From an uncultured Bacilli bacterium (GTDB lineage Bacteria; Bacillota_I; Bacilli_A; RF39; UBA660), in assembly GCA_947627675.1 (NCBI GenBank), contig CANQWY010000003.1:1-61393 (forward strand): a stretch of 61,393 nucleotides of DNA, read 5' to 3'. Every line of letters starts with the position of its first letter. Position 1 is the stretch's first letter. Made by a program: the position numbers and the translations under genes. Below are positions 1 to 61,393 of the stretch, in pieces. Under the pieces are notes generated by a model. That model did no database searches. It saw only the letters and a list, made by a program, of their open reading frames with translations, and was not told where the DNA came from.

Positions 1-483
1 GATATAAAACATTCTGGTAATTATAGTTATAAATTTATTGTTGAAGTTCCTATAGATACTGATTATTATCACGTTAGTTATATTTTACCATTTAATTTAA
101 TACAAGATCATATTTATTATGCAACTGAATTTGTATATATTCCAAATCAATTAGTTAGTCCAGGTCAATTTGATATGTACGCAGTAGATAGATCTGATGG
201 ACCCAAAGTTGAATATGGAAATGTAACATTAGATTCTTTAAAAATAAAGGAATGGAATAAATTAAGTTTTTCTTTTATATCAAAAGAATCAGATAATTAT
301 TGGTTTAGACTATTTTATACAACTGTTCAAAATACAATATATTTTGATGATATAATGTTTATTGATTTAACAGAAGTATTTGGAAGTGGAAATGAGCCAT
401 CTAAAGAATATTTAGATAAATACTTAAATTATTTTAATGGAACATCTACGATTGTATATCAAGATGATGTAATGAAGGAATAA
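1..483 (+). CDS. 3' end of a larger ORF (5' end outside window); beta-sandwich/carbohydrate-binding-like C-terminal module of a surface or phage-tail-fibre-like protein
   Basis: Frame 1 is open from nt 1 to TAA 481-483. The C-terminal ...DLTEVFGSGNEPSKEYLDKYL tail resembles tips of Firmicute phage receptor-binding proteins, and loosely the modules in the tail protein at 42334-46926. Confidence 0.45.
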   Translation, partial: DIKHSGNYSYKFIVEVPIDTDYYHVSYILPFNLIQDHIYYATEFVYIPNQLVSPGQFDMYAVDRSDGPKVEYGNVTLDSLKIKEWNKLSFSFISKESDNYWFRLFYTTVQNTIYFDDIMFIDLTEVFGSGNEPSKEYLDKYLNYFNGTSTIVYQDDVMKE

Positions 484-692
484 CTAATAGACGACTTCTA
501 CTTTATAAATTTATTTATTTTAATCATATTTTAGGATATAATATATTTGTATATGATAGGAGGAGAGTTATCATTAAAAACGATTGGTATTTAAAGAATA
601 TAAACGATATATATAAAGAGCTTTTTACTAGTAACAAAGGATTATCTTCTAAAGAAGCCAATGCTAGATTATTAAAAAATGGAAAAAATATA

Positions 693-3227
693 TTGCCAAA
701 AAAGAAAAAAGATAGCCTTTTAAAAATATTTTTTAGTGAATTTAAAGATCCGATAATAGTTTTATTATTAGTAGCTATTATATCATCTATTATAGTAGGT
801 GAAATAGTAGATGCAATTACAATATTATTTATCATATTAATAGATGCTATTATTGGAACTTATGAAGAAAATAAAGCGAATAACACAATGGACAGTCTTT
901 CTAAATTAGTAACTTTTAAAGTAAGCGTTCTAAGAGATAATAAAAAATGTAAAATAGAAGCGGAAAATTTAGTAGTAGGTGATATAGTATTCTTAGAATC
1001 AGGAGATAGAGTTAGTGCTGATTTAAGAATAATAGAATCCAAGAACTTAATGGTAGATGAATCTATTTTAACAGGAGAAAGTATTCAGGTTGAAAAAAAC
1101 TCTTTTAATATTAATAACAAAGAATTATCTATATCTGATCAAAGTAATATGCTTTTTTCTGGTACTACTATTGCAAAAGGAAGAGCAACTGGAATTGTTG
1201 TTGCAACCTCTACAAATACTCAAATAGGACAAATAGCTCACACTATAAATGAAACGAAAGATGAAAAATCTCCACTTACTATAAAAATTGAAAAGTTATC
1301 TAAACAAATTAGTATATTAGTACTAAGTATTGCAATTTTTATAACCATTCTCTTAATTATAAAAAAGGTTAATTATACTGAAATATTTTTATCAGTAATA
1401 GCTCTTTCAGTTTCTGCAATGCCTGAAGGTTTACCTCTTGCTCTTACTATGGCTCTTTCAATAGCATCTACTAAAATGTCGAAAAAAAATGTTGTCGTAA
1501 GAAAACTTAATTCCGTTGAAGCTCTTGGAAGTTGTAATGTAATTGCAACAGATAAGACAGGTACTCTTACTCTTAATGAACAAACTGCTAAAAGAATTTT
1601 ACTCCCTAACGAGTGTTGTTATGAAATAACTGGTATAGGTTATGAAGAACAAGGAAAAATTAAATGCTTAAATAAAGAAAATGATAATATAGATTTAGTA
1701 AAAGAAATAGCTTTATATGGTCTTATTAACAATGAAGCTAAAATTGAAGGAAATAAAAAAATAGGAGATTCTATTGATATAGCTTTCAAAATTTTAGCTA
1801 AAAAACTAAATGTAACTGATAATGAAATAAAAATAATAAGTACAATTCCTTATGAATCTGAAAATAAGTATTCTGCTGCATTTTTTGAAAAAGATAATGA
1901 TGTATATTGTACGATAAAAGGTTCTCTAGAAAAAGTTAGTCTTTATTGCGATAAAATTAATTTAATTAATAAAAAAATTAATAAAGAAATTTTAGAAAAA
2001 CAAAATAATTACTTAGCTGGCGATGGATATAGAGTGATTTCAATTGCTTGTGGTAAAGTTTCTAGAAAGGATTTTTATACTGAAGATGATATTAAAAATT
2101 TAACTTTTATAGGAATGGTCGGCTTTATTGATCCGATTAGAAAAGAAGTAAAAAAATCTATTTCCGAATGTAGAGATGCTGGTATTAAAGTACTTATGAT
2201 TACAGGAGACCATCCGCTTACTGCATTTTCTATTGCAAAAGATTTAAATTTAGTTACTAATTATAATTATGTAACAACGGGTAAAGAGGTAGATGAATAT
2301 TTAAAAAAAGGAAATATTTCTTTTGATAAATTTGTAGACAGTAAATATGTCTTTTCAAGAGTTAGTCCATTACAAAAATTAGAGATAGTTAATTCTTTAA
2401 AGAGAAATGGAAAGTTCGTTGCAGTAACAGGCGATGGAGTAAATGATGCTCCTGCATTAAAAGCTGCTAATATAGGTATTGCTATGGGAAGTGGCACAGA
2501 TATTAGTAAAGATGTAAGTAAAATGGTAATTTTAGATGATAATTTTAAATCAATAGTTAGTGGTATTAAAGAAGGAAGAGTTGCTTATAGTAATATTCGA
2601 AAAATAATATTTTTCTTAATTTCTTGTGGTCTTGCTGAGGTTATATTTTTTTCTTTATCAATATTATTTTCTTTGCCATTACCACTTATTGCAATTCAAT
2701 TATTATGGCTTAATGTAGTTACTGATGGTATTCAAGATTTTGCCTTATCTTTCGAAAAAGCCGAGAAGGGTATTATGAGTGATAAAGTTAGAGATACTGC
2801 TGAAAATTTATTTGATAAGCAATTATTAGAAGAAGTGTTAATATCTGGTTTTATTATTGGCTTGTTTGTTTTTCTTGTATGGTTCTTCTTAATAAAAATT
2901 GCGAAAGTAGAAATTAAAATTGCTAGAAGTTATATAATGGCCCTTATGGTATTTATTCAAAATATACATGTCTTTAATTGTAGAAGTGAGAAAAATTCTA
3001 CTTTTACAATACCACTTAAAAGTAATTTACTAATTGTTTTTGGAGTAGCAATATCAATAATTTTACAAATAATTATAATGGAAACAGACCTTTTTGCAAA
3101 TATTTTAAAAATAACTCCTATACCATATAGTCATTTAATTCATTTATTTATAATTTCATTATCAATACTTTTAATTATGGAAGTATATAAATTTGTTAAA
3201 TATAAAAAAATAAAAACTATTAAATAG
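693..3227 (+). CDS. P-type (P2, Ca2+/cation-transporting) ATPase
   Basis: Motifs TGES, DKTGTLT (phospho-Asp), MITGDHP and [12 protein letters not shown], with many TM segments. The true start is probably upstream (ATC 570 or ATT 573 after AGGAGG 558-563), because the conserved N-terminal segment precedes the TTG at 693. Confidence 0.95.
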
Positions 3228-3391
3228 TTTTTAATTTGGTATTAGTAATGTAAGATATATAATTATTTGTATTATTAGGTATTTTTAGAATTTGGCCTAT
3301 GCTTAGAGTATTGGTATTCAAATTATTGGCTTTTTTTAAATCATCAATAGAAATATTATATGCTTTACTAATACTATATAAAGTATCTCCT
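2896..3391. repeat. Direct-repeat copy A: ATPase 3' end, intergenic DNA and an internal fragment of the LysM gene
   Basis: 2896-3250 matches 4332-4686 (355 nt, 5 mismatches by eye). 3251-3391 matches 4950-5090 (141 nt, 1 mismatch). Confidence 0.9.
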
Positions 3392-3434
3392 GATACCTTT
3401 TTTTATGTAATATTTTTAAATGTAAATTTTCATT

Positions 3435-4046
3435 TCATTTTCTTAAAGACTTTCTTAATGCCTTGTATCTATATGTATTATTTAAATCTTTTGCTTTTAA
3501 ACAATTAAAAGCTACATCAGTGCCTTCTAACATAAATACTGAATAAAAGTATGGTTTCTTTAATTCTCCAATTATTTTTTCTGAAATAGTGCCTTTGCTT
3601 TCTCCAATTTCTTGATGATATTTACCATTAGGCATCATAATAGTAACACAGCATTTATAAGTAGCATTTCTATTTTTTTCGCCTTTTAATTTATTTAATA
3701 ATTTTATAACACACTGATATTTCGGTAAATTAGGGTTTAATAACAGTTCATCATCTGCATATCTTGATGTGTAGACGCCAGGTTCACCATTTAAAGCATC
3801 TACAAATAACCCTGTATCATCTGTTATAATTGGATTTTCAAAATTATGTTCTTTACAAAAAGATAAAATTGCATTCGCTTTAATCAACGAATTTTCTTTA
3901 ATAGTAGAGCCTGTTTCTTCTATTTCTCCTCTATCCCAGCCAATATCTGCCATACTCAAAACTTCTAATTCTAAATTCATTTCATTAATAATACTTTGTA
4001 AATCTTCGATTTTTCGTTGACTAGTTGTTCCAAAAATTATTTTCAT
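3435..4046 (-). CDS. rdgB: RdgB/HAM1-family non-canonical purine NTP pyrophosphatase
   Basis: MKIIFGTTSQRKIEDL...ITDDTGLFVDALNGEPGVYTSRYA matches the ITPase/HAM1 signature. ATG 4046 lies 7 nt after GGAG; the ORF-track start at 4067 is probably too long. Confidence 0.8.
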   Translation of the reverse strand: MKIIFGTTSQRKIEDLQSIINEMNLELEVLSMADIGWDRGEIEETGSTIKENSLIKANAILSFCKEHNFENPIITDDTGLFVDALNGEPGVYTSRYADDELLLNPNLPKYQCVIKLLNKLKGEKNRNATYKCCVTIMMPNGKYHQEIGESKGTISEKIIGELKKPYFYSVFMLEGTDVAFNCLKAKDLNNTYRYKALRKSLRK

Positions 4047-4076
4047 AAAATCATCTCCTATAAACATTATATTATA

Positions 4077-4331
4077 TTAATAATTGTTAAAAGTAAATAT
4101 AATAGCTATACTCTTATCTTGATAAACATATATTTTTTCAACTAAATCTATTATTAATTCTCTTGTTGGATTTTCTATTGATAAAAATTCATCAATGTAT
4201 TTTTCTATTTCTTTTTTTATACTTTCACTTACTCTTAAATATTGGGATTCATCGATAATACCTTTCGACATATTTATATAAGTTTTATCTAAATTTTCAG
4301 TTAGTTTATTATTTGTAAGTTCTAGACTTTC
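4077..4331 (-). pseudogene. 3' remnant of a large serine recombinase gene (coiled-coil plus DUF4368-like C-terminus)
   Basis: The minus-strand frame reads ESLELTNNKLTENLDKTYINMSKGIIDESQYLRVSE...PTRELIIDLVEKIYVYQDKSIAIIFTF. This is typical of the C-terminal end of TnpX/TndX-type recombinases. There is no catalytic domain, and the recombinase-like sequence stops exactly at repeat boundary 4331/4332. Confidence 0.6.
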
Positions 4332-4663
4332 AAATTGCGAAAGTAGAAATTAAAATTGTTAGAAGTTATATAATAGCTCTTATGGTATTTATTCAAAATA
4401 TACATGTCTTTAATTTTAGAAGTGAGAAAAATTCTACTTTTACAATACCACTTAAAAGTAATTTGCTAATTGTTTTTGGAGTAGCAATATCAATAATTTT
4501 ACAAATAATTATAATGGAAACAGACCTTTTTGCAAATATTTTAAAAATAACTCCTATACCATATAGTCATTTAATTCATTTATTTATAATTTCATTATCA
4601 ATACTTTTAATTATGGAAGTATATAAATTTGTTAAATATAAAAAAATAAAAACTATTAAATAG
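4332..4663 (+). pseudogene. Orphan duplicate of the last ~110 codons of the P-type ATPase
   Basis: Near-identical to 2896-3227. It has no upstream ATPase body, and the 93-aa ORF 4382-4663 is just this fragment. Confidence 0.9.
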
Positions 4664-5090
4664 TTTTTAATTTGGTATTAGTAATGATTGATTTATCGAT
4701 AATACATTCGAAGTTAAATTATTAAGTTTTTTAATCGAGTCTACACTTACTCCGAATAATTTTGAAATAGAGTATAATGTATCTCCACTTTTTACTATAT
4801 ATTTTCTATATTCGTCACTTTGTGGTATTATCAAGTTTTGTCCTATTGATAATATACTATTAGATAAATTATTTAGATTCATAAGTTCAGTAATAGAAAT
4901 ATTAAATTTATTTGCAATAGAATATAATGTATCTCCTTTTTTAACAGTATAAGATATATAATTATTTGTATTATTAGGTATTTTTAGAATTTGGCCTATA
5001 CTTAGAGTATTGGTATTCAAATTATTGGCTTTTTTTAAATCATCAATAGAAATATTATATGCTTTACTAATACTATATAAAGTATCTCCT
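4332..5090. repeat. Direct-repeat copy B (contains 263 nt, 4687-4949, absent from copy A)
   Basis: Partner of 2896-3391; see copy A. Confidence 0.9.
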
Positions 5091-5770
5091 TTTTTAACAG
5101 TATAATTTATTTCATTTTTGTTGCTATCATCACTTGTTTTTGGAATTAGAATAGTTTGGCCAACTATTAATACATTGGTAGATAGATTGTTTATATTTTT
5201 GATAACATCAATTGTTGTATCGAATTTTTTTGCAATTGAGTATAGTGTGTCTCCTTTTTTTACAATATACTCTTCAGTTTGTGCTGGAATATCTATTTGA
5301 GAACAATTGGCAAGTGCAGAGTATGTTTGATTTATAGTATTCCAAGTTTGAGAGTCTGTAATCCCTGATGCTAAAATTTTATTATTTACTTGAAATGTTT
5401 TAACAGCATTTTCTAATTCAGTATCATAATATCCTGTAATATCACCATCATAGTAAAGAAGTGTTTTAAGTTTATTTTGCAATTCTTTTACTTCATTGCC
5501 TTCAGAATTTAATTCTAAAGTTTTTTCTATTCTCATAGATCTGTTGTCATTTTTAGTTTCATCAATTAATAATTCCCAAGTTTCAGAATTTATTACTCCT
5601 GTTATTGGAAGATTATTTATTTGTTGAAATGAAATGACAGCATTTTCAGTTGTGGTATCAAAACTTCCAGTAATACTAGCAGGATATAAATTTAGGATTT
5701 TTAAAAGTTGTTGGGCTATTTTTACATAATTACCAGTGTCATTTAATTGTAAAGTAGGATAATTTGACAT
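4667..5770 (-). CDS. Cell-wall-binding protein with two PG_binding_1 domains and four LysM repeats
   Basis: Two copies of G(N)xVKxxQxxL...TGxxDxxTxxAVxxFQ, then four copies of (Y)xVKKGDTLYSIAxKF... Confidence 0.9.
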   Translation of the reverse strand: MSNYPTLQLNDTGNYVKIAQQLLKILNLYPASITGSFDTTTENAVISFQQINNLPITGVINSETWELLIDETKNDNRSMRIEKTLELNSEGNEVKELQNKLKTLLYYDGDITGYYDTELENAVKTFQVNNKILASGITDSQTWNTINQTYSALANCSQIDIPAQTEEYIVKKGDTLYSIAKKFDTTIDVIKNINNLSTNVLIVGQTILIPKTSDDSNKNEINYTVKKGDTLYSISKAYNISIDDLKKANNLNTNTLSIGQILKIPNNTNNYISYTVKKGDTLYSIANKFNISITELMNLNNLSNSILSIGQNLIIPQSDEYRKYIVKSGDTLYSISKLFGVSVDSIKKLNNLTSNVLSINQSLLIPN

Positions 5771-5855
5771 TTTATCACCTCTATTAATATTATATAAAAA
5801 ATAATAAGAGTATGTTACAAATAACTAGAATATAATATAAAGAGGTGAAAAATAT

Positions 5856-7082
5856 ATGAATAATGATTCTATAGGATATTTAATTGTTAATGTCTATACA
5901 GATAATATTGCTCAACCAGTATATAATGCTAAAGTACAAGTAATAGGAGAAAATACTAATATAGAACTTTATACTGATTCATCAGGACAAACAGAAAAAA
6001 TACAACTACCAGCACCTAATATTAGTAACTCATTAAATGAACAAAGTGAAATAATTCCTTATAGTAAATATACAGTTATTGTAACAAAAGATAATTTAAC
6101 TACAGCAAGATATGAAGGAGTAGAAGTTTATCCAACAGAAACATCAAGACAAGATATTTATTTGACTAATGAGAGTGAGAATTTACAAAAAGAAGAGGTT
6201 GTTAACATTGATCCTCCTACATTATGGGGCGAATATCCTAATCAAATAGAAGACGAAGATGAAAATGGTAATTATGGCATTATGACACTTGTTTTAAAAC
6301 AAGTAGTAGTACCTAAGAATATAATTGTTCATGATGGTATCCCATCTAATAAAAATGCTAGTAATTATACTGTTAATTTTACTGATTATATAAAAAATGT
6401 TGCTTGTAGTGAAATATATAGTACATGGCCAAAAGAAACTATAAAAGCTAATGTAATTGCCATTATTTCTTTTACTTTAAATAGAATTTATACAGAATGG
6501 TATTTGTCTAAAGGATATGATTTTACAGTTACATCTACTACTACATATGATCAAAAATATACAAGAGGAAGAACTATTTTTGATTCTATCTCTAATATTG
6601 TAGATGAAATATTTACAAGTTATATCAAAACTAAAAATTTACCTCAGCCAATACTTGCTCATTATCAAGCAACTACAAATGAGGCTGGTTATCTTAGTCA
6701 ATGGGGCTCTAAATATTTAGGAGATCAAGGTTATACTGCTTTGGAAATACTTAGATATTATTATGGTAATGTAGATATTGTAAATGCACCAACAGTAGAA
6801 GAATATCCTTATTCTTATCCTGGTAGCCCTTTGCAAGAGGGGGATTGTAGTAATGATGTTCAAATTATTCAAAATCAATTAAATTATATTGGAGGAAGCT
6901 ATCCAGCAATTAATTTAATAAAAGATGCTAATGGCTATTTTAATAGTGATACAACAGAAGCTGTAAAAACATTTCAAAAAATATTTTCTTTACCATCAAC
7001 TGGTATAGTTGATTTTGCAACCTGGTATAAAATATCATATATTTATGTTTCTGTTAAAGATATGCTTAAAAGTATTTATTAA
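5856..7082 (+). CDS. SleC-like spore-cortex-lytic / peptidoglycan-binding protein (N-terminal carboxypeptidase-regulatory-like fold, SpoIID-like core, C-terminal PG_binding_1)
   Basis: C-terminal GDCSNDVQIIQNQLN...TEAVKTFQKIFSLPSTGIVDFATW is a PG_binding_1 domain. The core ...ACSEIYSTWPKETIKANVIAIISFTLNRIYTEWY is SpoIID/SleC-like. Called by eye only. Confidence 0.55.
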   Translation: MNNDSIGYLIVNVYTDNIAQPVYNAKVQVIGENTNIELYTDSSGQTEKIQLPAPNISNSLNEQSEIIPYSKYTVIVTKDNLTTARYEGVEVYPTETSRQDIYLTNESENLQKEEVVNIDPPTLWGEYPNQIEDEDENGNYGIMTLVLKQVVVPKNIIVHDGIPSNKNASNYTVNFTDYIKNVACSEIYSTWPKETIKANVIAIISFTLNRIYTEWYLSKGYDFTVTSTTTYDQKYTRGRTIFDSISNIVDEIFTSYIKTKNLPQPILAHYQATTNEAGYLSQWGSKYLGDQGYTALEILRYYYGNVDIVNAPTVEEYPYSYPGSPLQEGDCSNDVQIIQNQLNYIGGSYPAINLIKDANGYFNSDTTEAVKTFQKIFSLPSTGIVDFATWYKISYIYVSVKDMLKSIY

Positions 7083-7167
7083 TTTTTAAATTTTTGATAC
7101 AATTAAGTTATAAAATTATGATAGTTGTATAACATAAGATATATAATGCAAAATTGAGGTGCTTATA

Positions 7168-8136
7168 ATGAATGAAGATTTTAATTACTTGAATAATACT
7201 ATAAATCAAAGTGATAATTTTGATATTAAAAGTAAAAGAATTAGTATTATAAAAACATATGGTGAAAATTTTAATGAAAAGGAATATATTACAAATCCAG
7301 CGATTGGTAGAGAAAAAGAATTAAAAGAATTAATGCTTATATTGTTAACTCCCGATAAATCTGCTATTTTAACTGGAAAACCAGGAGTTGGTAAAACTGC
7401 GATTGTAGAAGGCTTTGCATATTTAATACAAACTGGTAATGTTCCTGATAGCTTGAAAAAATATCAAATAATTAAAATAAATACATCAGCTTTACTTGGT
7501 ATAGATCCAGTGACAAAGGAAGCGAAAATTCAAAACTTAATTGAAGAGTTAAAGGATTATAGTAATTTGATTTTATTTATTGATGAAATTCACACATTAA
7601 TGGGTTCTAAAGGAGAAAGTCTAGATTTTGCTAATATGTTTAAGCCTGGTCTTGATAGAGGAGATATTAAAGTAATTGGAGCCACAACAACTGAAGAGTA
7701 TGAAAGGTATATATTAAGAGATAAAGCCTTTGTTAGACGTTTTCAGAAAGTTATTGTAGAAGAGCCAACAAGAGAGCAGAATATTGAAATATGTCTTGGT
7801 ACTATTCCTAAAATAGAAAAGAGAACGGGAATAAAGCTCTTGTATTCTAATTTTATTAAAAAAACGTTGATGGAATTTTTAACAGATATTACTAGTGAGT
7901 ATAAAAGAATCTATGAAATAGGATCAAGATATCCAGATGTTACTTTAACGATGATTCAAGAGGCGTTTTCATATGCTCTTTTTGAGAATAGAGATCACGT
8001 AAATGTTCTTGATTTTAGAAAAGCAATTGAAAATAGTAAAAATATTTATCCAGATGTTATCAAAAAATCTCTTTTAGAATTTGACACTACTTTTGCTAGT
8101 GAAATAGAAGAAGCGAGATTTGATATAAGTTTATAA
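7168..8136 (+). CDS. Stand-alone AAA+ ATPase resembling the D1 module of ClpA/B/C
   Basis: GREKELKELMLIL...LTGKPGVGKTAIVEGFAYLI (Walker A), LILFIDEIHTLMG (Walker B), IGATTTEEYERYILRDKAFVRRFQKVIVEEP. There is no N-domain, D2 or ClpP loop. ATG 7168 lies 8 nt after GAGG. Confidence 0.8.
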   Translation: MNEDFNYLNNTINQSDNFDIKSKRISIIKTYGENFNEKEYITNPAIGREKELKELMLILLTPDKSAILTGKPGVGKTAIVEGFAYLIQTGNVPDSLKKYQIIKINTSALLGIDPVTKEAKIQNLIEELKDYSNLILFIDEIHTLMGSKGESLDFANMFKPGLDRGDIKVIGATTTEEYERYILRDKAFVRRFQKVIVEEPTREQNIEICLGTIPKIEKRTGIKLLYSNFIKKTLMEFLTDITSEYKRIYEIGSRYPDVTLTMIQEAFSYALFENRDHVNVLDFRKAIENSKNIYPDVIKKSLLEFDTTFASEIEEARFDISL

Positions 8137-8150
8137 TAATTATATATAGG

Positions 8151-8180
8151 CTATTGCAAGATTATTTGTGATAGTTTTTT
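8151..8180 (+). terminator. Rho-independent terminator after the AAA+ gene
   Basis: CTATTGCAA / TTGTGATAG stem (two G-U pairs), 6-nt loop, T6 run. Confidence 0.5.
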
Positions 8181-8357
8181 AATTTATAATCTTGTTATGA
8201 CAATATTAAATAAAGCATTTATTAGTATTATAATAAATTAAGTAATAACTATGATTATTAGCTTTTTTCTTTTTTAAAATCACCTTAAAATTAAGTATAA
8301 AATTTATAGATTATTTTATAATAAAAATGTATAATAAGGTTAATTAGGAGTATTTTG

Positions 8358-9911
8358 ATGAAAAATAAAAAAAATAATAATTTAATAAAAGATAAAGATA
8401 AAGAAAAAATATTTAAAACATTAAAAGAAGATGAAAAACTATTAAATATTGATATTTCAGTTGATAATTTTTCTGATGAGGGTAATATTGATAATAATGA
8501 AAAATTAGATATGGTTAAAAATAAAAAATATCCTTGGCAATTAATAATAAGCATTATTTTTATAGTATTAATTGGCTTTGGTATAATTATATCAATTACT
8601 TGTGCTCCTAAACTAACACTTAATTCTTCTAAAAAGATAAATTTAAATTATAAAGAAAAATATAAAGAACCTGGTTATAAATTAATAGTTAATAATAAAG
8701 ATTATAGTGATAAAGTAAAAATAAAAGGTAGAGTTAATTCTAATAAATTAGGCACTTATGAAATAGAATATTATTATAAAAATGGAATATTTAGAACTAG
8801 TAAAAAAAGAATTGTTGTAGTAAAAGATAAAACTAAACCTGTTATTATGTTATCTGGTTCTAAAAATACTTATATTTGTCCTAATAGTAGCTATAAAGAG
8901 GATGGCTATGAGGCTATCGATAATTATGATGGTAATATTACTAAGAATGTTCAAATAGTTAAAAATGATACTGAGTATATTTATTCTGTAAAAGATAGTT
9001 CAGGTAATAAAACAATTATTAAAAGAAATATCTTTAAAAAAGATATAGTAAAACCTGTAATTACATTTAATGATGATAAAATTATTAATATTGAAGTTGG
9101 AAGTAGCTATAATGATAAAAATTACGTTGCTTTTGATAATTGTGATTTAGATATTACAGACAAGGTAGTTATAGAAGGGAGTTATGATATTAATAAAGTT
9201 GGTAGTTACGTTTTAAAATATAAAGTTAAAGATGATGCATTAAATGAAACCATTGAAGAAAAAACTATCAATGTATTGGAAAAAGAAAAAAAGGGTGTTG
9301 TATATCTAACTTTTGATGATGGACCTAAATTGGGTGTGACTGATGAAATTTTAAATATTTTAAAAGAAGAAGGCGTAAAAGCTACGTTTTTTGTAACAAA
9401 TAGTGGCCCTGATTATTTAATAAAACGTGAATATGATGAAGGACATACTGTTGCACTTCATACTTCAAGTCATAATTATTCTGTTGTTTATTCATCTGTT
9501 AATGCTTTTTATAATGATTTAGAAAGTGTTCAAAATAGAGTTTATAATATTACAGGATACAAATCGATGATTATTCGTTTTCCAGGAGGAAGTAGCAATA
9601 CTATAAGTAGAAGATATAAAGAAGGAATAATGTCTACTTTAACAGCAGATGTTCTTCAAAAAGGATATAGATATTATGATTGGAATATTTCTAGTGGAGA
9701 TGCTGGAGAAACCACTTTAAGTAGTCAAGTATATAAAAATGTTATTTCTAATCTTTCTTATGATAGGGTAAATATGGTCCTTATGCATGATATAAAAGAA
9801 TACACCAAAAATGCTTTACGAGATATAATAAGATACTGCAAGCAAAATGGTTATACATTTGAAACAATTAATAATAATACTCCTATGGTTACCCAAAGAG
9901 TTAATAATTAA
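8358..9911 (+). CDS. Membrane-anchored polysaccharide deacetylase (NodB domain) with Ig-like DUF5011 repeats
   Basis: N-terminal TM segment. Repeats of KPVI...DGYEAIDNYDGNIT type. C-terminal VYLTFDDGP...ATFFV...GHTVALHTSSH NodB motifs. Confidence 0.85.
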   Translation: MKNKKNNNLIKDKDKEKIFKTLKEDEKLLNIDISVDNFSDEGNIDNNEKLDMVKNKKYPWQLIISIIFIVLIGFGIIISITCAPKLTLNSSKKINLNYKEKYKEPGYKLIVNNKDYSDKVKIKGRVNSNKLGTYEIEYYYKNGIFRTSKKRIVVVKDKTKPVIMLSGSKNTYICPNSSYKEDGYEAIDNYDGNITKNVQIVKNDTEYIYSVKDSSGNKTIIKRNIFKKDIVKPVITFNDDKIINIEVGSSYNDKNYVAFDNCDLDITDKVVIEGSYDINKVGSYVLKYKVKDDALNETIEEKTINVLEKEKKGVVYLTFDDGPKLGVTDEILNILKEEGVKATFFVTNSGPDYLIKREYDEGHTVALHTSSHNYSVVYSSVNAFYNDLESVQNRVYNITGYKSMIIRFPGGSSNTISRRYKEGIMSTLTADVLQKGYRYYDWNISSGDAGETTLSSQVYKNVISNLSYDRVNMVLMHDIKEYTKNALRDIIRYCKQNGYTFETINNNTPMVTQRVNN

Positions 9912-10006
9912 TAGTGCTAAAATTCACTATTTTTTATTGAATTAAAATAAATAATTTTTTCAAATTTTTAATTTTATCTCTAATAATATTATTGGAGGTT
10001 GATAAT

Positions 10007-10726
10007 ATGTCGTTTAAATATCGGTATAGAAAACAAATAATTATTTGCTTGATAATTTTTTTAATATTAGGAAGTGGAATAGGTGGTTTGTTCTTTTTTA
10101 ATAAGAATTTTAAGAAATCAGTCAAAAAAGAAAAAGTAGTTCTTTCAAGTGAAAAGACCCCTGCTATTAAAAAAACAGCTACTAATAAAACAGATACTAA
10201 TAATAAAAAAATATTAAAAGTAGATATAAAAGGTGAAGTTATAAATCCTGGTTTGTATTCCTTAGAAGAAGGAAATAGAGTTAGTGATGTTATTCAAATG
10301 GCTGGTGGTCTCTCTGAAAATGGTGATACGACAGTTATTAATTTAAGTAAAAAAATAAAAGATGAAATGGTTATTATAATTTATAGTAAAGCAGAAGTTG
10401 AAGATTTTAAAAAGACAACTGAAATTATGGAACAAGTAATTGATAATTGTAAAAATAGTTACGAAGGTATTAGAAACGATGCTTGCATTGAATCTAATGA
10501 AACAGAAACAAATAATGAGTTTTCAGATTCTAATAATTTGATTTCTATTAATAATGCTACTTTAGAAGAATTACAAACCTTGCCAGGAATAGGGGAAGCC
10601 AAAGCCCAAAATATTATTAAATATCGAGAAGAACATGGCTTGTTTTCTGATATAAATGAACTTAAAAATATTGATGGTATAGGAGATAGTATCTTTGATA
10701 AGATTAAGGAAAATATTACTTTGTAA
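10007..10726 (+). CDS. comEA: Competence protein ComEA (SLBB plus helix-hairpin-helix DNA receptor)
   Basis: KVDIKGEVINPGLYSLEEGNRVSDVIQMAGG and INNATLEELQTLPGIGEAKAQNIIKYREEHGLF. ATG 10007 follows GGAGG. Confidence 0.9.
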   Translation: MSFKYRYRKQIIICLIIFLILGSGIGGLFFFNKNFKKSVKKEKVVLSSEKTPAIKKTATNKTDTNNKKILKVDIKGEVINPGLYSLEEGNRVSDVIQMAGGLSENGDTTVINLSKKIKDEMVIIIYSKAEVEDFKKTTEIMEQVIDNCKNSYEGIRNDACIESNETETNNEFSDSNNLISINNATLEELQTLPGIGEAKAQNIIKYREEHGLFSDINELKNIDGIGDSIFDKIKENITL

Positions 10727-12236
10727 TTATTTATATTATATATTCCTTCTATTTGTAATATTATTTTCTATAATTAGGATAAATGCTATACATAGAAGTA
10801 ATTATACTTCTAAAAGTAATAAGTTTATTGGTATTATTACTAATATTAAAATTGATGGAGATCTTTTACAATTTACTTTAAAAGATAAAAATAATGAAAT
10901 GGTAAAGGCTAATTATTTTTTTAAGAATTTGAAAGAAAAAAATAAATATCAATACTTTTTTAAACTGGGAGATAAAATAGAATTAAAAGCTAAGTTTATT
11001 AAAATTACTAAAACAACAACTAAAAACATTTTTAATTATCAAGAATATGCAATGAGAAAAAATATGTTTTATAATTTAGAAATTAATACCATTATTAAGA
11101 TTAGTGATAATAATAATTTTGTTTATTTTTTTAAAAATTTTATTTATGATTATTTTAATAATTTTAAAAATAGTAAATATTTAAAGCTTCTTTTATTAGG
11201 AGATAAAACTTATATAGATGAAGAAATTATATCTTCATTTAGAGAGAATGGTATTAGTCACTTATTTGCAATTAGTGGTATGCATGTTGGAATAATTACT
11301 TCTTTAATTTTAAATATTTTAAATGCCTTTAAAATTAGAGAAGAAAAAAGATATTTGATAGTATCTATATTTCTTTTTATTTACTTATTTTTAGTTGGAT
11401 CTTCTGCGTCCATAATGAGAGCTTTTTTATTTTTTGTCTTGATTAGTATTAACAAAATTTATTATTTTTATATAGATAATATTTATTTGTTTATTTTAAC
11501 ATTTTCGATAACCCTTTTAATAAATCCATTTTATATATATGATGTTGGTTTTCAATATTCTTTTTTAATAAGTTTTACGCTAATATTATCAAGCAATATT
11601 TTAAATAAATGTAATTCATATTTTATAAATTTATTTTTTACTTCTAGTATTAGTTTTTTCTCTAGTTTACCTATTACTTTATATCATTTTAATCAAATAA
11701 ATTTGTTGAGTATATTTTATAATTTATTTTTTGTCCCTTTAGTGACTTTACTTCTATTTCCTTTATCAATTATTATTTTAATATTACCATTTCTAGGTTT
11801 CATATATAATTTTTTAATATTAGTATTAGAGAAAAGTTCTTTATTTTTAAGTAGTATTGATACCTTTAAATTTATATTTGGTAAAATAAATATCTCTTTT
11901 TATTTTATTTATTATATTTTATTTTTTATGTTTTTGAAATACTATAAAAAGATATTTTTAATTATATTTTTCCTTATATTAATATTTCATTACTTTTTTT
12001 ATTCAATTTTTGATAGTGATTATTTAGTAATGCTAGATATTGGCCAAGGTGATAGTTTCATTATGCATAGTAAAAACAAAACTATTATGATTGATACAGG
12101 TGGTAAGGTAGTTTATACAAGTAAAAAATGGGCTAAGAAAAGTAAAAGCTCTATAGTATCAAATATAACAATTCCATATTTAAAAAGTAAAGGGATTAAA
12201 AAAATAGATTTTTTGGTACTTACTCATGGACATTGA
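10695..12236 (+). CDS. comEC: ComEC/Rec2 DNA-uptake channel, 5' portion interrupted by a prophage
   Basis: Polytopic ORF with GISHLFAISGMHVG, then the start of the MBL domain (MLDIGQGDSFIM...FLVLTHGH). The frame runs into phage DNA and stops at TGA 12234-12236, and resumes in frame at 50256. Confidence 0.9.
   Translation: MIRLRKILLCNYLYYIFLLFVILFSIIRINAIHRSNYTSKSNKFIGIITNIKIDGDLLQFTLKDKNNEMVKANYFFKNLKEKNKYQYFFKLGDKIELKAKFIKITKTTTKNIFNYQEYAMRKNMFYNLEINTIIKISDNNNFVYFFKNFIYDYFNNFKNSKYLKLLLLGDKTYIDEEIISSFRENGISHLFAISGMHVGIITSLILNILNAFKIREEKRYLIVSIFLFIYLFLVGSSASIMRAFLFFVLISINKIYYFYIDNIYLFILTFSITLLINPFYIYDVGFQYSFLISFTLILSSNILNKCNSYFINLFFTSSISFFSSLPITLYHFNQINLLSIFYNLFFVPLVTLLLFPLSIIILILPFLGFIYNFLILVLEKSSLFLSSIDTFKFIFGKINISFYFIYYILFFMFLKYYKKIFLIIFFLILIFHYFFYSIFDSDYLVMLDIGQGDSFIMHSKNKTIMIDTGGKVVYTSKKWAKKSKSSIVSNITIPYLKSKGIKKIDFLVLTHGH
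12225..12229. other. attL core (CATGG shared with attR)
   Basis: ...CTTACTCATGG|ACATTGAGTGTTACGCACACG; this is the only identity shared by the two junctions. Confidence 0.7.
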
Positions 12237-12252
12237 GTGTTACGCACACGAT

Positions 12253-13671
12253 TTATTTAAAAAAAACATGCCAATTATTTAAAGGATCTTCTTCATCTTG
12301 AACGATATGATCAATATACTCATACCAGAATAATCTTTTATTTTCACGTGTAAGTTTATTATATAAGTCCAAAGCATTATTAGATTTTAGTATTTTTTTA
12401 TATTTTTCTAAGTTTCTTTTTTTTATAGAAATATCACTCGAATCCAATTCTTGTATTTTTGTTTGAGTGGCATTATAATCGTTGTCATATTTCTCTTTTG
12501 TAATGCGGCCATCAAGATAAAGTTCATTAAGACGCTCTAATTTATCTTTTAATCGTTCTATTTTGTTAATATCTCTATTTGTACCTTGTTTTTCTTCGAC
12601 AGACTCAACAGAAATAACATAATCGTTTAGCATAATCAAAAAATTAGAAATAAGCCATTTTTCTAATTTATCCTCATTGACTGTATGATTATTAGAACAT
12701 CGACAATCAAGAAAATGATAGCAGCATTTATAAGTGCCATAGCGAATATGAGTACCATCTGCATGATTTCGTAAGGCTCTTGAACCACTCATTCTTCTAT
12801 CACAACAATAGCACTTAATAAGACCAGAAAAAATAAAGAGATGGTCGGAATGCGTATTAGATTTATGATTCTTATTAATTAAATCTATTATTTTTTGATG
12901 TCGTTCTTTTGAAATGTAGGGCTCGCAATATTCTTCAACTCCACGATAAACACCATGATACATACTATTTTTTAGCATGTGTTTAACTCTTTCATAAAGT
13001 ATAGGTCGTTGCGGATAATTATCATGTAAATATTTAGTAGTAGCACGAAGAGAAAGTGTTTCTTCAAATTTATCAAACATATCAATAGCCATTTGTGCTA
13101 GTTCTGGATCCTTAACAACTCTTTTATTTTGCTTTTCTCCCTCAATTTTATAGCCTATAGGAAGCGCACCAGAAATAGGTCGTTTATTGCGGACCATATT
13201 TTCAAAATTAAATTTAATTCTATCTGATGTTTGATCTGATTCGTTTTGAGCAATAGATAATTTAATATTAAGATATAAGCGACCGTTAGATGTAGATGTA
13301 TTAAATTCTTCATCAGAACATTCCCAATCAACGTTGTATTTATCTAATAAATCTTGGATACGATAATAATCTGCTACATTACGAAACCATCTATCAAGTC
13401 GCCAAATAATAATCCTATCGATTTTATCAGATTTGATATCATCAAGTAAGCGAAGAAGTTCTTTACGATTAGATATTTTTGTACGAGCAGATTTTCCCTC
13501 ATCGGCATAAATATCAACAATCTGGTAATTATGATTATTAGCCCATTCAATAAGTCTAGCCTTTTGACTTTCAATAGAGTAACCATGTTTTGCTTGCTCT
13601 TCTGTGGATACTCTAATGTATATTGCAACACGTATTATTTTATCCTTTATATTTTTATTAATTTTAGTCAT
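12253..13671 (-). CDS. int: Large serine recombinase (prophage integrase)
   Basis: N-terminal resolvase catalytic motif VAIYIRVSTEEQ...GYSIESQ, recombinase domain, Cys-rich zinc ribbon (CYCCDRRMSG...YKCCYH), C-terminal coiled coil. ATG 13671 follows GGGAGTG. Confidence 0.95.
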   Translation of the reverse strand: MTKINKNIKDKIIRVAIYIRVSTEEQAKHGYSIESQKARLIEWANNHNYQIVDIYADEGKSARTKISNRKELLRLLDDIKSDKIDRIIIWRLDRWFRNVADYYRIQDLLDKYNVDWECSDEEFNTSTSNGRLYLNIKLSIAQNESDQTSDRIKFNFENMVRNKRPISGALPIGYKIEGEKQNKRVVKDPELAQMAIDMFDKFEETLSLRATTKYLHDNYPQRPILYERVKHMLKNSMYHGVYRGVEEYCEPYISKERHQKIIDLINKNHKSNTHSDHLFIFSGLIKCYCCDRRMSGSRALRNHADGTHIRYGTYKCCYHFLDCRCSNNHTVNEDKLEKWLISNFLIMLNDYVISVESVEEKQGTNRDINKIERLKDKLERLNELYLDGRITKEKYDNDYNATQTKIQELDSSDISIKKRNLEKYKKILKSNNALDLYNKLTRENKRLFWYEYIDHIVQDEEDPLNNWHVFFK

Positions 13672-13689
13672 TAAAATCACTCCCAATTA

Positions 13690-13718
13690 TTGCGAAAATT
13701 TCTAATAAATGTTATAAT
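13690..13718 (+). promoter_or_regulatory. Sigma-A-type promoter (TTGCGA-17 nt-TATAAT) pointing away from int
   Basis: TTGCGA 13690-13695, exact 17-nt spacer, TATAAT 13713-13718. Confidence 0.55.
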
Positions 13719-13725
13719 TGAGGTA

Positions 13726-13816
13726 CACAAAAAAGAATTTTCGTGCTAGATTATTTTTTATTTGTGTACCTCTTTTTGAGGGTAGACTCATTGTTCGCTG
13801 CAATGGGTCTTTTTTA
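13726..13816 (+). ncRNA. Candidate ~90-nt small RNA: 12-bp hairpin with 29-nt loop, followed by an intrinsic terminator
   Basis: Hairpin 1: GAGGTACACAAA 13720-13731 / TTTGTGTACCTC 13761-13772, then T5. Hairpin 2: AGACTCATTG 13784-13793 / CAATGGGTCT 13801-13810, then T6. It starts right after the promoter at 13690, and no ORF is present. Confidence 0.35.
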
Positions 13817-13882
13817 TATTTCATTTTTAGTTTAGATTAATATACTATATAATATATCCCATAGAAAGGGGGAGGCAAAGCA

Positions 13883-13969
13883 ATGGATTTTTATTATTTT
13901 TATTATGAAATTTTAGATCTTAAAATAGATCCTTTAATATTGCTGTACTACATTGAATACTATTTATAA
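13883..13969 (+). CDS. 28-aa Tyr-rich small ORF (MDFYYFYYEILDLKIDPLILLYYIEYYL)
   Basis: A very strong SD (AAGGGGGAGG) lies 7 nt upstream of the ATG. Convergent with the repressor gene. No homology recognised. Confidence 0.3.
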   Translation: MDFYYFYYEILDLKIDPLILLYYIEYYL

Positions 13970-13980
13970 TATTCTTTTTT

Positions 13981-14358
13981 TTATTTTTTCATAATAAAGT
14001 TTTTGTTGGCTTTTGCAAATTCTATCAGTTTATTAAAATCATCTTCTGTCATTTCTTCGTTATCGTCTAAGAAACCCTTTCTTTTTAAGAAATCTTTTAA
14101 TAATTCTTGTTCTTCTTTTTCAGTTAATTTTTTTCTTTCACTTTTCATTGGTACATCAAAACCCATAAGCCAAATTTCATCTACATCAAAAAATTCTGCT
14201 AACAATGTTAGACTATCCTGTTTTGCTTTATAAGTACCAGAAATCCAATGACTTATTTGCGATTTGCTAATACCAGTTTTTTCCGATAGTTCAATAGATT
14301 TTATATTATTAAGATCCATTATTTTTTTTAATCGATTAGCAAATGTGTCAACTAGCAT
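13981..14358 (-). CDS. CI-like XRE-family repressor
   Basis: HTH_3 motif NIKSIELSEKTGISKSQISHWISG. Divergent from a cro-like gene. ATG 14358 lies 6 nt after GAGGTGAT; the ORF-track N-terminal extension is unlikely. Confidence 0.85.
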   Translation of the reverse strand: MLVDTFANRLKKIMDLNNIKSIELSEKTGISKSQISHWISGTYKAKQDSLTLLAEFFDVDEIWLMGFDVPMKSERKKLTEKEEQELLKDFLKRKGFLDDNEEMTEDDFNKLIEFAKANKNFIMKK

Positions 14359-14391
14359 TGTCATCACCTCATAAATTATTATATACAAAAA

Positions 14392-14509
14392 GTTGGGAAA
14401 AAACAACATAAATTGAATAGAAAACAAAAAAAGTTGGGAAAAGTTAAATTATTTTGTTGACAAGAAAAAAATTTAATGCTAACATTAAACTAGGTTGGGA
14501 AAACCCAAA
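14392..14509. promoter_or_regulatory. Immunity switch region: three GTTGGGAAAA operator copies and a rightward promoter TTGACA-17-TAACAT
   Basis: GTTGGGAAAA at 14392, 14433 and 14494. The third copy is the inverted repeat GTTGGG-AAAA-CCCAAC. TTGACA 14457-14462, TAACAT 14480-14485. A fourth copy lies at 14750-14759. Confidence 0.65.
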
Positions 14510-14527
14510 CTGAACGGAGGTGATAAA

Positions 14528-14788
14528 ATGAAAAGAAGTTATGATTATTCCAAATTAAGAGGACGAATTGTTGAAAAACTAGGATCTATCAAGAAATATG
14601 CGGAATTATTAAACTTATCTGATACATCAATTTCAAATAAATTAAGTAATAGAACACCATTTAATCAAGACGAAATATTAAGAAGTGTCGAATCAGATGT
14701 ATTGGATATTGATGTAATGGAAATCCCTAAATATTTTTTTATGCAAAAAGTTGGGAAAATCCAAACAATCAAAGAAGATAATTTATAA
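14528..14788 (+). CDS. Cro-like early regulator (DUF739-type HTH)
   Basis: MKRSYDYSKLRGRIVEKLGSIKKYAELLNLSDTSISNKLSNRTPF...IPKYFF is a typical Firmicute phage Cro analogue. ATG 14528 follows GGAGGTGA. Confidence 0.7.
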   Translation: MKRSYDYSKLRGRIVEKLGSIKKYAELLNLSDTSISNKLSNRTPFNQDEILRSVESDVLDIDVMEIPKYFFMQKVGKIQTIKEDNL

Positions 14789-14818
14789 AAATAGCACGAA
14801 AATTCTACGGAGGTAGTT

Positions 14819-14947
14819 ATGGAAAGTAAAGAAACTACTAATAAAAATGTATTAATTGATAAGAGAGAAGATATTATAAAATTCCTAATTATATTATATG
14901 AAAATCAAGAAAAAATAAAACTTTCTTATCGATTACAAAAATCATAG
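14819..14947 (+). CDS. 42-aa small ORF downstream of cro
   Basis: ATG 14819 lies 6 nt after GGAGG (14808-12). Below the ORF-track cutoff. Its SD abuts the 15-nt sequence complementary to the sRNA loop. Confidence 0.35.
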   Translation: MESKETTNKNVLIDKREDIIKFLIILYENQEKIKLSYRLQKS

Positions 14948-15007
14948 AGGAGGAACGCAGATGAAAAAATAAAAATATTTTATGTAAAAAAATTTGGAGG
15001 TATCAAA

Positions 15008-15274
15008 GTGTTTAAAATCATAATAGGAATGATAATAGGTATCATTTTAACTTTAATAATTTTAGCAATTCAACATTATTTAAAAGATAATAACTTGAGA
15101 ATAAATTGGAAGAACGTACTTATTGCATTAGGCGTAATTTTAATTATAGTTTGGTTAATTTACAATTTTATGAGTTTAACAATTGGACCAGAATATACTA
15201 AATCAAATGGTAACATATGTAAAGGTTATAGATATGGATTAAAAATTTGTTGGGGCGATATAAATGTTGAATAA
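15008..15274 (+). CDS. Small two-TM membrane protein
   Basis: GTG start after GGAGG. Two hydrophobic helices (IIIGMIIGIILTLIILAI, ALGVILIIVWLIYNF). Confidence 0.5.
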   Translation: MFKIIIGMIIGIILTLIILAIQHYLKDNNLRINWKNVLIALGVILIIVWLIYNFMSLTIGPEYTKSNGNICKGYRYGLKICWGDINVE

Positions 15275-15411
15275 AAAAAGAATTATGAGAAAAACGCAGA
15301 TCTTCATAATTCTATATTGTAAAATTGTAAATTTTATGTAAATTTACTTCTTTAGTATATCAAAGATTAGAGAGTAAATCAATATATGGACAAATTAAGA
15401 GAGGTGGTGTA

Positions 15412-16224
15412 ATGAAAAAAGTAAATAATTATTTTTCACATGATTTTAATGCAAGAAATGATATTAAGCTAAAAAAAGTAATAGCTAATTTAGGAATACA
15501 GGGCATTGGACTTTATTGGTGTATTATCGAATGTTTATATGAAAATAACGGGTATTTATCACTTGATGATATTAAATTATTAGCTTATGAATTAAGAGTT
15601 GATGAGAATTTAATTAAAAATTTAATTAAAAATTTTAATTTATTTAAGATAAATAGTAAGAATAAATTTTACTCTCAAAGTGTTTTGAATAGATTAAATG
15701 AAATAGAAAGTAAGTCACAAAAAAATCGAGAAAATGCTTTAAAACGTTGGAAAAAAAATAATGAAGATGTAATTCAATTGCAAAACAATTGTAATGCGAC
15801 CGCATTGCAAACGGAATGCTATATAAAGAAAAAAAAAATAAAAGAAAAAATAAAAAAAGAAAATAATAATAAATTATTAACTATAACAGAAAAAGATAAT
15901 ATATATAACTATGTTGAAGTTAACTTTGGGAGATTATTATCACCAATTGAGTTAGAAAAAATCAGTCTGTGGTCGTCAGAATATAAAGAAGAAATTTTAA
16001 AATATGCAATTTCAATAGCAGTTATGAATCGTAAAGCAACATTTGCTTACGTAGAAGGTATTTTAAAAAATTGGAAAGCAAAAGGTTTTGAAACATTAGA
16101 TGAAATAAAAGAAAATGATTTATACGGTCTAACAGCAATTCGTAAAAAAGAAAAATCTTTAGATTCTCAAGATGATACGGAAATATTTGATTATAATTGG
16201 TTTGAAGAAGATGAACATGATTAA
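15412..16224 (+). CDS. Phage replication initiation/replisome organiser (DUF4373 N-terminus plus DnaD domain)
   Basis: YFSHDFNARNDIKLKKV...GIQGIGLYWCIIECLYE (Lin1244-like) and C-terminal FGRLLSPIELEKISLW...FAYVEGILKNWKAKG (DnaD). Confidence 0.8.
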   Translation: MKKVNNYFSHDFNARNDIKLKKVIANLGIQGIGLYWCIIECLYENNGYLSLDDIKLLAYELRVDENLIKNLIKNFNLFKINSKNKFYSQSVLNRLNEIESKSQKNRENALKRWKKNNEDVIQLQNNCNATALQTECYIKKKKIKEKIKKENNNKLLTITEKDNIYNYVEVNFGRLLSPIELEKISLWSSEYKEEILKYAISIAVMNRKATFAYVEGILKNWKAKGFETLDEIKENDLYGLTAIRKKEKSLDSQDDTEIFDYNWFEEDEHD

Positions 16225-16333
16225 AAAATTAAGATAGCTATATATAATGTCAAAAAAATTTAAAATATCAATTTTTTTCAAAAGTATATTTAGTTGAATG
16301 TTTAATTTTAATATTTAAAGAAAGGAATTAATT

Positions 16334-16888
16334 ATGTTTAGAAGTTTTAATGATTGGCTATCTTTAAAAGTTGATTTGTTTAAAGAAAATATAAGTATTA
16401 AATTTTCTGGATATAAAGAACTTTGGAAACAGCAAAATATAGAACTAGATCACATGCGTCTTAATAGGAATAAAGAAAAAACGAGATATGAAAATATTAT
16501 TAAAACCAAAAATAGTGATATTATACAGTTACAATTAAAACAAGATGTTTTGAAAAATAAATTAAGTAAAATTGAAGAAAAGCATGAAAAGTATAAAATC
16601 AAAAGTGAGAAAGAATATTTGGATCTTATGAATAAGTATCAGGATGTTACTTTAAAACTTCAAGATGTAGTTTTAAAAAAAAGAAAATTGGCTTCAAGTA
16701 AAGGTGGCCTAAATTCAAAAATAAGATATCAAGAACAAAAAATCAAAAAATATGAAACAGAAAATAAAGAAATTAAAAAATTATTGCAAAAAATTATTCA
16801 AGAAAGTAAGAGAAAACTTACCTCCGCTACTCGTAAAGAATTAGAAGATTATAATTTATTTGGCAATAGGAAAGGAAAAAGAAGATGA
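16334..16888 (+). CDS. Coiled-coil early protein, function unknown
   Basis: Lys/Glu-rich heptad-like sequence. Overlaps the next gene with ATGA. Confidence 0.5.
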   Translation: MFRSFNDWLSLKVDLFKENISIKFSGYKELWKQQNIELDHMRLNRNKEKTRYENIIKTKNSDIIQLQLKQDVLKNKLSKIEEKHEKYKIKSEKEYLDLMNKYQDVTLKLQDVVLKKRKLASSKGGLNSKIRYQEQKIKKYETENKEIKKLLQKIIQESKRKLTSATRKELEDYNLFGNRKGKRR

Positions 16889-17187
16889 ACAGATTTGAAG
16901 TAACTTCAATTAGAGTTAAGAAATTAATTAAAAATGAAGATTCTAATATCGTGGGAACAGCAAGTATTGTAATAAATGGATCATTTCTTGTCCATGACAT
17001 TAGAATAATTAATACAAAAAATAAAATGTTCTGTGCAATGCCGTCAAGAATGTTAGAAGATAAAACTTTTATGGATATATGTCATCCATTAAATGCAGAT
17101 ATAAGAAAATATATCGAAAATTTAATATTATCAGAATTTATAAATCTGAGGGAGGGGGAACCAAGTGGAACATTATATACAAAATAA
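16885..17187 (+). CDS. Phage-encoded SpoVG-family nucleic-acid-binding protein
   Basis: FEVTSIRVKKL...GTASIVINGSFLVHDIRIINTKNKMFCAMPSRMLEDKTFMDICHPLNADIRKYI matches the SpoVG core (VHDIRVI...FVAMPSR...DIxHPIN). Confidence 0.8.
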   Translation: MNRFEVTSIRVKKLIKNEDSNIVGTASIVINGSFLVHDIRIINTKNKMFCAMPSRMLEDKTFMDICHPLNADIRKYIENLILSEFINLREGEPSGTLYTK

Positions 17188-17437
17188 AGATTTTAATAAG
17201 CAATCAGCTGATATGTCAATTTTAATTGATTCTAAAAAATTAGAAGAGTATATTTTATCAAAAATATTAAAAATAAAAAGTCCATTATTTAATGTAAAAG
17301 TAAAACAAGAAGAAATTTTAAAAATTATAGTTAGTTTTGATGATAGAAAAGAATGTTTTGAGATATTTAATGTAACACTAGAAGTATTAGATGTAACTAT
17401 CGAAAAAGTAAATAAATATGTGGAGGAAATATGGTAA
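17165..17437 (+). CDS. Hypothetical early protein
   Basis: Co-directional packed ORF with a GTG start after a G-rich SD; no motif recognised. Confidence 0.45.
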   Translation: MEHYIQNKDFNKQSADMSILIDSKKLEEYILSKILKIKSPLFNVKVKQEEILKIIVSFDDRKECFEIFNVTLEVLDVTIEKVNKYVEEIW

Positions 17438-17739
17438 AAGTGGTGTTATTAACGATTATTTATATTTTGATTATTCTAGGATTTTATGTATTAGGCTTTC
17501 TTCTAGGAAAAAATGATGGATACAAAGAAATGAAAGATTTATCAGTAAGTAGTCAAATTAAATGTGAAAGATTAAAAATGATTATTAGAGCCCACCGAAA
17601 CATGTTATTAAGAGAAGAAACTCGATTAAAAGCATTACCTAAAGAGGAACAAAAAAATAATGCTATTGAGTATGTTGATATTAAAGCAAAATTAAAACTT
17701 ATAAGAAAAATTGAGGAGGATATATCTAATGAAATGTAA
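17431..17739 (+). CDS. Hypothetical protein with an N-terminal TM helix
   Basis: ATG after GGAGGAAAT; VVLLTIIYILIILGFYVLGFLL. Confidence 0.5.
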   Translation: MVKVVLLTIIYILIILGFYVLGFLLGKNDGYKEMKDLSVSSQIKCERLKMIIRAHRNMLLREETRLKALPKEEQKNNAIEYVDIKAKLKLIRKIEEDISNEM

Positions 17740-17992
17740 AAAATACGATCAATCCTGGTTTGATAATAAATATATTCAAATATTAAATATGATGTGTACA
17801 CCAGAGAAAAAATTACAAAGATTAAATGATTTTATGAAACTTGCTAAAAAACATGATATTGTTCCAAAAGCTACTATAAGAAGTAAAGAAAAATTTGTTC
17901 GTGAAGATTTTAGAATTCCTAAAACTAGGAGGGCTATTCGTACAATAAAAGCAAGTCTTAAAAGAAAACGAAATAAAAGGCGATTCAAATGA
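17729..17992 (+). CDS. Hypothetical basic protein
   Basis: ATG 17729 lies 9 nt after AGGAGG (17714-19). Lys/Arg-rich C-terminus. Confidence 0.5.
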   Translation: MKCKKYDQSWFDNKYIQILNMMCTPEKKLQRLNDFMKLAKKHDIVPKATIRSKEKFVREDFRIPKTRRAIRTIKASLKRKRNKRRFK

Positions 17993-18189
17993 GTAATATC
18001 AAATATATTGTAGTTTGTAAAAAAGGATACTGTTTTGCTTGTGATGAAGAAACTGTATATGATTTTATAAATGAGCATGGTACAAATATTGCTTATTATA
18101 TTGGATATTTTAAACCAATAACTAATATTGCCGAATTTCTTGGCTTGAATACTAATATAGAAAATTTAGGTAGTGGAATTGAAAAGTAA
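17989..18189 (+). CDS. Hypothetical small protein
   Basis: ATGA overlap with the upstream gene. Confidence 0.45.
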   Translation: MSNIKYIVVCKKGYCFACDEETVYDFINEHGTNIAYYIGYFKPITNIAEFLGLNTNIENLGSGIEK

Positions 18190-18564
18190 GTTTAAGGATA
18201 AATGTGATTTATGTAAAAAATCAAACTCATAAAAAAGGGAAAACAGCTAACAATATTTGATTTGATATGAGGTGATAGGAGTTATAAATAAAAATATTTT
18301 AGGTGTAAATATTGAAATAACAAAAGATTCTTCAAAAATAAAAAATACGAAAAGTATGTTAATTATTTTAAATATCGTAAGAAATATATCAGCTAAAAAT
18401 GGTATTAAATTTCAAAGAAATAATAAAAGTTGGATTCAAGAATGGAAACTCATAATTTGTTATATAAAATGCATTTATTTGTAGATCATACAAGAGATAC
18501 CGATTTAGAAGAAAATGATAGTAAATTTCGTTTGTTTTGCTACAAAATTTTAGGGAGATTCTAA

Positions 18565-19002
18565 ATGGATAATATATATATACATTATGGTCATAAAAAG
18601 TTTGAAAAAGATAAATTTATTGAGATTCAAAATCAATTATTTAATAAGCCTATTGGTGGTTTATGGGCATCATCTCTAAATTCAAAATATGGTTGGAAAG
18701 AATGGAACGAATCAGAAAAACTTGTTGAATGCAACGAATTTAATAGTTTTAAATTTCAATTAAAAAAAGATGCACGCATTTTAGAAATAGATAGTCACGA
18801 AGTCGTTTTAAAATTACCAGTTCAAGGCAAATATGACATGAGTTGTTGCATGCTACTGATTGATTTTGAAAAAATAAAAAATAGTTATGATGCAATAGAA
18901 TTTTTAGTTACAAAAGATAGACAACTATATTGGGATTTATATGGTTGGGACTGTGATTCAATTTTAATTTTAAATAAAGAATGTATTGTGGAGGTGAAAT
19001 GA
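18565..19002 (+). CDS. Conserved-looking phage protein of unknown function
   Basis: 145-aa ORF after a GGGAG SD (PIGGLWASS...WDLYGWDCDSILILN). No family assigned by eye. Confidence 0.55.
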   Translation: MDNIYIHYGHKKFEKDKFIEIQNQLFNKPIGGLWASSLNSKYGWKEWNESEKLVECNEFNSFKFQLKKDARILEIDSHEVVLKLPVQGKYDMSCCMLLIDFEKIKNSYDAIEFLVTKDRQLYWDLYGWDCDSILILNKECIVEVK

Positions 19003-19272
19003 ATGGCAAAAAATAAATTATTGGATTTAAATGATCATTTATTTGCAGAATTAGAGCGATTAGGTGATGAAGATTTAAAAGGTGATGACTTACAAGAAGA
19101 ATTAGATCGAGCAAAAGCTCTGTCAGATGTAAGCGAAAAAATAATAAATAACGCAAGCTTGATGCTTAAAGCAATTCATGAACAAAACGAGTATGGTACA
19201 GTTTCAAGAGATGTTCCTAAAATGTTATTAGGAGTTAATCTAAATGAAGATAAATCAAAACAAAAAAATTAA
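19003..19272 (+). CDS. Hypothetical acidic helical protein
   Basis: The ATG immediately follows the upstream TGA. Confidence 0.5.
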   Translation: MAKNKLLDLNDHLFAELERLGDEDLKGDDLQEELDRAKALSDVSEKIINNASLMLKAIHEQNEYGTVSRDVPKMLLGVNLNEDKSKQKN

Positions 19273-19921
19273 GTATTCTCAAGAAATAATTGATTATATT
19301 AAAAAAAATCATAAAGGAAAATCTACTATTGAATTGTCTAATGAAGTTAATAAAATATTTAGCATCAATTCTAATCCAGATAATATCCAAAATTTAAAAA
19401 GTAGAATTAAGAGAAGAGATGGATTTATTTTTGAGCCAGCTCGTAACGATGGATGTATTAAAAAAGGTCATGTTCCAATGAATAATGGTAAAAAATGGGA
19501 TGATTATTTGTCAAAAGAAAAACAAAAGAGAAGTCGTCAAAAAACATTTAAAAAAGGAAATAAGCCATCTAATGCTTTAGATATCGGAACAGAACGAATG
19601 CGATATTCTGGAAGTAATCCTAATTTTGGTTATTTATGTGTAAAAGTTTGCGATGGCAAAGGAAATAAAAATTGGGTACCTAAACACAAATTAATCTATG
19701 AAATGCATCATGGAAAAATTCCGCCAAAGCATAAGGTAATATTTGCTGATGGAAATAGATTTAATTTTAATATTGAAAATTTAATTTTAGTTTCTAATTC
19801 CGAAGAACTTATTATGAATAAGCGACATTTGAGATTTGAAGATAAAGAATTAACTAAAACAGCCTCTATGGTAGCAAAGGTAATAGATAAGACTAATAAA
19901 GCGAAAAATGATCGATTATGA
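19244..19921 (+). CDS. HNH homing-type endonuclease (HNH_3)
   Basis: WVPKHKLIYEMHHGKIPPKHKVIFADGNRFNFNIENLILVSNSE. Confidence 0.75.
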   Translation: MKINQNKKIKYSQEIIDYIKKNHKGKSTIELSNEVNKIFSINSNPDNIQNLKSRIKRRDGFIFEPARNDGCIKKGHVPMNNGKKWDDYLSKEKQKRSRQKTFKKGNKPSNALDIGTERMRYSGSNPNFGYLCVKVCDGKGNKNWVPKHKLIYEMHHGKIPPKHKVIFADGNRFNFNIENLILVSNSEELIMNKRHLRFEDKELTKTASMVAKVIDKTNKAKNDRL

Positions 19922-20114
19922 ACAATTATATTATGATTCACAGTATGAAATAAAACAACTTAAAAAGAAAATCCAGGAATTAGAAAATGATTTAAATTTA
20001 GTAAAGAAGTCAGATAAAAGAAAAATAGAACTTAAAAAGGAAATTATGAAAGAATTTAATAATTTCAAAAATAAAGAAAAGGAAGAGGTGAAAGAAATTG
20101 AAAAAATACAATAG
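19908..20114 (+). CDS. Hypothetical coiled-coil protein
   Basis: Packed co-directional ORF. Confidence 0.4.
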   Translation: MIDYEQLYYDSQYEIKQLKKKIQELENDLNLVKKSDKRKIELKKEIMKEFNNFKNKEKEEVKEIEKIQ

Positions 20115-20400
20115 TAGTTGGAATGCTGAAAAGTTAGAGATAAATTTTAATCAAAAACAATGGCGACAAGATCTTGCAGCATTTGTAAGAAATAAAAAAT
20201 ATTGGTATTCAGCTCGTGTATCTAGATCGAGAACTGTAGAGGCTAAAACAACATATAATTCGAGTATTAAAGAATTTGAAGTTTTTGATGGTTACGGTGG
20301 CAATATAGTTGTTAGATATACAAATAAAAATGAAATTATATATACTTCAAACGAAGAAATTATTGAAATGTATTTTCAAAAAAGAGGTCTTAATCAGTAA
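20098..20400 (+). CDS. Hypothetical protein
   Basis: TTG start after GAGGTG. Confidence 0.45.
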   Translation: MKKYNSSWNAEKLEINFNQKQWRQDLAAFVRNKKYWYSARVSRSRTVEAKTTYNSSIKEFEVFDGYGGNIVVRYTNKNEIIYTSNEEIIEMYFQKRGLNQ

Positions 20401-20430
20401 AAAGCTAATTATTTTATAGGAGGAATAAAA

Positions 20431-20667
20431 ATGGTAACGATAAAGTGCAGTGAATATGAAAAAGGAGATATGATAAGAATTTTAAATTATGCTAGAAATA
20501 AAAAAATAGAAGATTCTAAAAAAGATAACAAGATAGCAAAACAAATTTTAAACATAGATTTAAAAACTATAGATATTTTAATAGATAGAGTAAATGGAAA
20601 ATATAGAGAAGATTATTACAATAGAAACGCAAAATCAGGAAGAGAAAAAGAATGGTGTATTCATTAG
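20431..20667 (+). CDS. Hypothetical protein
   Basis: ATG after AGGAGG. Confidence 0.5.
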   Translation: MVTIKCSEYEKGDMIRILNYARNKKIEDSKKDNKIAKQILNIDLKTIDILIDRVNGKYREDYYNRNAKSGREKEWCIH

Positions 20668-20687
20668 AAAGTTAGGGTGATTAGGTA

Positions 20688-21095
20688 ATGAGAAAAAAAA
20701 TAATAATAGTAATAATTTTATTAGTAATGTTAGGAGTAACGGGATGTGCATTTGGAAGAGATTCAGATGTGGCTTCATATAATGTAAGCAAAGAAGCAGA
20801 TTATTTTAGAGTAAAAAGGAGAATAGTTTTTATTAATTTAAGAAGTAATAGTTATTTATTTGAAATAATTGGTAATTGTTCAATAGAAACAGACAATAAT
20901 GATAAACAATTAGAAGTAATTTGCAAAGTAGGAGAAGATAAATATCAAAAACATTTTTTAAGATTATCAGATGAAACTACCTATACAGTTGAGCAACTAG
21001 AATATAGTGAAGTATCTAAATATGATTATGAAATAGTATTTAAACCAGAAAGCATTATACCAATAAAAATTGAAACAGAAGTAGGTGGTAAATAA
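20688..21095 (+). CDS. Prophage lipoprotein
   Basis: Signal peptide plus lipobox: MRKKIIIVIILLVMLGVTGC. Confidence 0.7.
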   Translation: MRKKIIIVIILLVMLGVTGCAFGRDSDVASYNVSKEADYFRVKRRIVFINLRSNSYLFEIIGNCSIETDNNDKQLEVICKVGEDKYQKHFLRLSDETTYTVEQLEYSEVSKYDYEIVFKPESIIPIKIETEVGGK

Positions 21096-21574
21096 TGTTT
21101 AGAAGAGAACAAAAAGAATATAATGGTAATATTTTAAATGATACAGTTGAAATTCTATCAAAAGAAAATGATGAAAAAAAGAATTTAGTAGATTTAGGAA
21201 TTAAAGACAATGAACCAATAGGATTTAAATTTGATACAAGTATTAATAAACCTGTATTAGCAAGAAGATGCGACAACTATTACTATGCTTATCCGTCATT
21301 AACAGGTTGGGTGTACTATCGTTCTAGATATTTAGGAGATAAAGATAAAGAAATAATTGATATTACATTTGATGAATGGGCTTATAAAGTTGTAGAAACA
21401 TTAGAACAAGAATTTAAGCAAAAAAATAAAAATGATGAGTGGGAAAATATAGAAGAAAAAGATAATACTGGTTTTATGAGCATAGAAGATGGGCTCGACC
21501 TTTTAAGAAAATGGACTAATTCAATTATTAAAAATCAAAAATACTTAAAAGAAAGGATTGATAAAAATTACTAA
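21095..21574 (+). CDS. Hypothetical protein
   Basis: Start overlaps the upstream stop (TAATG). Confidence 0.5.
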   Translation: MFRREQKEYNGNILNDTVEILSKENDEKKNLVDLGIKDNEPIGFKFDTSINKPVLARRCDNYYYAYPSLTGWVYYRSRYLGDKDKEIIDITFDEWAYKVVETLEQEFKQKNKNDEWENIEEKDNTGFMSIEDGLDLLRKWTNSIIKNQKYLKERIDKNY

Positions 21575-21995
21575 AGAAGAAATAATTAATAATTGGTATT
21601 TGTACAAACATGAATTAAAAAAATATTTTAAAACAACAAGACAAGAAAAATATGATAGCTATGAAGAATTAGTTAAATTAATTGTTAAATATTTTTTACC
21701 AGATTATGATAGTAAAAAAATAACAGTTATTGATGATGGAGATTATCAAGGAACGCAAATATTTATTATACCGAAAAATACATATCAACCCTGTGTAGAT
21801 GAATATTTATATACTAATACTTATTATGGCTCTTGTAGTGGTTGTGATACACTTCTAGGAATTAGTGAATATGAAGATGGATTGCCAAATGAAGAACAAG
21901 TTAAAGATTATATGACATTATGCTTACATTTAATACAAAAATTAAAACCACTTACTGATGATGAATTTAAAATAAAAAAGTTGGAGGAAAAATAA
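21558..21995 (+). CDS. Hypothetical protein with a Cys motif YYGSCSGCDTL
   Basis: TTG start after GAAAGGA. Confidence 0.5.
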   Translation: MIKITKEEIINNWYLYKHELKKYFKTTRQEKYDSYEELVKLIVKYFLPDYDSKKITVIDDGDYQGTQIFIIPKNTYQPCVDEYLYTNTYYGSCSGCDTLLGISEYEDGLPNEEQVKDYMTLCLHLIQKLKPLTDDEFKIKKLEEK

Positions 21996-21996
21996 A

Positions 21997-22281
21997 ATGC
22001 AAAAAGAATATGTAGAAATAAAAATACCAATATTTGATGATGCAAATGAAATAGAAATTGTTAAAACTTTTAATGAACAACAATTATATTATGTTTGTGC
22101 TTTAGCAAAAGCATTTGAAAATTCAAAAAATGAAAAACAACAACTTATTTCTTTTTTGGAAGAGAAGATAAAAGAAGAATATGTAGGTGGGCAAGATATA
22201 CTAGCTCAAAACAATTTTAAAGCTAAAAGACAAGCATTTCAAGAAGTCCTAGATTTTGTTAATAAAGGTGGTAAACAATGA
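21997..22281 (+). CDS. Hypothetical protein
   Basis: Packed ORF ending ...NKGGKQ in the reiterated junction motif. Confidence 0.5.
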   Translation: MQKEYVEIKIPIFDDANEIEIVKTFNEQQLYYVCALAKAFENSKNEKQQLISFLEEKIKEEYVGGQDILAQNNFKAKRQAFQEVLDFVNKGGKQ

Positions 22282-22430
22282 ATATTTTCATATTTATATT
22301 ATTGATTATTTTATACATTTCATTGATGTTTGTTGCAACATGGTTTTTGATTATTATCGATGATTTGTTCTTAAATAATACAATACAAAATATATTTTCA
22401 AATATTTTAAATAAAGGTGGTAAAGAATGA
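22278..22430 (+). CDS. 50-aa single-TM mini-protein
   Basis: ATGA overlaps at both ends. MNIFIFILLIILYISLMFVATWFLIII...NKGGKE. Below the ORF-track cutoff. Confidence 0.4.
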   Translation: MNIFIFILLIILYISLMFVATWFLIIIDDLFLNNTIQNIFSNILNKGGKE

Positions 22431-22558
22431 AAAGATTATTAAGAAATAAAACATTTATAACAATTATAAGTACAATTTTAAGTATATTATTATTAATTTT
22501 GTGCTTTGTGGCTAGTTTATATGTTTATAGATGGATATTTAGATTTATAACAGGATAG
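22427..22558 (+). CDS. 43-aa single-TM mini-protein
   Basis: ATGA overlap. MKRLLRNKTFITIISTILSILLLILCFVASLYVY... Confidence 0.4.
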   Translation: MKRLLRNKTFITIISTILSILLLILCFVASLYVYRWIFRFITG

Positions 22559-22567
22559 GTGGTAAAG

Positions 22568-22948
22568 ATGAGTAAAGAAGTACAAGAGGCAATCTTGGCA
22601 TTTCAAACGGCTATTAATTTTAAAACAACTACAGTAATGCCTATAGAATATAATATCGATATTGAAAATGCTAAGATGTTATTAAAATATATTGAACAAT
22701 TGCAACAAGAAAATAAAGAATTAAAAGAAAAAAATAAAAAAATAAAATTTGAAAATACATATACAAATATAGTACATAATGCTTTTCAAACAGAAAAAAA
22801 AGAAAAAAGATATTATGAAAATATTTTAACTAAATTAGAAAAGTGGCTTGAAGAAAAAATTAATTCACCAAAATTATCTTTAATTGAAATTATAACATTT
22901 AAAAGATGTTTAGAAGAATTACAAGAATTGAAAGAAGGTAAGAAATAA
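22568..22948 (+). CDS. Hypothetical coiled-coil protein
   Basis: ATG 22568 lies 5 nt after GGTGG. Confidence 0.5.
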   Translation: MSKEVQEAILAFQTAINFKTTTVMPIEYNIDIENAKMLLKYIEQLQQENKELKEKNKKIKFENTYTNIVHNAFQTEKKEKRYYENILTKLEKWLEEKINSPKLSLIEIITFKRCLEELQELKEGKK

Positions 22949-23463
22949 TGAAAAAAGCAATGATTGATTATATACAAAAACCAAAATTTGATGATATATA
23001 TACACCTTCTTATGCTATAAAGCCTTTATTAAAATATATACCTAAAAATATAACTGTATGGGAATGTACTGATTATGGTAAAAGTGAAATAACAAGATTG
23101 TTAAAAGAACATGGTTGTAAAGTTATATCTACTGATAAAAAAGAAAACTTCTTTGAATATATACCTAAAGAACATTTTGATATGATTATAACTAATCCTC
23201 CATATTCACTTAAAAATGAATTTCTACAAAAATGTTATGAATATGGAAAGCCTTTTTGTTTATTATTACCTATTACAGCATTAGAAGGTAAAGCTAGAGG
23301 TGAAATGTTTAGAAAAAATGATATACAAGTTATGGTTTTAGATTCTAGAGTCAATTTTACAAATAAAAATAATAATTGGTTTAATGTAAGTTGGTTTTGT
23401 TGGAAGGTATTACCTAAGCAATTGATTTTTGAAGAGTTAAAAAAGGAGAATAATAATGAATAA
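22948..23463 (+). CDS. Orphan N6-adenine DNA methyltransferase (small phage type)
   Basis: DMIITNPPYSLKNEF catalytic (D/N)PPY motif. No adjacent endonuclease gene. Confidence 0.7.
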   Translation: MKKAMIDYIQKPKFDDIYTPSYAIKPLLKYIPKNITVWECTDYGKSEITRLLKEHGCKVISTDKKENFFEYIPKEHFDMIITNPPYSLKNEFLQKCYEYGKPFCLLLPITALEGKARGEMFRKNDIQVMVLDSRVNFTNKNNNWFNVSWFCWKVLPKQLIFEELKKENNNE

Positions 23464-23662
23464 AGATATTACATTGGAAGATTTAGATTTATCTTGTATA
23501 GAATATTCAGATTGTATTTGCTACGGAAAAGGAATAATGGACGAATATATATGGTTTTACAAAAAATCAAAAACTATTGAAACAACTTTTGACAAAATTA
23601 ATATGCAAGAATTACAAGCAATATATAACAAATGCAAAGAATTAGGGTGGTTAGATGAATAA
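23456..23662 (+). CDS. Hypothetical protein
   Basis: ATG after AAGGAG. Confidence 0.45.
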   Translation: MNKDITLEDLDLSCIEYSDCICYGKGIMDEYIWFYKKSKTIETTFDKINMQELQAIYNKCKELGWLDE

Positions 23663-23978
23663 AGAAGAAGAAGTAATAAAAAAATTAAATGAATATTCAA
23701 GTGAATGTCATACTCAATTAGCATATTCAATAAATGGTTATAGGAGAAAGCACCCAGGGGATTTAAGATTATGTATGTATGAAACTGATGTGATTTTAAT
23801 TTACATTAAAGATTTACAACACCAATTAGAAGAAAAAGACAAGGTTATTGATGAGGCAAGAGAATTTTTAAAGGAATTTCATAATTACGAAAATAGGTTT
23901 AAATGGTGTGAAGAAGATTATATACAAACAATATTGAAATTAGAAAAAATATTAGAAAGAAGTAAAAATGGAAAATAA
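23655..23978 (+). CDS. Hypothetical protein
   Basis: Packed ORF. Confidence 0.45.
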   Translation: MNKEEEVIKKLNEYSSECHTQLAYSINGYRRKHPGDLRLCMYETDVILIYIKDLQHQLEEKDKVIDEAREFLKEFHNYENRFKWCEEDYIQTILKLEKILERSKNGK

Positions 23979-24168
23979 AACTATTGAGATAAATTATAAA
24001 GCAGAATATATGAGATTAAGTATTGAAAATAATAAATTAATACAAGAAAACAATGATTTAAAAAAATCAATTTTATCTATGGTTAAAGTATATTCTACTG
24101 TTGATGATATGAATAAAGTTTTTAAGGATATTGAAAGAGAATTGAAAATAATTAGCAAAAGGAAGTGA
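23968..24168 (+). CDS. Hypothetical coiled-coil protein
   Basis: Packed ORF. Confidence 0.4.
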   Translation: MENKTIEINYKAEYMRLSIENNKLIQENNDLKKSILSMVKVYSTVDDMNKVFKDIERELKIISKRK

Positions 24169-24184
24169 AATAAAATGAAATTAG

Positions 24185-25321
24185 AAAAAGACAGGTGATT
24201 TAGGAGATAAGGTTATACCTAATATAGTTGGTGTAGATATTGGTTGTGGGATGTTATGTGTTGAATTAGGCAACATAGATATTGATTTAGAAAAATTAGA
24301 TAGAGTTATCCATGAATATGTACCAAGTGGCATGAATGTTCATGAAAATCAAAAATACAAGTTTTTGGAAATGGAACAATTATATTGTTTAAAAAATTTA
24401 AAAAATAAAGATAATTGGTTAGAAAAGTCAATGGGAACTTTAGGTGGTGGCAATCACTTTATAGAAATTGATATTGATGACGATAATAATAAATATTTAG
24501 TAATTCATACAGGTAGTAGAAATTTAGGAAAACAAGTATGTGAAATATATCAAAATAAAGCTATTGAATATTGCTCTTATAAAAATGAAATGCAAGAAGA
24601 AAAGGATAAATTGATTCAAGAATATAAAGAACAAGGTAGACAAAGAGAAATACAAAGTGCCTTAATTGAAATAAGCCAAAAATATGATGGAAAAACTAAA
24701 CTTCCTAAAGATTTATGCTATTTAGAGGGAAAAGATAGGGGAGATTATTTACACGATATGAGAATATGTCAAGAATTTGCTAAAGATAATCGAGTGTGTA
24801 TAGCTCAACAAATATTATGCAATTATTTTGAGTTACCATACTATAGAGGTTATAATAGTGTAAGATTAAGAGAAATACCTACTGAACCATCATTATTTAC
24901 GCAAGACGTAATAGAAAAAGATTTTTGGTATTTTCAATGTATTCATAATTACATAAATTTTGAAGATAATATTGTTCGTAAAGGAGCTATATCATCTAAA
25001 TTAGGAGAAAAAATTATTATACCTATGAATATGCGTGATGGTTGTATTATTGGTGTTGGAAAAGGTAATAATGATTGGAATAATTCTGCACCACATGGAG
25101 CAGGTAGAATTATGTCTAGAATTAAAGCAAAAGAAATTATAAATATGGAAGATTATAAAAAATCAATGCAAGGTATTTATACGACATAAGTAAATGAAGA
25201 AACAATAGATGAAGCACCATTTGTTTATAAATCAATGCAAGAAATAATTGATTGTATAGGGAATACAGTAGATATTATTAAAATTATAAAACCAATTTAT
25301 AATTTTAAAGCAAATGAATAA
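24185..25321 (+). pseudogene. rtcB: RtcB-family RNA ligase gene, decayed (5' deletion plus in-frame TAA)
   Basis: The frame reads ...DKVIPNIVGVDIGCGM...GGGNHFIEIDID...IHTGSRNLG...APHGAGR.... The upstream MPDxHxG-type segment is missing. TAA at 25187-25189 interrupts ...QGIYTT*VNEETIDEAPFVYKSM..., which continues to 25321. Confidence 0.75.
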
Positions 25322-25357
25322 GTTGAAAATAATTGTTATAAGATAGGAGATTAGAAT

Positions 25358-25585
25358 ATGTGGTTTGATGATGCTAATATTCAAATAGTTGGCTATGATA
25401 GTAATGATTTAGATTTATTTAGTAAAATGCAATTAAATGAAATTGCAACTAAATTTAATGAAAGTATGAGACATAAAAACATTATAAAAAGGCAACAAAA
25501 AGAGATAAATGAGTTAAACATTAAATTGCTTGAGGAAAAATTGAAAAATATGAAAAATGAATTTAATAAGATAGGAGATAAATAA
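25358..25585 (+). CDS. Hypothetical coiled-coil protein
   Basis: ATG after AGGAGA. Confidence 0.45.
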   Translation: MWFDDANIQIVGYDSNDLDLFSKMQLNEIATKFNESMRHKNIIKRQQKEINELNIKLLEEKLKNMKNEFNKIGDK

Positions 25586-25586
25586 A

Positions 25587-25913
25587 ATGTCAAAAGGTAA
25601 TATAACAATAGGTGCTGAATGTAATTTAAAAATAAATGATGCCGTAGCTGAAATGACTACTAGAATAGATGATAAAATTTGTGACACTTGGAAAATAAAG
25701 AGAGAAGATATAATCAAATCCTTGAAAGCACAACAACGAATCGATAAAGCAACGGAAATTGCATATCAATATGCTCAAATTGATGGGGCACATCATAAAA
25801 TGTGGACAATAGACCAAATGTTAAGAGAATTATTAGGTGATGGATATGATAAATTTGTTAAAGAATATGAAGAAGATGGTGAATACAAATGGGATATAGG
25901 AATTGCACCATAA
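25587..25913 (+). CDS. Conserved phage protein of unknown function
   Basis: ...QIDGAHHKMWTIDQMLRELLGDGY... is a motif seen by eye in many phage early regions. Confidence 0.5.
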   Translation: MSKGNITIGAECNLKINDAVAEMTTRIDDKICDTWKIKREDIIKSLKAQQRIDKATEIAYQYAQIDGAHHKMWTIDQMLRELLGDGYDKFVKEYEEDGEYKWDIGIAP

Positions 25914-25934
25914 TTTTACAAGGTGAGGAAGTGA

Positions 25935-26183
25935 ATGTTAATGAAATATTATGAAGAAGAAGTTGAAGAAGAAATTGAAAAATATTTAAATACTGAAGAA
26001 GCTAAATTTCAAATAGAAACACAATCAAACATAGAAACAATAGTTCGATTATTATATAAAAAGGAAATTATTACTGAAAATGAATTTATTGAAACAAATA
26101 ATAAAATAAAAGAAATCATAAAAACAATTACAAAAGAAAAAATTAAACAAGAAATTCAGAAAATGAATGAAGAAGTGAAGTAA
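25935..26183 (+). CDS. Hypothetical acidic protein
   Basis: Packed ORF after GGTGAGGA. Confidence 0.45.
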   Translation: MLMKYYEEEVEEEIEKYLNTEEAKFQIETQSNIETIVRLLYKKEIITENEFIETNNKIKEIIKTITKEKIKQEIQKMNEEVK

Positions 26184-26185
26184 AT

Positions 26186-26392
26186 ATGTTAAATTTTATA
26201 AATGAAAGTTGGAATGCAGTTAAAATTACAATTACAAAAGTTTTTAATATAATAAAAGAGCCACTTTTATTTACAATGTTGTTTGTTTGCGCAATAGGAT
26301 TGTTAATTAGTATATTAACAATGAATATTTTATTAACAATAATATTTATGTTTTATATATTTTTATGTCTTGAATTAATAGAAGGGTTGTAA
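26186..26392 (+). CDS. Small membrane protein
   Basis: Two hydrophobic segments. Confidence 0.45.
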   Translation: MLNFINESWNAVKITITKVFNIIKEPLLFTMLFVCAIGLLISILTMNILLTIIFMFYIFLCLELIEGL

Positions 26393-26655
26393 TAATATGT
26401 TAAAAATTCGTGATGATGTTGATTTAAAAGAATTTGAAAAATTTGGCTTTAAAAAAGATGAAGATTTAAGCAATGATTTAGAAACGATTTATAGTGTTAC
26501 TCAAGAGTACCAAAAATTATGTTTATATTGAGAAGAAAAAGAAAGGTATTCAGAGAAACGAAGCTAATAAAATAGCTTGGGAGATTCATCAAAAGTATGG
26601 GAAATATACAGTAGGTGATTTATTTTCGGCTATAAAAAAGTAAGGAGGAATATAT

Positions 26656-27036
26656 ATGAATGATAGTGAAGAAAATTACGAATTAATAGAAATGAATTAT
26701 AGATATTATCATTATAGTAAAAAAATCATTAAAGAAATAATTTTAAAAGATCCTCATGATTTGACAAATGAAGAATGGCGAACATTAATACAAATGTTAT
26801 ATCCAGGAAATATGATTGCATCTGGTTTATTTCAACCGATATTAATATTTAGAATAGGAAGAAACGGAAAAAGAATAGATCCACCAATAGAAGCCTTTGA
26901 TTCTATTGATTCATACAAAAATAATAGATGTCTATTCATTGAAATTATGAGCCATATAGAAAAAGAATCTAATTTGAAATTTAATGAAATTTGGTATGTA
27001 ATTCGCCATCAAATCGAAAATAATATGGAGGTATAA
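26656..27036 (+). CDS. Hypothetical protein
   Basis: ATG after AAGGAGGAA. Confidence 0.5.
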   Translation: MNDSEENYELIEMNYRYYHYSKKIIKEIILKDPHDLTNEEWRTLIQMLYPGNMIASGLFQPILIFRIGRNGKRIDPPIEAFDSIDSYKNNRCLFIEIMSHIEKESNLKFNEIWYVIRHQIENNMEV

Positions 27037-27040
27037 ATTT

Positions 27041-27202
27041 ATGGTTATTGCATTATTGATTGTTATATTTGTACTTATTAAGTCTAATTGTGAATTAAAA
27101 AAAGAAATAAAGGCTAATCAAGAAGCATTTAGCATAATATCATCTGTTATAAGCGAAGAAGAATTAAAAATATTAAGAGAAACTTATAAAATAATGATTT
27201 AG
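27041..27202 (+). CDS. 53-aa N-terminal-TM mini-protein
   Basis: ATG after GGAGGT. Below the ORF-track cutoff. Confidence 0.35.
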   Translation: MVIALLIVIFVLIKSNCELKKEIKANQEAFSIISSVISEEELKILRETYKIMI

Positions 27203-27348
27203 TGAGGACTATATGAAAAAAATTATATGATTATATTAAGAAAAGATGGTGAGTATAGTGATAATTAACAATGGAATACCAAGATAAGAGAAAAAAATCA
27301 CATAATATAGAAAATATTAATAGTGAATAAAATACGAGGGAATAGTAT

Positions 27349-27534
27349 ATGAATTTAAAAAAAGTTATTGTTTTATTATTATCTCCAATTTATATAATTA
27401 TTAGTTTGTTAAAATCAATGTTTTTATTTATTGAACCTTTAGCTACAGAAATTGGAGAAATGATTTCATCAGGTGCTTATAACATTTATAATTCAATGTA
27501 TGATTTTTGGAAAAAAATATTTAAATGGAGGTAA
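27349..27534 (+). CDS. Small membrane protein
   Basis: Hydrophobic N-terminus. Confidence 0.4.
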   Translation: MNLKKVIVLLLSPIYIIISLLKSMFLFIEPLATEIGEMISSGAYNIYNSMYDFWKKIFKWR

Positions 27535-27537
27535 TTT

Positions 27538-27711
27538 ATGACAGAAAAAACAGATGGCCACTATGTAAAAAAAGTTTATTTGAATAATTCTGATGATGAT
27601 AAGAATTTTTATGATATAGATCCCAAAAATAGAATTGTTAACTTAACAAGATTAGATGGAGCATTAGATGATACTATTGTTCAATTAGTAAAGGTGGGAT
27701 TTATAGAATGA
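27538..27711 (+). CDS. 57-aa hypothetical protein
   Basis: ATG after GGAGGT; ATGA overlap with the next gene. Confidence 0.4.
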   Translation: MTEKTDGHYVKKVYLNNSDDDKNFYDIDPKNRIVNLTRLDGALDDTIVQLVKVGFIE

Positions 27712-27908
27712 AAAAATTATTAATAAAATTAGCTTATAAAATATTAAAAAAATATAATGTTCCATATTTAAAAATAGATCATACAAATCAGCCAATTTTA
27801 TTTGATAATTCAATATATGTGATAGATAGTTTAATAATTACAGAAGCAATTGGATGTGTAGGAACAATGAAAATAGAATTGCATAAAGGAATTGATATTT
27901 ATGAGTAA
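27708..27908 (+). CDS. Hypothetical protein
   Basis: Packed ORF. Confidence 0.45.
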   Translation: MKKLLIKLAYKILKKYNVPYLKIDHTNQPILFDNSIYVIDSLIITEAIGCVGTMKIELHKGIDIYE

Positions 27909-28209
27909 TTTGACAAATATTAAGCACTTAAAAGAAATTAATAAAATATTAAAAATTTATAAAATTAAACTTTTACCGATTGAAATTAGGTATCTTGATG
28001 CTTTGCTAGAATTAGCAGAAAGTGGGAAAAAACTAATTATTTATGGAGGAAGACAGCCATCTAGATCATTATCAAAGGTTGATTTAATATATAGTATGTA
28101 TAGTAATAGAGCAGAATATAAAACTAATCATAAAAGAAAGAAATATGATTTTGCATCTAATATGATTATTGATGAAGTCCACGAATGGAGGCCAAATGAA
28201 AAAAAATAA
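27901..28209 (+). CDS. Hypothetical protein
   Basis: ATG 27901 is preferred over the TTG at 27892. Confidence 0.45.
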   Translation: MSNLTNIKHLKEINKILKIYKIKLLPIEIRYLDALLELAESGKKLIIYGGRQPSRSLSKVDLIYSMYSNRAEYKTNHKRKKYDFASNMIIDEVHEWRPNEKK

Positions 28210-28519
28210 ATTATTCGATGATACGATTTATATAGATAAAAGTGTTGTAACACCTTATGATAAATCAAAATGGAAAGCTATGTTTCAAGCATATTGTGAT
28301 AGTGATGAGATAAGAAAAGGAAGTTCTATAAATGGTTTAAATGCTTGCGGATATTGGCATGCTTGTGATTATTGCGATGGTAGCGATTTACCATGTGCTT
28401 GTGCAAATTCAATGCTTCAATATTTTAAAGAAATAGGGAGGAAAGTTGATTTCAAGAATACAGATACAAAATATTTCGATAAATTATTAAGAGGAAATTA
28501 TGATGATATAGAGATGTAA
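28196..28519 (+). CDS. Cys-rich hypothetical protein
   Basis: ATG 28196 lies 5 nt after GGAGG. ACGYWHACDYCDGSDLPCACA cluster. Confidence 0.5.
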   Translation: MKKNKLFDDTIYIDKSVVTPYDKSKWKAMFQAYCDSDEIRKGSSINGLNACGYWHACDYCDGSDLPCACANSMLQYFKEIGRKVDFKNTDTKYFDKLLRGNYDDIEM

Positions 28520-28598
28520 AAAAAGTATTAAAAATTTTAAAAACTATTTTTTTTAAAAAAGATAAAGAAAGATAGTAATTATAAAGGAAAAATCAAAG

Positions 28599-28644
28599 AT
28601 ATATAGAAGTAACAAAATTATTTGTGAATGTTACCTCTATATAT
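28599..28644. repeat. 16-bp-arm inverted repeat just upstream of the tyrosine recombinase gene
   Basis: ATATATAGAAGTAACA - 14 nt - TGTTACCTCTATATAT, with one mismatch. Confidence 0.7.
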
Positions 28645-28658
28645 ACGGGTGAAAGAGG

Positions 28659-29534
28659 GTGATTTATACGAGTATTGAAGAATTAGAAAATCATATTGAA
28701 AGTTTCATAACAGATTTAAGAGATGATGAAATAGCAGCATCAAGTTTACAAGTTTATCGTAGTAATATAAATCAATTCATAAATTATCTTAAAGATCATA
28801 ACAAAGATTCATTTGATAAAAGTACATATCAAGATTATCGAGATTATATGAAGAATGATAAAAAGTACGAAATAACGACAATTAACAAATATATTGTGAT
28901 TCTAAATAAATATTTTTCTTATTTAAAACGAGATGATCTAAAAATTAAACAATTAAGATATCAAAGAAAGCATTATATAGAAAATGTACCAACAGTTACA
29001 GATTATAAACGAATTTTAAGAGCTGCAAAGAAAAGAGATATAGTAGCTTACTATTTTATCTTAATTGCATCATATACAGGTATGAGAGTATCAGCTATCA
29101 CAGAAATAACAATTGAATCTTTAAAAGAATCAAAACATAATGATGATTACATAAAAATTTATTCAAAAGGCAAGTATAATGAAGTACCTCTTCCGGCATG
29201 GTTAAGAAGAGAATTATTAAATTATGCAAAAGAAAAAGGAATTAAAACAGGGTATTTATTCCCATCACCAAGAATTGAGGGAAGACCTATGACTCGCAAG
29301 ACTATGTGGAAGAAAGTTCATAAAGCCACAGGACAAGCTAGAGTTGATTTAAGTAAAGGACATCCACATGCATTTAGGCATCTTCTAGGGAAAGAATTAA
29401 CAGGGCATGTTGATAATGATAGTTTAGTAGTTGCTGATATTTTAGGCCATGAAAGTACAAAAACAACAGAACAATATCAGCAAAAATCAAAAAAAGAAAT
29501 TTCAAAAATATTAAATGAATTTAGATTTAAGTAG
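28659..29534 (+). CDS. Tyrosine site-specific recombinase (XerC/D-like), internal to the prophage
   Basis: N-terminal SAM-like core-binding domain. C-terminal ...MRVSAITEI...HPHAFRHLLG...LGHESTKTTEQY (R...HxxR...H...Y). Confidence 0.85.
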   Translation: MIYTSIEELENHIESFITDLRDDEIAASSLQVYRSNINQFINYLKDHNKDSFDKSTYQDYRDYMKNDKKYEITTINKYIVILNKYFSYLKRDDLKIKQLRYQRKHYIENVPTVTDYKRILRAAKKRDIVAYYFILIASYTGMRVSAITEITIESLKESKHNDDYIKIYSKGKYNEVPLPAWLRRELLNYAKEKGIKTGYLFPSPRIEGRPMTRKTMWKKVHKATGQARVDLSKGHPHAFRHLLGKELTGHVDNDSLVVADILGHESTKTTEQYQQKSKKEISKILNEFRFK

Positions 29535-29620
29535 GAGGTAAAATTTGAAAAAATGCTTGATATACACATGATCATGATTTTTGCAAATAATGATTTCTAC
29601 AAATTAGAGTTTTTAGGTAA

Positions 29621-29646
29621 ACAAGTAATGGTAGAGCATTACTTGT
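29621..29646. repeat. Perfect palindrome ACAAGTAATG-gtagag-CATTACTTGT (10-bp arms, 6-bp spacer)
   Basis: Read directly. Lies 87 nt downstream of the tyrosine recombinase stop. The architecture resembles tyrosine-recombinase core sites. Confidence 0.6.
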
Positions 29647-29730
29647 ATGAAGAATTTTTGATTAAAAGAATAAAATAATACATAGAACATATCATAACTT
29701 TATTTTTTTAAAAATAAGGGGTGATAATTA

Positions 29731-30183
29731 ATGTATAAAGAATATCATAAATGTTGGTATAAAATGATTGTAGCAAAACGAGATTTAGAAAATTCGCAAG
29801 CAATAATAGATGGTATTTTATTAGAATTAACAAAAACGGCATCGCAATTAAAAGATGTTACAACTAGCGGTAGTCATTTATCAGATAAAATGAGTAGTTT
29901 AATTTCAGCTAAAATTGATGGTGAAGAAATAATTAAGTATCAAAGAGTATTGTATGAACATCGAAAGAATATTGTAGATCAAAAATTAGAAGACTTAAAA
30001 AGCAGCAAAGATTTAGATGATATTATCTATCATTTAAAGTTTATTTCAAAATTTAAAACTCGAGAAGTTGCTAGAGTTATAAGCTATTCAAGAGAATATA
30101 CATACGAATTAATCTCAAAAATTAGAGATCAAATTAAACAAATCGAAAAAGAAATTGATGATGAGTTAAGACAAAAAAAATAG
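29731..30183 (+). CDS. Putative late-gene transcriptional activator (ArpU/RinA/sigma-region-4-like)
   Basis: Position immediately upstream of the packaging module. C-terminal HTH-like IIYHLKFISKFKTREVARVISYSREYTYELISK. Confidence 0.4.
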   Translation: MYKEYHKCWYKMIVAKRDLENSQAIIDGILLELTKTASQLKDVTTSGSHLSDKMSSLISAKIDGEEIIKYQRVLYEHRKNIVDQKLEDLKSSKDLDDIIYHLKFISKFKTREVARVISYSREYTYELISKIRDQIKQIEKEIDDELRQKK

Positions 30184-30199
30184 CCGCTTTTTAAAAGTT

Positions 30200-30241
30200 C
30201 TTACAAAATCTTACAAAATCCTAAAAAAATTGTGGTAATAT
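30200..30241 (+). promoter_or_regulatory. Candidate late promoter: tandem CTTACAAAAT x2 followed by an extended -10 (TGgTAATAT)
   Basis: Repeats at 30200-30209 and 30210-30219; TG 30233-34; TAATAT 30236-30241. Confidence 0.4.
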
Positions 30242-30368
30242 AGTATCGTGAGATTATTTAAAAAATGGCTTACATTTGTAATCCTTTACGGGATGTACAA
30301 AGGTTTTTGAGTATTGCACCGATTAAGCAATGCTTTTTTTTTATAATTTTTAAAGGAGGGAATAAGCA

Positions 30369-30728
30369 ATGGCAAAGAAAGTTAATACGAAAGAGTCTGT
30401 TGTAAAAGAGCCTATTACAGAAGCTGATAATAATGTTAATGTTTTAGTAAATGTTATTAGAAATTTTAAAGATGCTACTGATAATAACAGAGTTATTTCA
30501 TCAGGACCAAATAGCTATTACAGAACTAATAAAGATAGAGCTGATAAATTAGTAGCAGCAGGTTTCTGTAAATATGAAGATGAAGAATTAGAAGTTGCAA
30601 AAGCGGAAGTTGTAGAAGATTCAGATACTCCAGATGCGGAAGAAGATAAACCTACTGATATAGAAGCAACTGATCCAAGCAATACAGAAGAAGCTAATGC
30701 AAGTGATGATAGCAACCCAAACGAATAA
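30369..30728 (+). CDS. Acidic hypothetical protein preceding the packaging genes
   Basis: ATG after AAAGGAGGGAA. Asp/Glu-rich C-terminus. Confidence 0.55.
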   Translation: MAKKVNTKESVVKEPITEADNNVNVLVNVIRNFKDATDNNRVISSGPNSYYRTNKDRADKLVAAGFCKYEDEELEVAKAEVVEDSDTPDAEEDKPTDIEATDPSNTEEANASDDSNPNE

Positions 30729-31027
30729 CAGATGATAGTTTCTATCATACAACTCGTTGGAAGAAAAAGAGATTACAAATCTTAAAGCGAGATCACTACG
30801 AATGTCAAAGATGTAAGTCAAAAGGGAAAGTAACTACGAATAATCCACATGGCATAGGGAAGAAAGTTAAGCTAGAAGTACATCATAAGAAAGAACTTCA
30901 AGACTTTCCAGAACTTGCGTTTGTTGATAGTAATTTAATTACTTTATGCACGAGATGTCATAATGAAATCCACGAACGATTTAAATACCAAGTTTCGAAA
31001 AAATTTACAAACGAGGAGCGATGGTAA
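30725..31027 (+). CDS. Terminase-associated HNH endonuclease (no canonical start codon)
   Basis: The frame reads (I)TDDSFYHTTRWKKKRLQILKRDHYECQRC...LEVHHKKEL...NLITLCTRCHNEIH. The frame opens at 30713 and contains no ATG, GTG or TTG. Confidence 0.6.
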   Translation: MTDDSFYHTTRWKKKRLQILKRDHYECQRCKSKGKVTTNNPHGIGKKVKLEVHHKKELQDFPELAFVDSNLITLCTRCHNEIHERFKYQVSKKFTNEERW

Positions 31028-31126
31028 ATCCCCCCGGTCAAAAAATTTGACCTCATTTTTGGGGGTTAAGTAAACGTGAGGGGGCAGTGACTTCGGAGGA
31101 TTTTGCAAAAATTCATGTGAAGGGGG
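31028..31126. other. Candidate cos/packaging-initiation region
   Basis: G/C runs unusual for this genome (C6 31030-35, G5 31061-65, GAGGGGGC, AGGGGGG) and the palindrome GGTCAAA-AAA-TTTGACC 31036-31052. Located between HNH and terS. Confidence 0.45.
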
Positions 31127-31135
31127 GTGGTGTAC

Positions 31136-31498
31136 ATGGCAGCCAGCTCAAAAAAGAAGAAAAAAAGACTTTCCGGAAAACGAGGAAGAATTTATAAAAG
31201 TCTAAAAGAGCAGTTAGAACTTGCTGATAATTATAATGATTATACAGAGGATCTATTACAAGATTATATTACTATGTATGATACAAAGTGTAAGCTAGCC
31301 CAGGACATTGAAGATAGAGGCGTGTCATTAGAATACGACAATGGGGGTGGCCAAAAAGGAAGAAAGAGCAATCCTAGTATTGATCTTATGAATCGTACAA
31401 ATGCCCAAATGTTAAAACTACTTGATGCCCTTGGTTTGAAACCGTCAAAGATGAATTCTAAATCGCCAGATGATGGTGATGATGATGACGAATTGTAA
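31136..31498 (+). CDS. terS: Terminase small subunit (P27 family)
   Basis: ~120 aa with ...GRKSNPSIDLMNRTNAQMLKLLDALGLKPSKM and an acidic tail. Lies upstream of terL. Confidence 0.8.
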   Translation: MAASSKKKKKRLSGKRGRIYKSLKEQLELADNYNDYTEDLLQDYITMYDTKCKLAQDIEDRGVSLEYDNGGGQKGRKSNPSIDLMNRTNAQMLKLLDALGLKPSKMNSKSPDDGDDDDEL

Positions 31499-33143
31499 TA
31501 ATAAATATGTACAAGAATATTTTGATTTAGTAGAATCTGGAAAAGAGAAAGCTAATAAAAAAAGGTTACAAAATATTGAATTAGTAAAGTCGAAATTAAG
31601 ACTGGATATTTATTTTGAAGAAGATAAAATTGAGAAATCAATTCGAGCTATTGAAAAGTATTTTTTTAAACTATTTCCATTCCAAAAATACATTTTAGCA
31701 TGTATTTTTTTGCGTTTTAGGAGCGATAATAAGCTAGTTTTTAAAGAATTTTATTTAAAAATGGGTAGAGGTAATGGAAAAAATGGTTTAATTTCAGCTC
31801 TTGCTTTTATTCTTGTTTCAAACATAAACAATGTTATGGGTTATAATGTAGAAATTATAGCTAATAGTGAAGAACAAGCTAAAACATCATTTGAAGATGT
31901 TTACAATGTTATTGATGATCCGCATAACTCGAAACTTGCTAAAAAATTTTTATATACAAAGGAAAAAATAACATTTAAGAAAACACGATCAAGTATTAAG
32001 TTTTATACTTCAAATCCTAAGACAAAAGATGGAGGAAGACCTGGATGCTTAATATTCGATGAGATTCATGCTTATGAGAGTTTTAAGAACATAGATGTTC
32101 ATACATCAGGATTTGGTAAAAAGCCAGATAGCCGTACTTTTATGATTACGACAGATGGTAATGTACGAGATGGTGTTTTAGATTCTTATGATGATGAAGC
32201 GGCTTGCGTTTTAGATGGCTCAATACCTAATTCGAGAATGTTTCCATTTGTATGTGAATTAGATGATCCGGCAGAAGTAGATAATCCAGAAATGTGGGAA
32301 AAACCATGTCCAGCCATAAACTATTTACCGGAATTAAAACAAGAAATGCTTGATAAGTATCAATCAATGCAGATTCGTCCGCATGAAAGAAATGAGTTCA
32401 TGACAAAAAGAATGAATATTCCACATCGTGAAGAAGCTACAGCCGTTGCAAAATGGGAAGATATAGAAGCTACTAATCAAAAAATACCGAATTTAGAAAA
32501 ATATACCGCTGTTGGTGGTTTAGACTATGCAGAAATTCGAGATTTTTGTGCTGTAGGATTATTATTCAAGAAAGATAATAAATATATCTGGTTACATCAC
32601 ACATTTATCTGTGAAAAAAGTCCATATCTAAAAGCAATTAAGTTTGATATCGATTTAGCAATTGAGAAAGGAATAGCAGAAATTACAAAGGGAAATACAA
32701 TAGATCCAGAATTAGTTGTAAAGTGGTTTTTAAAAGCTCTTGAGAAATATGGAATAAAAAGAATTGCGATGGATAGATTCCGTTATAATGCTTTGAAAGA
32801 AACATTTAACAAATATGGTATATATCCGCAAAATAAAGAACATCCGGACGGATTACTCGTGCTTATAGGGAATGGTTACATTACGCACAACAAAGTTGCT
32901 CCGCTAATTGATGAAATATTTGCCAATCATAAAATAATTTTTGGTGATGATCCTATGATGAGATGGTACACCAACAATACTTTTGTAGATATTGATAAAA
33001 AAGGGAATAAATCTTATAAAAAAATCGAGCCAAAATTAAGAAAAACAGATGGTTTTATGGCATTAGTTGCAGCAATTAGTATTGAAAATGAAATTCAGTT
33101 TGATAACAATCAAGGTGAATTGCTTGGTGCAATAACATTTTAG
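31470..33143 (+). CDS. terL: Terminase large subunit (Terminase_1 family)
   Basis: Walker-A-like KMGRGNGKNGL, Walker B LIFDEIHAY, C-terminal nuclease half. Size and position fit. Confidence 0.9.
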   Translation: MMVMMMTNCNNKYVQEYFDLVESGKEKANKKRLQNIELVKSKLRLDIYFEEDKIEKSIRAIEKYFFKLFPFQKYILACIFLRFRSDNKLVFKEFYLKMGRGNGKNGLISALAFILVSNINNVMGYNVEIIANSEEQAKTSFEDVYNVIDDPHNSKLAKKFLYTKEKITFKKTRSSIKFYTSNPKTKDGGRPGCLIFDEIHAYESFKNIDVHTSGFGKKPDSRTFMITTDGNVRDGVLDSYDDEAACVLDGSIPNSRMFPFVCELDDPAEVDNPEMWEKPCPAINYLPELKQEMLDKYQSMQIRPHERNEFMTKRMNIPHREEATAVAKWEDIEATNQKIPNLEKYTAVGGLDYAEIRDFCAVGLLFKKDNKYIWLHHTFICEKSPYLKAIKFDIDLAIEKGIAEITKGNTIDPELVVKWFLKALEKYGIKRIAMDRFRYNALKETFNKYGIYPQNKEHPDGLLVLIGNGYITHNKVAPLIDEIFANHKIIFGDDPMMRWYTNNTFVDIDKKGNKSYKKIEPKLRKTDGFMALVAAISIENEIQFDNNQGELLGAITF

Positions 33144-33158
33144 GAAAGGTGGGATTAT

Positions 33159-34307
33159 ATGGGATTGTTGAATTGGTTAAAGTTTGCTTTTACCAAAGAT
33201 GGAATCGCTAATTTATCCGAATCCTTTGATGCAGATGTTTTGCTAGAAGTGTATTATAAAGAATTAGCTATATTTAGTGCTATAAACTTAATTTCTAAAG
33301 GTCTAGCTAATAGTGAATTTAAAACTTATTACAAGAAAAAGGAAATTAAAAAAGATAATTATTATCTGTTTAATATTGAGCCTAATCCAAATCAAAATGC
33401 TCAAGTATTTTGGAATCAAGCAATATCACAACTTGTATTTGAAAATGAAGTATTAATCATTCAAGCGAATGGTTATTTTTATATTGCAGATTCATTTACA
33501 AAAGGTGATAAAGTTTTATATCCTAATGATTTTACTAATGTTCAAATTGGCGACCTAACGATGAAAAAGAAATACTTTATGAATGAAGTTTTCTATACAC
33601 AATTAAATTATAAAAAAGTCACAGACTTAATAAATGGTTTATATTCATCGTATGGAAGATTATTATCACATGCTATGAGAGATTACAGCAAAAAAGGTGG
33701 AATTAAAGGAAAAGTAAAAATCGCAACAACTTTTTCTCAAAGATTTAATGATCAAGAAGATTTGCGAAATTATATTCATGAAAAATTTAAAGATTATTTT
33801 AATTCAGCAAATGCTGTAATGCCTGTTGAAGATGGATTCGATTTTGTAGAATCGAATAATACAACTTCTACTACTAATAGCGATGAGATAAATAAATTAA
33901 TTGATGAAGTATTTTCAATTACAGGAATAGCTTTTAATATTCCTAAAGGTTTATTGTTAGGAAATCTAGCAGAATTAAAAAGTTCTATCAAGAGTTTTCA
34001 AACATTTTGTTTAGATCCAATTGCGAATATGTTTGAGGATGAAATAAATCGAAAATTATATGGAAAAGATTTATATCTTAAAGGAACATATTTAAGAATT
34101 GATACATCATCATTACAACATATTGATATATTAGAATCAGCTTCTAATCAAGAGGCATTAATTAGAAATGGTTATAGTCCAAATGAAATTAGAAGAATTG
34201 TTAAATTTGATGAAGTAGATGAGGAATGGGCTAATACGCATTATATAACTAAAAATTATAGTGCAGCATTCAGCAAAGGAAATGAGAAAGAGGGTGACAA
34301 AACATGA
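33159..34307 (+). CDS. Portal protein (HK97 family)
   Basis: 382 aa, between terL and the ClpP-like protease. Confidence 0.85.
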   Translation: MGLLNWLKFAFTKDGIANLSESFDADVLLEVYYKELAIFSAINLISKGLANSEFKTYYKKKEIKKDNYYLFNIEPNPNQNAQVFWNQAISQLVFENEVLIIQANGYFYIADSFTKGDKVLYPNDFTNVQIGDLTMKKKYFMNEVFYTQLNYKKVTDLINGLYSSYGRLLSHAMRDYSKKGGIKGKVKIATTFSQRFNDQEDLRNYIHEKFKDYFNSANAVMPVEDGFDFVESNNTTSTTNSDEINKLIDEVFSITGIAFNIPKGLLLGNLAELKSSIKSFQTFCLDPIANMFEDEINRKLYGKDLYLKGTYLRIDTSSLQHIDILESASNQEALIRNGYSPNEIRRIVKFDEVDEEWANTHYITKNYSAAFSKGNEKEGDKT

Positions 34308-35035
34308 AACAGCAAACATTTATGAAATTTGTAGATAATGAAGAGCAAGAAGAAGCTGATTTATTTATCTATGGTGACATAGTTGATTTTGCCTGGTGGG
34401 AAGACGATGTTTCAGCAAATGATATTCGTAAGAAATTAAACGAAACAAATGCTAAAACTATTAATGTTCATATAAATTCATTAGGTGGCGATACATTTAC
34501 AGGTGTTGCAATTTATAATTTATTAAAGGCTAAAAGTAAAACAGCCAAGATTATTACTTATGTTGATGCAATCGCAGCATCAGCAGCATCAATTATTGCA
34601 ATGGCAGGGGATAAAATAATAATGCCAAGTAATACTCTTATGATGATTCATAATTGTTGGACCTTAAGTATTGGTAATGCTAATGAATTAAGGAAAACGG
34701 CTTCTGATATGGATAAAATTATGGATGCGGTTATTCAATGTTATTTATCAAAAATTAAAATTACAGAAGAAGAGTTACGAGCTTTACTAGATGATGAAAC
34801 ATACTTAACAGCACAAGAAGCTTTAGAAAAAGGTTTTTGCGATGAAGTATTAGAGTTAAAAGAAGATGAAAAAGGAATTCATCAAAATGCTCTTTCAAGT
34901 CTTGTAAATATCGTAAAAAATTCAAAAGAAAAACCTAAAGTAATTAGTGAAACGGATCTAATTGTTTCAAAAATAGTAGAAAGTAAAAACAAAGAAGAAA
35001 GTGATAAAAAAACATCACTTTTTAATTTGCAATAA
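34304..35035 (+). CDS. Prohead maturation protease (ClpP-like, S14)
   Basis: INSLGGDTFTGVAIYNLL...ASAASIIAMAGDKIIMPSNTLMMIHN. Confidence 0.9.
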   Translation: MKQQTFMKFVDNEEQEEADLFIYGDIVDFAWWEDDVSANDIRKKLNETNAKTINVHINSLGGDTFTGVAIYNLLKAKSKTAKIITYVDAIAASAASIIAMAGDKIIMPSNTLMMIHNCWTLSIGNANELRKTASDMDKIMDAVIQCYLSKIKITEEELRALLDDETYLTAQEALEKGFCDEVLELKEDEKGIHQNALSSLVNIVKNSKEKPKVISETDLIVSKIVESKNKEESDKKTSLFNLQ

Positions 35036-35049
35036 TGGAGGGATTTTAA

Positions 35050-36222
35050 ATGAAAAATAAAGATTTACAGTCTATTAGTAACGAAGAAATTAAAAGTACA
35101 GCTTTAAAAGCTATCGCAGATGGAAACGCAGAGGAATTTATCGATACTGTTCAATTATATATTGAAAATCTAGCTAATGAAATAAAAGCGGATTATGAAA
35201 GTGTAATTGCAAGTAATGATGCAGAAATTTTATCAAAAAGAGGATTTAGAGTTTTAACTTCTAAAGAAGAAAAGTATTATAAAGATTTAGCAAATGCTAT
35301 GAAAACTAATTCTGGTCTAACTGATATTGAAATGCCACGAACAATTATTGATCGTGTATTTGAAGATTTAGAGAAAGATCATGAATTACTACAAAAGATT
35401 AATTTCCAAAATGTAACTGGAATTACAGAAATGATTGTTCGAAATGGCGATGCAGAAGCAGCATGGTGGGGTGAATTAACAGAAAAGATTAAGAAAGAAT
35501 TAGCATCAGCTTTCAAGAAAATTACTGTTAATACTTTAAAATTATCAGCATATTTACCAGTTGCAAAAGCTCATTTAGATTTAGGACCTGTTTATCTTGA
35601 TGCATTTGTAAGAAGATTCTTACTTGAATCATTAGCAATTGGTCTTGAAAATGCAATCGTAACAGGTGATGGTAATAAAAAGCCAATTGGTATGGATAGA
35701 AATTTAAAAGGATCTGTTCAAGAGGGTGTATATCCACAAAAAGATGCAGAAAAAATCGCTAAATTAGATTTAGCTACATTAGGTGGCTTAATGGCTAAAT
35801 TAACTGATGATGGTAAAAGAAAAGTACCAAGTGCATTATTTGTTGTAAATCCTTATGATTATTATGCAACAATCTTACCAAGTATCTATTATCGTACATC
35901 AGATGGCCGTTGGGTTAATAATTTACCATTCCCAATTGATTTTGTACAATCTTGCGAAGTTGCAAAAGGAAAAGCTATCATGGGTATTGCTAAAAATTAT
36001 TTTATGGGATTAGGAAGTCAACAAAGAATTCTTAAATCAGATGACTACCACTTTATAGAAGATGAAACAGTTTATCTTGCTAAAATGTATGGTGTAGGTC
36101 AACCTCTTGATAATACATCTTTCTTATATTTAGATATTTCAGAAATCAAAGTAAGCGAAGATGCAGTTAATGTAAATGTAGTTAACGAAGTTCAAGTTAA
36201 AGATAATACTCCATCAGCATAG
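35050..36222 (+). CDS. Major capsid protein (HK97 fold) with an N-terminal delta domain
   Basis: 390 aa following the protease; helical N-terminal ~100 aa. Confidence 0.85.
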   Translation: MKNKDLQSISNEEIKSTALKAIADGNAEEFIDTVQLYIENLANEIKADYESVIASNDAEILSKRGFRVLTSKEEKYYKDLANAMKTNSGLTDIEMPRTIIDRVFEDLEKDHELLQKINFQNVTGITEMIVRNGDAEAAWWGELTEKIKKELASAFKKITVNTLKLSAYLPVAKAHLDLGPVYLDAFVRRFLLESLAIGLENAIVTGDGNKKPIGMDRNLKGSVQEGVYPQKDAEKIAKLDLATLGGLMAKLTDDGKRKVPSALFVVNPYDYYATILPSIYYRTSDGRWVNNLPFPIDFVQSCEVAKGKAIMGIAKNYFMGLGSQQRILKSDDYHFIEDETVYLAKMYGVGQPLDNTSFLYLDISEIKVSEDAVNVNVVNEVQVKDNTPSA

Positions 36223-36240
36223 TAAGTGAGGTGATCTTTT

Positions 36241-36558
36241 ATGGATAAGCCAAAAAAAGATTTATTTCCATATTTTGATGAAATAAAAAGATACCTAGCT
36301 GTCACATGGGACGATGATTATACAGATCAACAAATTATTGAATATATAATCGATGGGGAGAATCACCTAAAAAAAATTAGTGGTGATTCTTCCATTGATT
36401 TTAATACCGATATAGAAGCTAAAAAATTATTGAAAGATTATTGTCGATATGCAAGAAATTATAGTATTGAAGCATTCAATGCTAATTTTGCAGATGACAT
36501 ATTGAGGTTTCAAATCCACCATGCCGTTAGCGATTATGGTAAAACACCAATCATATAA
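36241..36558 (+). CDS. Head-tail connector (gp6-like)
   Basis: Position and size; ...IKRYLAVTWDDDYTDQQIIEYIIDGENHL pattern. Confidence 0.6.
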   Translation: MDKPKKDLFPYFDEIKRYLAVTWDDDYTDQQIIEYIIDGENHLKKISGDSSIDFNTDIEAKKLLKDYCRYARNYSIEAFNANFADDILRFQIHHAVSDYGKTPII

Positions 36559-36856
36559 CGATGGTGTGTTGAAATATTATAAATCAACACCCCAATATAA
36601 TGCTTCTAAAAAGAAAATCGGTGATGAAAAGACATATTTAGGTAAATTATGTTATGAATTAGCGACTAAACGACAACAAGATTATGATTTTGCACAGGCT
36701 AATAGTAAGAAACTAGATTTTAAAGTTAAAGTTCCAAAAATCCCATTTGATACAGAATATCTCGTTGAAATAAACAACGAGTTTTTTGAGTGTTATTTAT
36801 GTGAAGATAGTGATAAATTTAGCAATTATCTATATTTACAAAAGGTGAAACTATGA
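36521..36856 (+). CDS. Head closure / head-tail adaptor protein
   Basis: Synteny in HK97-like Firmicute phages. Confidence 0.5.
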   Translation: MPLAIMVKHQSYNDGVLKYYKSTPQYNASKKKIGDEKTYLGKLCYELATKRQQDYDFAQANSKKLDFKVKVPKIPFDTEYLVEINNEFFECYLCEDSDKFSNYLYLQKVKL

Positions 36857-37203
36857 CAGATGAAAAGATAGTATCAGCTATTGAAGAACTTGGATATGTA
36901 GCATTTAAAGATGAAGCAGATCCTAAAGATATAGAGGGAAAAAATAAATATTGCGTTTATTACGATAACGGCTTGCGAAAACAAGATCAACATATTTTTC
37001 ATAAAATAATAGAATTTGTATTTGTAAATGAGGAAGACGGAACATTTGAAGAAGACTTGATTATTCCTACAATAGAAAAAACTGGTCTTACTTTTGATGA
37101 TGGAGATTATGGCCGATTAAAGAAAGTACAAGGTGGCGATATTGTTAATTCATTAACATTAAGATTTGTTCGTCCAAGAAAGAAAAAGATTTGTAATTAC
37201 TAA
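36853..37203 (+). CDS. Head-tail joining / tail completion protein
   Basis: Synteny only. Confidence 0.45.
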   Translation: MTDEKIVSAIEELGYVAFKDEADPKDIEGKNKYCVYYDNGLRKQDQHIFHKIIEFVFVNEEDGTFEEDLIIPTIEKTGLTFDDGDYGRLKKVQGGDIVNSLTLRFVRPRKKKICNY

Positions 37204-37646
37204 TGGAAACAGTATTTAGATTAAATGCAGATGATCTTAATAAATTAGTAGATTCTATTATGAAAATACCGACATTAGCAGAATCTATTATGAATGATTA
37301 TTTGCATAATAAAGGTGCTAATATTGTCATTAAAAAAATTACAGAAGAGATGCCAGTAGGTGTCAATGATAATAAAAAATATAAAGGATATCCTAAAACA
37401 CATGCAAAATACTCTATAAGTTTGGAATTTGCAAAAATGAATTTAGGATTCGCAATTAAAACTACAAGAACACCATTTTTCGGTTATTTGTACTTCCCGG
37501 CTTTTGGTGAGGGTACCTCTAAAAGAAATGTTCCAAATGAATTTTTCGAAAGAGGAGCAGAAAAAGGAAGAGTACCTATTGTAGATGATTTAGCAAAATT
37601 GCTTGAAGAAAAAATAAAAGGAGGGATTCAGCAATGGCAAAAATAG
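37203..37646 (+). CDS. HK97 gp10-like tail-terminator-region protein
   Basis: Synteny and size. Confidence 0.5.
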   Translation: METVFRLNADDLNKLVDSIMKIPTLAESIMNDYLHNKGANIVIKKITEEMPVGVNDNKKYKGYPKTHAKYSISLEFAKMNLGFAIKTTRTPFFGYLYFPAFGEGTSKRNVPNEFFERGAEKGRVPIVDDLAKLLEEKIKGGIQQWQK

Positions 37647-38224
37647 AAACTTTTGATGAATGTAAGATTACAGAAACTCATGCAAAATTATATGATCGTA
37701 GTACAGGAAAATTAGCAGAATCTGATGCTCAAAGATTAGGCTGTACAGGAAATATCGAAATTAACACAGAATATAAAACTATCGTAAAAAATTGTGAGGG
37801 TGTTGAGCAAAAGAGTGTTAAAAAAATAACTAAATTAACTGGTAAAATCTCTGTTCACATGCCATTAGCAATAGCAAGAACAGTATTTGGTTTAAGTAAT
37901 GAGGGATTAGCCGAGGGAGTATATGGTCTTTCTGATAAATCAAATATTCCAGATATGTGCTTAACTTCAAAAGCTGTTGATTTATTTACCGATGAAGAAA
38001 AATATATTTGTTTACCTAAAATATCTTTTACAACAGGTTTTGCAAAGAAAATTGATAATTCATCAGAAGAAGTTGCAGAGGTAGAATTAGAGTTTAACGG
38101 ATATAAAGATGAAAATGGTGAATTCTATTATGAAGCAATTGCTAGTGAAGTTGACAAAGTAAGTATTGGTGATAAATGGTTAAAGCAATTTACACCATCA
38201 ATTGTTAAAGCACCAGCAGCATAA
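37634..38224 (+). CDS. Major tail protein
   Basis: 196 aa, immediately upstream of the chaperone pair and the tape measure, and followed by a hairpin. Confidence 0.7.
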   Translation: MAKIETFDECKITETHAKLYDRSTGKLAESDAQRLGCTGNIEINTEYKTIVKNCEGVEQKSVKKITKLTGKISVHMPLAIARTVFGLSNEGLAEGVYGLSDKSNIPDMCLTSKAVDLFTDEEKYICLPKISFTTGFAKKIDNSSEEVAEVELEFNGYKDENGEFYYEAIASEVDKVSIGDKWLKQFTPSIVKAPAA

Positions 38225-38229
38225 TATTG

Positions 38230-38258
38230 AGCCCTACTTTTGTGGGGCTTTTCTTTTT
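38230..38258 (+). terminator. Weak terminator/attenuator after the major tail gene
   Basis: AGCCC / GGGCT stem, 10-nt loop, T-rich tail. Confidence 0.4.
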
Positions 38259-38285
38259 AATTAAATTTAAGAAAGGATGGTATTT

Positions 38286-38741
38286 ATGAATCAAAATGAT
38301 GGTCAAAATCAAACATTAACTAATCCAGAAATAATAGAAAATGTACAAAATAATCCTGTACAAAACGCAATAGAACAAAATACTATTGAGAATAAAATTG
38401 AAAATCAAAGTGAACAAAAAGAAGTGAAAGATGATCTTCCTAAAAGAGCTTTGAAATTTGAGGATGGGACAATTATTTATGATTTAAAAATCACATATAG
38501 AAATTTGTTTGATTTTCAAAGGTCATATTCTGGATCTAAAGATTTGATGGAAGCATTAGTAAAAAAACAAACTTTCGATCATGAAACTATGGTCCAACTT
38601 ATTTATGTTGGGTATTTAGGAACTAATCCAAAGGAAAAAATGGAGTATTACGAGTTTATAGATCATCTCGATTTTAATGCTAAAAGAGATATGTTTTTGT
38701 TTAATGATTTAGTAGGACTTAATGCTAGCAAAAAAAACTAA
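38286..38741 (+). CDS. Tail assembly chaperone (gpG analogue)
   Basis: Lies between the major tail and tape measure genes. Ends in the A-run slippery site. ATG 38286 lies 9 nt after AAAGGA. Confidence 0.7.
   Translation: MNQNDGQNQTLTNPEIIENVQNNPVQNAIEQNTIENKIENQSEQKEVKDDLPKRALKFEDGTIIYDLKITYRNLFDFQRSYSGSKDLMEALVKKQTFDHETMVQLIYVGYLGTNPKEKMEYYEFIDHLDFNAKRDMFLFNDLVGLNASKKN
38732..38738 (+). other. Programmed -1 ribosomal frameshift site A_AAA_AAC (G/GT chaperone)
   Basis: The 0-frame reads agc aaa aaa aac taa. The -1 frame reads caa aaa aaa cta atg ttc... and is open to 38962. Confidence 0.7.
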
Positions 38742-38962
38742 TGTTCCAAAACTCTTTAAAGAAATATACGGTAAATAGAAAAGGTAAATATTTGTCGCCT
38801 AAATTAGAAATATGTACGGTTGCAGATATTTATACGCTTTATGTATTAAATGCCGGCATACCATACGAAGAGTTTTGGAATCAGGACATACTTTTTTTAG
38901 AATCAGTTTACTTCAACAAAATGACATTTAATCGTTGGGAAAACAATCCGAAAGAGAGGTGA
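38741..38962 (+). CDS. gpT-analogue extension of the tail chaperone (expressed mainly as the G-T frameshift fusion)
   Basis: It is in the -1 frame relative to 38286-38741 and ends 4 nt before the tape measure start. Confidence 0.6.
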   Translation: MFQNSLKKYTVNRKGKYLSPKLEICTVADIYTLYVLNAGIPYEEFWNQDILFLESVYFNKMTFNRWENNPKER

Positions 38963-38966
38963 TTTT

Positions 38967-41642
38967 GTGGCGAAGAAAACAGGTGTAGAATTAGAATTTA
39001 GTATTCTGGATGATGATTTTAAAAAAGCTATAAAAGAGATGAATAGTTCTATATCGTCAATGAAAAAAGAACTTAATCTCGAAAATGAAGTATTAAAAAG
39101 TTCGAATGTTTCTATTACTGATTATCAAAATAAATTAAATACATTAAAGCAGCAACAGGAAATATCGAAAAATAAAATTCAAGAAGCAACAGCAGCTTAT
39201 GAAAGAGCAAAAGAGATGTTTGGTGAAAACTCAAAAGAAGCTTCAAAATATAAAGATACTTTAATTACAGCTCAAACCGAGCAACAAAAGATTACTAATG
39301 ATATAGAAAAAACTACAAAATCTCTCGAAGAGCATGAGTCAGCTTTAAAAGAAGATGAACAAAAGAATCGTGAATTAAATTCTACATTAGGATCATTGAC
39401 CTCAACAATAAACGAACAAAAAGGTCATTTAGAAGATTTAAAAAGACAGTATGTAAATACTGTTTTAGAACAAGGAAAAGGATCTGATCAAGCTAAAACT
39501 TTAAAAGAAGAAATTAAAAATTTAAGTAGCGAAATCAAATCCAGTGAAACTAGGCTTGATAAAGCAGAAAGTGAATTAAAAGAATTTTCTGATGCCGAAG
39601 AAAAAGCCGGAAAACACGCAGTTACATTTGGTGAAATGATTAAGGCTAATTTAATAAGTGATGCCATAAAAAAAGGAATTAGTGAAATTGCAAACGGAGT
39701 AAAACAATTAGGAAGTTTTTTATTTAATACAGGTAAACAGGCTTTTGAAAGTTTTGGCGAATATGAGCAATTAGTTGGAGGAGTAGATACTTTATTTAAA
39801 GATAGTTCTAGTCAAGTTCAAGAATATGCAAATAATGCCTATAAAACATCCGGTTTATCAGCGAATAAATATATGGAAACCGTAACATCATTTAGTGCTA
39901 GTTTATTACAAAGTTTGGATGGTGATACTAAAAAAGCAGCAGAAGTAGCTGATATGGCTATTGTAGATATGTCGGATAACGCCAATAAAATGGGTACTGA
40001 TATATCGATGATACAAAATGCTTATCAAGGTTTTGCAAAACAAAATTATACAATGTTAGATAATTTGAAACTTGGATATGGCGGTACTAAAACAGAGATG
40101 GAAAGACTACTTGCTGATGCAGAAAAAATAACTGGAATTAAATATGATATTAATAATTTAAATGATGTATATCAAGCTATACATGTAATCCAAAAAGATT
40201 TAGAAATTTCAGGTTTAAGTTATGAACAAGCTATGGAAAAAGTTGCTAATGGAGAAATGACATTAGAAGAGGCAACAAATGCAATGGGAACCACAGCTAA
40301 AGAAGCAAGTACAACGATTCAAGGATCCATTGCCTCAATGAAATCAGCTTGGAGCAATTTATTAGCAGGGTTAGGTAATGATCAGGCTGATTTAGATTTA
40401 TTAATAAATAATTTGATTTCTAGTATTACAACGGTATTAGGTAATTCTTTACCAATAGTTGAAACTATCGTGAATAGTTTAATTACAGCATTACCTCAAA
40501 TTTTTGAGATGGGAGGTCAACTATTAACTAAATTAGTTGAGGGAATTACCAATAATACACCTATGCTAGCTAATATTGCAGTTACAATCATGACTGGTCT
40601 AGTAAATATGATTCTATCTAATTTGCCAATGATTTTACAAGCAGGTATTAATTTGTTAGTAGAATTAACAAAGGGTATAGCCCAAGCATTACCTCAATTG
40701 GTACCAACAATTGTTAGTGTAATTTTAGAAATGGTTATTGTATTAACTAATCCAGATAATTTAATGAATATAATTCAAGCAGCATTAGTATTGATTTCTT
40801 CATTAGCGGAGGGAATTATAAATGCTATTCCTATATTAGTTGAAAAATTACCAGAAATAATTGATAGTATCGTGACATTTTTTACCGAAAATTTAGATAA
40901 AATCATTGATATGGGAGTTGAAATGATTGTTAATTTAGCAATGGCATTAGTTGATGCTATTCCTGTAATTATTGAGAATTTACCTAAAATAACTATGGCT
41001 ATAATTAACGGATTACTTCAAATACTACCAAAATTGGCAACAGCAGGATTACAAATGATTGTTAAATTAGGTGCATCATTAGTTGAAAATATACCTAAAC
41101 TCGTAGCAAAAATTCCTCAAATCATATCTTCTGTCATTAATGGATTTGGAAATATGGTAAGTGGAGCATTAGATATAGGTAAAAATTTCGTAACTGGCTT
41201 ATGGAATGGTATTAACAATGCGAAAGACTGGATCATTGGAAAGATTAAAGGATTTAAAGATTCTGTCTTGAATGGCATTAAGTCATTTTTTGGTATTCAT
41301 TCACCATCTACTGTATTTAGAGATGAAGTTGGTAAAAATCTAGCATTAGGTGTTGGATTAGGATTTAGTGATGAAATGGTAGAGGTTGCAGAGAAAATGC
41401 AAAACTCTATTCCATCCAACTTTGATGTCGGAGTAAATACAAATATGGTAACAAATGGCTATAACAGTAATGATATAGGCAGAAATATAACAGATACTTC
41501 TGATTATAATCCTGGTCAAGTTTCACCAATTTATATAACAATAGAAAACTTTAATAACAATAGGGAACAAGATATTGAAGATCTATCAGAAGAATTAGAA
41601 TTTTATAGATCTAAAGTAAGTTATGGAAAGGGGAATGCTTAA
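38967..41642 (+). CDS. Tail tape measure protein
   Basis: 891 aa. Coiled-coil N-terminus and a long hydrophobic helical-repeat centre (...LPQIFEMGGQLLTKLVEGI...). Position fits. Confidence 0.9.
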   Translation: MAKKTGVELEFSILDDDFKKAIKEMNSSISSMKKELNLENEVLKSSNVSITDYQNKLNTLKQQQEISKNKIQEATAAYERAKEMFGENSKEASKYKDTLITAQTEQQKITNDIEKTTKSLEEHESALKEDEQKNRELNSTLGSLTSTINEQKGHLEDLKRQYVNTVLEQGKGSDQAKTLKEEIKNLSSEIKSSETRLDKAESELKEFSDAEEKAGKHAVTFGEMIKANLISDAIKKGISEIANGVKQLGSFLFNTGKQAFESFGEYEQLVGGVDTLFKDSSSQVQEYANNAYKTSGLSANKYMETVTSFSASLLQSLDGDTKKAAEVADMAIVDMSDNANKMGTDISMIQNAYQGFAKQNYTMLDNLKLGYGGTKTEMERLLADAEKITGIKYDINNLNDVYQAIHVIQKDLEISGLSYEQAMEKVANGEMTLEEATNAMGTTAKEASTTIQGSIASMKSAWSNLLAGLGNDQADLDLLINNLISSITTVLGNSLPIVETIVNSLITALPQIFEMGGQLLTKLVEGITNNTPMLANIAVTIMTGLVNMILSNLPMILQAGINLLVELTKGIAQALPQLVPTIVSVILEMVIVLTNPDNLMNIIQAALVLISSLAEGIINAIPILVEKLPEIIDSIVTFFTENLDKIIDMGVEMIVNLAMALVDAIPVIIENLPKITMAIINGLLQILPKLATAGLQMIVKLGASLVENIPKLVAKIPQIISSVINGFGNMVSGALDIGKNFVTGLWNGINNAKDWIIGKIKGFKDSVLNGIKSFFGIHSPSTVFRDEVGKNLALGVGLGFSDEMVEVAEKMQNSIPSNFDVGVNTNMVTNGYNSNDIGRNITDTSDYNPGQVSPIYITIENFNNNREQDIEDLSEELEFYRSKVSYGKGNA

Positions 41643-42337
41643 TGAATTATTTTATATTTATTAAAGATGGAATTATGTATGATTCTAGAGATTATGGAAT
41701 AGGTTGCGGAGGCTTCCCTCCCATTGTTATTCCAAAGAAAAGAATAACTATAGAATCTTTATCAGGAAGAAACGGATCATTAACAACTACAGATGATTGT
41801 TATGATAGTTATACCAAAGATGTAGAATGTTATATGGAAGACGATGTTTATAAAGATTTATCCTGGTTAAGTGGTAGCGGGAAATTAATTTTATCTAATG
41901 AATTAGATCGTGAGTATGATGTTACTTTAAGGAATAATATTGAATTAGAACAAATTGCAACTTATTGGCGAAACTTTATTCTTAAATTTGAAGTACAGCC
42001 ATTTAAAAGAGGTAAGGACAAACATACAATTATTCAAAAAGATAAGGATTTTATTTTTAGTATAGGGGGTAACGCAAAGGCATTGCCTTTAATTTATGTT
42101 ACAGGTACAGGTAATATTAGTATCACTATCAATGATAATACTTTTCAAATTAAAGATTTAAAATCTACTATTTATATTGATTCCGAATTGCAAATTGCCT
42201 TGGAGGATGAACAAAATGCTATGTATAAAACAAATGGAGATTTTGATTTATTATATTTAAATCCTGGAACTAACAAAGTTCATATTATAGGTGATTTAGT
42301 TAATATAAAAATTATATATCAGGATACATATTTATGA
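41642..42337 (+). CDS. Distal tail protein (Dit)
   Basis: Immediately downstream of the tape measure gene; 231 aa. Confidence 0.7.
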   Translation: MNYFIFIKDGIMYDSRDYGIGCGGFPPIVIPKKRITIESLSGRNGSLTTTDDCYDSYTKDVECYMEDDVYKDLSWLSGSGKLILSNELDREYDVTLRNNIELEQIATYWRNFILKFEVQPFKRGKDKHTIIQKDKDFIFSIGGNAKALPLIYVTGTGNISITINDNTFQIKDLKSTIYIDSELQIALEDEQNAMYKTNGDFDLLYLNPGTNKVHIIGDLVNIKIIYQDTYL

Positions 42338-45300
42338 TAAGAATTTATAGTAATGATTGTAAAGATTTCAATAATAATGGTCTTGGTATATTATTGGATT
42401 TTAAAACATCACCAAAAATTACGGAATCTTTAAATGGAAATTTTGAATTGAATTTTGATTATGCAATTAAGGGAAAAAATGTTGAACATTTAATTGTTGA
42501 TAATATTATAAAAGCTCCATATGACGGGAAGAATCAATTATTTAGAATAAAAAAAGTAAAACCTAATCTATCAAAAATAAATATTTATGCAGCGCATATA
42601 TTTTATGATTTATCAGAGAATTTTCTTGTTGATGTTGCTCCAACACAAAAGAATGCAGTAAATGCTATTAGTTGGCTATTAGAACACGCAATGTTTAAAA
42701 CAAATTTTTCTATAACGGGTGATACCAGTGCAATTTTATCTGCAAGATATGTTAGAAAAAATATAGTTGATGCTATTTTAGGAGCAGATAACTGTATTGT
42801 AAAAAAATGGGGTGGAGAAATAGAAAGAGATAACTTTAATATAATCTATCATTGCCAAAGAGGAGCAGATCGAGGAGTTCGAATTAAGCAAGGTAAAAAT
42901 ATAAAAGAAGTAGAACTTGAAATTGACTTTACGAGCGTTGTTACTCGCATAATACCTCAGGGAGCAAATGAGTTATTACTTCCAGAAATCTATGTTGATT
43001 CACCTATTATAAATACATATAGAAATCCTATTGTGGCTAAATATGAATTTAATGATATAGCTGTAGATGATAATACTACAGAAGACCAGGCCTATGAATT
43101 ATTAAGAGAAGCAGCTAAAAAATTATTTTCGGATGATAATATAGATAAACCTACTATATCAGTTAAAGTAAATTGGTTGGAATTATCTAAAACAGAAGAG
43201 TATAAAAATTATAGTAATTTAGAATATGTACGATTAGGAGATACTGTTACAGTACAAGCTTTAGGCTATGAATACAAAATTCGTGTTATAAAGGTTGTTT
43301 ATGATTGTTTACTTAATACATATACATCATTTGAAATAGGCGATCCTAAAGCTGATTTTGTAAGTAATACGGTAGATAATATTGCTACTCAAATTCAACA
43401 AAATTCATCTAGTATATTACAGCAAGCAAAACAAATGGCCACGGCTCTTATTAATAATGGATTTGGCGGTAATGTAAGAATTTATCCAGATCGTATTTTA
43501 ATTATGGACACAGATAATGAAGCAACAGCTAAAAATGTATGGCAATGGAATCTAAATGGATTTGGACATTCTTCTACAGGTATCGATGGTAAATATGAAA
43601 CAGCAATAACTATTGATGGTCAAATTGTTGCAAATAGTATTACAACAGGAAAAATGAGTGCAGAGAGAATAGAAGGATTAAATCAAATCCTTTTATCATT
43701 AAAAGAGAAAGATATAGAATTACAATTAGGTCAAGATAATATATCAAGCAAAGTTAGTGAAAGTGAAACTATAATCAGAGATATAACTACAACAACTCAA
43801 ACATCAATAGGTAAAAAATATTTATATTTGTTGGATGCTTTGGGAAGTATTATTCTTGAATACATTATTTATGGAAAAAGTGAGCAAGACGTAACATTTC
43901 AACAGGAAAGTGATAATCTTTTTGATATAAATTTATGGAAAAATGGAAAAATAGGAGTAAATCAAGGTAACATAGTAATTGATGATAATTCAATAACGAT
44001 GTCAAATCCAACAGCAAAAGATCAATACAATACAGGAACATTTCATGGTAATGCAACACCAACTGAAGATCAAATAAATATAGTTAAAAAGTATGGAATA
44101 GAGGTAACACCATCAACTTTATATACACTATCATATGATAATGAAAATAGTACATTAAGCCAGTGTTTTATTTTCTGGTATGATGAAAATTATGTTTATA
44201 TTAGTAATGCTAATCTTTATAGTGCAGATGCAAGATGTGTGTTAACTGCTAATTCATCAATAAATGCAAAATATGCAACAATAAGATTTGATAATGAAGG
44301 ATATGAAACAGAACAGACAGAATTAAAAATATCTAAAATTTCATTTAAAATAGGAAAAGATGGGACATATAGTAAATTTGTATCACCAAAGCCAAGCCCA
44401 AACTATTCAAGTGAAATAGAAAGTGTAAGAGGAATTGAAAATTTATTTGATAAAAATAACCCCAATATTATAGATGGTAAATATTTAAATACAACAGGAT
44501 ATGAGACATCAAATTCTGGATTTTGTATAACCCAATATATACCAATAGAACAAGGCAAATATACATATTCAGGTTTAACAGTAAAACCTGAATGGGCTGC
44601 TAAAATGTGCTTATATGATGCAAATAAAACTTTTCTTAGTTATAAAGATCAAACTTCATCTGAGGTATTAACAATAGATTCAAAGGCTAAATATATAAGA
44701 TTTTCGTTTTACAAAGAAGAAAAAGAAAGTTTTATGTTAGAAAGGGGCAAAGTTGCTCATAAATATGTTCCATATGGTAATTGGTTAATAATAAAACAGA
44801 TAGGCGCTAATATATTAAATTATAATGGTACTTATTCTAAACATTTTAGTAATTATTATTCTTTTGTTATTGATGTACCAAAATATGCTTTAGAAAAAGG
44901 CAAAACATATTATTTTAGTGTTGACGTTCAAACTATCAATAATGGTACTGCCAATTCTATTCGATTTTTACCACAAACATCTATTAGTTATTCTATGAAT
45001 AGAATTAACTCACCAACTTTAAGCAAAGATATTCAAAGATATGTTTTTTCTATTGTTTCCAATGAAGATATTATTTCTTCTCAAATTGCTGTGCAAAGTG
45101 ATAATGCGAGTTCTAGTTGTCAAATTCAATTTACACATTTTATGATTAGTGAAGAAAATATTCCCTACGAGCCATATAAAGAACAAGAAATACTTATTGA
45201 CATGGCTAAGAAATCTTTATTTGATGGAATATTTTCACAAGGATTTATATCAGCACAGGGAGTTGAAGGAGTTGTTGAAAATCAAATATATACACCTAAT

Positions 45301-46926
45301 TATATAAAAGTACAACCTAATACAAAGTATATATATTCTAACGATCAAAATATAAAAATAAATTATATAGCATTGTATGATAATGATAAACAATTTCTAA
45401 AAAGAATAAGTTGTAATGCATTTGAATATACGACAGATAGTGATACTTATTATATAAGATTTACTAATTATAACGGTTCAAAAATAATACCAGAAGACGT
45501 AACAAATGCAAGTTTGTTAGAGGCAGGAGATAATTATTATGAATTGGCTTCTTTAAGTGATGAGGATAATATATTCGATGGAATTTTTGAACAAGGTTTA
45601 ATAGGCCAAAATGGTAGTATTAATAGCAGTAATACCCAGCAAATTTATACTTTAAACTACATTCCTGTTAATCAAAATTCTAGATATGTATATTCAAACG
45701 ATCAAAATCAAAAAGTAAATTATTTAGCCAAGTATGATAAAAATAAAAATTTTATAGAAAGAGTAGCTTGTAGTAGTTCAGTTTTTATAACTGATTCTTC
45801 TACATATTATATAAGATTTACTAATTATATTGGCTCTGGTATAACGCCAGATTATATAACGAATGCTACATTGGTAGAAAGAAAATATGATTTACCTATG
45901 CCAAATATTAAAGATACTCTAAAAATAGAAAATGGGCAAGCTATATTAACAAAAAATATGGGTAAATATGTATTTACTGGTGATGAAGATTTTGATGCTG
46001 ATAGTGGAACAGTAGGGGTTGATTATAGACATGCTATTAAAATAAGTAAATTAAATATTCCTCAGCCGAATTATGGATATCGTGGTAATGCAATATCTTC
46101 TCATTTTATAGGAAAAGCATCTAATACAGAAGAATTTGGCAGTTTTTATATATCAAGTTCCTGGTGTGTATTTACAGATAAAAATAAATTATATGATTTA
46201 AATGGATTTAAGCAATTTTTAAAAGAACAATACAACAATGGAACTCCTGTAACTGTGTATTATGTATTAGAAGAGCCATATGAGATTAATTTAAGCATTA
46301 GTAAAGAATTAGAACTATTTACTAATATTAATAACATTACTTTCATAGACAAGCTCGATATTCAACCAACTGTGAGGGCCAAATATTTAAGAAATACACC
46401 TCTATCATATGATTATGCTACAAATCAGAGAGTAGATAATACAGACAAAAATGTATTTAATAATCAGAATCAAATAAATAATGTTGCAAGTGATTTGAAT
46501 GATACAAACACTAATTTATATAACAATTATTATAATAAAGAACAAGTTGATTATATGAAAAGTACAACAGAAGAACAAATAGTACAAATAAAAAATACAG
46601 TAGAAACTAATACAACAGCAACTAATCTTCAGATATCAGTGTTAGAAGAAAAACTTATAAATGGTGTTACCTCAGTAAAAACAGAAACAGGTTATATTTT
46701 TGATAAAGATGGATTAAAAATTGGTAAAAGTGATAGTGAAATGAATTTATTACTAGATAATGATGGACTAGCTGTAAAAAGAAATAATGATGAAGTACTT
46801 ACAGTTCGTTCTAGCGGTGTTGAAACAGAAAATTTAAAAGTTAGAACCTATTTTCATATAGGTAGTAATACTCGTGTCGAAGATTACAAAGAAGGTACGG
46901 GTTTTTTTCATATAGGAGAGTGGTAG
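42334..46926 (+). CDS. Tail-associated lysin / baseplate hub (Tal) with multiple C-terminal carbohydrate-binding-like modules and a coiled-coil tip
   Basis: 1530 aa. The N-terminus resembles a prophage tail endopeptidase region. Internal ~118-aa repeat modules at 44443-45925. Confidence 0.75.
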   Translation: MIRIYSNDCKDFNNNGLGILLDFKTSPKITESLNGNFELNFDYAIKGKNVEHLIVDNIIKAPYDGKNQLFRIKKVKPNLSKINIYAAHIFYDLSENFLVDVAPTQKNAVNAISWLLEHAMFKTNFSITGDTSAILSARYVRKNIVDAILGADNCIVKKWGGEIERDNFNIIYHCQRGADRGVRIKQGKNIKEVELEIDFTSVVTRIIPQGANELLLPEIYVDSPIINTYRNPIVAKYEFNDIAVDDNTTEDQAYELLREAAKKLFSDDNIDKPTISVKVNWLELSKTEEYKNYSNLEYVRLGDTVTVQALGYEYKIRVIKVVYDCLLNTYTSFEIGDPKADFVSNTVDNIATQIQQNSSSILQQAKQMATALINNGFGGNVRIYPDRILIMDTDNEATAKNVWQWNLNGFGHSSTGIDGKYETAITIDGQIVANSITTGKMSAERIEGLNQILLSLKEKDIELQLGQDNISSKVSESETIIRDITTTTQTSIGKKYLYLLDALGSIILEYIIYGKSEQDVTFQQESDNLFDINLWKNGKIGVNQGNIVIDDNSITMSNPTAKDQYNTGTFHGNATPTEDQINIVKKYGIEVTPSTLYTLSYDNENSTLSQCFIFWYDENYVYISNANLYSADARCVLTANSSINAKYATIRFDNEGYETEQTELKISKISFKIGKDGTYSKFVSPKPSPNYSSEIESVRGIENLFDKNNPNIIDGKYLNTTGYETSNSGFCITQYIPIEQGKYTYSGLTVKPEWAAKMCLYDANKTFLSYKDQTSSEVLTIDSKAKYIRFSFYKEEKESFMLERGKVAHKYVPYGNWLIIKQIGANILNYNGTYSKHFSNYYSFVIDVPKYALEKGKTYYFSVDVQTINNGTANSIRFLPQTSISYSMNRINSPTLSKDIQRYVFSIVSNEDIISSQIAVQSDNASSSCQIQFTHFMISEENIPYEPYKEQEILIDMAKKSLFDGIFSQGFISAQGVEGVVENQIYTPNYIKVQPNTKYIYSNDQNIKINYIALYDNDKQFLKRISCNAFEYTTDSDTYYIRFTNYNGSKIIPEDVTNASLLEAGDNYYELASLSDEDNIFDGIFEQGLIGQNGSINSSNTQQIYTLNYIPVNQNSRYVYSNDQNQKVNYLAKYDKNKNFIERVACSSSVFITDSSTYYIRFTNYIGSGITPDYITNATLVERKYDLPMPNIKDTLKIENGQAILTKNMGKYVFTGDEDFDADSGTVGVDYRHAIKISKLNIPQPNYGYRGNAISSHFIGKASNTEEFGSFYISSSWCVFTDKNKLYDLNGFKQFLKEQYNNGTPVTVYYVLEEPYEINLSISKELELFTNINNITFIDKLDIQPTVRAKYLRNTPLSYDYATNQRVDNTDKNVFNNQNQINNVASDLNDTNTNLYNNYYNKEQVDYMKSTTEEQIVQIKNTVETNTTATNLQISVLEEKLINGVTSVKTETGYIFDKDGLKIGKSDSEMNLLLDNDGLAVKRNNDEVLTVRSSGVETENLKVRTYFHIGSNTRVEDYKEGTGFFHIGEW

Positions 46927-46927
46927 A

Positions 46928-48706
46928 ATGGCTATATTTTTAGGAAGTAAAAACTTTAATGGATATAATGGTTCACACTTTTCATTGCATGTTTACGTAG
47001 ATAGTTATTCTCAAGATATAGCAAATAATTCAACAACAACAATATTTCATTTATATTTAGTATCAAGTGACGGATATTCAGGTAGTGGAGTTGCAACACC
47101 AGGATATATAAATAATAATCAAGTAGGTAGCATTTCATCTATTGGACGAAATGCTACTGTTAGTGTTGGCACTTTTACACAAACTGTAAGTCATGCTGTT
47201 GATGGTACTTTAAATTGGTATTGGGCAGTTTCAATGTCATTTGTTTGGGCTGGCATTGGTAGTTGTTCTTTAGATGGGTGGTGGACTGTACCAACAATTC
47301 CAAGATCAAGTTCTGTATCGTGTACAGATGGGAATATAGAAAGTGCAGTATCAATAAATATTAATCGTGCAAGTGCAAGTTTTTTGCATAATTTGAGATA
47401 TGTCTTTGGCAATTTATCGGGGACAATAGCAACAAATATTGCTACAAATTATGGTTGGACGTTGCCAGCCACTTTTTATTCACAAATACCAAATTCTAAA
47501 TCAGGGACTTGTGTTATTTATTGTGATACTTATAATAATGGAAATTTAATAGGAACAAGCTCAGCAGTTTTTAATGTAGGAACCGACGAGAATAAATGTT
47601 TGCCCACATTTAATACAACTATTATTGATAGTAATTCTATGTCAACGAATTTAACTGGAGATCCAAATAAATTGATAAAATATATTTCTAATGCACATAT
47701 AACAACTTCTGCAACAGCCAAAAATAATGCTAGTATAAAAAGTATTAATATTACTTGTGGAGATGGAAAAACAGCAATAGGAAGTGATATAACATTAAAA
47801 AAAGTAGAAAGTGGAGATTTTACAGTAACAGTAATTGACAGTCGGGGATATATAAAAGCTCAGACATTAAATAAAAAAATAATTAATTATATAGTTTTAA
47901 CACTTAATGCAACTTTTGTACGTGTTGAACCTACAACAGGTGAGGTCCTTTTAAAATATGATGGCAACTATTTTGATGGAAATTTTGGTAAAACTAATAA
48001 TAATTTAACTATAAAATATAGATATAGAGAAAATACAAATTATAAATGGAGTGATTATATAACATTATCACCTGTTATAAAAGAAAATACTTATAGTCAA
48101 GAAATTAGTTTAGGAAAAGATTTTGATTATCAAAAGGCATATAATTTTGAAATACAAGCTATAGATAAAATAGTAACAGTTGTTGATGATGCTGAAAAAA
48201 TAACAGAAGGTATTCCGATGCTAGCTCTATTTAAAGAAATGATAGAAATGTTTGGAATAGAAGCTTTTAAAATATTAAATAATAAATTAGTTATAAATGG
48301 TGAAATACAGATAGAAAACGTAAATATAGCTTTGAAAGACGTTATTAATAATGTTTGTTTTATAGAAGAAACAGAAGATGGTAAATGGATGTATAAAAAA
48401 TATGAAAATGGACTAATAGAAATTTATCACAGAGTAACAGATATATCATTAAATACAACAATATTCTATCAAGATCCTACAGGGCCTGGTATATTTTATC
48501 AACAAAGTGGTAATATTAATTATCCGATTGAATTAACAGAATTAATATCTATTAATAGTACTGTTCTTTGTGAATCACATTTACCATATATAACAATAAA
48601 AGAAGCTACTAATACTTATTATCAAATATTTATAAGTAATATAAAAAGAGTAGATGGAGATTTTAATTTTAGTTATTTTACCAGAATTGTTGGTAGATGG
48701 AAATAG
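46928..48706 (+). CDS. Receptor-binding / tail fibre protein (DUF859, Gp37-like)
   Basis: N-terminal ...SHFSLHVYVDSYSQDIANNSTTI...WWTVPTIPRSS pattern of DUF859 siphovirus proteins. Confidence 0.6.
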   Translation: MAIFLGSKNFNGYNGSHFSLHVYVDSYSQDIANNSTTTIFHLYLVSSDGYSGSGVATPGYINNNQVGSISSIGRNATVSVGTFTQTVSHAVDGTLNWYWAVSMSFVWAGIGSCSLDGWWTVPTIPRSSSVSCTDGNIESAVSININRASASFLHNLRYVFGNLSGTIATNIATNYGWTLPATFYSQIPNSKSGTCVIYCDTYNNGNLIGTSSAVFNVGTDENKCLPTFNTTIIDSNSMSTNLTGDPNKLIKYISNAHITTSATAKNNASIKSINITCGDGKTAIGSDITLKKVESGDFTVTVIDSRGYIKAQTLNKKIINYIVLTLNATFVRVEPTTGEVLLKYDGNYFDGNFGKTNNNLTIKYRYRENTNYKWSDYITLSPVIKENTYSQEISLGKDFDYQKAYNFEIQAIDKIVTVVDDAEKITEGIPMLALFKEMIEMFGIEAFKILNNKLVINGEIQIENVNIALKDVINNVCFIEETEDGKWMYKKYENGLIEIYHRVTDISLNTTIFYQDPTGPGIFYQQSGNINYPIELTELISINSTVLCESHLPYITIKEATNTYYQIFISNIKRVDGDFNFSYFTRIVGRWK

Positions 48707-48718
48707 GAGGATAAAGAA

Positions 48719-48934
48719 ATGGAAGAATTTATAAAAATGCTTAGTAATTATGGAGTAACGGTTGTTATTGTTGGCCTTTTTCTTTGGGATTGGTTTAGCA
48801 ATAAAAAAGATATGAAAGACACATTATCAGTAATAAAAGATACATCAATAAATATTTCAAAAAGCTTAGATTTACTACAAAAAAGTACTGACAGGCAAGA
48901 AGAAAAATTAAATAAAATATTAGAAAAGAGGTAG
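48719..48934 (+). CDS. BhlA/UviB-type holin-like protein
   Basis: N-terminal TM (GVTVVIVGLFLWDWF) plus a charged coiled C-terminus. Lies upstream of the holin and lysin. Confidence 0.45.
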   Translation: MEEFIKMLSNYGVTVVIVGLFLWDWFSNKKDMKDTLSVIKDTSINISKSLDLLQKSTDRQEEKLNKILEKR

Positions 48935-48940
48935 AAAGAA

Positions 48941-49150
48941 ATGAAAAATAAAACTTATGATTTTTTAAAAAGAATTGCAATGTATGTTTTACCAGCTTTA
49001 GCAACTTTAGTAATGACAATTTTTAAAATATGGAATTTACCATATGGTGAAGAAATTGGAGCAACTATTACAGCTATTGATACAGCGTTAGGTATAATAC
49101 TAGGAATTTCAACAGCAAAATACAATCGATATAATATGGAGAGTGAATAA
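48941..49150 (+). CDS. Holin (Dp-1 family-like)
   Basis: MKNKTYDFLKRIAMYVLPALATLVMTIFKIWNLPYGEEIGATITAIDTALGIILGIS. Confidence 0.6.
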   Translation: MKNKTYDFLKRIAMYVLPALATLVMTIFKIWNLPYGEEIGATITAIDTALGIILGISTAKYNRYNMESE

Positions 49151-49151
49151 T

Positions 49152-50087
49152 ATGTTAAAAGGGAAAAAATCAATTAGAAATGGTATAGAGGACTTTTTAT
49201 GTCCGTTTACAGATATGTATATATCTCAAGGAAGTAATGGAGCATATTCACATAGAGGAATAATGGCAAATGATGTAAGAGGAATACAGGCAGGAATTAA
49301 ATATCCTTATTATGCACCTTGTACTTGTAAATGTCTTAAAACTTATCCTGAAAGCGGGCAAGTAATGTGGCAATCTATTAATAAAGTAAGATTTGCTAAT
49401 GGTCGAGTTGATTATGCAACGTTTATGACTTGTCACGATGATACTATGAATGCAAAAATAGGACAAGTAGTAGAACAAGGACAACAATTAGGTAATATGG
49501 GGACTAAAGGAAATGCGACAGGAGTACATTGCCATATAGAAGTTAGTCAAAGTTCTGATACTTCATGGATTAAAAATCAATATGGTATTTATCATTTTAA
49601 TAATGAATATGATTTAGATGATTGCTATTTTGTAGATAACACTAATATTATTAAAGGTAATGGTAGTAATTGGAGAACAACAAATGATGTAAAAGTAGAC
49701 GAAATTATCCCTCAACAAACAGCAGATCAATTATTATATCCTGGAAGTAAAGTTAAATTTGATGGTATATTTAAAGCAGATATATTAAAACGTAACTCTA
49801 ATTTATTTGGATGTATTCAACTTACAGGAGTTAGTTATAATGACTACTATAATGAGAAAGCTAAAGGTTATCACTGGATACCACTTAATGACTTTACAGA
49901 AGTGGATAGATATGGAAATTCTCAAGGTCAAGATGATATTATAACAGGAGGAAGTTCATACGTAATTAACAAAAATATATATGAAGTAAAAGAAATAGAT
50001 ACTAAAACTAATTCAGCTAAATTAAATATAAACGGAAGAGATGTTTGGGTATTTTCAATATACTTGTATGAGGTAAGTAATAATTAA
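49152..50087 (+). CDS. Endolysin: M23-like metallopeptidase with a C-terminal SH3b-like wall-binding domain
   Basis: GQQLGNMGTKGNATGVHCHIEV resembles the M23 HxH motif. Last gene before attR. ATG 49152 lies 8 nt after GGAGAG. Confidence 0.6.
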   Translation: MLKGKKSIRNGIEDFLCPFTDMYISQGSNGAYSHRGIMANDVRGIQAGIKYPYYAPCTCKCLKTYPESGQVMWQSINKVRFANGRVDYATFMTCHDDTMNAKIGQVVEQGQQLGNMGTKGNATGVHCHIEVSQSSDTSWIKNQYGIYHFNNEYDLDDCYFVDNTNIIKGNGSNWRTTNDVKVDEIIPQQTADQLLYPGSKVKFDGIFKADILKRNSNLFGCIQLTGVSYNDYYNEKAKGYHWIPLNDFTEVDRYGNSQGQDDIITGGSSYVINKNIYEVKEIDTKTNSAKLNINGRDVWVFSIYLYEVSNN

Positions 50088-50091
50088 TATA

Positions 50092-50128
50092 AGAGGTTAG
50101 TCATATTACATGATTAGCCTCTTTTTTG
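50092..50128 (+). terminator. Rho-independent terminator closing the late operon
   Basis: AGAGGTTAGTCAT / ATGATTAGCCTCT 13-bp stem (G-U pairs), 5-nt loop, T6. Confidence 0.8.
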
Positions 50129-50250
50129 TTTATATGTAGGATTCTAACTAAATAAGTAACAGAATATTATTAAAATAAAATTATATAGTAATTACCTCGC
50201 ATTGCTAGTATTTTTTTATGCTTTTTTATGTGCATAACCGTTAATTACCA

Positions 50251-50255
50251 CATGG
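50251..50255. other. attR core (CATGG)
   Basis: ...GTGCATAACCGTTAATTACCACATGG|GGATTTGGATCAT. Confidence 0.7.
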
Positions 50256-50787
50256 GGATTTGGATCATTTAGGGGAGGCTGTTAATTTAATTAATAATTA
50301 TAAAGTAAAAAAAGTCTTTATCAATGAGGGAAAGATAAATAATTTAGAAAAGGAAATTATTAATACAGCAGATGATGTAGAAGTATGTTATCAAAATACT
50401 TATTTTGAAGTAGGAGAGTTTAAATTTTATTCATTAAATAAAGATTTAAAAGATGAAAATAGTAGTAGTATAGTTCTTTATATTTTATATAAGAATTTGC
50501 AAATGCTGTTTATGGGAGATGCCAATTTTAAAAGTGAAAATTACTTAATTAATAATTATAATTTAAATAAAATAGATATATTAAAAGTGGGACATCACGG
50601 AAGTAAAAGTAGCTCTAGCATAGATTTTTTAAAAAGAATAAGACCATCTATTGCCCTTATTTCAGCAGGTAAAGATAATAAGTTTAATCATCCTAATAAA
50701 GAAGTTATAGAAAGACTTAATATGTACAATGTTAAATATTATTCTACTAAGGATATTGGAACTGTTGAATTTATATTATCAAGATAG
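50256..50787 (+). CDS. comEC: ComEC 3' portion (remainder of the metallo-beta-lactamase nuclease domain)
   Basis: (G)DLDHLGEAVNLI...ILKVGHHGSKSSS...LISAGKDNKFNHP. In frame with 10695-12229 once the prophage is removed. Confidence 0.85.
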
Positions 50788-50870
50788 AAAAAATAGCAAA
50801 AAATAATAAAAATGTTTACAACTAACTATAAATTAGGTAAAATTAAGTTAGTTTAGGTGGTGATGTTTAT

Positions 50871-51764
50871 ATGAAAAGTTTAAATAATTTTATAAATATT
50901 AGCACCAATAACCTTAGAAAAAACTATATTGATTTTTATAGCGATACTGATTTTAAAAATTATGTTAATACTCTTGGTATAGATGAAGAAATACTAATTA
51001 AATATTCATCTTCACTAAATGATTGTGTCTTAGAAAGAAAAGCATGCAAAAAATGTACTAATTTTAAAGAGTGCACACATTCTGTTAAAGGATACGTTTT
51101 GACTCCAGAATTAGTTGATAAACGTATTATGTTTACATATATTGCTTGTAGTAAATATAAATCATATTTAGAACAAGGTGAGAATGTTACTTATTTTGAT
51201 GTATCTAATGAAATAAAAAACGCTTCTTTTAAAAAATTATATAATGATGATAAAGCTAGAATTCCCATTATAAAGTATTTTAAAGAATTTATTGATTCAT
51301 ATAAAAAAAATCAGAAATGTAAAGGTCTATATTTAACAGGAAGTTTTGGTTCTGGTAAAACTTATTTAATATCAGCTTTATTTAATGAGCTTTCTAAAAA
51401 AGGATTAAAAAGTACGATTATATATTACCCAGATTTTCTTAGAAACTTGAAGTCTTCTTTTAAAGATGATTATGAAGAGAAATTTGATTATATAAGGAAA
51501 AGTCCTCTTTTATTAATTGATGATATAGGTGCTGAAAATTGTAGCAGTTGGAATAGAGATGAGATATTATCGCCTATCTTACAATATAGAATGGAAGAAG
51601 AACTACCAACTTTTTTTACTTCAAACTTTACCATAGAAGAATTAGAACAACATTTAGCAAATACTTCAAATGGAGTAGAAAAAGTAAAAGCTAGAAGAAT
51701 AACTGAACGTATAAAACAACTTACTATAAATTTATCATTAATAACAAAAAATAGGAGAAGTTAA
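50871..51764 (+). CDS. dnaI: Helicase loader DnaI
   Basis: N-terminal Cys cluster (CKKCTNFKEC), Walker A GSFGSGKTY, Walker B LLLIDDIGAE. Confidence 0.8.
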   Translation: MKSLNNFINISTNNLRKNYIDFYSDTDFKNYVNTLGIDEEILIKYSSSLNDCVLERKACKKCTNFKECTHSVKGYVLTPELVDKRIMFTYIACSKYKSYLEQGENVTYFDVSNEIKNASFKKLYNDDKARIPIIKYFKEFIDSYKKNQKCKGLYLTGSFGSGKTYLISALFNELSKKGLKSTIIYYPDFLRNLKSSFKDDYEEKFDYIRKSPLLLIDDIGAENCSSWNRDEILSPILQYRMEEELPTFFTSNFTIEELEQHLANTSNGVEKVKARRITERIKQLTINLSLITKNRRS

Positions 51765-51778
51765 TAGGGGGATTGATT

Positions 51779-54472
51779 ATGAACGATATAGAATTATTTT
51801 TTGAAAATGTTAAAGACTGTAATTTAAATAATTTTAAAGCCAATTTAGATATTGCTATTTCTGGTATAGAAAATCGAAGTAATTACATAAAAAAATTATT
51901 AGAATTATTTAGAGATGAACAACGAAAAAATAGAAAATATTTAGCTTATTTAAATAAGATAGACACAGATACTAATTATGCTAATGACTTAAGACTTAAA
52001 ATCAGAACTGATAATGATATCATAAATTATTTAAAATACAAGCTATTAAATTGTAATAAAACTAAGAAAGATATAACTAATATAGATAGAACATTTTTTT
52101 CTGATGATGTTGTCTTGTTGGCAAATATTATAATAAAACAAAACGATATTTTAACTTATTTAGAAAATAAATTTATATCAATTGATAAAATAGAAAAGGT
52201 AATTAAATATTTAAAAATTAAATTAAAGAAAACATCTAAAAATAAAGAAAAAATAAATCAAATAAGTATATATAAAAGAAAATTGATTAATGAAATGAAA
52301 AAACATAAATGTAGTTGTATAAATGATGATAAACTTTCATTATTACTTCAACAATTTGAAATTGTTGAAGACAAAACTAAAGTTTTGTCTAATATAATAA
52401 ATCTTTATAAAGAAACTATTGAACGAGAAATAGAACAATATAAAATGTTATATGATGAAGAAAATATAACACAATTTAGAGAAAAATCAAATATCGATAC
52501 TAGTGCCTTAAAAGAATTTTATTTTAATATAAATAATTTAAAAGAAGAGTATGATTATTATGTGAATTTACTAAAAAAAATAAAATGTTCAGATAAAATG
52601 AATAATAAATTTACTAGTGAGATTGAGCTTTCTAGTATTCAAAAATTAATTAATAATAAGTTATTGAATAATGAACACATAGATATGGATTCTTATAATA
52701 TTAAAGATATTTTATATGCCTATGGATATTATATAAAATATGATGGTATAATTGATAACTTAATGTATGATTATGCAAATGAACTAATAGCTGAATTAGG
52801 ATACCACAAAATAAATAATGAGGAAATTTTGGTAGGTATATCATATATTTGCGATTGCCTTAAATCTCGTCTTTTAACTATCTCTAAAGATGACAAACAG
52901 AAAAGAAAAATTTTGAATAATATTAAAAAAGAATTTAGTTTTTATATTAGAGATTTAAAAAAAGCTGATAGTTTAAAAGATGATAACTCTTTGTTTGAAG
53001 TGGTAGATTGTTTTTTAAAAAATGAAAATGTTTTTATGTATTTAAAAGAAATAGTTAATGAGATTCCTAAAATTGTTAATTCAAGACAAACTATTATTGA
53101 TAATGAAGGGAATAAAACAACTCAGCATATCGTTTTATATATAGTAGATAAGTTTATTGAAAATTATAAGATAATGCTTAGTGACAAAAATAATAATTAC
53201 ATCAATAAAGATTATTTAAAAGAAGTATATTTTCTATTTACATCTAGTATATATTTAAATTTAACTGATGATGAAAAAAATATAATTAATAAAAAGTTAT
53301 TATCATTTATGAATTATGCTAATAAAAATATTACTTCACCTTTGAGAAGAAATGCTATTAAAATGGACTTAAGAGAGATGTATACAGATAAAATTTATTA
53401 TAATAAATATCGTAGAAGAGAAAATATATTAAAAAACGCAAGTTACTATAAAACCGAATATATACTAAATACATTTAGTTTAAATTTGAAAAATTCTCTT
53501 TTAGATAAAGATAGAGTTGACTTGACTGATGATGATTGTATTACTTTAAATGATGATTTTTGCTGTTATAGTATAAGTAAGTATTATGATAAAACAGTTT
53601 TAAAAATAAGCGTAATAGATTTATATAAGTCATTATCTATATATCCAATATTTTGTGATTATATATTTAATAATACTATATTAGATGAGAATGTTGATGA
53701 TATTATTTTAAATAATATAACTATGATTGAAGATTTTATATATCCTACTATTACGTATGAAATAGTTTTTGATAAGTATGGTAATTATAAAAATATTAAT
53801 GGCGATTTTATTTCTTTTAATATATATAATAGTAAAGTTAAAATTAAGAAAAGTTATGTTGATAATGATCTATTATCTGATAAAGATGATCAATTAATAA
53901 AAAAATTCGTTAATCTATTTAGAGTTATTGGCACTAGAAATAATTATCAATTTAATAGTTTATTTAGTATTGCTGACATTAACAGTTATTTTGAAAAAAT
54001 ATTAAATGAAGGAGTTATTAAATTTGTTAAAGATAATAATATTCCTTTTATATATACTGGCATATCAGAATATACTAATGATGAACTTTCCTATCTAAGA
54101 AATGAGATGAAAACTTTAATGAGTAAAGTTAATGAAAATGATTTTAATACTATATATAATATTATTGATAAAAATAGAGATTTATTTCATTATTCAACTA
54201 TTCCATTTAATGGTGAATACCAATTATTTATTAAAAATCCAGTTAATTATCCTGGAATTTTAATCCAAAGCATTATATATGAATTTATTATTAATAATAG
54301 GGATAAGAATGATAAAGAATATGAAAAGAAAGTTAGTATGTACCGTGAAAAAATTAATGAAATTGTATTTTCTTTTAATTGGTATAATAATTATTTAGAC
54401 AAAAATGATTTGAAAAGTAATAAAGGACATTTACAAAATATTAAAAAAAAGAATGAATTATTTGGTTCATAA
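51779..54472 (+). CDS. Large Asn/Lys/Ile-rich orphan protein; the C-terminal third has a degenerate RNase II/R (RNB)-like pattern
   Basis: ATG 51779 follows GGGGGA. By-eye pattern RVDLTDDDCITLNDDF...LKISVIDLY...; ...EGVIKFVKDNNIPFIYTG...; HYSTIPFNGEYQLFIKNPVNYPGILIQS. Confidence 0.5.
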   Translation: MNDIELFFENVKDCNLNNFKANLDIAISGIENRSNYIKKLLELFRDEQRKNRKYLAYLNKIDTDTNYANDLRLKIRTDNDIINYLKYKLLNCNKTKKDITNIDRTFFSDDVVLLANIIIKQNDILTYLENKFISIDKIEKVIKYLKIKLKKTSKNKEKINQISIYKRKLINEMKKHKCSCINDDKLSLLLQQFEIVEDKTKVLSNIINLYKETIEREIEQYKMLYDEENITQFREKSNIDTSALKEFYFNINNLKEEYDYYVNLLKKIKCSDKMNNKFTSEIELSSIQKLINNKLLNNEHIDMDSYNIKDILYAYGYYIKYDGIIDNLMYDYANELIAELGYHKINNEEILVGISYICDCLKSRLLTISKDDKQKRKILNNIKKEFSFYIRDLKKADSLKDDNSLFEVVDCFLKNENVFMYLKEIVNEIPKIVNSRQTIIDNEGNKTTQHIVLYIVDKFIENYKIMLSDKNNNYINKDYLKEVYFLFTSSIYLNLTDDEKNIINKKLLSFMNYANKNITSPLRRNAIKMDLREMYTDKIYYNKYRRRENILKNASYYKTEYILNTFSLNLKNSLLDKDRVDLTDDDCITLNDDFCCYSISKYYDKTVLKISVIDLYKSLSIYPIFCDYIFNNTILDENVDDIILNNITMIEDFIYPTITYEIVFDKYGNYKNINGDFISFNIYNSKVKIKKSYVDNDLLSDKDDQLIKKFVNLFRVIGTRNNYQFNSLFSIADINSYFEKILNEGVIKFVKDNNIPFIYTGISEYTNDELSYLRNEMKTLMSKVNENDFNTIYNIIDKNRDLFHYSTIPFNGEYQLFIKNPVNYPGILIQSIIYEFIINNRDKNDKEYEKKVSMYREKINEIVFSFNWYNNYLDKNDLKSNKGHLQNIKKKNELFGS

Positions 54473-54475
54473 CGG

Positions 54476-54503
54476 TTGACTTATTTTATAAATATGGTAT
54501 TAT
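54476..54503 (+). promoter_or_regulatory. Promoter of the thrS operon (TTGACT-16-TGgTATTAT)
   Basis: TTGACT 54476-81; TATTAT 54498-503 with an upstream TG. Confidence 0.6.
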
Positions 54504-54509
54504 TTAGAT

Positions 54510-54727
54510 GTAAAGTTTAAATACAATTATTAAGGACATGATATATTAAAAATATTTATAAGAGAGCTTATGGTTGGTGAAAATGAGTTAAATGTTTAAT
54601 ATATTACTACCTTCTAGTAGAACTCGAAAGAGATTTCCGGTTAAAACCGTTAAGTTAATTAAGATAAAAATAGGATGGTACCGTGTGATTGCACTCCTTA
54701 TATAGAAATATATATAGGAGTTTTTTG
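54510..54727 (+). promoter_or_regulatory. T-box riboswitch leader, threonine specifier
   Basis: AGAGAG/GTGA K-turn region. Specifier-loop ACU followed by A at 54606-54609. T-box sequence AUAGGAUGGUACCGUGUG 54671-54687. Terminator CTCCTTATATA...TATATAGGAG plus T6 at 54694-54726. Confidence 0.8.
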
Positions 54728-54744
54728 TTTTTTGGGGGGATTAT

Positions 54745-55314
54745 ATGAAAAGATATCCAATTAGATATTCACAAATGAAATTAGGTTATTTGCTTGAACT
54801 ATTGCGTCAGCAAAATGCCAATGATAAGTTAATAAAAGAAATTAATAAAAAATTAGGAGAGTTAAGTATTAACACTCTTATTAGTAAATGGCTTAGAGAG
54901 AAAAATATTATAGTAAAGGAATTGTTAGAAAATGCAATAGCAGAAAAATTTTTGCTTATGTACTTTATAAAAAATATTGATAAATTTCCAATATTAGAAA
55001 AATATTTAGAAGATGTTAATTCTTTAGATGCTATTTGTATTTTATGTAATAGCCAGAATAAAGCTGTAAATAGTATAGCAAAAGAAAAGTATAGAATAAT
55101 TTTTGATTCCTATCTAGATGATTTGGATTTAGATCAAAATATTAAAATTCTATATCAAACTGAAGGTAATGATTTAGAGATAGAAACTTCTAGTAAAAAA
55201 GTTATTGATTTTTTTGAATATAAAACTTCTAAGATAAAAACACCTGAAGAGGGTTATAAGGATAATAAATTAAAAAGTAGAAATAAAATTAAGAAAAAAA
55301 TAAAAAGGAGATAA
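54745..55314 (+). CDS. Hypothetical 189-aa protein co-transcribed with thrS behind the T-box
   Basis: ATG after GGGGGGA. Its stop lies 4 nt before the thrS ATG. No motif recognised. Confidence 0.55.
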   Translation: MKRYPIRYSQMKLGYLLELLRQQNANDKLIKEINKKLGELSINTLISKWLREKNIIVKELLENAIAEKFLLMYFIKNIDKFPILEKYLEDVNSLDAICILCNSQNKAVNSIAKEKYRIIFDSYLDDLDLDQNIKILYQTEGNDLEIETSSKKVIDFFEYKTSKIKTPEEGYKDNKLKSRNKIKKKIKRR

Positions 55315-55318
55315 GAAA

Positions 55319-57076
55319 ATGATAAATATTAAAGAAGATGAAAGATTAAGTATAATAAACCATTCTTGTGCACATTTATTAGCTCAAGCTGTAAAGCATT
55401 TATATCCAAATGCTAAGTTTTGGGTTGGACCAGTTATTGAAGAAGGATTTTACTATGATATTGATTTAGGAGATATAACTTTAACTGATGATGATTTACC
55501 TAAAATAGAAAAAGAAATGAAAAAAATAAGTAAAGATGGTAAAAGGATTATTCGAGAAGAATTAACTAAAGAAGAAGCTTTAGAAAAATTTAAAGATGAC
55601 CCATATAAAATAGATTTAATAAGTAGGATGAATGAGGAAAATACTATAATTAGTTGTTATACTCAAGGAGATTTTACTGATCTTTGTCGTGGACCACATG
55701 TTGATACTGTAAAAGTTTTAAAATATTTTAAGTTATTAAAAGTTAGTGGAGCTTATTGGAAAGGGGATTCCAAGAATAAAATGCTTCAAAGAATTTATGG
55801 TATTTGTTTTGAAAATGAAGAAGATTTAAATAAACATCTAGAGTTTTTGGAAGAATGCAAAAAAAGAGATCATCGTAAGCTTGGAAAAGATTTAGGCATA
55901 TTTATGTTTAGCGATCTAGTTGGAAAAGGATTACCAATGTGGTTGCCTAATGGTTTTGTAGTAAGAAGAAAATTAATAGATTATATAACTGATAAAGAAA
56001 TTGATTTAGGCTATCAACATGTTTCAACACCATCTCTTGGTAATGTTGAACTTTATAAAACATCAGGTCATTGGGACCATTATCAAGATGATATGTTCCC
56101 TGCAATGGAACTTGACGGAGAATCATATGTTTTAAGACCAATGAATTGCCCACATCATATGATGATGTTTAAAAATTCTCTTCACTCATATCGAGATTTA
56201 CCTATTAGAATCGCTGAGGTTGCTAATGATTTTAGATATGAAGCAAGTGGAGCTGTTTGTGGAATTGAAAGAACTAGGGCGTTTACTCAAAACGATTCTC
56301 ATATATTTTGTAGAAATGATCAAATAAAAGAAGAATTTATGGCAGTTATAAATTTAATTTTAGATGTTTATAAAGATTTTGGATTTAAAGATTATAAATT
56401 TAGACTTAGTTTAAGAGACAAAAATAATCTTGAAAAATATTTTGGCAATGATGAATTATGGGATAAGAGTGAAAAAGCATTAAGAGAAGTATTAGAAGAA
56501 GTAGATGCCGATTATTATGAGGCAGAAGGAGAAGCCGCTTTTTATGGACCTAAGCTTGATGTTCAAGTAAAAAGTGCAATAGGTCATGACGTAACATTAT
56601 CAACAGTTCAACTTGATTATCAATTGCCAGAAAGATTTGATCTTACTTATGTAGATGAAGCTGGAAACAAAGTACGACCTGTTGTTATTCATAGAGCAAT
56701 ATTGGGTTCACTTGATAGATTTATCGCTTTTCTCTTAGAAGAAACTAAAGGTAATTTACCGTTATGGCTTGCTCCAGTACAAGTAATATTAATTCCTGTT
56801 TCTACTATAAATCATGAAGAATATGCAAAAGAAGTTTTAAATTACTTAAAAAACAACGGAATAAGAGTAGAATTAGATTCTAGAAATGAAAAAGTTGGCT
56901 ATAAAATGAGAGAAGCTCAGACTAGAAAAATTCCTTTTTCAATAGTATTAGGGGATACTGAAAAAGAAAATGATTTGATTACTTATAGAAGATATGCAAC
57001 TTCTGAACAAATCACAGTTACTAAAGATGAATTTATTACTTTATTAAAAGCAGAAATAGAAAATAAAAATTTATAA
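55319..57076 (+). CDS. thrS: Threonine--tRNA ligase lacking the N-terminal TGS domain
   Basis: Begins at the editing-domain motif INHSCAHLLAQAV. Also CRGPHV, RDHRKLG, MNCPHHM, FTQNDSHIFC, HRAILGS and an anticodon-binding C-terminus. Confidence 0.95.
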   Translation: MINIKEDERLSIINHSCAHLLAQAVKHLYPNAKFWVGPVIEEGFYYDIDLGDITLTDDDLPKIEKEMKKISKDGKRIIREELTKEEALEKFKDDPYKIDLISRMNEENTIISCYTQGDFTDLCRGPHVDTVKVLKYFKLLKVSGAYWKGDSKNKMLQRIYGICFENEEDLNKHLEFLEECKKRDHRKLGKDLGIFMFSDLVGKGLPMWLPNGFVVRRKLIDYITDKEIDLGYQHVSTPSLGNVELYKTSGHWDHYQDDMFPAMELDGESYVLRPMNCPHHMMMFKNSLHSYRDLPIRIAEVANDFRYEASGAVCGIERTRAFTQNDSHIFCRNDQIKEEFMAVINLILDVYKDFGFKDYKFRLSLRDKNNLEKYFGNDELWDKSEKALREVLEEVDADYYEAEGEAAFYGPKLDVQVKSAIGHDVTLSTVQLDYQLPERFDLTYVDEAGNKVRPVVIHRAILGSLDRFIAFLLEETKGNLPLWLAPVQVILIPVSTINHEEYAKEVLNYLKNNGIRVELDSRNEKVGYKMREAQTRKIPFSIVLGDTEKENDLITYRRYATSEQITVTKDEFITLLKAEIENKNL

Positions 57077-57091
57077 TAATGATAACTTAAT

Positions 57092-57131
57092 AAATGTTAA
57101 ATTATTAATTAGATAGTTTAACATTTTTTTA
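57092..57131 (+). terminator. Rho-independent terminator after thrS
   Basis: AAATGTTAAA / TTTAACATTT perfect 10-bp stem followed by a T run. Confidence 0.65.
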
Positions 57132-57194
57132 TTTTTCAATATTAAAATGAAAATAATATTTTCTGTAAAGTTTACATAATAAATTAAAAAAAAG

Positions 57195-57259
57195 TTTACT
57201 TAAATTAATAACTGTAGTAATATATATTTAAAGTAGTGGAAGATAGTGGTGAAAAGTGG
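57195..57259 (+). promoter_or_regulatory. dcw-cluster promoter plus three MraZ-box direct repeats
   Basis: TTTACT-17-TAATAT (57195-57223), then AGTGG at 57235, 57245 and 57255 with an exact 10-bp period. Confidence 0.6.
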
Positions 57260-57269
57260 GGGATTATTT

Positions 57270-57707
57270 ATGTTAATGGGCGAATATCATCATAATATTG
57301 ATGATAAAAAAAGATTAATTATTCCTTCTAAGTTTAGAAATGAGCTTGGCGAAAAAGTAGTTTTGACTAGAGGACTTGATAAATGCTTATTTCTATATAA
57401 AGAAGATGAATTTAATAAAATAGTTGAGAGACTTAAAAATATGCCCTTTACTAAAAAACAAGTTAGAGAATTTTCCCGTTTTTTTCTATCAGGAGCTACT
57501 TTAGTAGAATTTGATAAACAAGGAAGGATTAATTTAGCACCACATCTTATAAATTATGCTGAGATAAAAAAAGAATGTACTATAATTGGTACGGGAGATA
57601 GAGTAGAAATATGGTCTGATGATTCATGGAGTTTATTTTATAATTCTACATTTGATAGTATGTCAGATATAGCAGATGAGTTGTTTTCAGATAATTTTTT
57701 AAATTAA
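57270..57707 (+). CDS. mraZ: Transcriptional regulator MraZ
   Basis: MLMGEYHHNIDDKKRLIIPSKFR... and a second SpoVT-AbrB repeat DKQGRINLAPHL. Confidence 0.95.
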   Translation: MLMGEYHHNIDDKKRLIIPSKFRNELGEKVVLTRGLDKCLFLYKEDEFNKIVERLKNMPFTKKQVREFSRFFLSGATLVEFDKQGRINLAPHLINYAEIKKECTIIGTGDRVEIWSDDSWSLFYNSTFDSMSDIADELFSDNFLN

Positions 57708-57719
57708 GTAGGTGAAATT

Positions 57720-58643
57720 ATGCATATTAGTGTTTTGAAAGATGAGGTTATTGAAAACTTAAATTTAAAAGAGAATAGTGTTATTGTTGATGCAACTTTA
57801 GGCTATGGTGGACATAGTAGCGGCATCTTAAAGAGAATAAAAAAGGGGTTTTTATTCGCCTTTGATCAAGATAGTGAAGCGATAGAGTATAGTACCAAAT
57901 ATTTAAAAAAGTTTGGTACTAACTTCACTATTATTAAAAGTAACTTTGTAAATATAAAAAAAGAACTTGAAAGGTTGAATGTAACACTTGTTGATGGGAT
58001 AATTTTTGATCTTGGAGTATCTAGCCCTCAACTAGATAATAAAGAAAGGGGCTTTTCATATCATCAAGATGCTAGACTTGATATGAGAATGGATAGATCA
58101 AACAAATTAGATGCCCATTATATTGTTAATAATTATAGTGAAAAAGAATTAATAAGAATTTTTTTAGAATATGGCGAGGATAAATATAGTAAAAGTATTG
58201 CTAGAAATATAGTAAAATATAGACAAGATAAAAATATAGAAACAACTTTAGAACTAGCAGATATTATAAAAAATAGTGTTCCTGAGTCTGCAAGAAGAAA
58301 AAAACACCCAGCTAGGCAAATATTTCAAGCGATTAGAATAGAAGTAAATGATGAACTTAATGTTATAAAAGAAGCACTTATTAGTGCAACCAAACTATTA
58401 AAAGTAGGAGGCAGAATTGAAGTTATTACCTTCCACTCATTAGAAGATAGAATAGTTAAAAATTACTTTAAAAAAATAACAGAAATAGATGAAAAAGTAA
58501 AAGGGCTTCCTAATATACCAAGTAGTTATTTACCAGATTATAAATTAGTTTATAATAAAGCAATATTACCAAGTAAAAAGGAAGAAGAGGAAAATCCTAG
58601 AAGTAGAAGTGCTAAATTAAGAATAATTGAAAGAATAAAATAG
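57720..58643 (+). CDS. rsmH: 16S rRNA (cytosine1402-N4)-methyltransferase RsmH
   Basis: HISVLKDEV...DATLGYGGHS...GIIFDLGVSSPQLD...RSRSAKLR. Confidence 0.95.
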   Translation: MHISVLKDEVIENLNLKENSVIVDATLGYGGHSSGILKRIKKGFLFAFDQDSEAIEYSTKYLKKFGTNFTIIKSNFVNIKKELERLNVTLVDGIIFDLGVSSPQLDNKERGFSYHQDARLDMRMDRSNKLDAHYIVNNYSEKELIRIFLEYGEDKYSKSIARNIVKYRQDKNIETTLELADIIKNSVPESARRKKHPARQIFQAIRIEVNDELNVIKEALISATKLLKVGGRIEVITFHSLEDRIVKNYFKKITEIDEKVKGLPNIPSSYLPDYKLVYNKAILPSKKEEEENPRSRSAKLRIIERIK

Positions 58644-58655
58644 GAGGAATGATTT

Positions 58656-58961
58656 ATGGGCAGAAAAAAGAAAATGAAAAAAGTGGTTAAAATAACTAAG
58701 TTTGAGAAATTACTTTATACTATTGCAATTGTATTAGCCTTGGCATCTCCTGTTTCAATTGTATTTTCAAAGGCTACGCTTTCTCAAATAAACTTTGAAG
58801 TTGAACAGAAAAAACAAATGATTGAAGAGCAACAGAAGAATAATGATAGTTTAGCGATGACAATTGATGAATTAGCATCTCTTACTAAAATTCAAGAAGT
58901 TGCACAAGAAGCTGGATTGAGTTATAATAATGCTAATATAAAGGTAGTTCAAGATAAGTAA
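58656..58961 (+). CDS. ftsL: Cell division protein FtsL-like
   Basis: 101 aa, single TM plus coiled coil, between rsmH and the PBP gene. Confidence 0.6.
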   Translation: MGRKKKMKKVVKITKFEKLLYTIAIVLALASPVSIVFSKATLSQINFEVEQKKQMIEEQQKNNDSLAMTIDELASLTKIQEVAQEAGLSYNNANIKVVQDK

Positions 58962-58962
58962 G

Positions 58963-61125
58963 GTGAAGAAAATGCGAAAGAAAAAGAGAAAAAATAATGT
59001 TAGGTATAGTAGACTTGTTGTTGTTATTTCTCTTTTTTTATTTTTGGCTATAATATTGAGAGTTGTTCAATTAGCGGTGTCTTCTGAAGTTGATGATACA
59101 AATTTAAAAAAACTAGCTAGTAAAAGAACCACTAAAACTGAAGTAATTAAGGCTAAAAGGGGTACTATTTATAGTGCTAATGGTGATATTTTAGCCCAAA
59201 ATGTTACATCATATAAACTAATTGCTTACTTAAGCCCTAGTCGTACTACTAATAAAAATAAGCCTCAGCATGTAGTTGATAAAGAAAAGACAGCTTCATT
59301 AATTGCTCCAATAATTGGGGCGGATTATGAAGAAATACTTAAATATCTTAATAAAACTGGTGTCTATCAAACAGAATTTGGTAGTAAAGGTAAAAATCTT
59401 TCAGAATTAGAAAAATTAAAAATAGAAGAACTTAATTTACCAGGCATAGATTTTGTTGAGAGTTATAAAAGATATTATCCTAAAGGAAATTTTATGTCAT
59501 ATACTTTGGGATATGCACTAGCTACAAATGAGAATGAGACAATAACTGGAAAAATGGGTTTAGAACTTTATTATGATAATATTTTAAAGGGTGAAGATGG
59601 ATATATTACATATCAGAAGGATTTAAAGGGATATAAAATAGCAGGTACTAAGGAATACAAAAAAGAAGCAACGCAAGGAAAAGACATATATTTAACAATT
59701 GATAGTAATGTACAATTTTTTATTGAGCAGGCGCTTACAAATGCTAAAAACAATTATGGCTATGAATGGTTTACTATGGTTGTTATGGATGCTAAGACAG
59801 GAAAAATTATAGGAATGAGTTCTAATCCTAATTTTGATCCGAATACCAGAGAGAATATTAGTAGTTATCTTGATTACACGATTTCACTACCTTATGAACC
59901 TGGTTCTACTATGAAGACCTTTACTTACATGTGTGCTATGGAAAATAACGTTTATGATGGTGCAGAGACATATACCTCAGGTGTGTATAGGACTGAAGAT
60001 GGTACTGAAATAGGTGATTGGAATCGTAATGGTTGGGGAGTTATTTCATTTGATAGAGGTTATGCCTTGTCTAGTAATGTTGGGGTTATTAACCTTATAA
60101 ATAGACATATGAATAGTGCTATGTTAAGAAATTGCTTCAGAAAGTTAGGATTTGGTAAAAAAACAGGAGTTTCCTTACCAAACGAAGAGACTGGTAAAAT
60201 AAATTTTAAATATGAGACTGAGATTTATAATGCTGGTTTTGGACAAGGTATTACTACGACTCCAATGCAAAATGTCCAAGCTTTATCGCCTCTTACTAAT
60301 GATGGAGTAATATTAAAACCGTATATTGTATCTAAAATAGTTGATTCTTCTACCAAAGAAGTTATATACAAAGGAAAAAGAAAAACTGGAGAAAGAGTAG
60401 CATCAACTGAAACTGTAAATAAAATGCTTCAGCTTATGAGTGATACTGTAAATGGAATAGGTAATACTGGAAGTGGATATAGAATAGAAAGCGGTCAACT
60501 TATTGGTAAAACTGGAACAGCTCAAATTGCAGATGTTAATGGTAATGGATATTTATCTGGGAAGGAAGATATAATTTCATCTTTTTCTGGTATTTATCCA
60601 AAAGATGATCCTGAAATAATTATATATGCCTCAGTTCAAAGACCGGCAGGCGGAAGTCAAAAACCTATTTCAGTTGCTGTTAAGGAAGTTGTTAGTAATA
60701 TAGCAAAGTACTATGGTGAAAGTGTTAATAGTACTGAAGTTACAGATGTTGTTACTAATTATACTATGGGTTCTTTTGTAAATAAAAGTATTGATTATGC
60801 TAAAAGTACTTTAACTAATAATAACATAAATAATGTTGTTATTATTGGTAATGGTAACAAGGTAATAAAGCAATATCCAGATAGAGATAGTACTATTACG
60901 AACAAAGATAAAGTATTTCTAATTACAAATAGTAGTAGTTATACTGTCCCTAATGTTATAGGATATTCTAGTAAAGATGCTAGTATTCTTCTTTCGATGT
61001 TAGGATTAAATGTTAAATTAAATGGTATAGGGTATGTCACTAATCAAAGTATTTCAGAAAATACTGAAATTAATGGGAATCTTGAAATTATCATTGATTT
61101 AAATCCTAAGTTTACTGATACTTGA
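58963..61125 (+). CDS. Class B penicillin-binding protein (FtsI/PBP2B/SpoVD type) with two C-terminal PASTA domains
   Basis: SxxK (GSTMKTF), SxN (LSSNVG), KTGT (GKTGTAQ), PBP dimerisation N-terminus. PASTA-like repeats at the C-terminus. Confidence 0.9.
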   Translation: MKKMRKKKRKNNVRYSRLVVVISLFLFLAIILRVVQLAVSSEVDDTNLKKLASKRTTKTEVIKAKRGTIYSANGDILAQNVTSYKLIAYLSPSRTTNKNKPQHVVDKEKTASLIAPIIGADYEEILKYLNKTGVYQTEFGSKGKNLSELEKLKIEELNLPGIDFVESYKRYYPKGNFMSYTLGYALATNENETITGKMGLELYYDNILKGEDGYITYQKDLKGYKIAGTKEYKKEATQGKDIYLTIDSNVQFFIEQALTNAKNNYGYEWFTMVVMDAKTGKIIGMSSNPNFDPNTRENISSYLDYTISLPYEPGSTMKTFTYMCAMENNVYDGAETYTSGVYRTEDGTEIGDWNRNGWGVISFDRGYALSSNVGVINLINRHMNSAMLRNCFRKLGFGKKTGVSLPNEETGKINFKYETEIYNAGFGQGITTTPMQNVQALSPLTNDGVILKPYIVSKIVDSSTKEVIYKGKRKTGERVASTETVNKMLQLMSDTVNGIGNTGSGYRIESGQLIGKTGTAQIADVNGNGYLSGKEDIISSFSGIYPKDDPEIIIYASVQRPAGGSQKPISVAVKEVVSNIAKYYGESVNSTEVTDVVTNYTMGSFVNKSIDYAKSTLTNNNINNVVIIGNGNKVIKQYPDRDSTITNKDKVFLITNSSSYTVPNVIGYSSKDASILLSMLGLNVKLNGIGYVTNQSISENTEINGNLEIIIDLNPKFTDT

Positions 61126-61134
61126 TATTTCATA

Positions 61135-61168
61135 AAAAGCTAAATAATGGTAGTAATTAGCTTTTTTC
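61135..61168 (+). terminator. Rho-independent terminator after the PBP gene
   Basis: AAAAGCTAA / TTAGCTTTT stem, 13-nt loop, T run. Confidence 0.55.
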
Positions 61169-61257
61169 TTTTTAGAGACAATGGTATAAAAATAAAGTAC
61201 TTGAAAATAAAAAATAGATGATGTAGAATTTAAGTATAAAATAGAAGGAGAAAGAAA

Positions 61258-61393
61258 ATGGAAAAAAGAAAAGATATATTGTTAGTAATACCCCTAATAC
61301 TAACAATAGTTCTAATGGGGGGGGGGTTACTTACGCCAAATATAGTAAGAGTATAGAGACTAAAAAGGAAATAACAATAAAAACAGGGACAAG
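61258..61393 (+). pseudogene. Signal/TM-anchored protein gene interrupted by a G10 homopolymer (out of frame in this sequence; 3' end outside window)
   Basis: ATG 61258 follows GAAGGAG. MEKRKDILLVIPLILTIVLMGGG, then a stop at 61354-56. The +1 G frame reads ...VTYAKYSKSIETKKEITIKTGT and is open to the window end. Confidence 0.5.

Follow-up and report, generated by a model that had tools for sequence, protein, structure and literature searches.

The stretch of DNA analysed here, which we refer to as the window, is a 61,393-nucleotide contig (CANQWY010000003.1) from an uncultured Bacilli bacterium, and in it a prophage divides the competence gene comEC into a 5′ and a 3′ part (Table 1). Directly upstream, and overlapping the start of comEC, lies comEA, which is the only other competence gene within the window; the remaining host competence genes are outside it. 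The first-pass annotation described comEA as intact and the gene does carry both expected domains and exceeds the cutoff of its family model.

Table 1. Features of the comEC locus and its prophage (window coordinates)
Feature	Position	Strand	Remarks
comEA (DNA receptor)	9992..10726	+	Pfam SLBB and HHH_3; TIGR00426 78.5 bits (cutoff 53.1)
comEC 5′ part	10695..12226	+	OB/DUF4131, Competence channel domain, MBL start up to CA of His511
attL core	12225..12229	+	CATGG, common to attR; crossover dinucleotide CA at 12225-12226
prophage	12227..50252	+	38,026 bp including one CA copy; from gene content and similarity borders
attL phage arm (right attP arm)	12227..12256	+	TGGACATTGAGTGTTACGCACACG…; (near-)identical in all related junctions; dyad symmetry with attR arm
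large serine integrase	12253..13686	-	477 aa from TTG (homologues 472 aa); Resolvase, Recombinase, Zn_ribbon_recom
CI-like repressor	13981..14427	-	HTH_3
Cro-like DUF739 protein	14495..14788	+	divergent from repressor
DnaD-like replication initiation protein / helicase loader	15412..16224	+	phrog_2562, phrog_186
tyrosine-type second recombinase	28659..29534	+	PF00589 and SAM-like N domain; inside the phage, away from the att sites
terminase small and large subunits	31127..33143	+	phrog_5110, phrog_9
portal, ClpP-like head maturation protease, major head protein	33159..36222	+	phrog_12, phrog_94, phrog_10
tape measure, Dit, 1530-aa tail protein, DUF859 tail protein	38967..48706	+	phrog_58, 33, 1067/5555, 372
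holin and M23-peptidase endolysin	48941..50087	+	holin phrog_881; endolysin phrog_9066/11037; Pfam
attR phage arm (left attP arm)	50221..50250	+	…ATGTGCATAACCGTTAATTACCA; contiguous with attL phage arm in free-form L109
attR core	50251..50255	+	CATGG; crossover CA at 50251-50252
comEC 3′ part	50253..50787	+	remaining MBL nuclease domain, from third base of His codon through ...GDLDHLGEA... to stop

The break in comEC lies at 12225/50251, and all coordinates of the first-pass annotation hold. The 5′ reading frame (10695..12236) finishes ...FLVLTHGH*, its final codons GGA CAT TGA being phage DNA. Joining 10695-12229 to 50256-50787 yields 2067 nt, or 688 codons and one stop, reading ...LVLTHGDLDHLGEA..., and the encoded protein scores 305.4 bits against TIGR00361, an equivalog model whose cutoff for a ComEC/Rec2 call is 190 bits, over profile positions 9-661 of 663. 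With Competence (PF03772, 1.7e-48) and Lactamase_B (PF00753, 4.6e-18) domains also detected, the joined 688-aa protein is by its profile matches a ComEC/Rec2, and this end-to-end match agrees with the earlier proposal that precise excision would give an intact gene.

The junction sits within the invariant THGDxDH metallo-beta-lactamase (MBL) motif, MBL motif 2. Aligned with 119 full-length homologues, the junction sequence THGDLDHLGE is gap-free and presents an intact HxDxDH-type metal motif; residues H511, D513 and D515 are invariant in all 120 sequences (joined ComEC and the 119 homologues), and G512, H516 and G518 are each found in 119 of the 120. As judged from this alignment, the fit of the junction to conserved columns is far beyond chance, and coordinates and alignment agree with the claim that the prophage splits comEC inside motif 2. 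Neither comEC half has acquired secondary lesions (no stops or frameshifts), and the same host-phage junctions occur on nine contigs from several samples, which rules out an assembly chimera.

Similarity to related phages begins and ends exactly at the att cores. The lysogeny switch, replication, packaging, head, tail and lysis modules all consist of uninterrupted full-length genes and, by this gene content, the insert is a complete siphovirus-type temperate prophage. Decay had been suggested in two prophage genes, RtcB and HNH. The RtcB-like accessory ORF (24251-25189) does look partial, matching only part of the Pfam and PHROG family profiles, but the HNH gene does not: its HNH_3 domain is intact and its upstream-ORF arrangement is the same in a free-form relative.

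The large serine integrase is positioned as originally described, with 23 nt between its stop codon and the attL core, and has the three domains of large serine recombinases (PF00239, PF07508 and PF13408). Its YIRVST serine motif (S21) is invariant among 24 homologues and the enzyme is, on the conservation of these residues, catalytically intact. Family searches returned no candidate for a recombination directionality factor, such factors not forming one recognisable family. While CATGG is indeed common to both junctions, the 5-bp identity is incidental and the true crossover is the CA dinucleotide. A second lysogen resolved at both ends (contigs L099 and L016), from which a 692-aa ComEC can be rebuilt, reads CAT at attL and CAC at attR, and this difference fixes the crossover at CA. 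Comparison of the junctions thus shows the exchange point to be the CA in the codon for the catalytic His, a non-palindromic dinucleotide. No base is gained or lost at the join in either lysogen, as expected of a conservative exchange. The attP arms are symmetric about the CA at 18-19 of 30 positions, and attP is an imperfect palindrome of ~44-50 bp, GTGCAYAAC-N12-CA-N12-GTTAYGCAC.

Four contigs (L011, L104, L107 and L109) contain a free attP form in which the integrase gene is joined across the core to lysis and tail genes, and the integrases of these relatives are 92-96% identical to that of the window. In L109 (integrase 96% identical) the counterpart of window 12225-15326 (94.8%) is joined to that of window 50211-50255 (95.6%); the attP junction string predicted in the first-pass annotation has an exact match within this contig of a closely related phage. 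The attP and attB junctions of the exact window phage and host were not found in IMG/VR or the JGI metagenomes, and this host-phage pair is integrated in nine of nine contigs. It is therefore from the relatives that we infer the window phage to be probably inducible.

Related integrases with 96, 92, 76, 72, 67 and 64% identity to the window enzyme each adjoin a comEC 5′ fragment ending at profile position 511/512, and 15 of the 17 distinct targets found here are comEC. By these 15 distinct flanks, integrases 64-96% identical occupy one and the same codon of comEC in hosts of at least 15 unrelated backgrounds, and all of the 5′ fragments sampled are intact ORFs. One phage, the P0123 type, is 99.8% identical over 5.4 kb on 10 contigs whose host sides mostly have no similarity to one another and otherwise match only weakly (65-75%) and in short stretches; the ComEC fragments beside it are only 31-43% identical to one another. 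Such near-identity of the phage across many hosts indicates that the insertions are recent. The P0123-type phage is also found immediately after the ...ITHG codons of a stand-alone Lactamase_B gene (L008; 28.1 bits, cutoff 22.7) and at the THG codons of a Lactamase_B_3-like gene (L009/L010), the latter a weak assignment based on a sub-threshold 17.5 bits and the motif. Sister integrase clades insert at the Walker B codons of ABC-ATPase genes, and histidine-phosphatase genes are also among the targets of related integrases. The use of two MBL-fold genes other than comEC, together with the ABC-ATPase insertions of sister clades, argues that the target is a DNA motif and not competence function, contrary to the earlier suggestion that a competence gene is hit as the target of a candidate regulatory switch. 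These comparisons point to a family of temperate phages that is active and widely spread, with an integrase directed at DNA encoding MBL motif 2.

The explanation we favour, and regard as likely, is that the insert is an intact temperate phage, siphovirus-type and probably inducible, from a family that is common among gut Bacilli of low GC; its integrase uses as attB the comEC DNA encoding MBL motif 2, (I/L)(T/S)-H-G-D-x-D-H. The integrase pairs its imperfectly palindromic attP with the motif 2 codons and makes the exchange at the CA of the codon for the catalytic His. In the lysogen, ComEC breaks off after residue 510: only the CA remains of the codon for His511, which the phage arm completes before adding G-H-stop. 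The lysogen should still be able to make the OB and channel domains; most zinc-binding residues of the nuclease domain are missing from the truncated protein (…THGH*). Lysogeny is in this way predicted to knock out ComEC reversibly, and natural transformation would cease or fall sharply throughout the integrated state. Excision, which presumably needs the integrase and a recombination directionality factor, would restore comEC exactly and would normally mark the onset of lytic induction. The most likely reason for the choice of site is that hardly any DNA other than the motif codons is conserved between such divergent AT-rich hosts, and that the gene holding these codons is dispensable; they would serve as a landing pad for the phage in many hosts. 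Blocked transformation may further benefit the prophage by protecting it from curing by recombination.

That last effect could instead be the reason for the choice of comEC: abolished transformation would shield the prophage from deletion by incoming homologous DNA, and the conservation of the landing pad would not be what was selected. Published models and surveys in which mobile elements gain from blocking competence (PMC4774983), the enrichment of competence genes among serine-integrase targets in Durrant et al. 2022 (PMC10083194) and the predominance of comEC among the targets found here are all in keeping with this idea, but it must contend with the non-competence MBL genes used by the P0123-type phage and with the ABC-ATPase and histidine-phosphatase genes used by related integrases, and we consider it possible though on the whole doubtful. 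The shielding and landing-pad ideas are not mutually exclusive.

The first-pass annotation read the in-frame rebuild as a sign of a switch. In such an active lysogeny, as with phi10403S at comK, the phage would excise without lysis when DNA uptake is needed, leave comEC restored, persist as an episome and reintegrate later. The architecture is compatible with this (serine integrase, intragenic site, exact restoration): at the sequence level the prophage lies inside a functional host gene that precise excision restores, the comEC halves are free of stops and frameshifts in the second lysogen as in the window, every sampled 5′ fragment is an intact ORF, and the Listeria precedent is itself a fully functional phage (PMC7397523). 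What defines active lysogeny, however, is conditional, non-lytic excision, and the complete lytic gene set of the window phage speaks neither for nor against such an uncoupling from virion production and lysis. Exact restoration and undecayed halves are predicted by any recent conservative integration, and the reading frame is rebuilt automatically because the recombination is conservative. Against a switch also stand the recent insertions of a phage 99.8% identical across many hosts, a target that tracks a DNA motif (other MBL genes and, in sister clades, ABC-ATPase motifs) rather than a pathway, the absence of visible host-specific co-adaptation, and the finding of neither an empty site nor an episome for the window host among the nine contigs, IMG/VR and the JGI metagenomes. 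We regard a switch in the window lysogen as improbable, and it is very improbable that DNA uptake in these gut Bacilli is turned on and off reversibly by the phage family, with non-killing excision, restored ComEC and reintegration.

The converse, a cryptic or domesticated prophage that has lost excision and particle production and left comEC permanently inactivated and becoming a pseudogene, is likewise quite unlikely: the partial RtcB-like ORF, the failure to find the exact window phage in free form in IMG/VR or the JGI metagenomes and the integrated state of nine of nine contigs would fit it, but RtcB is an accessory gene, all essential modules are full-length ORFs, the catalytic residues of the integrase are conserved, a relative that occurs in attP form shares the att arms at 95% identity and comEC has no secondary lesions. 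Domestication, which had been proposed from the apparent decay, is further contradicted by the intact morphogenesis, lysis and lysogeny-control genes and by the widespread near-identical relatives and free attP forms. Nothing supports a regulatory switch or domestication of this prophage.

An intact temperate phage using the motif 2 codons of comEC as attB can be compared with several known systems. In Bacillus, skin (in sigK) and SPbeta (in spsM) are excised by a serine recombinase from inside a gene whose reading frame is thereby rebuilt; this excision is part of a developmental programme of the terminal mother cell, skin being a defective remnant. The window phage, unlike these, is complete and mobile and has no visible developmental link. 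The functional Listeria phages A118 and phi10403S are alike in that a serine-integrase temperate phage interrupts a competence gene, comK, and precise excision restores it (PMC7397523). Their target is a regulator, whereas that of the window phage is the channel/nuclease itself, and conditional non-lytic excision has been demonstrated in Listeria, whereas the likeness of the window phage is one of architecture. In streptococci, experiments have shown that competence is abolished when Phi1207.3 or Tn1207.1 inserts in comEC/celB (PMC4260502, PMC6079230). Like the window phage, Phi1207.3, Phi10394.4 and Tn1207.1 are phage-type elements that use serine-family recombinases to integrate within the coding sequence of comEC at a fixed dinucleotide, which is GA rather than CA. 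They differ in having three recombinases (two in tandem) and macrolide-resistance cargo, and since the deposited record lacks flanking host DNA their position relative to the MBL motif is not comparable. Durrant et al. 2022 reported that serine-integrase elements preferentially disrupt competence genes, with the Pfam 'Competence' (ComEC) domain and the GO competence term enriched among targets, and that diverse integrases converge on single conserved coding-sequence sites (PMC10083194). In the portions of that paper available to us, ComEC by name and lactamase are not mentioned, and neither the gut Bacilli phage family with its catalytic-His-codon crossover nor the use of comEC and other MBL-fold genes by one phage is described. 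Insertion of mobile elements in comEC and competence enrichment among serine-integrase targets are thus already published.

What the window adds is a base-pair view of how a common family of gut temperate phages would switch off the DNA-uptake nuclease/channel of its hosts, and a clean additional case of the known conflict between mobile elements and natural transformation. If the switch reading were true, active lysogeny would extend from the regulator comK to the uptake machinery, in many host lineages. More useful is the family-level result that a single integrase specificity for catalytic-motif codons allows a near-identical phage to lysogenise hosts with ComEC only 31-43% identical and to use other MBL-fold genes, the Walker B motif of ABC-ATPase being exploited likewise by sister clades. 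The result is relevant to the host range of phages in uncultured low-GC Bacilli, and it offers natural serine integrases whose landing pad is already present in almost any comEC-carrying genome.

The two comEC fragments that flank the prophage rejoin into a complete gene. The 5' open reading frame (10695..12236) reads …FLVLTHGH* at its end, as the first-pass annotation had stated, CATGG is indeed present at both borders (12225-12229 and 50251-50255), and the stretch made of 10695-12229 and 50256-50787 is 2067 nt long and has one stop codon, the terminal one. The joined protein of 688 aa carries the Pfam domains Competence and Lactamase_B and matches positions 9-661 of 663 in TIGR00361, the ComEC/Rec2 equivalog, with 305 bits against a cutoff of 190. 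When it is aligned with 119 full-length homologues the junction is gap-free and falls inside the metallo-beta-lactamase (MBL) motif T-H-G-D-x-D-H-x-G-E, in which H511, D513 and D515 are invariant (120/120) and G512, H516 and G518 are present in 119 of the 120 sequences. The comEA gene 5' of comEC is intact, again as described earlier. Identical host-phage junctions occur on nine contigs from several samples and the split arrangement is therefore real; an assembly chimera is ruled out by these nine contigs and by analogous junctions in dozens of independent assemblies. A search of 5.8 billion proteins turned up no conspecific without the prophage, the nearest full-length ComEC being 64% identical, so comparison with an empty site is confined to the level of the protein motif. 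The window's housekeeping proteins form singleton clusters in protein clustering, and its relatives are labelled 'uncultured Bacilli bacterium' or 'Erysipelotrichaceae'.

A second lysogen allowed the point of exchange to be narrowed. Contig ERZ27242022:k141_128301 holds a ~36.0-kb prophage with both ends recovered (loci L099 and L016), which when joined encode a 692-aa ComEC matching positions 3-688 of 694 in a custom ComEC profile. Its attL reads …ACC CAT GGA… and its attR …CCA CAC GGC GAC…. Because the base 3' of CA is thus phage-derived in attL and host-derived in attR, and because the junctions at five further loci (L018, L019 and L119-121) read CA|A, these sequences place the exchange at the CA within the codon for the catalytic His; the base 5' of CA differs between hosts. 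The rebuilt attP, GTGCATAAC-N12-CA-N12-GTTACGCAC, independently confirms this position, its arms being inverted repeats that match at 18-19 of 30 positions and are centred on CA. Inverted-repeat arms around a central dinucleotide are the usual anatomy of serine-integrase sites. On the resolved second lysogen, the CA|A junctions and the attP symmetry, CA replaces CATGG as the crossover, and since CA is non-palindromic the orientation of the insert is fixed.

The insert between the cores measures 38,026 bp and has a G+C content of ~27%, against ~22-24% in the flanks. Its listed genes are all uninterrupted except the RtcB-like ORF, for which there are two readings, a truncated accessory gene and a short phage variant; the small ORFs adjoining it carry no RtcB signal. 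The integrase has Resolvase, Recombinase and Zn ribbon domains, ends 23 nt from the core as previously reported, and retains the YIRVST serine motif together with other residues invariant across 24 homologues. The second recombinase lies distant from both att sites, and the related phages L001-L010 keep the SpoVG homologue in the same place. Decay at the start of the HNH gene was ruled out, since its HNH_3 domain is intact and a free-form relative (L011) shares the gene layout, including a short ORF 5' of the HNH gene. With these genes uninterrupted and the catalytic residues of the integrase kept, we see no sign of the domestication that had been suggested. The window holds a complete temperate phage, which a serine integrase has inserted at the CA in the His511 codon of comEC, and its excision would be exact. 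In relatives carrying the P0123 or P0371 integrase, a reverse transcriptase gene lies beside a tail-fibre-assembly gene just 5' of the lysis genes, a layout resembling a diversity-generating retroelement; in the window's phage the tail-tip module is a different one and reverse transcriptase is absent.

Features of the prophage, of its host flank and of related phages
Feature	Position	Strand	Remarks
CI-like repressor and divergent DUF739 cro-like gene			lysogeny control
DnaD-like protein, HNH endonuclease, methyltransferase-like ORF, RtcB-like ORF			DnaD-like protein: replication
SpoVG homologue	16885-17187	+	PF04026, 86 bits
RtcB-like ORF	24251-25189	+	312 aa; Pfam RtcB positions 138-374 of 426 only
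Second recombinase, tyrosine (XerC/D-like) type	28659-29534	+	mid-prophage, just 5' of packaging genes
Terminase small and large subunits, portal, ClpP-type protease, major head protein			packaging/head
Tape measure, Dit, 1530-aa tail protein, DUF859 tail protein			tail
Holin and M23 endolysin			lysis
Host ORF	51773-54472	+	899 aa; between dnaI and thrS; no Pfam family match
Reverse transcriptase locus, L011	9681-11214		related phage
Reverse transcriptase locus, L016	1755-3282		related phage
Reverse transcriptase locus, L017	1771-3304		related phage

Hundreds of homologues of the window's integrase are found in gut metagenomes. One of them, the 472-aa P0123 (92% identical), occurs as an identical protein on more than 100 contigs, and we sampled the phage that carries it at ten places. 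Over 5.4 kb on the phage side all ten agree at 99.8% identity, while the host sides mostly share no similarity and at most a weak one (65-75%) over short stretches. Seven of the ten host sides are comEC 5' fragments with a mutual identity of only 31-43%, each ending …[TS]HG before a phage-derived H*. The same phage also cuts a stand-alone MBL hydrolase after 53 residues (L008; …VLITHG; Lactamase_B, 28.1 bits against a cutoff of 22.7) and a Lactamase_B_3-like protein after 55 residues (L009/L010; …VFITHG; a weak match of 17.5 bits against a cutoff of 24). The P0371 integrase variant has further comEC hosts, and integrases 96% (L110), 76% (L018), 72% (L118), 67% (L119-121) and 64% (L019) identical to the window's adjoin comEC fragments that all stop at profile position 511/512. 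This tally of 15 distinct comEC flanks and two other MBL genes points to MBL motif 2, chiefly in comEC, as the target of the clade.

More distant integrases have other targets. P0156 (59% identical; L111, L112) adjoins a 163-aa His_Phos_1 histidine-phosphatase fragment ending …LLLSH|, and its left half-site DNA is similar to that in comEC. Integrases 46-48% (L020, L021, L022, L024) and 52% (L113, L114) identical target ABC-transporter ATPase genes, with junctions at Walker B/D-loop codons (…DEPF|SALDYQTRL…, …LLLDEPFA|, …LADEPTG|); L113 and L114 are one phage in two different ABC genes. Since relatives hit comEC and other MBL, histidine-phosphatase and ABC-ATPase genes, the family appears to aim at DNA encoding catalytic motifs of ubiquitous superfamilies.

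The attP form, in which the core links the integrase to late genes of the phage, was found on four contigs. L011, an IMG/VR contig, matches the P0123 phage at 99.85% identity, and its genes include those for endolysin, tail-fibre assembly and reverse transcriptase; L104 and L107 are of P0371 type; and L109, with an integrase 96% identical to the window's, aligns to window positions 12225-15326 (94.8%) and then 50211-50255 (95.6%), overlapping at the CATGG core. The junction strings expected for the window's host and phage are …GGTACTTACTCATGGGGATTTGGATCAT… (attB) and …TTAATTACCACATGGACATTGAGTG… (attP), and the latter, which had been predicted beforehand, has an exact copy in L109. In IMG/VR neither the full attP of the window's phage nor its left arm had an exact match, and in JGI metagenomes neither the family-wide attP pattern nor the host's rebuilt attB had any. 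Several contigs (L017, of 36,006 bp, L105, L106 and L107) end exactly on the att core or no more than a few tens of bases away from it, which fits branching of the assembly graph where attP and several attL/attR contexts coexist in one sample. Close relatives of the phage are mobile and spread over many hosts.

In the lysogen, ComEC ending in …THGH* would keep its OB and channel domains and lose most zinc-binding residues of its nuclease domain. DNA uptake would probably be lost or strongly reduced because of this truncation and would return on excision; the nuclease activity of ComEC is reportedly of importance to transformation in B. subtilis (Silale et al. 2021, as relayed in PMC12378983). 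Excision would presumably require a directionality factor and normally open the lytic cycle. The first-pass annotation had gone further and read the prophage as a candidate regulatory switch on DNA uptake. Such a switch is defined by excision that is conditional and uncoupled from lysis, and by a host with the remaining machinery. The one point in its favour is the architecture, which is common to every intragenic serine-integrase prophage; the in-frame rebuild is automatic, the comEC halves are undecayed because integration is recent, and the target tracks a DNA motif rather than a pathway. We consider a switch improbable. What stands of the earlier interpretation is the prophage, its serine integrase, reversibility and the attP found in L109; domestication and the switch do not.

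As for the choice of site, hardly any DNA besides the motif codons is conserved among these hosts, which are AT-rich and highly divergent, and the gene that contains the codons is dispensable. We favour such a conserved landing pad as the probable reason, because other MBL genes are used and sister clades insert at ABC-ATPase motifs. Blocked transformation has been described as protection against curing (PMC4774983), and a benefit of this kind is compatible with the landing pad.

Competence is lost when phage-type elements with serine recombinases insert into comEC/celB, as is known from Tn1207.1, Phi1207.3 and Phi10394.4 (PMC4260502, PMC6079230). The likeness of the window's phage to Phi1207.3, also in comEC, is at gene level, the deposited record being without host flanks. 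For Variovorax, a prophage in comEC is listed whose integrase is of the tyrosine type (PMC9658991). Mobile-element insertions in competence genes are tabulated in a 2025 review (PMC12378983), and a systematic large serine recombinase survey names competence genes as the most enriched target pathway and Pfam 'Competence' among the enriched target domains (PMC10083194). Insertion in comEC and competence genes is therefore already known, and the window's phage adds a case. A tblastn search of ComEC against phage records returned mostly phage-encoded or contaminating MBL domains; many phages, GBSV1, c-st and several gut phage contigs among them, encode a stand-alone ComEC-like MBL domain, 30-36% identical to ComEC residues ~445-685 and unrelated to integration.

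In the literature searched we found no description of this gut Bacilli phage family, of a crossover within the codon for the catalytic His in MBL motif 2, of one phage using several MBL-fold genes, or of the parallel ABC-ATPase-motif specificity of sister clades. The window's phage is a well-resolved case, and the useful generalisation is at the level of the family: the targeting of catalytic-motif codons looks like a trait of these integrases as a whole.
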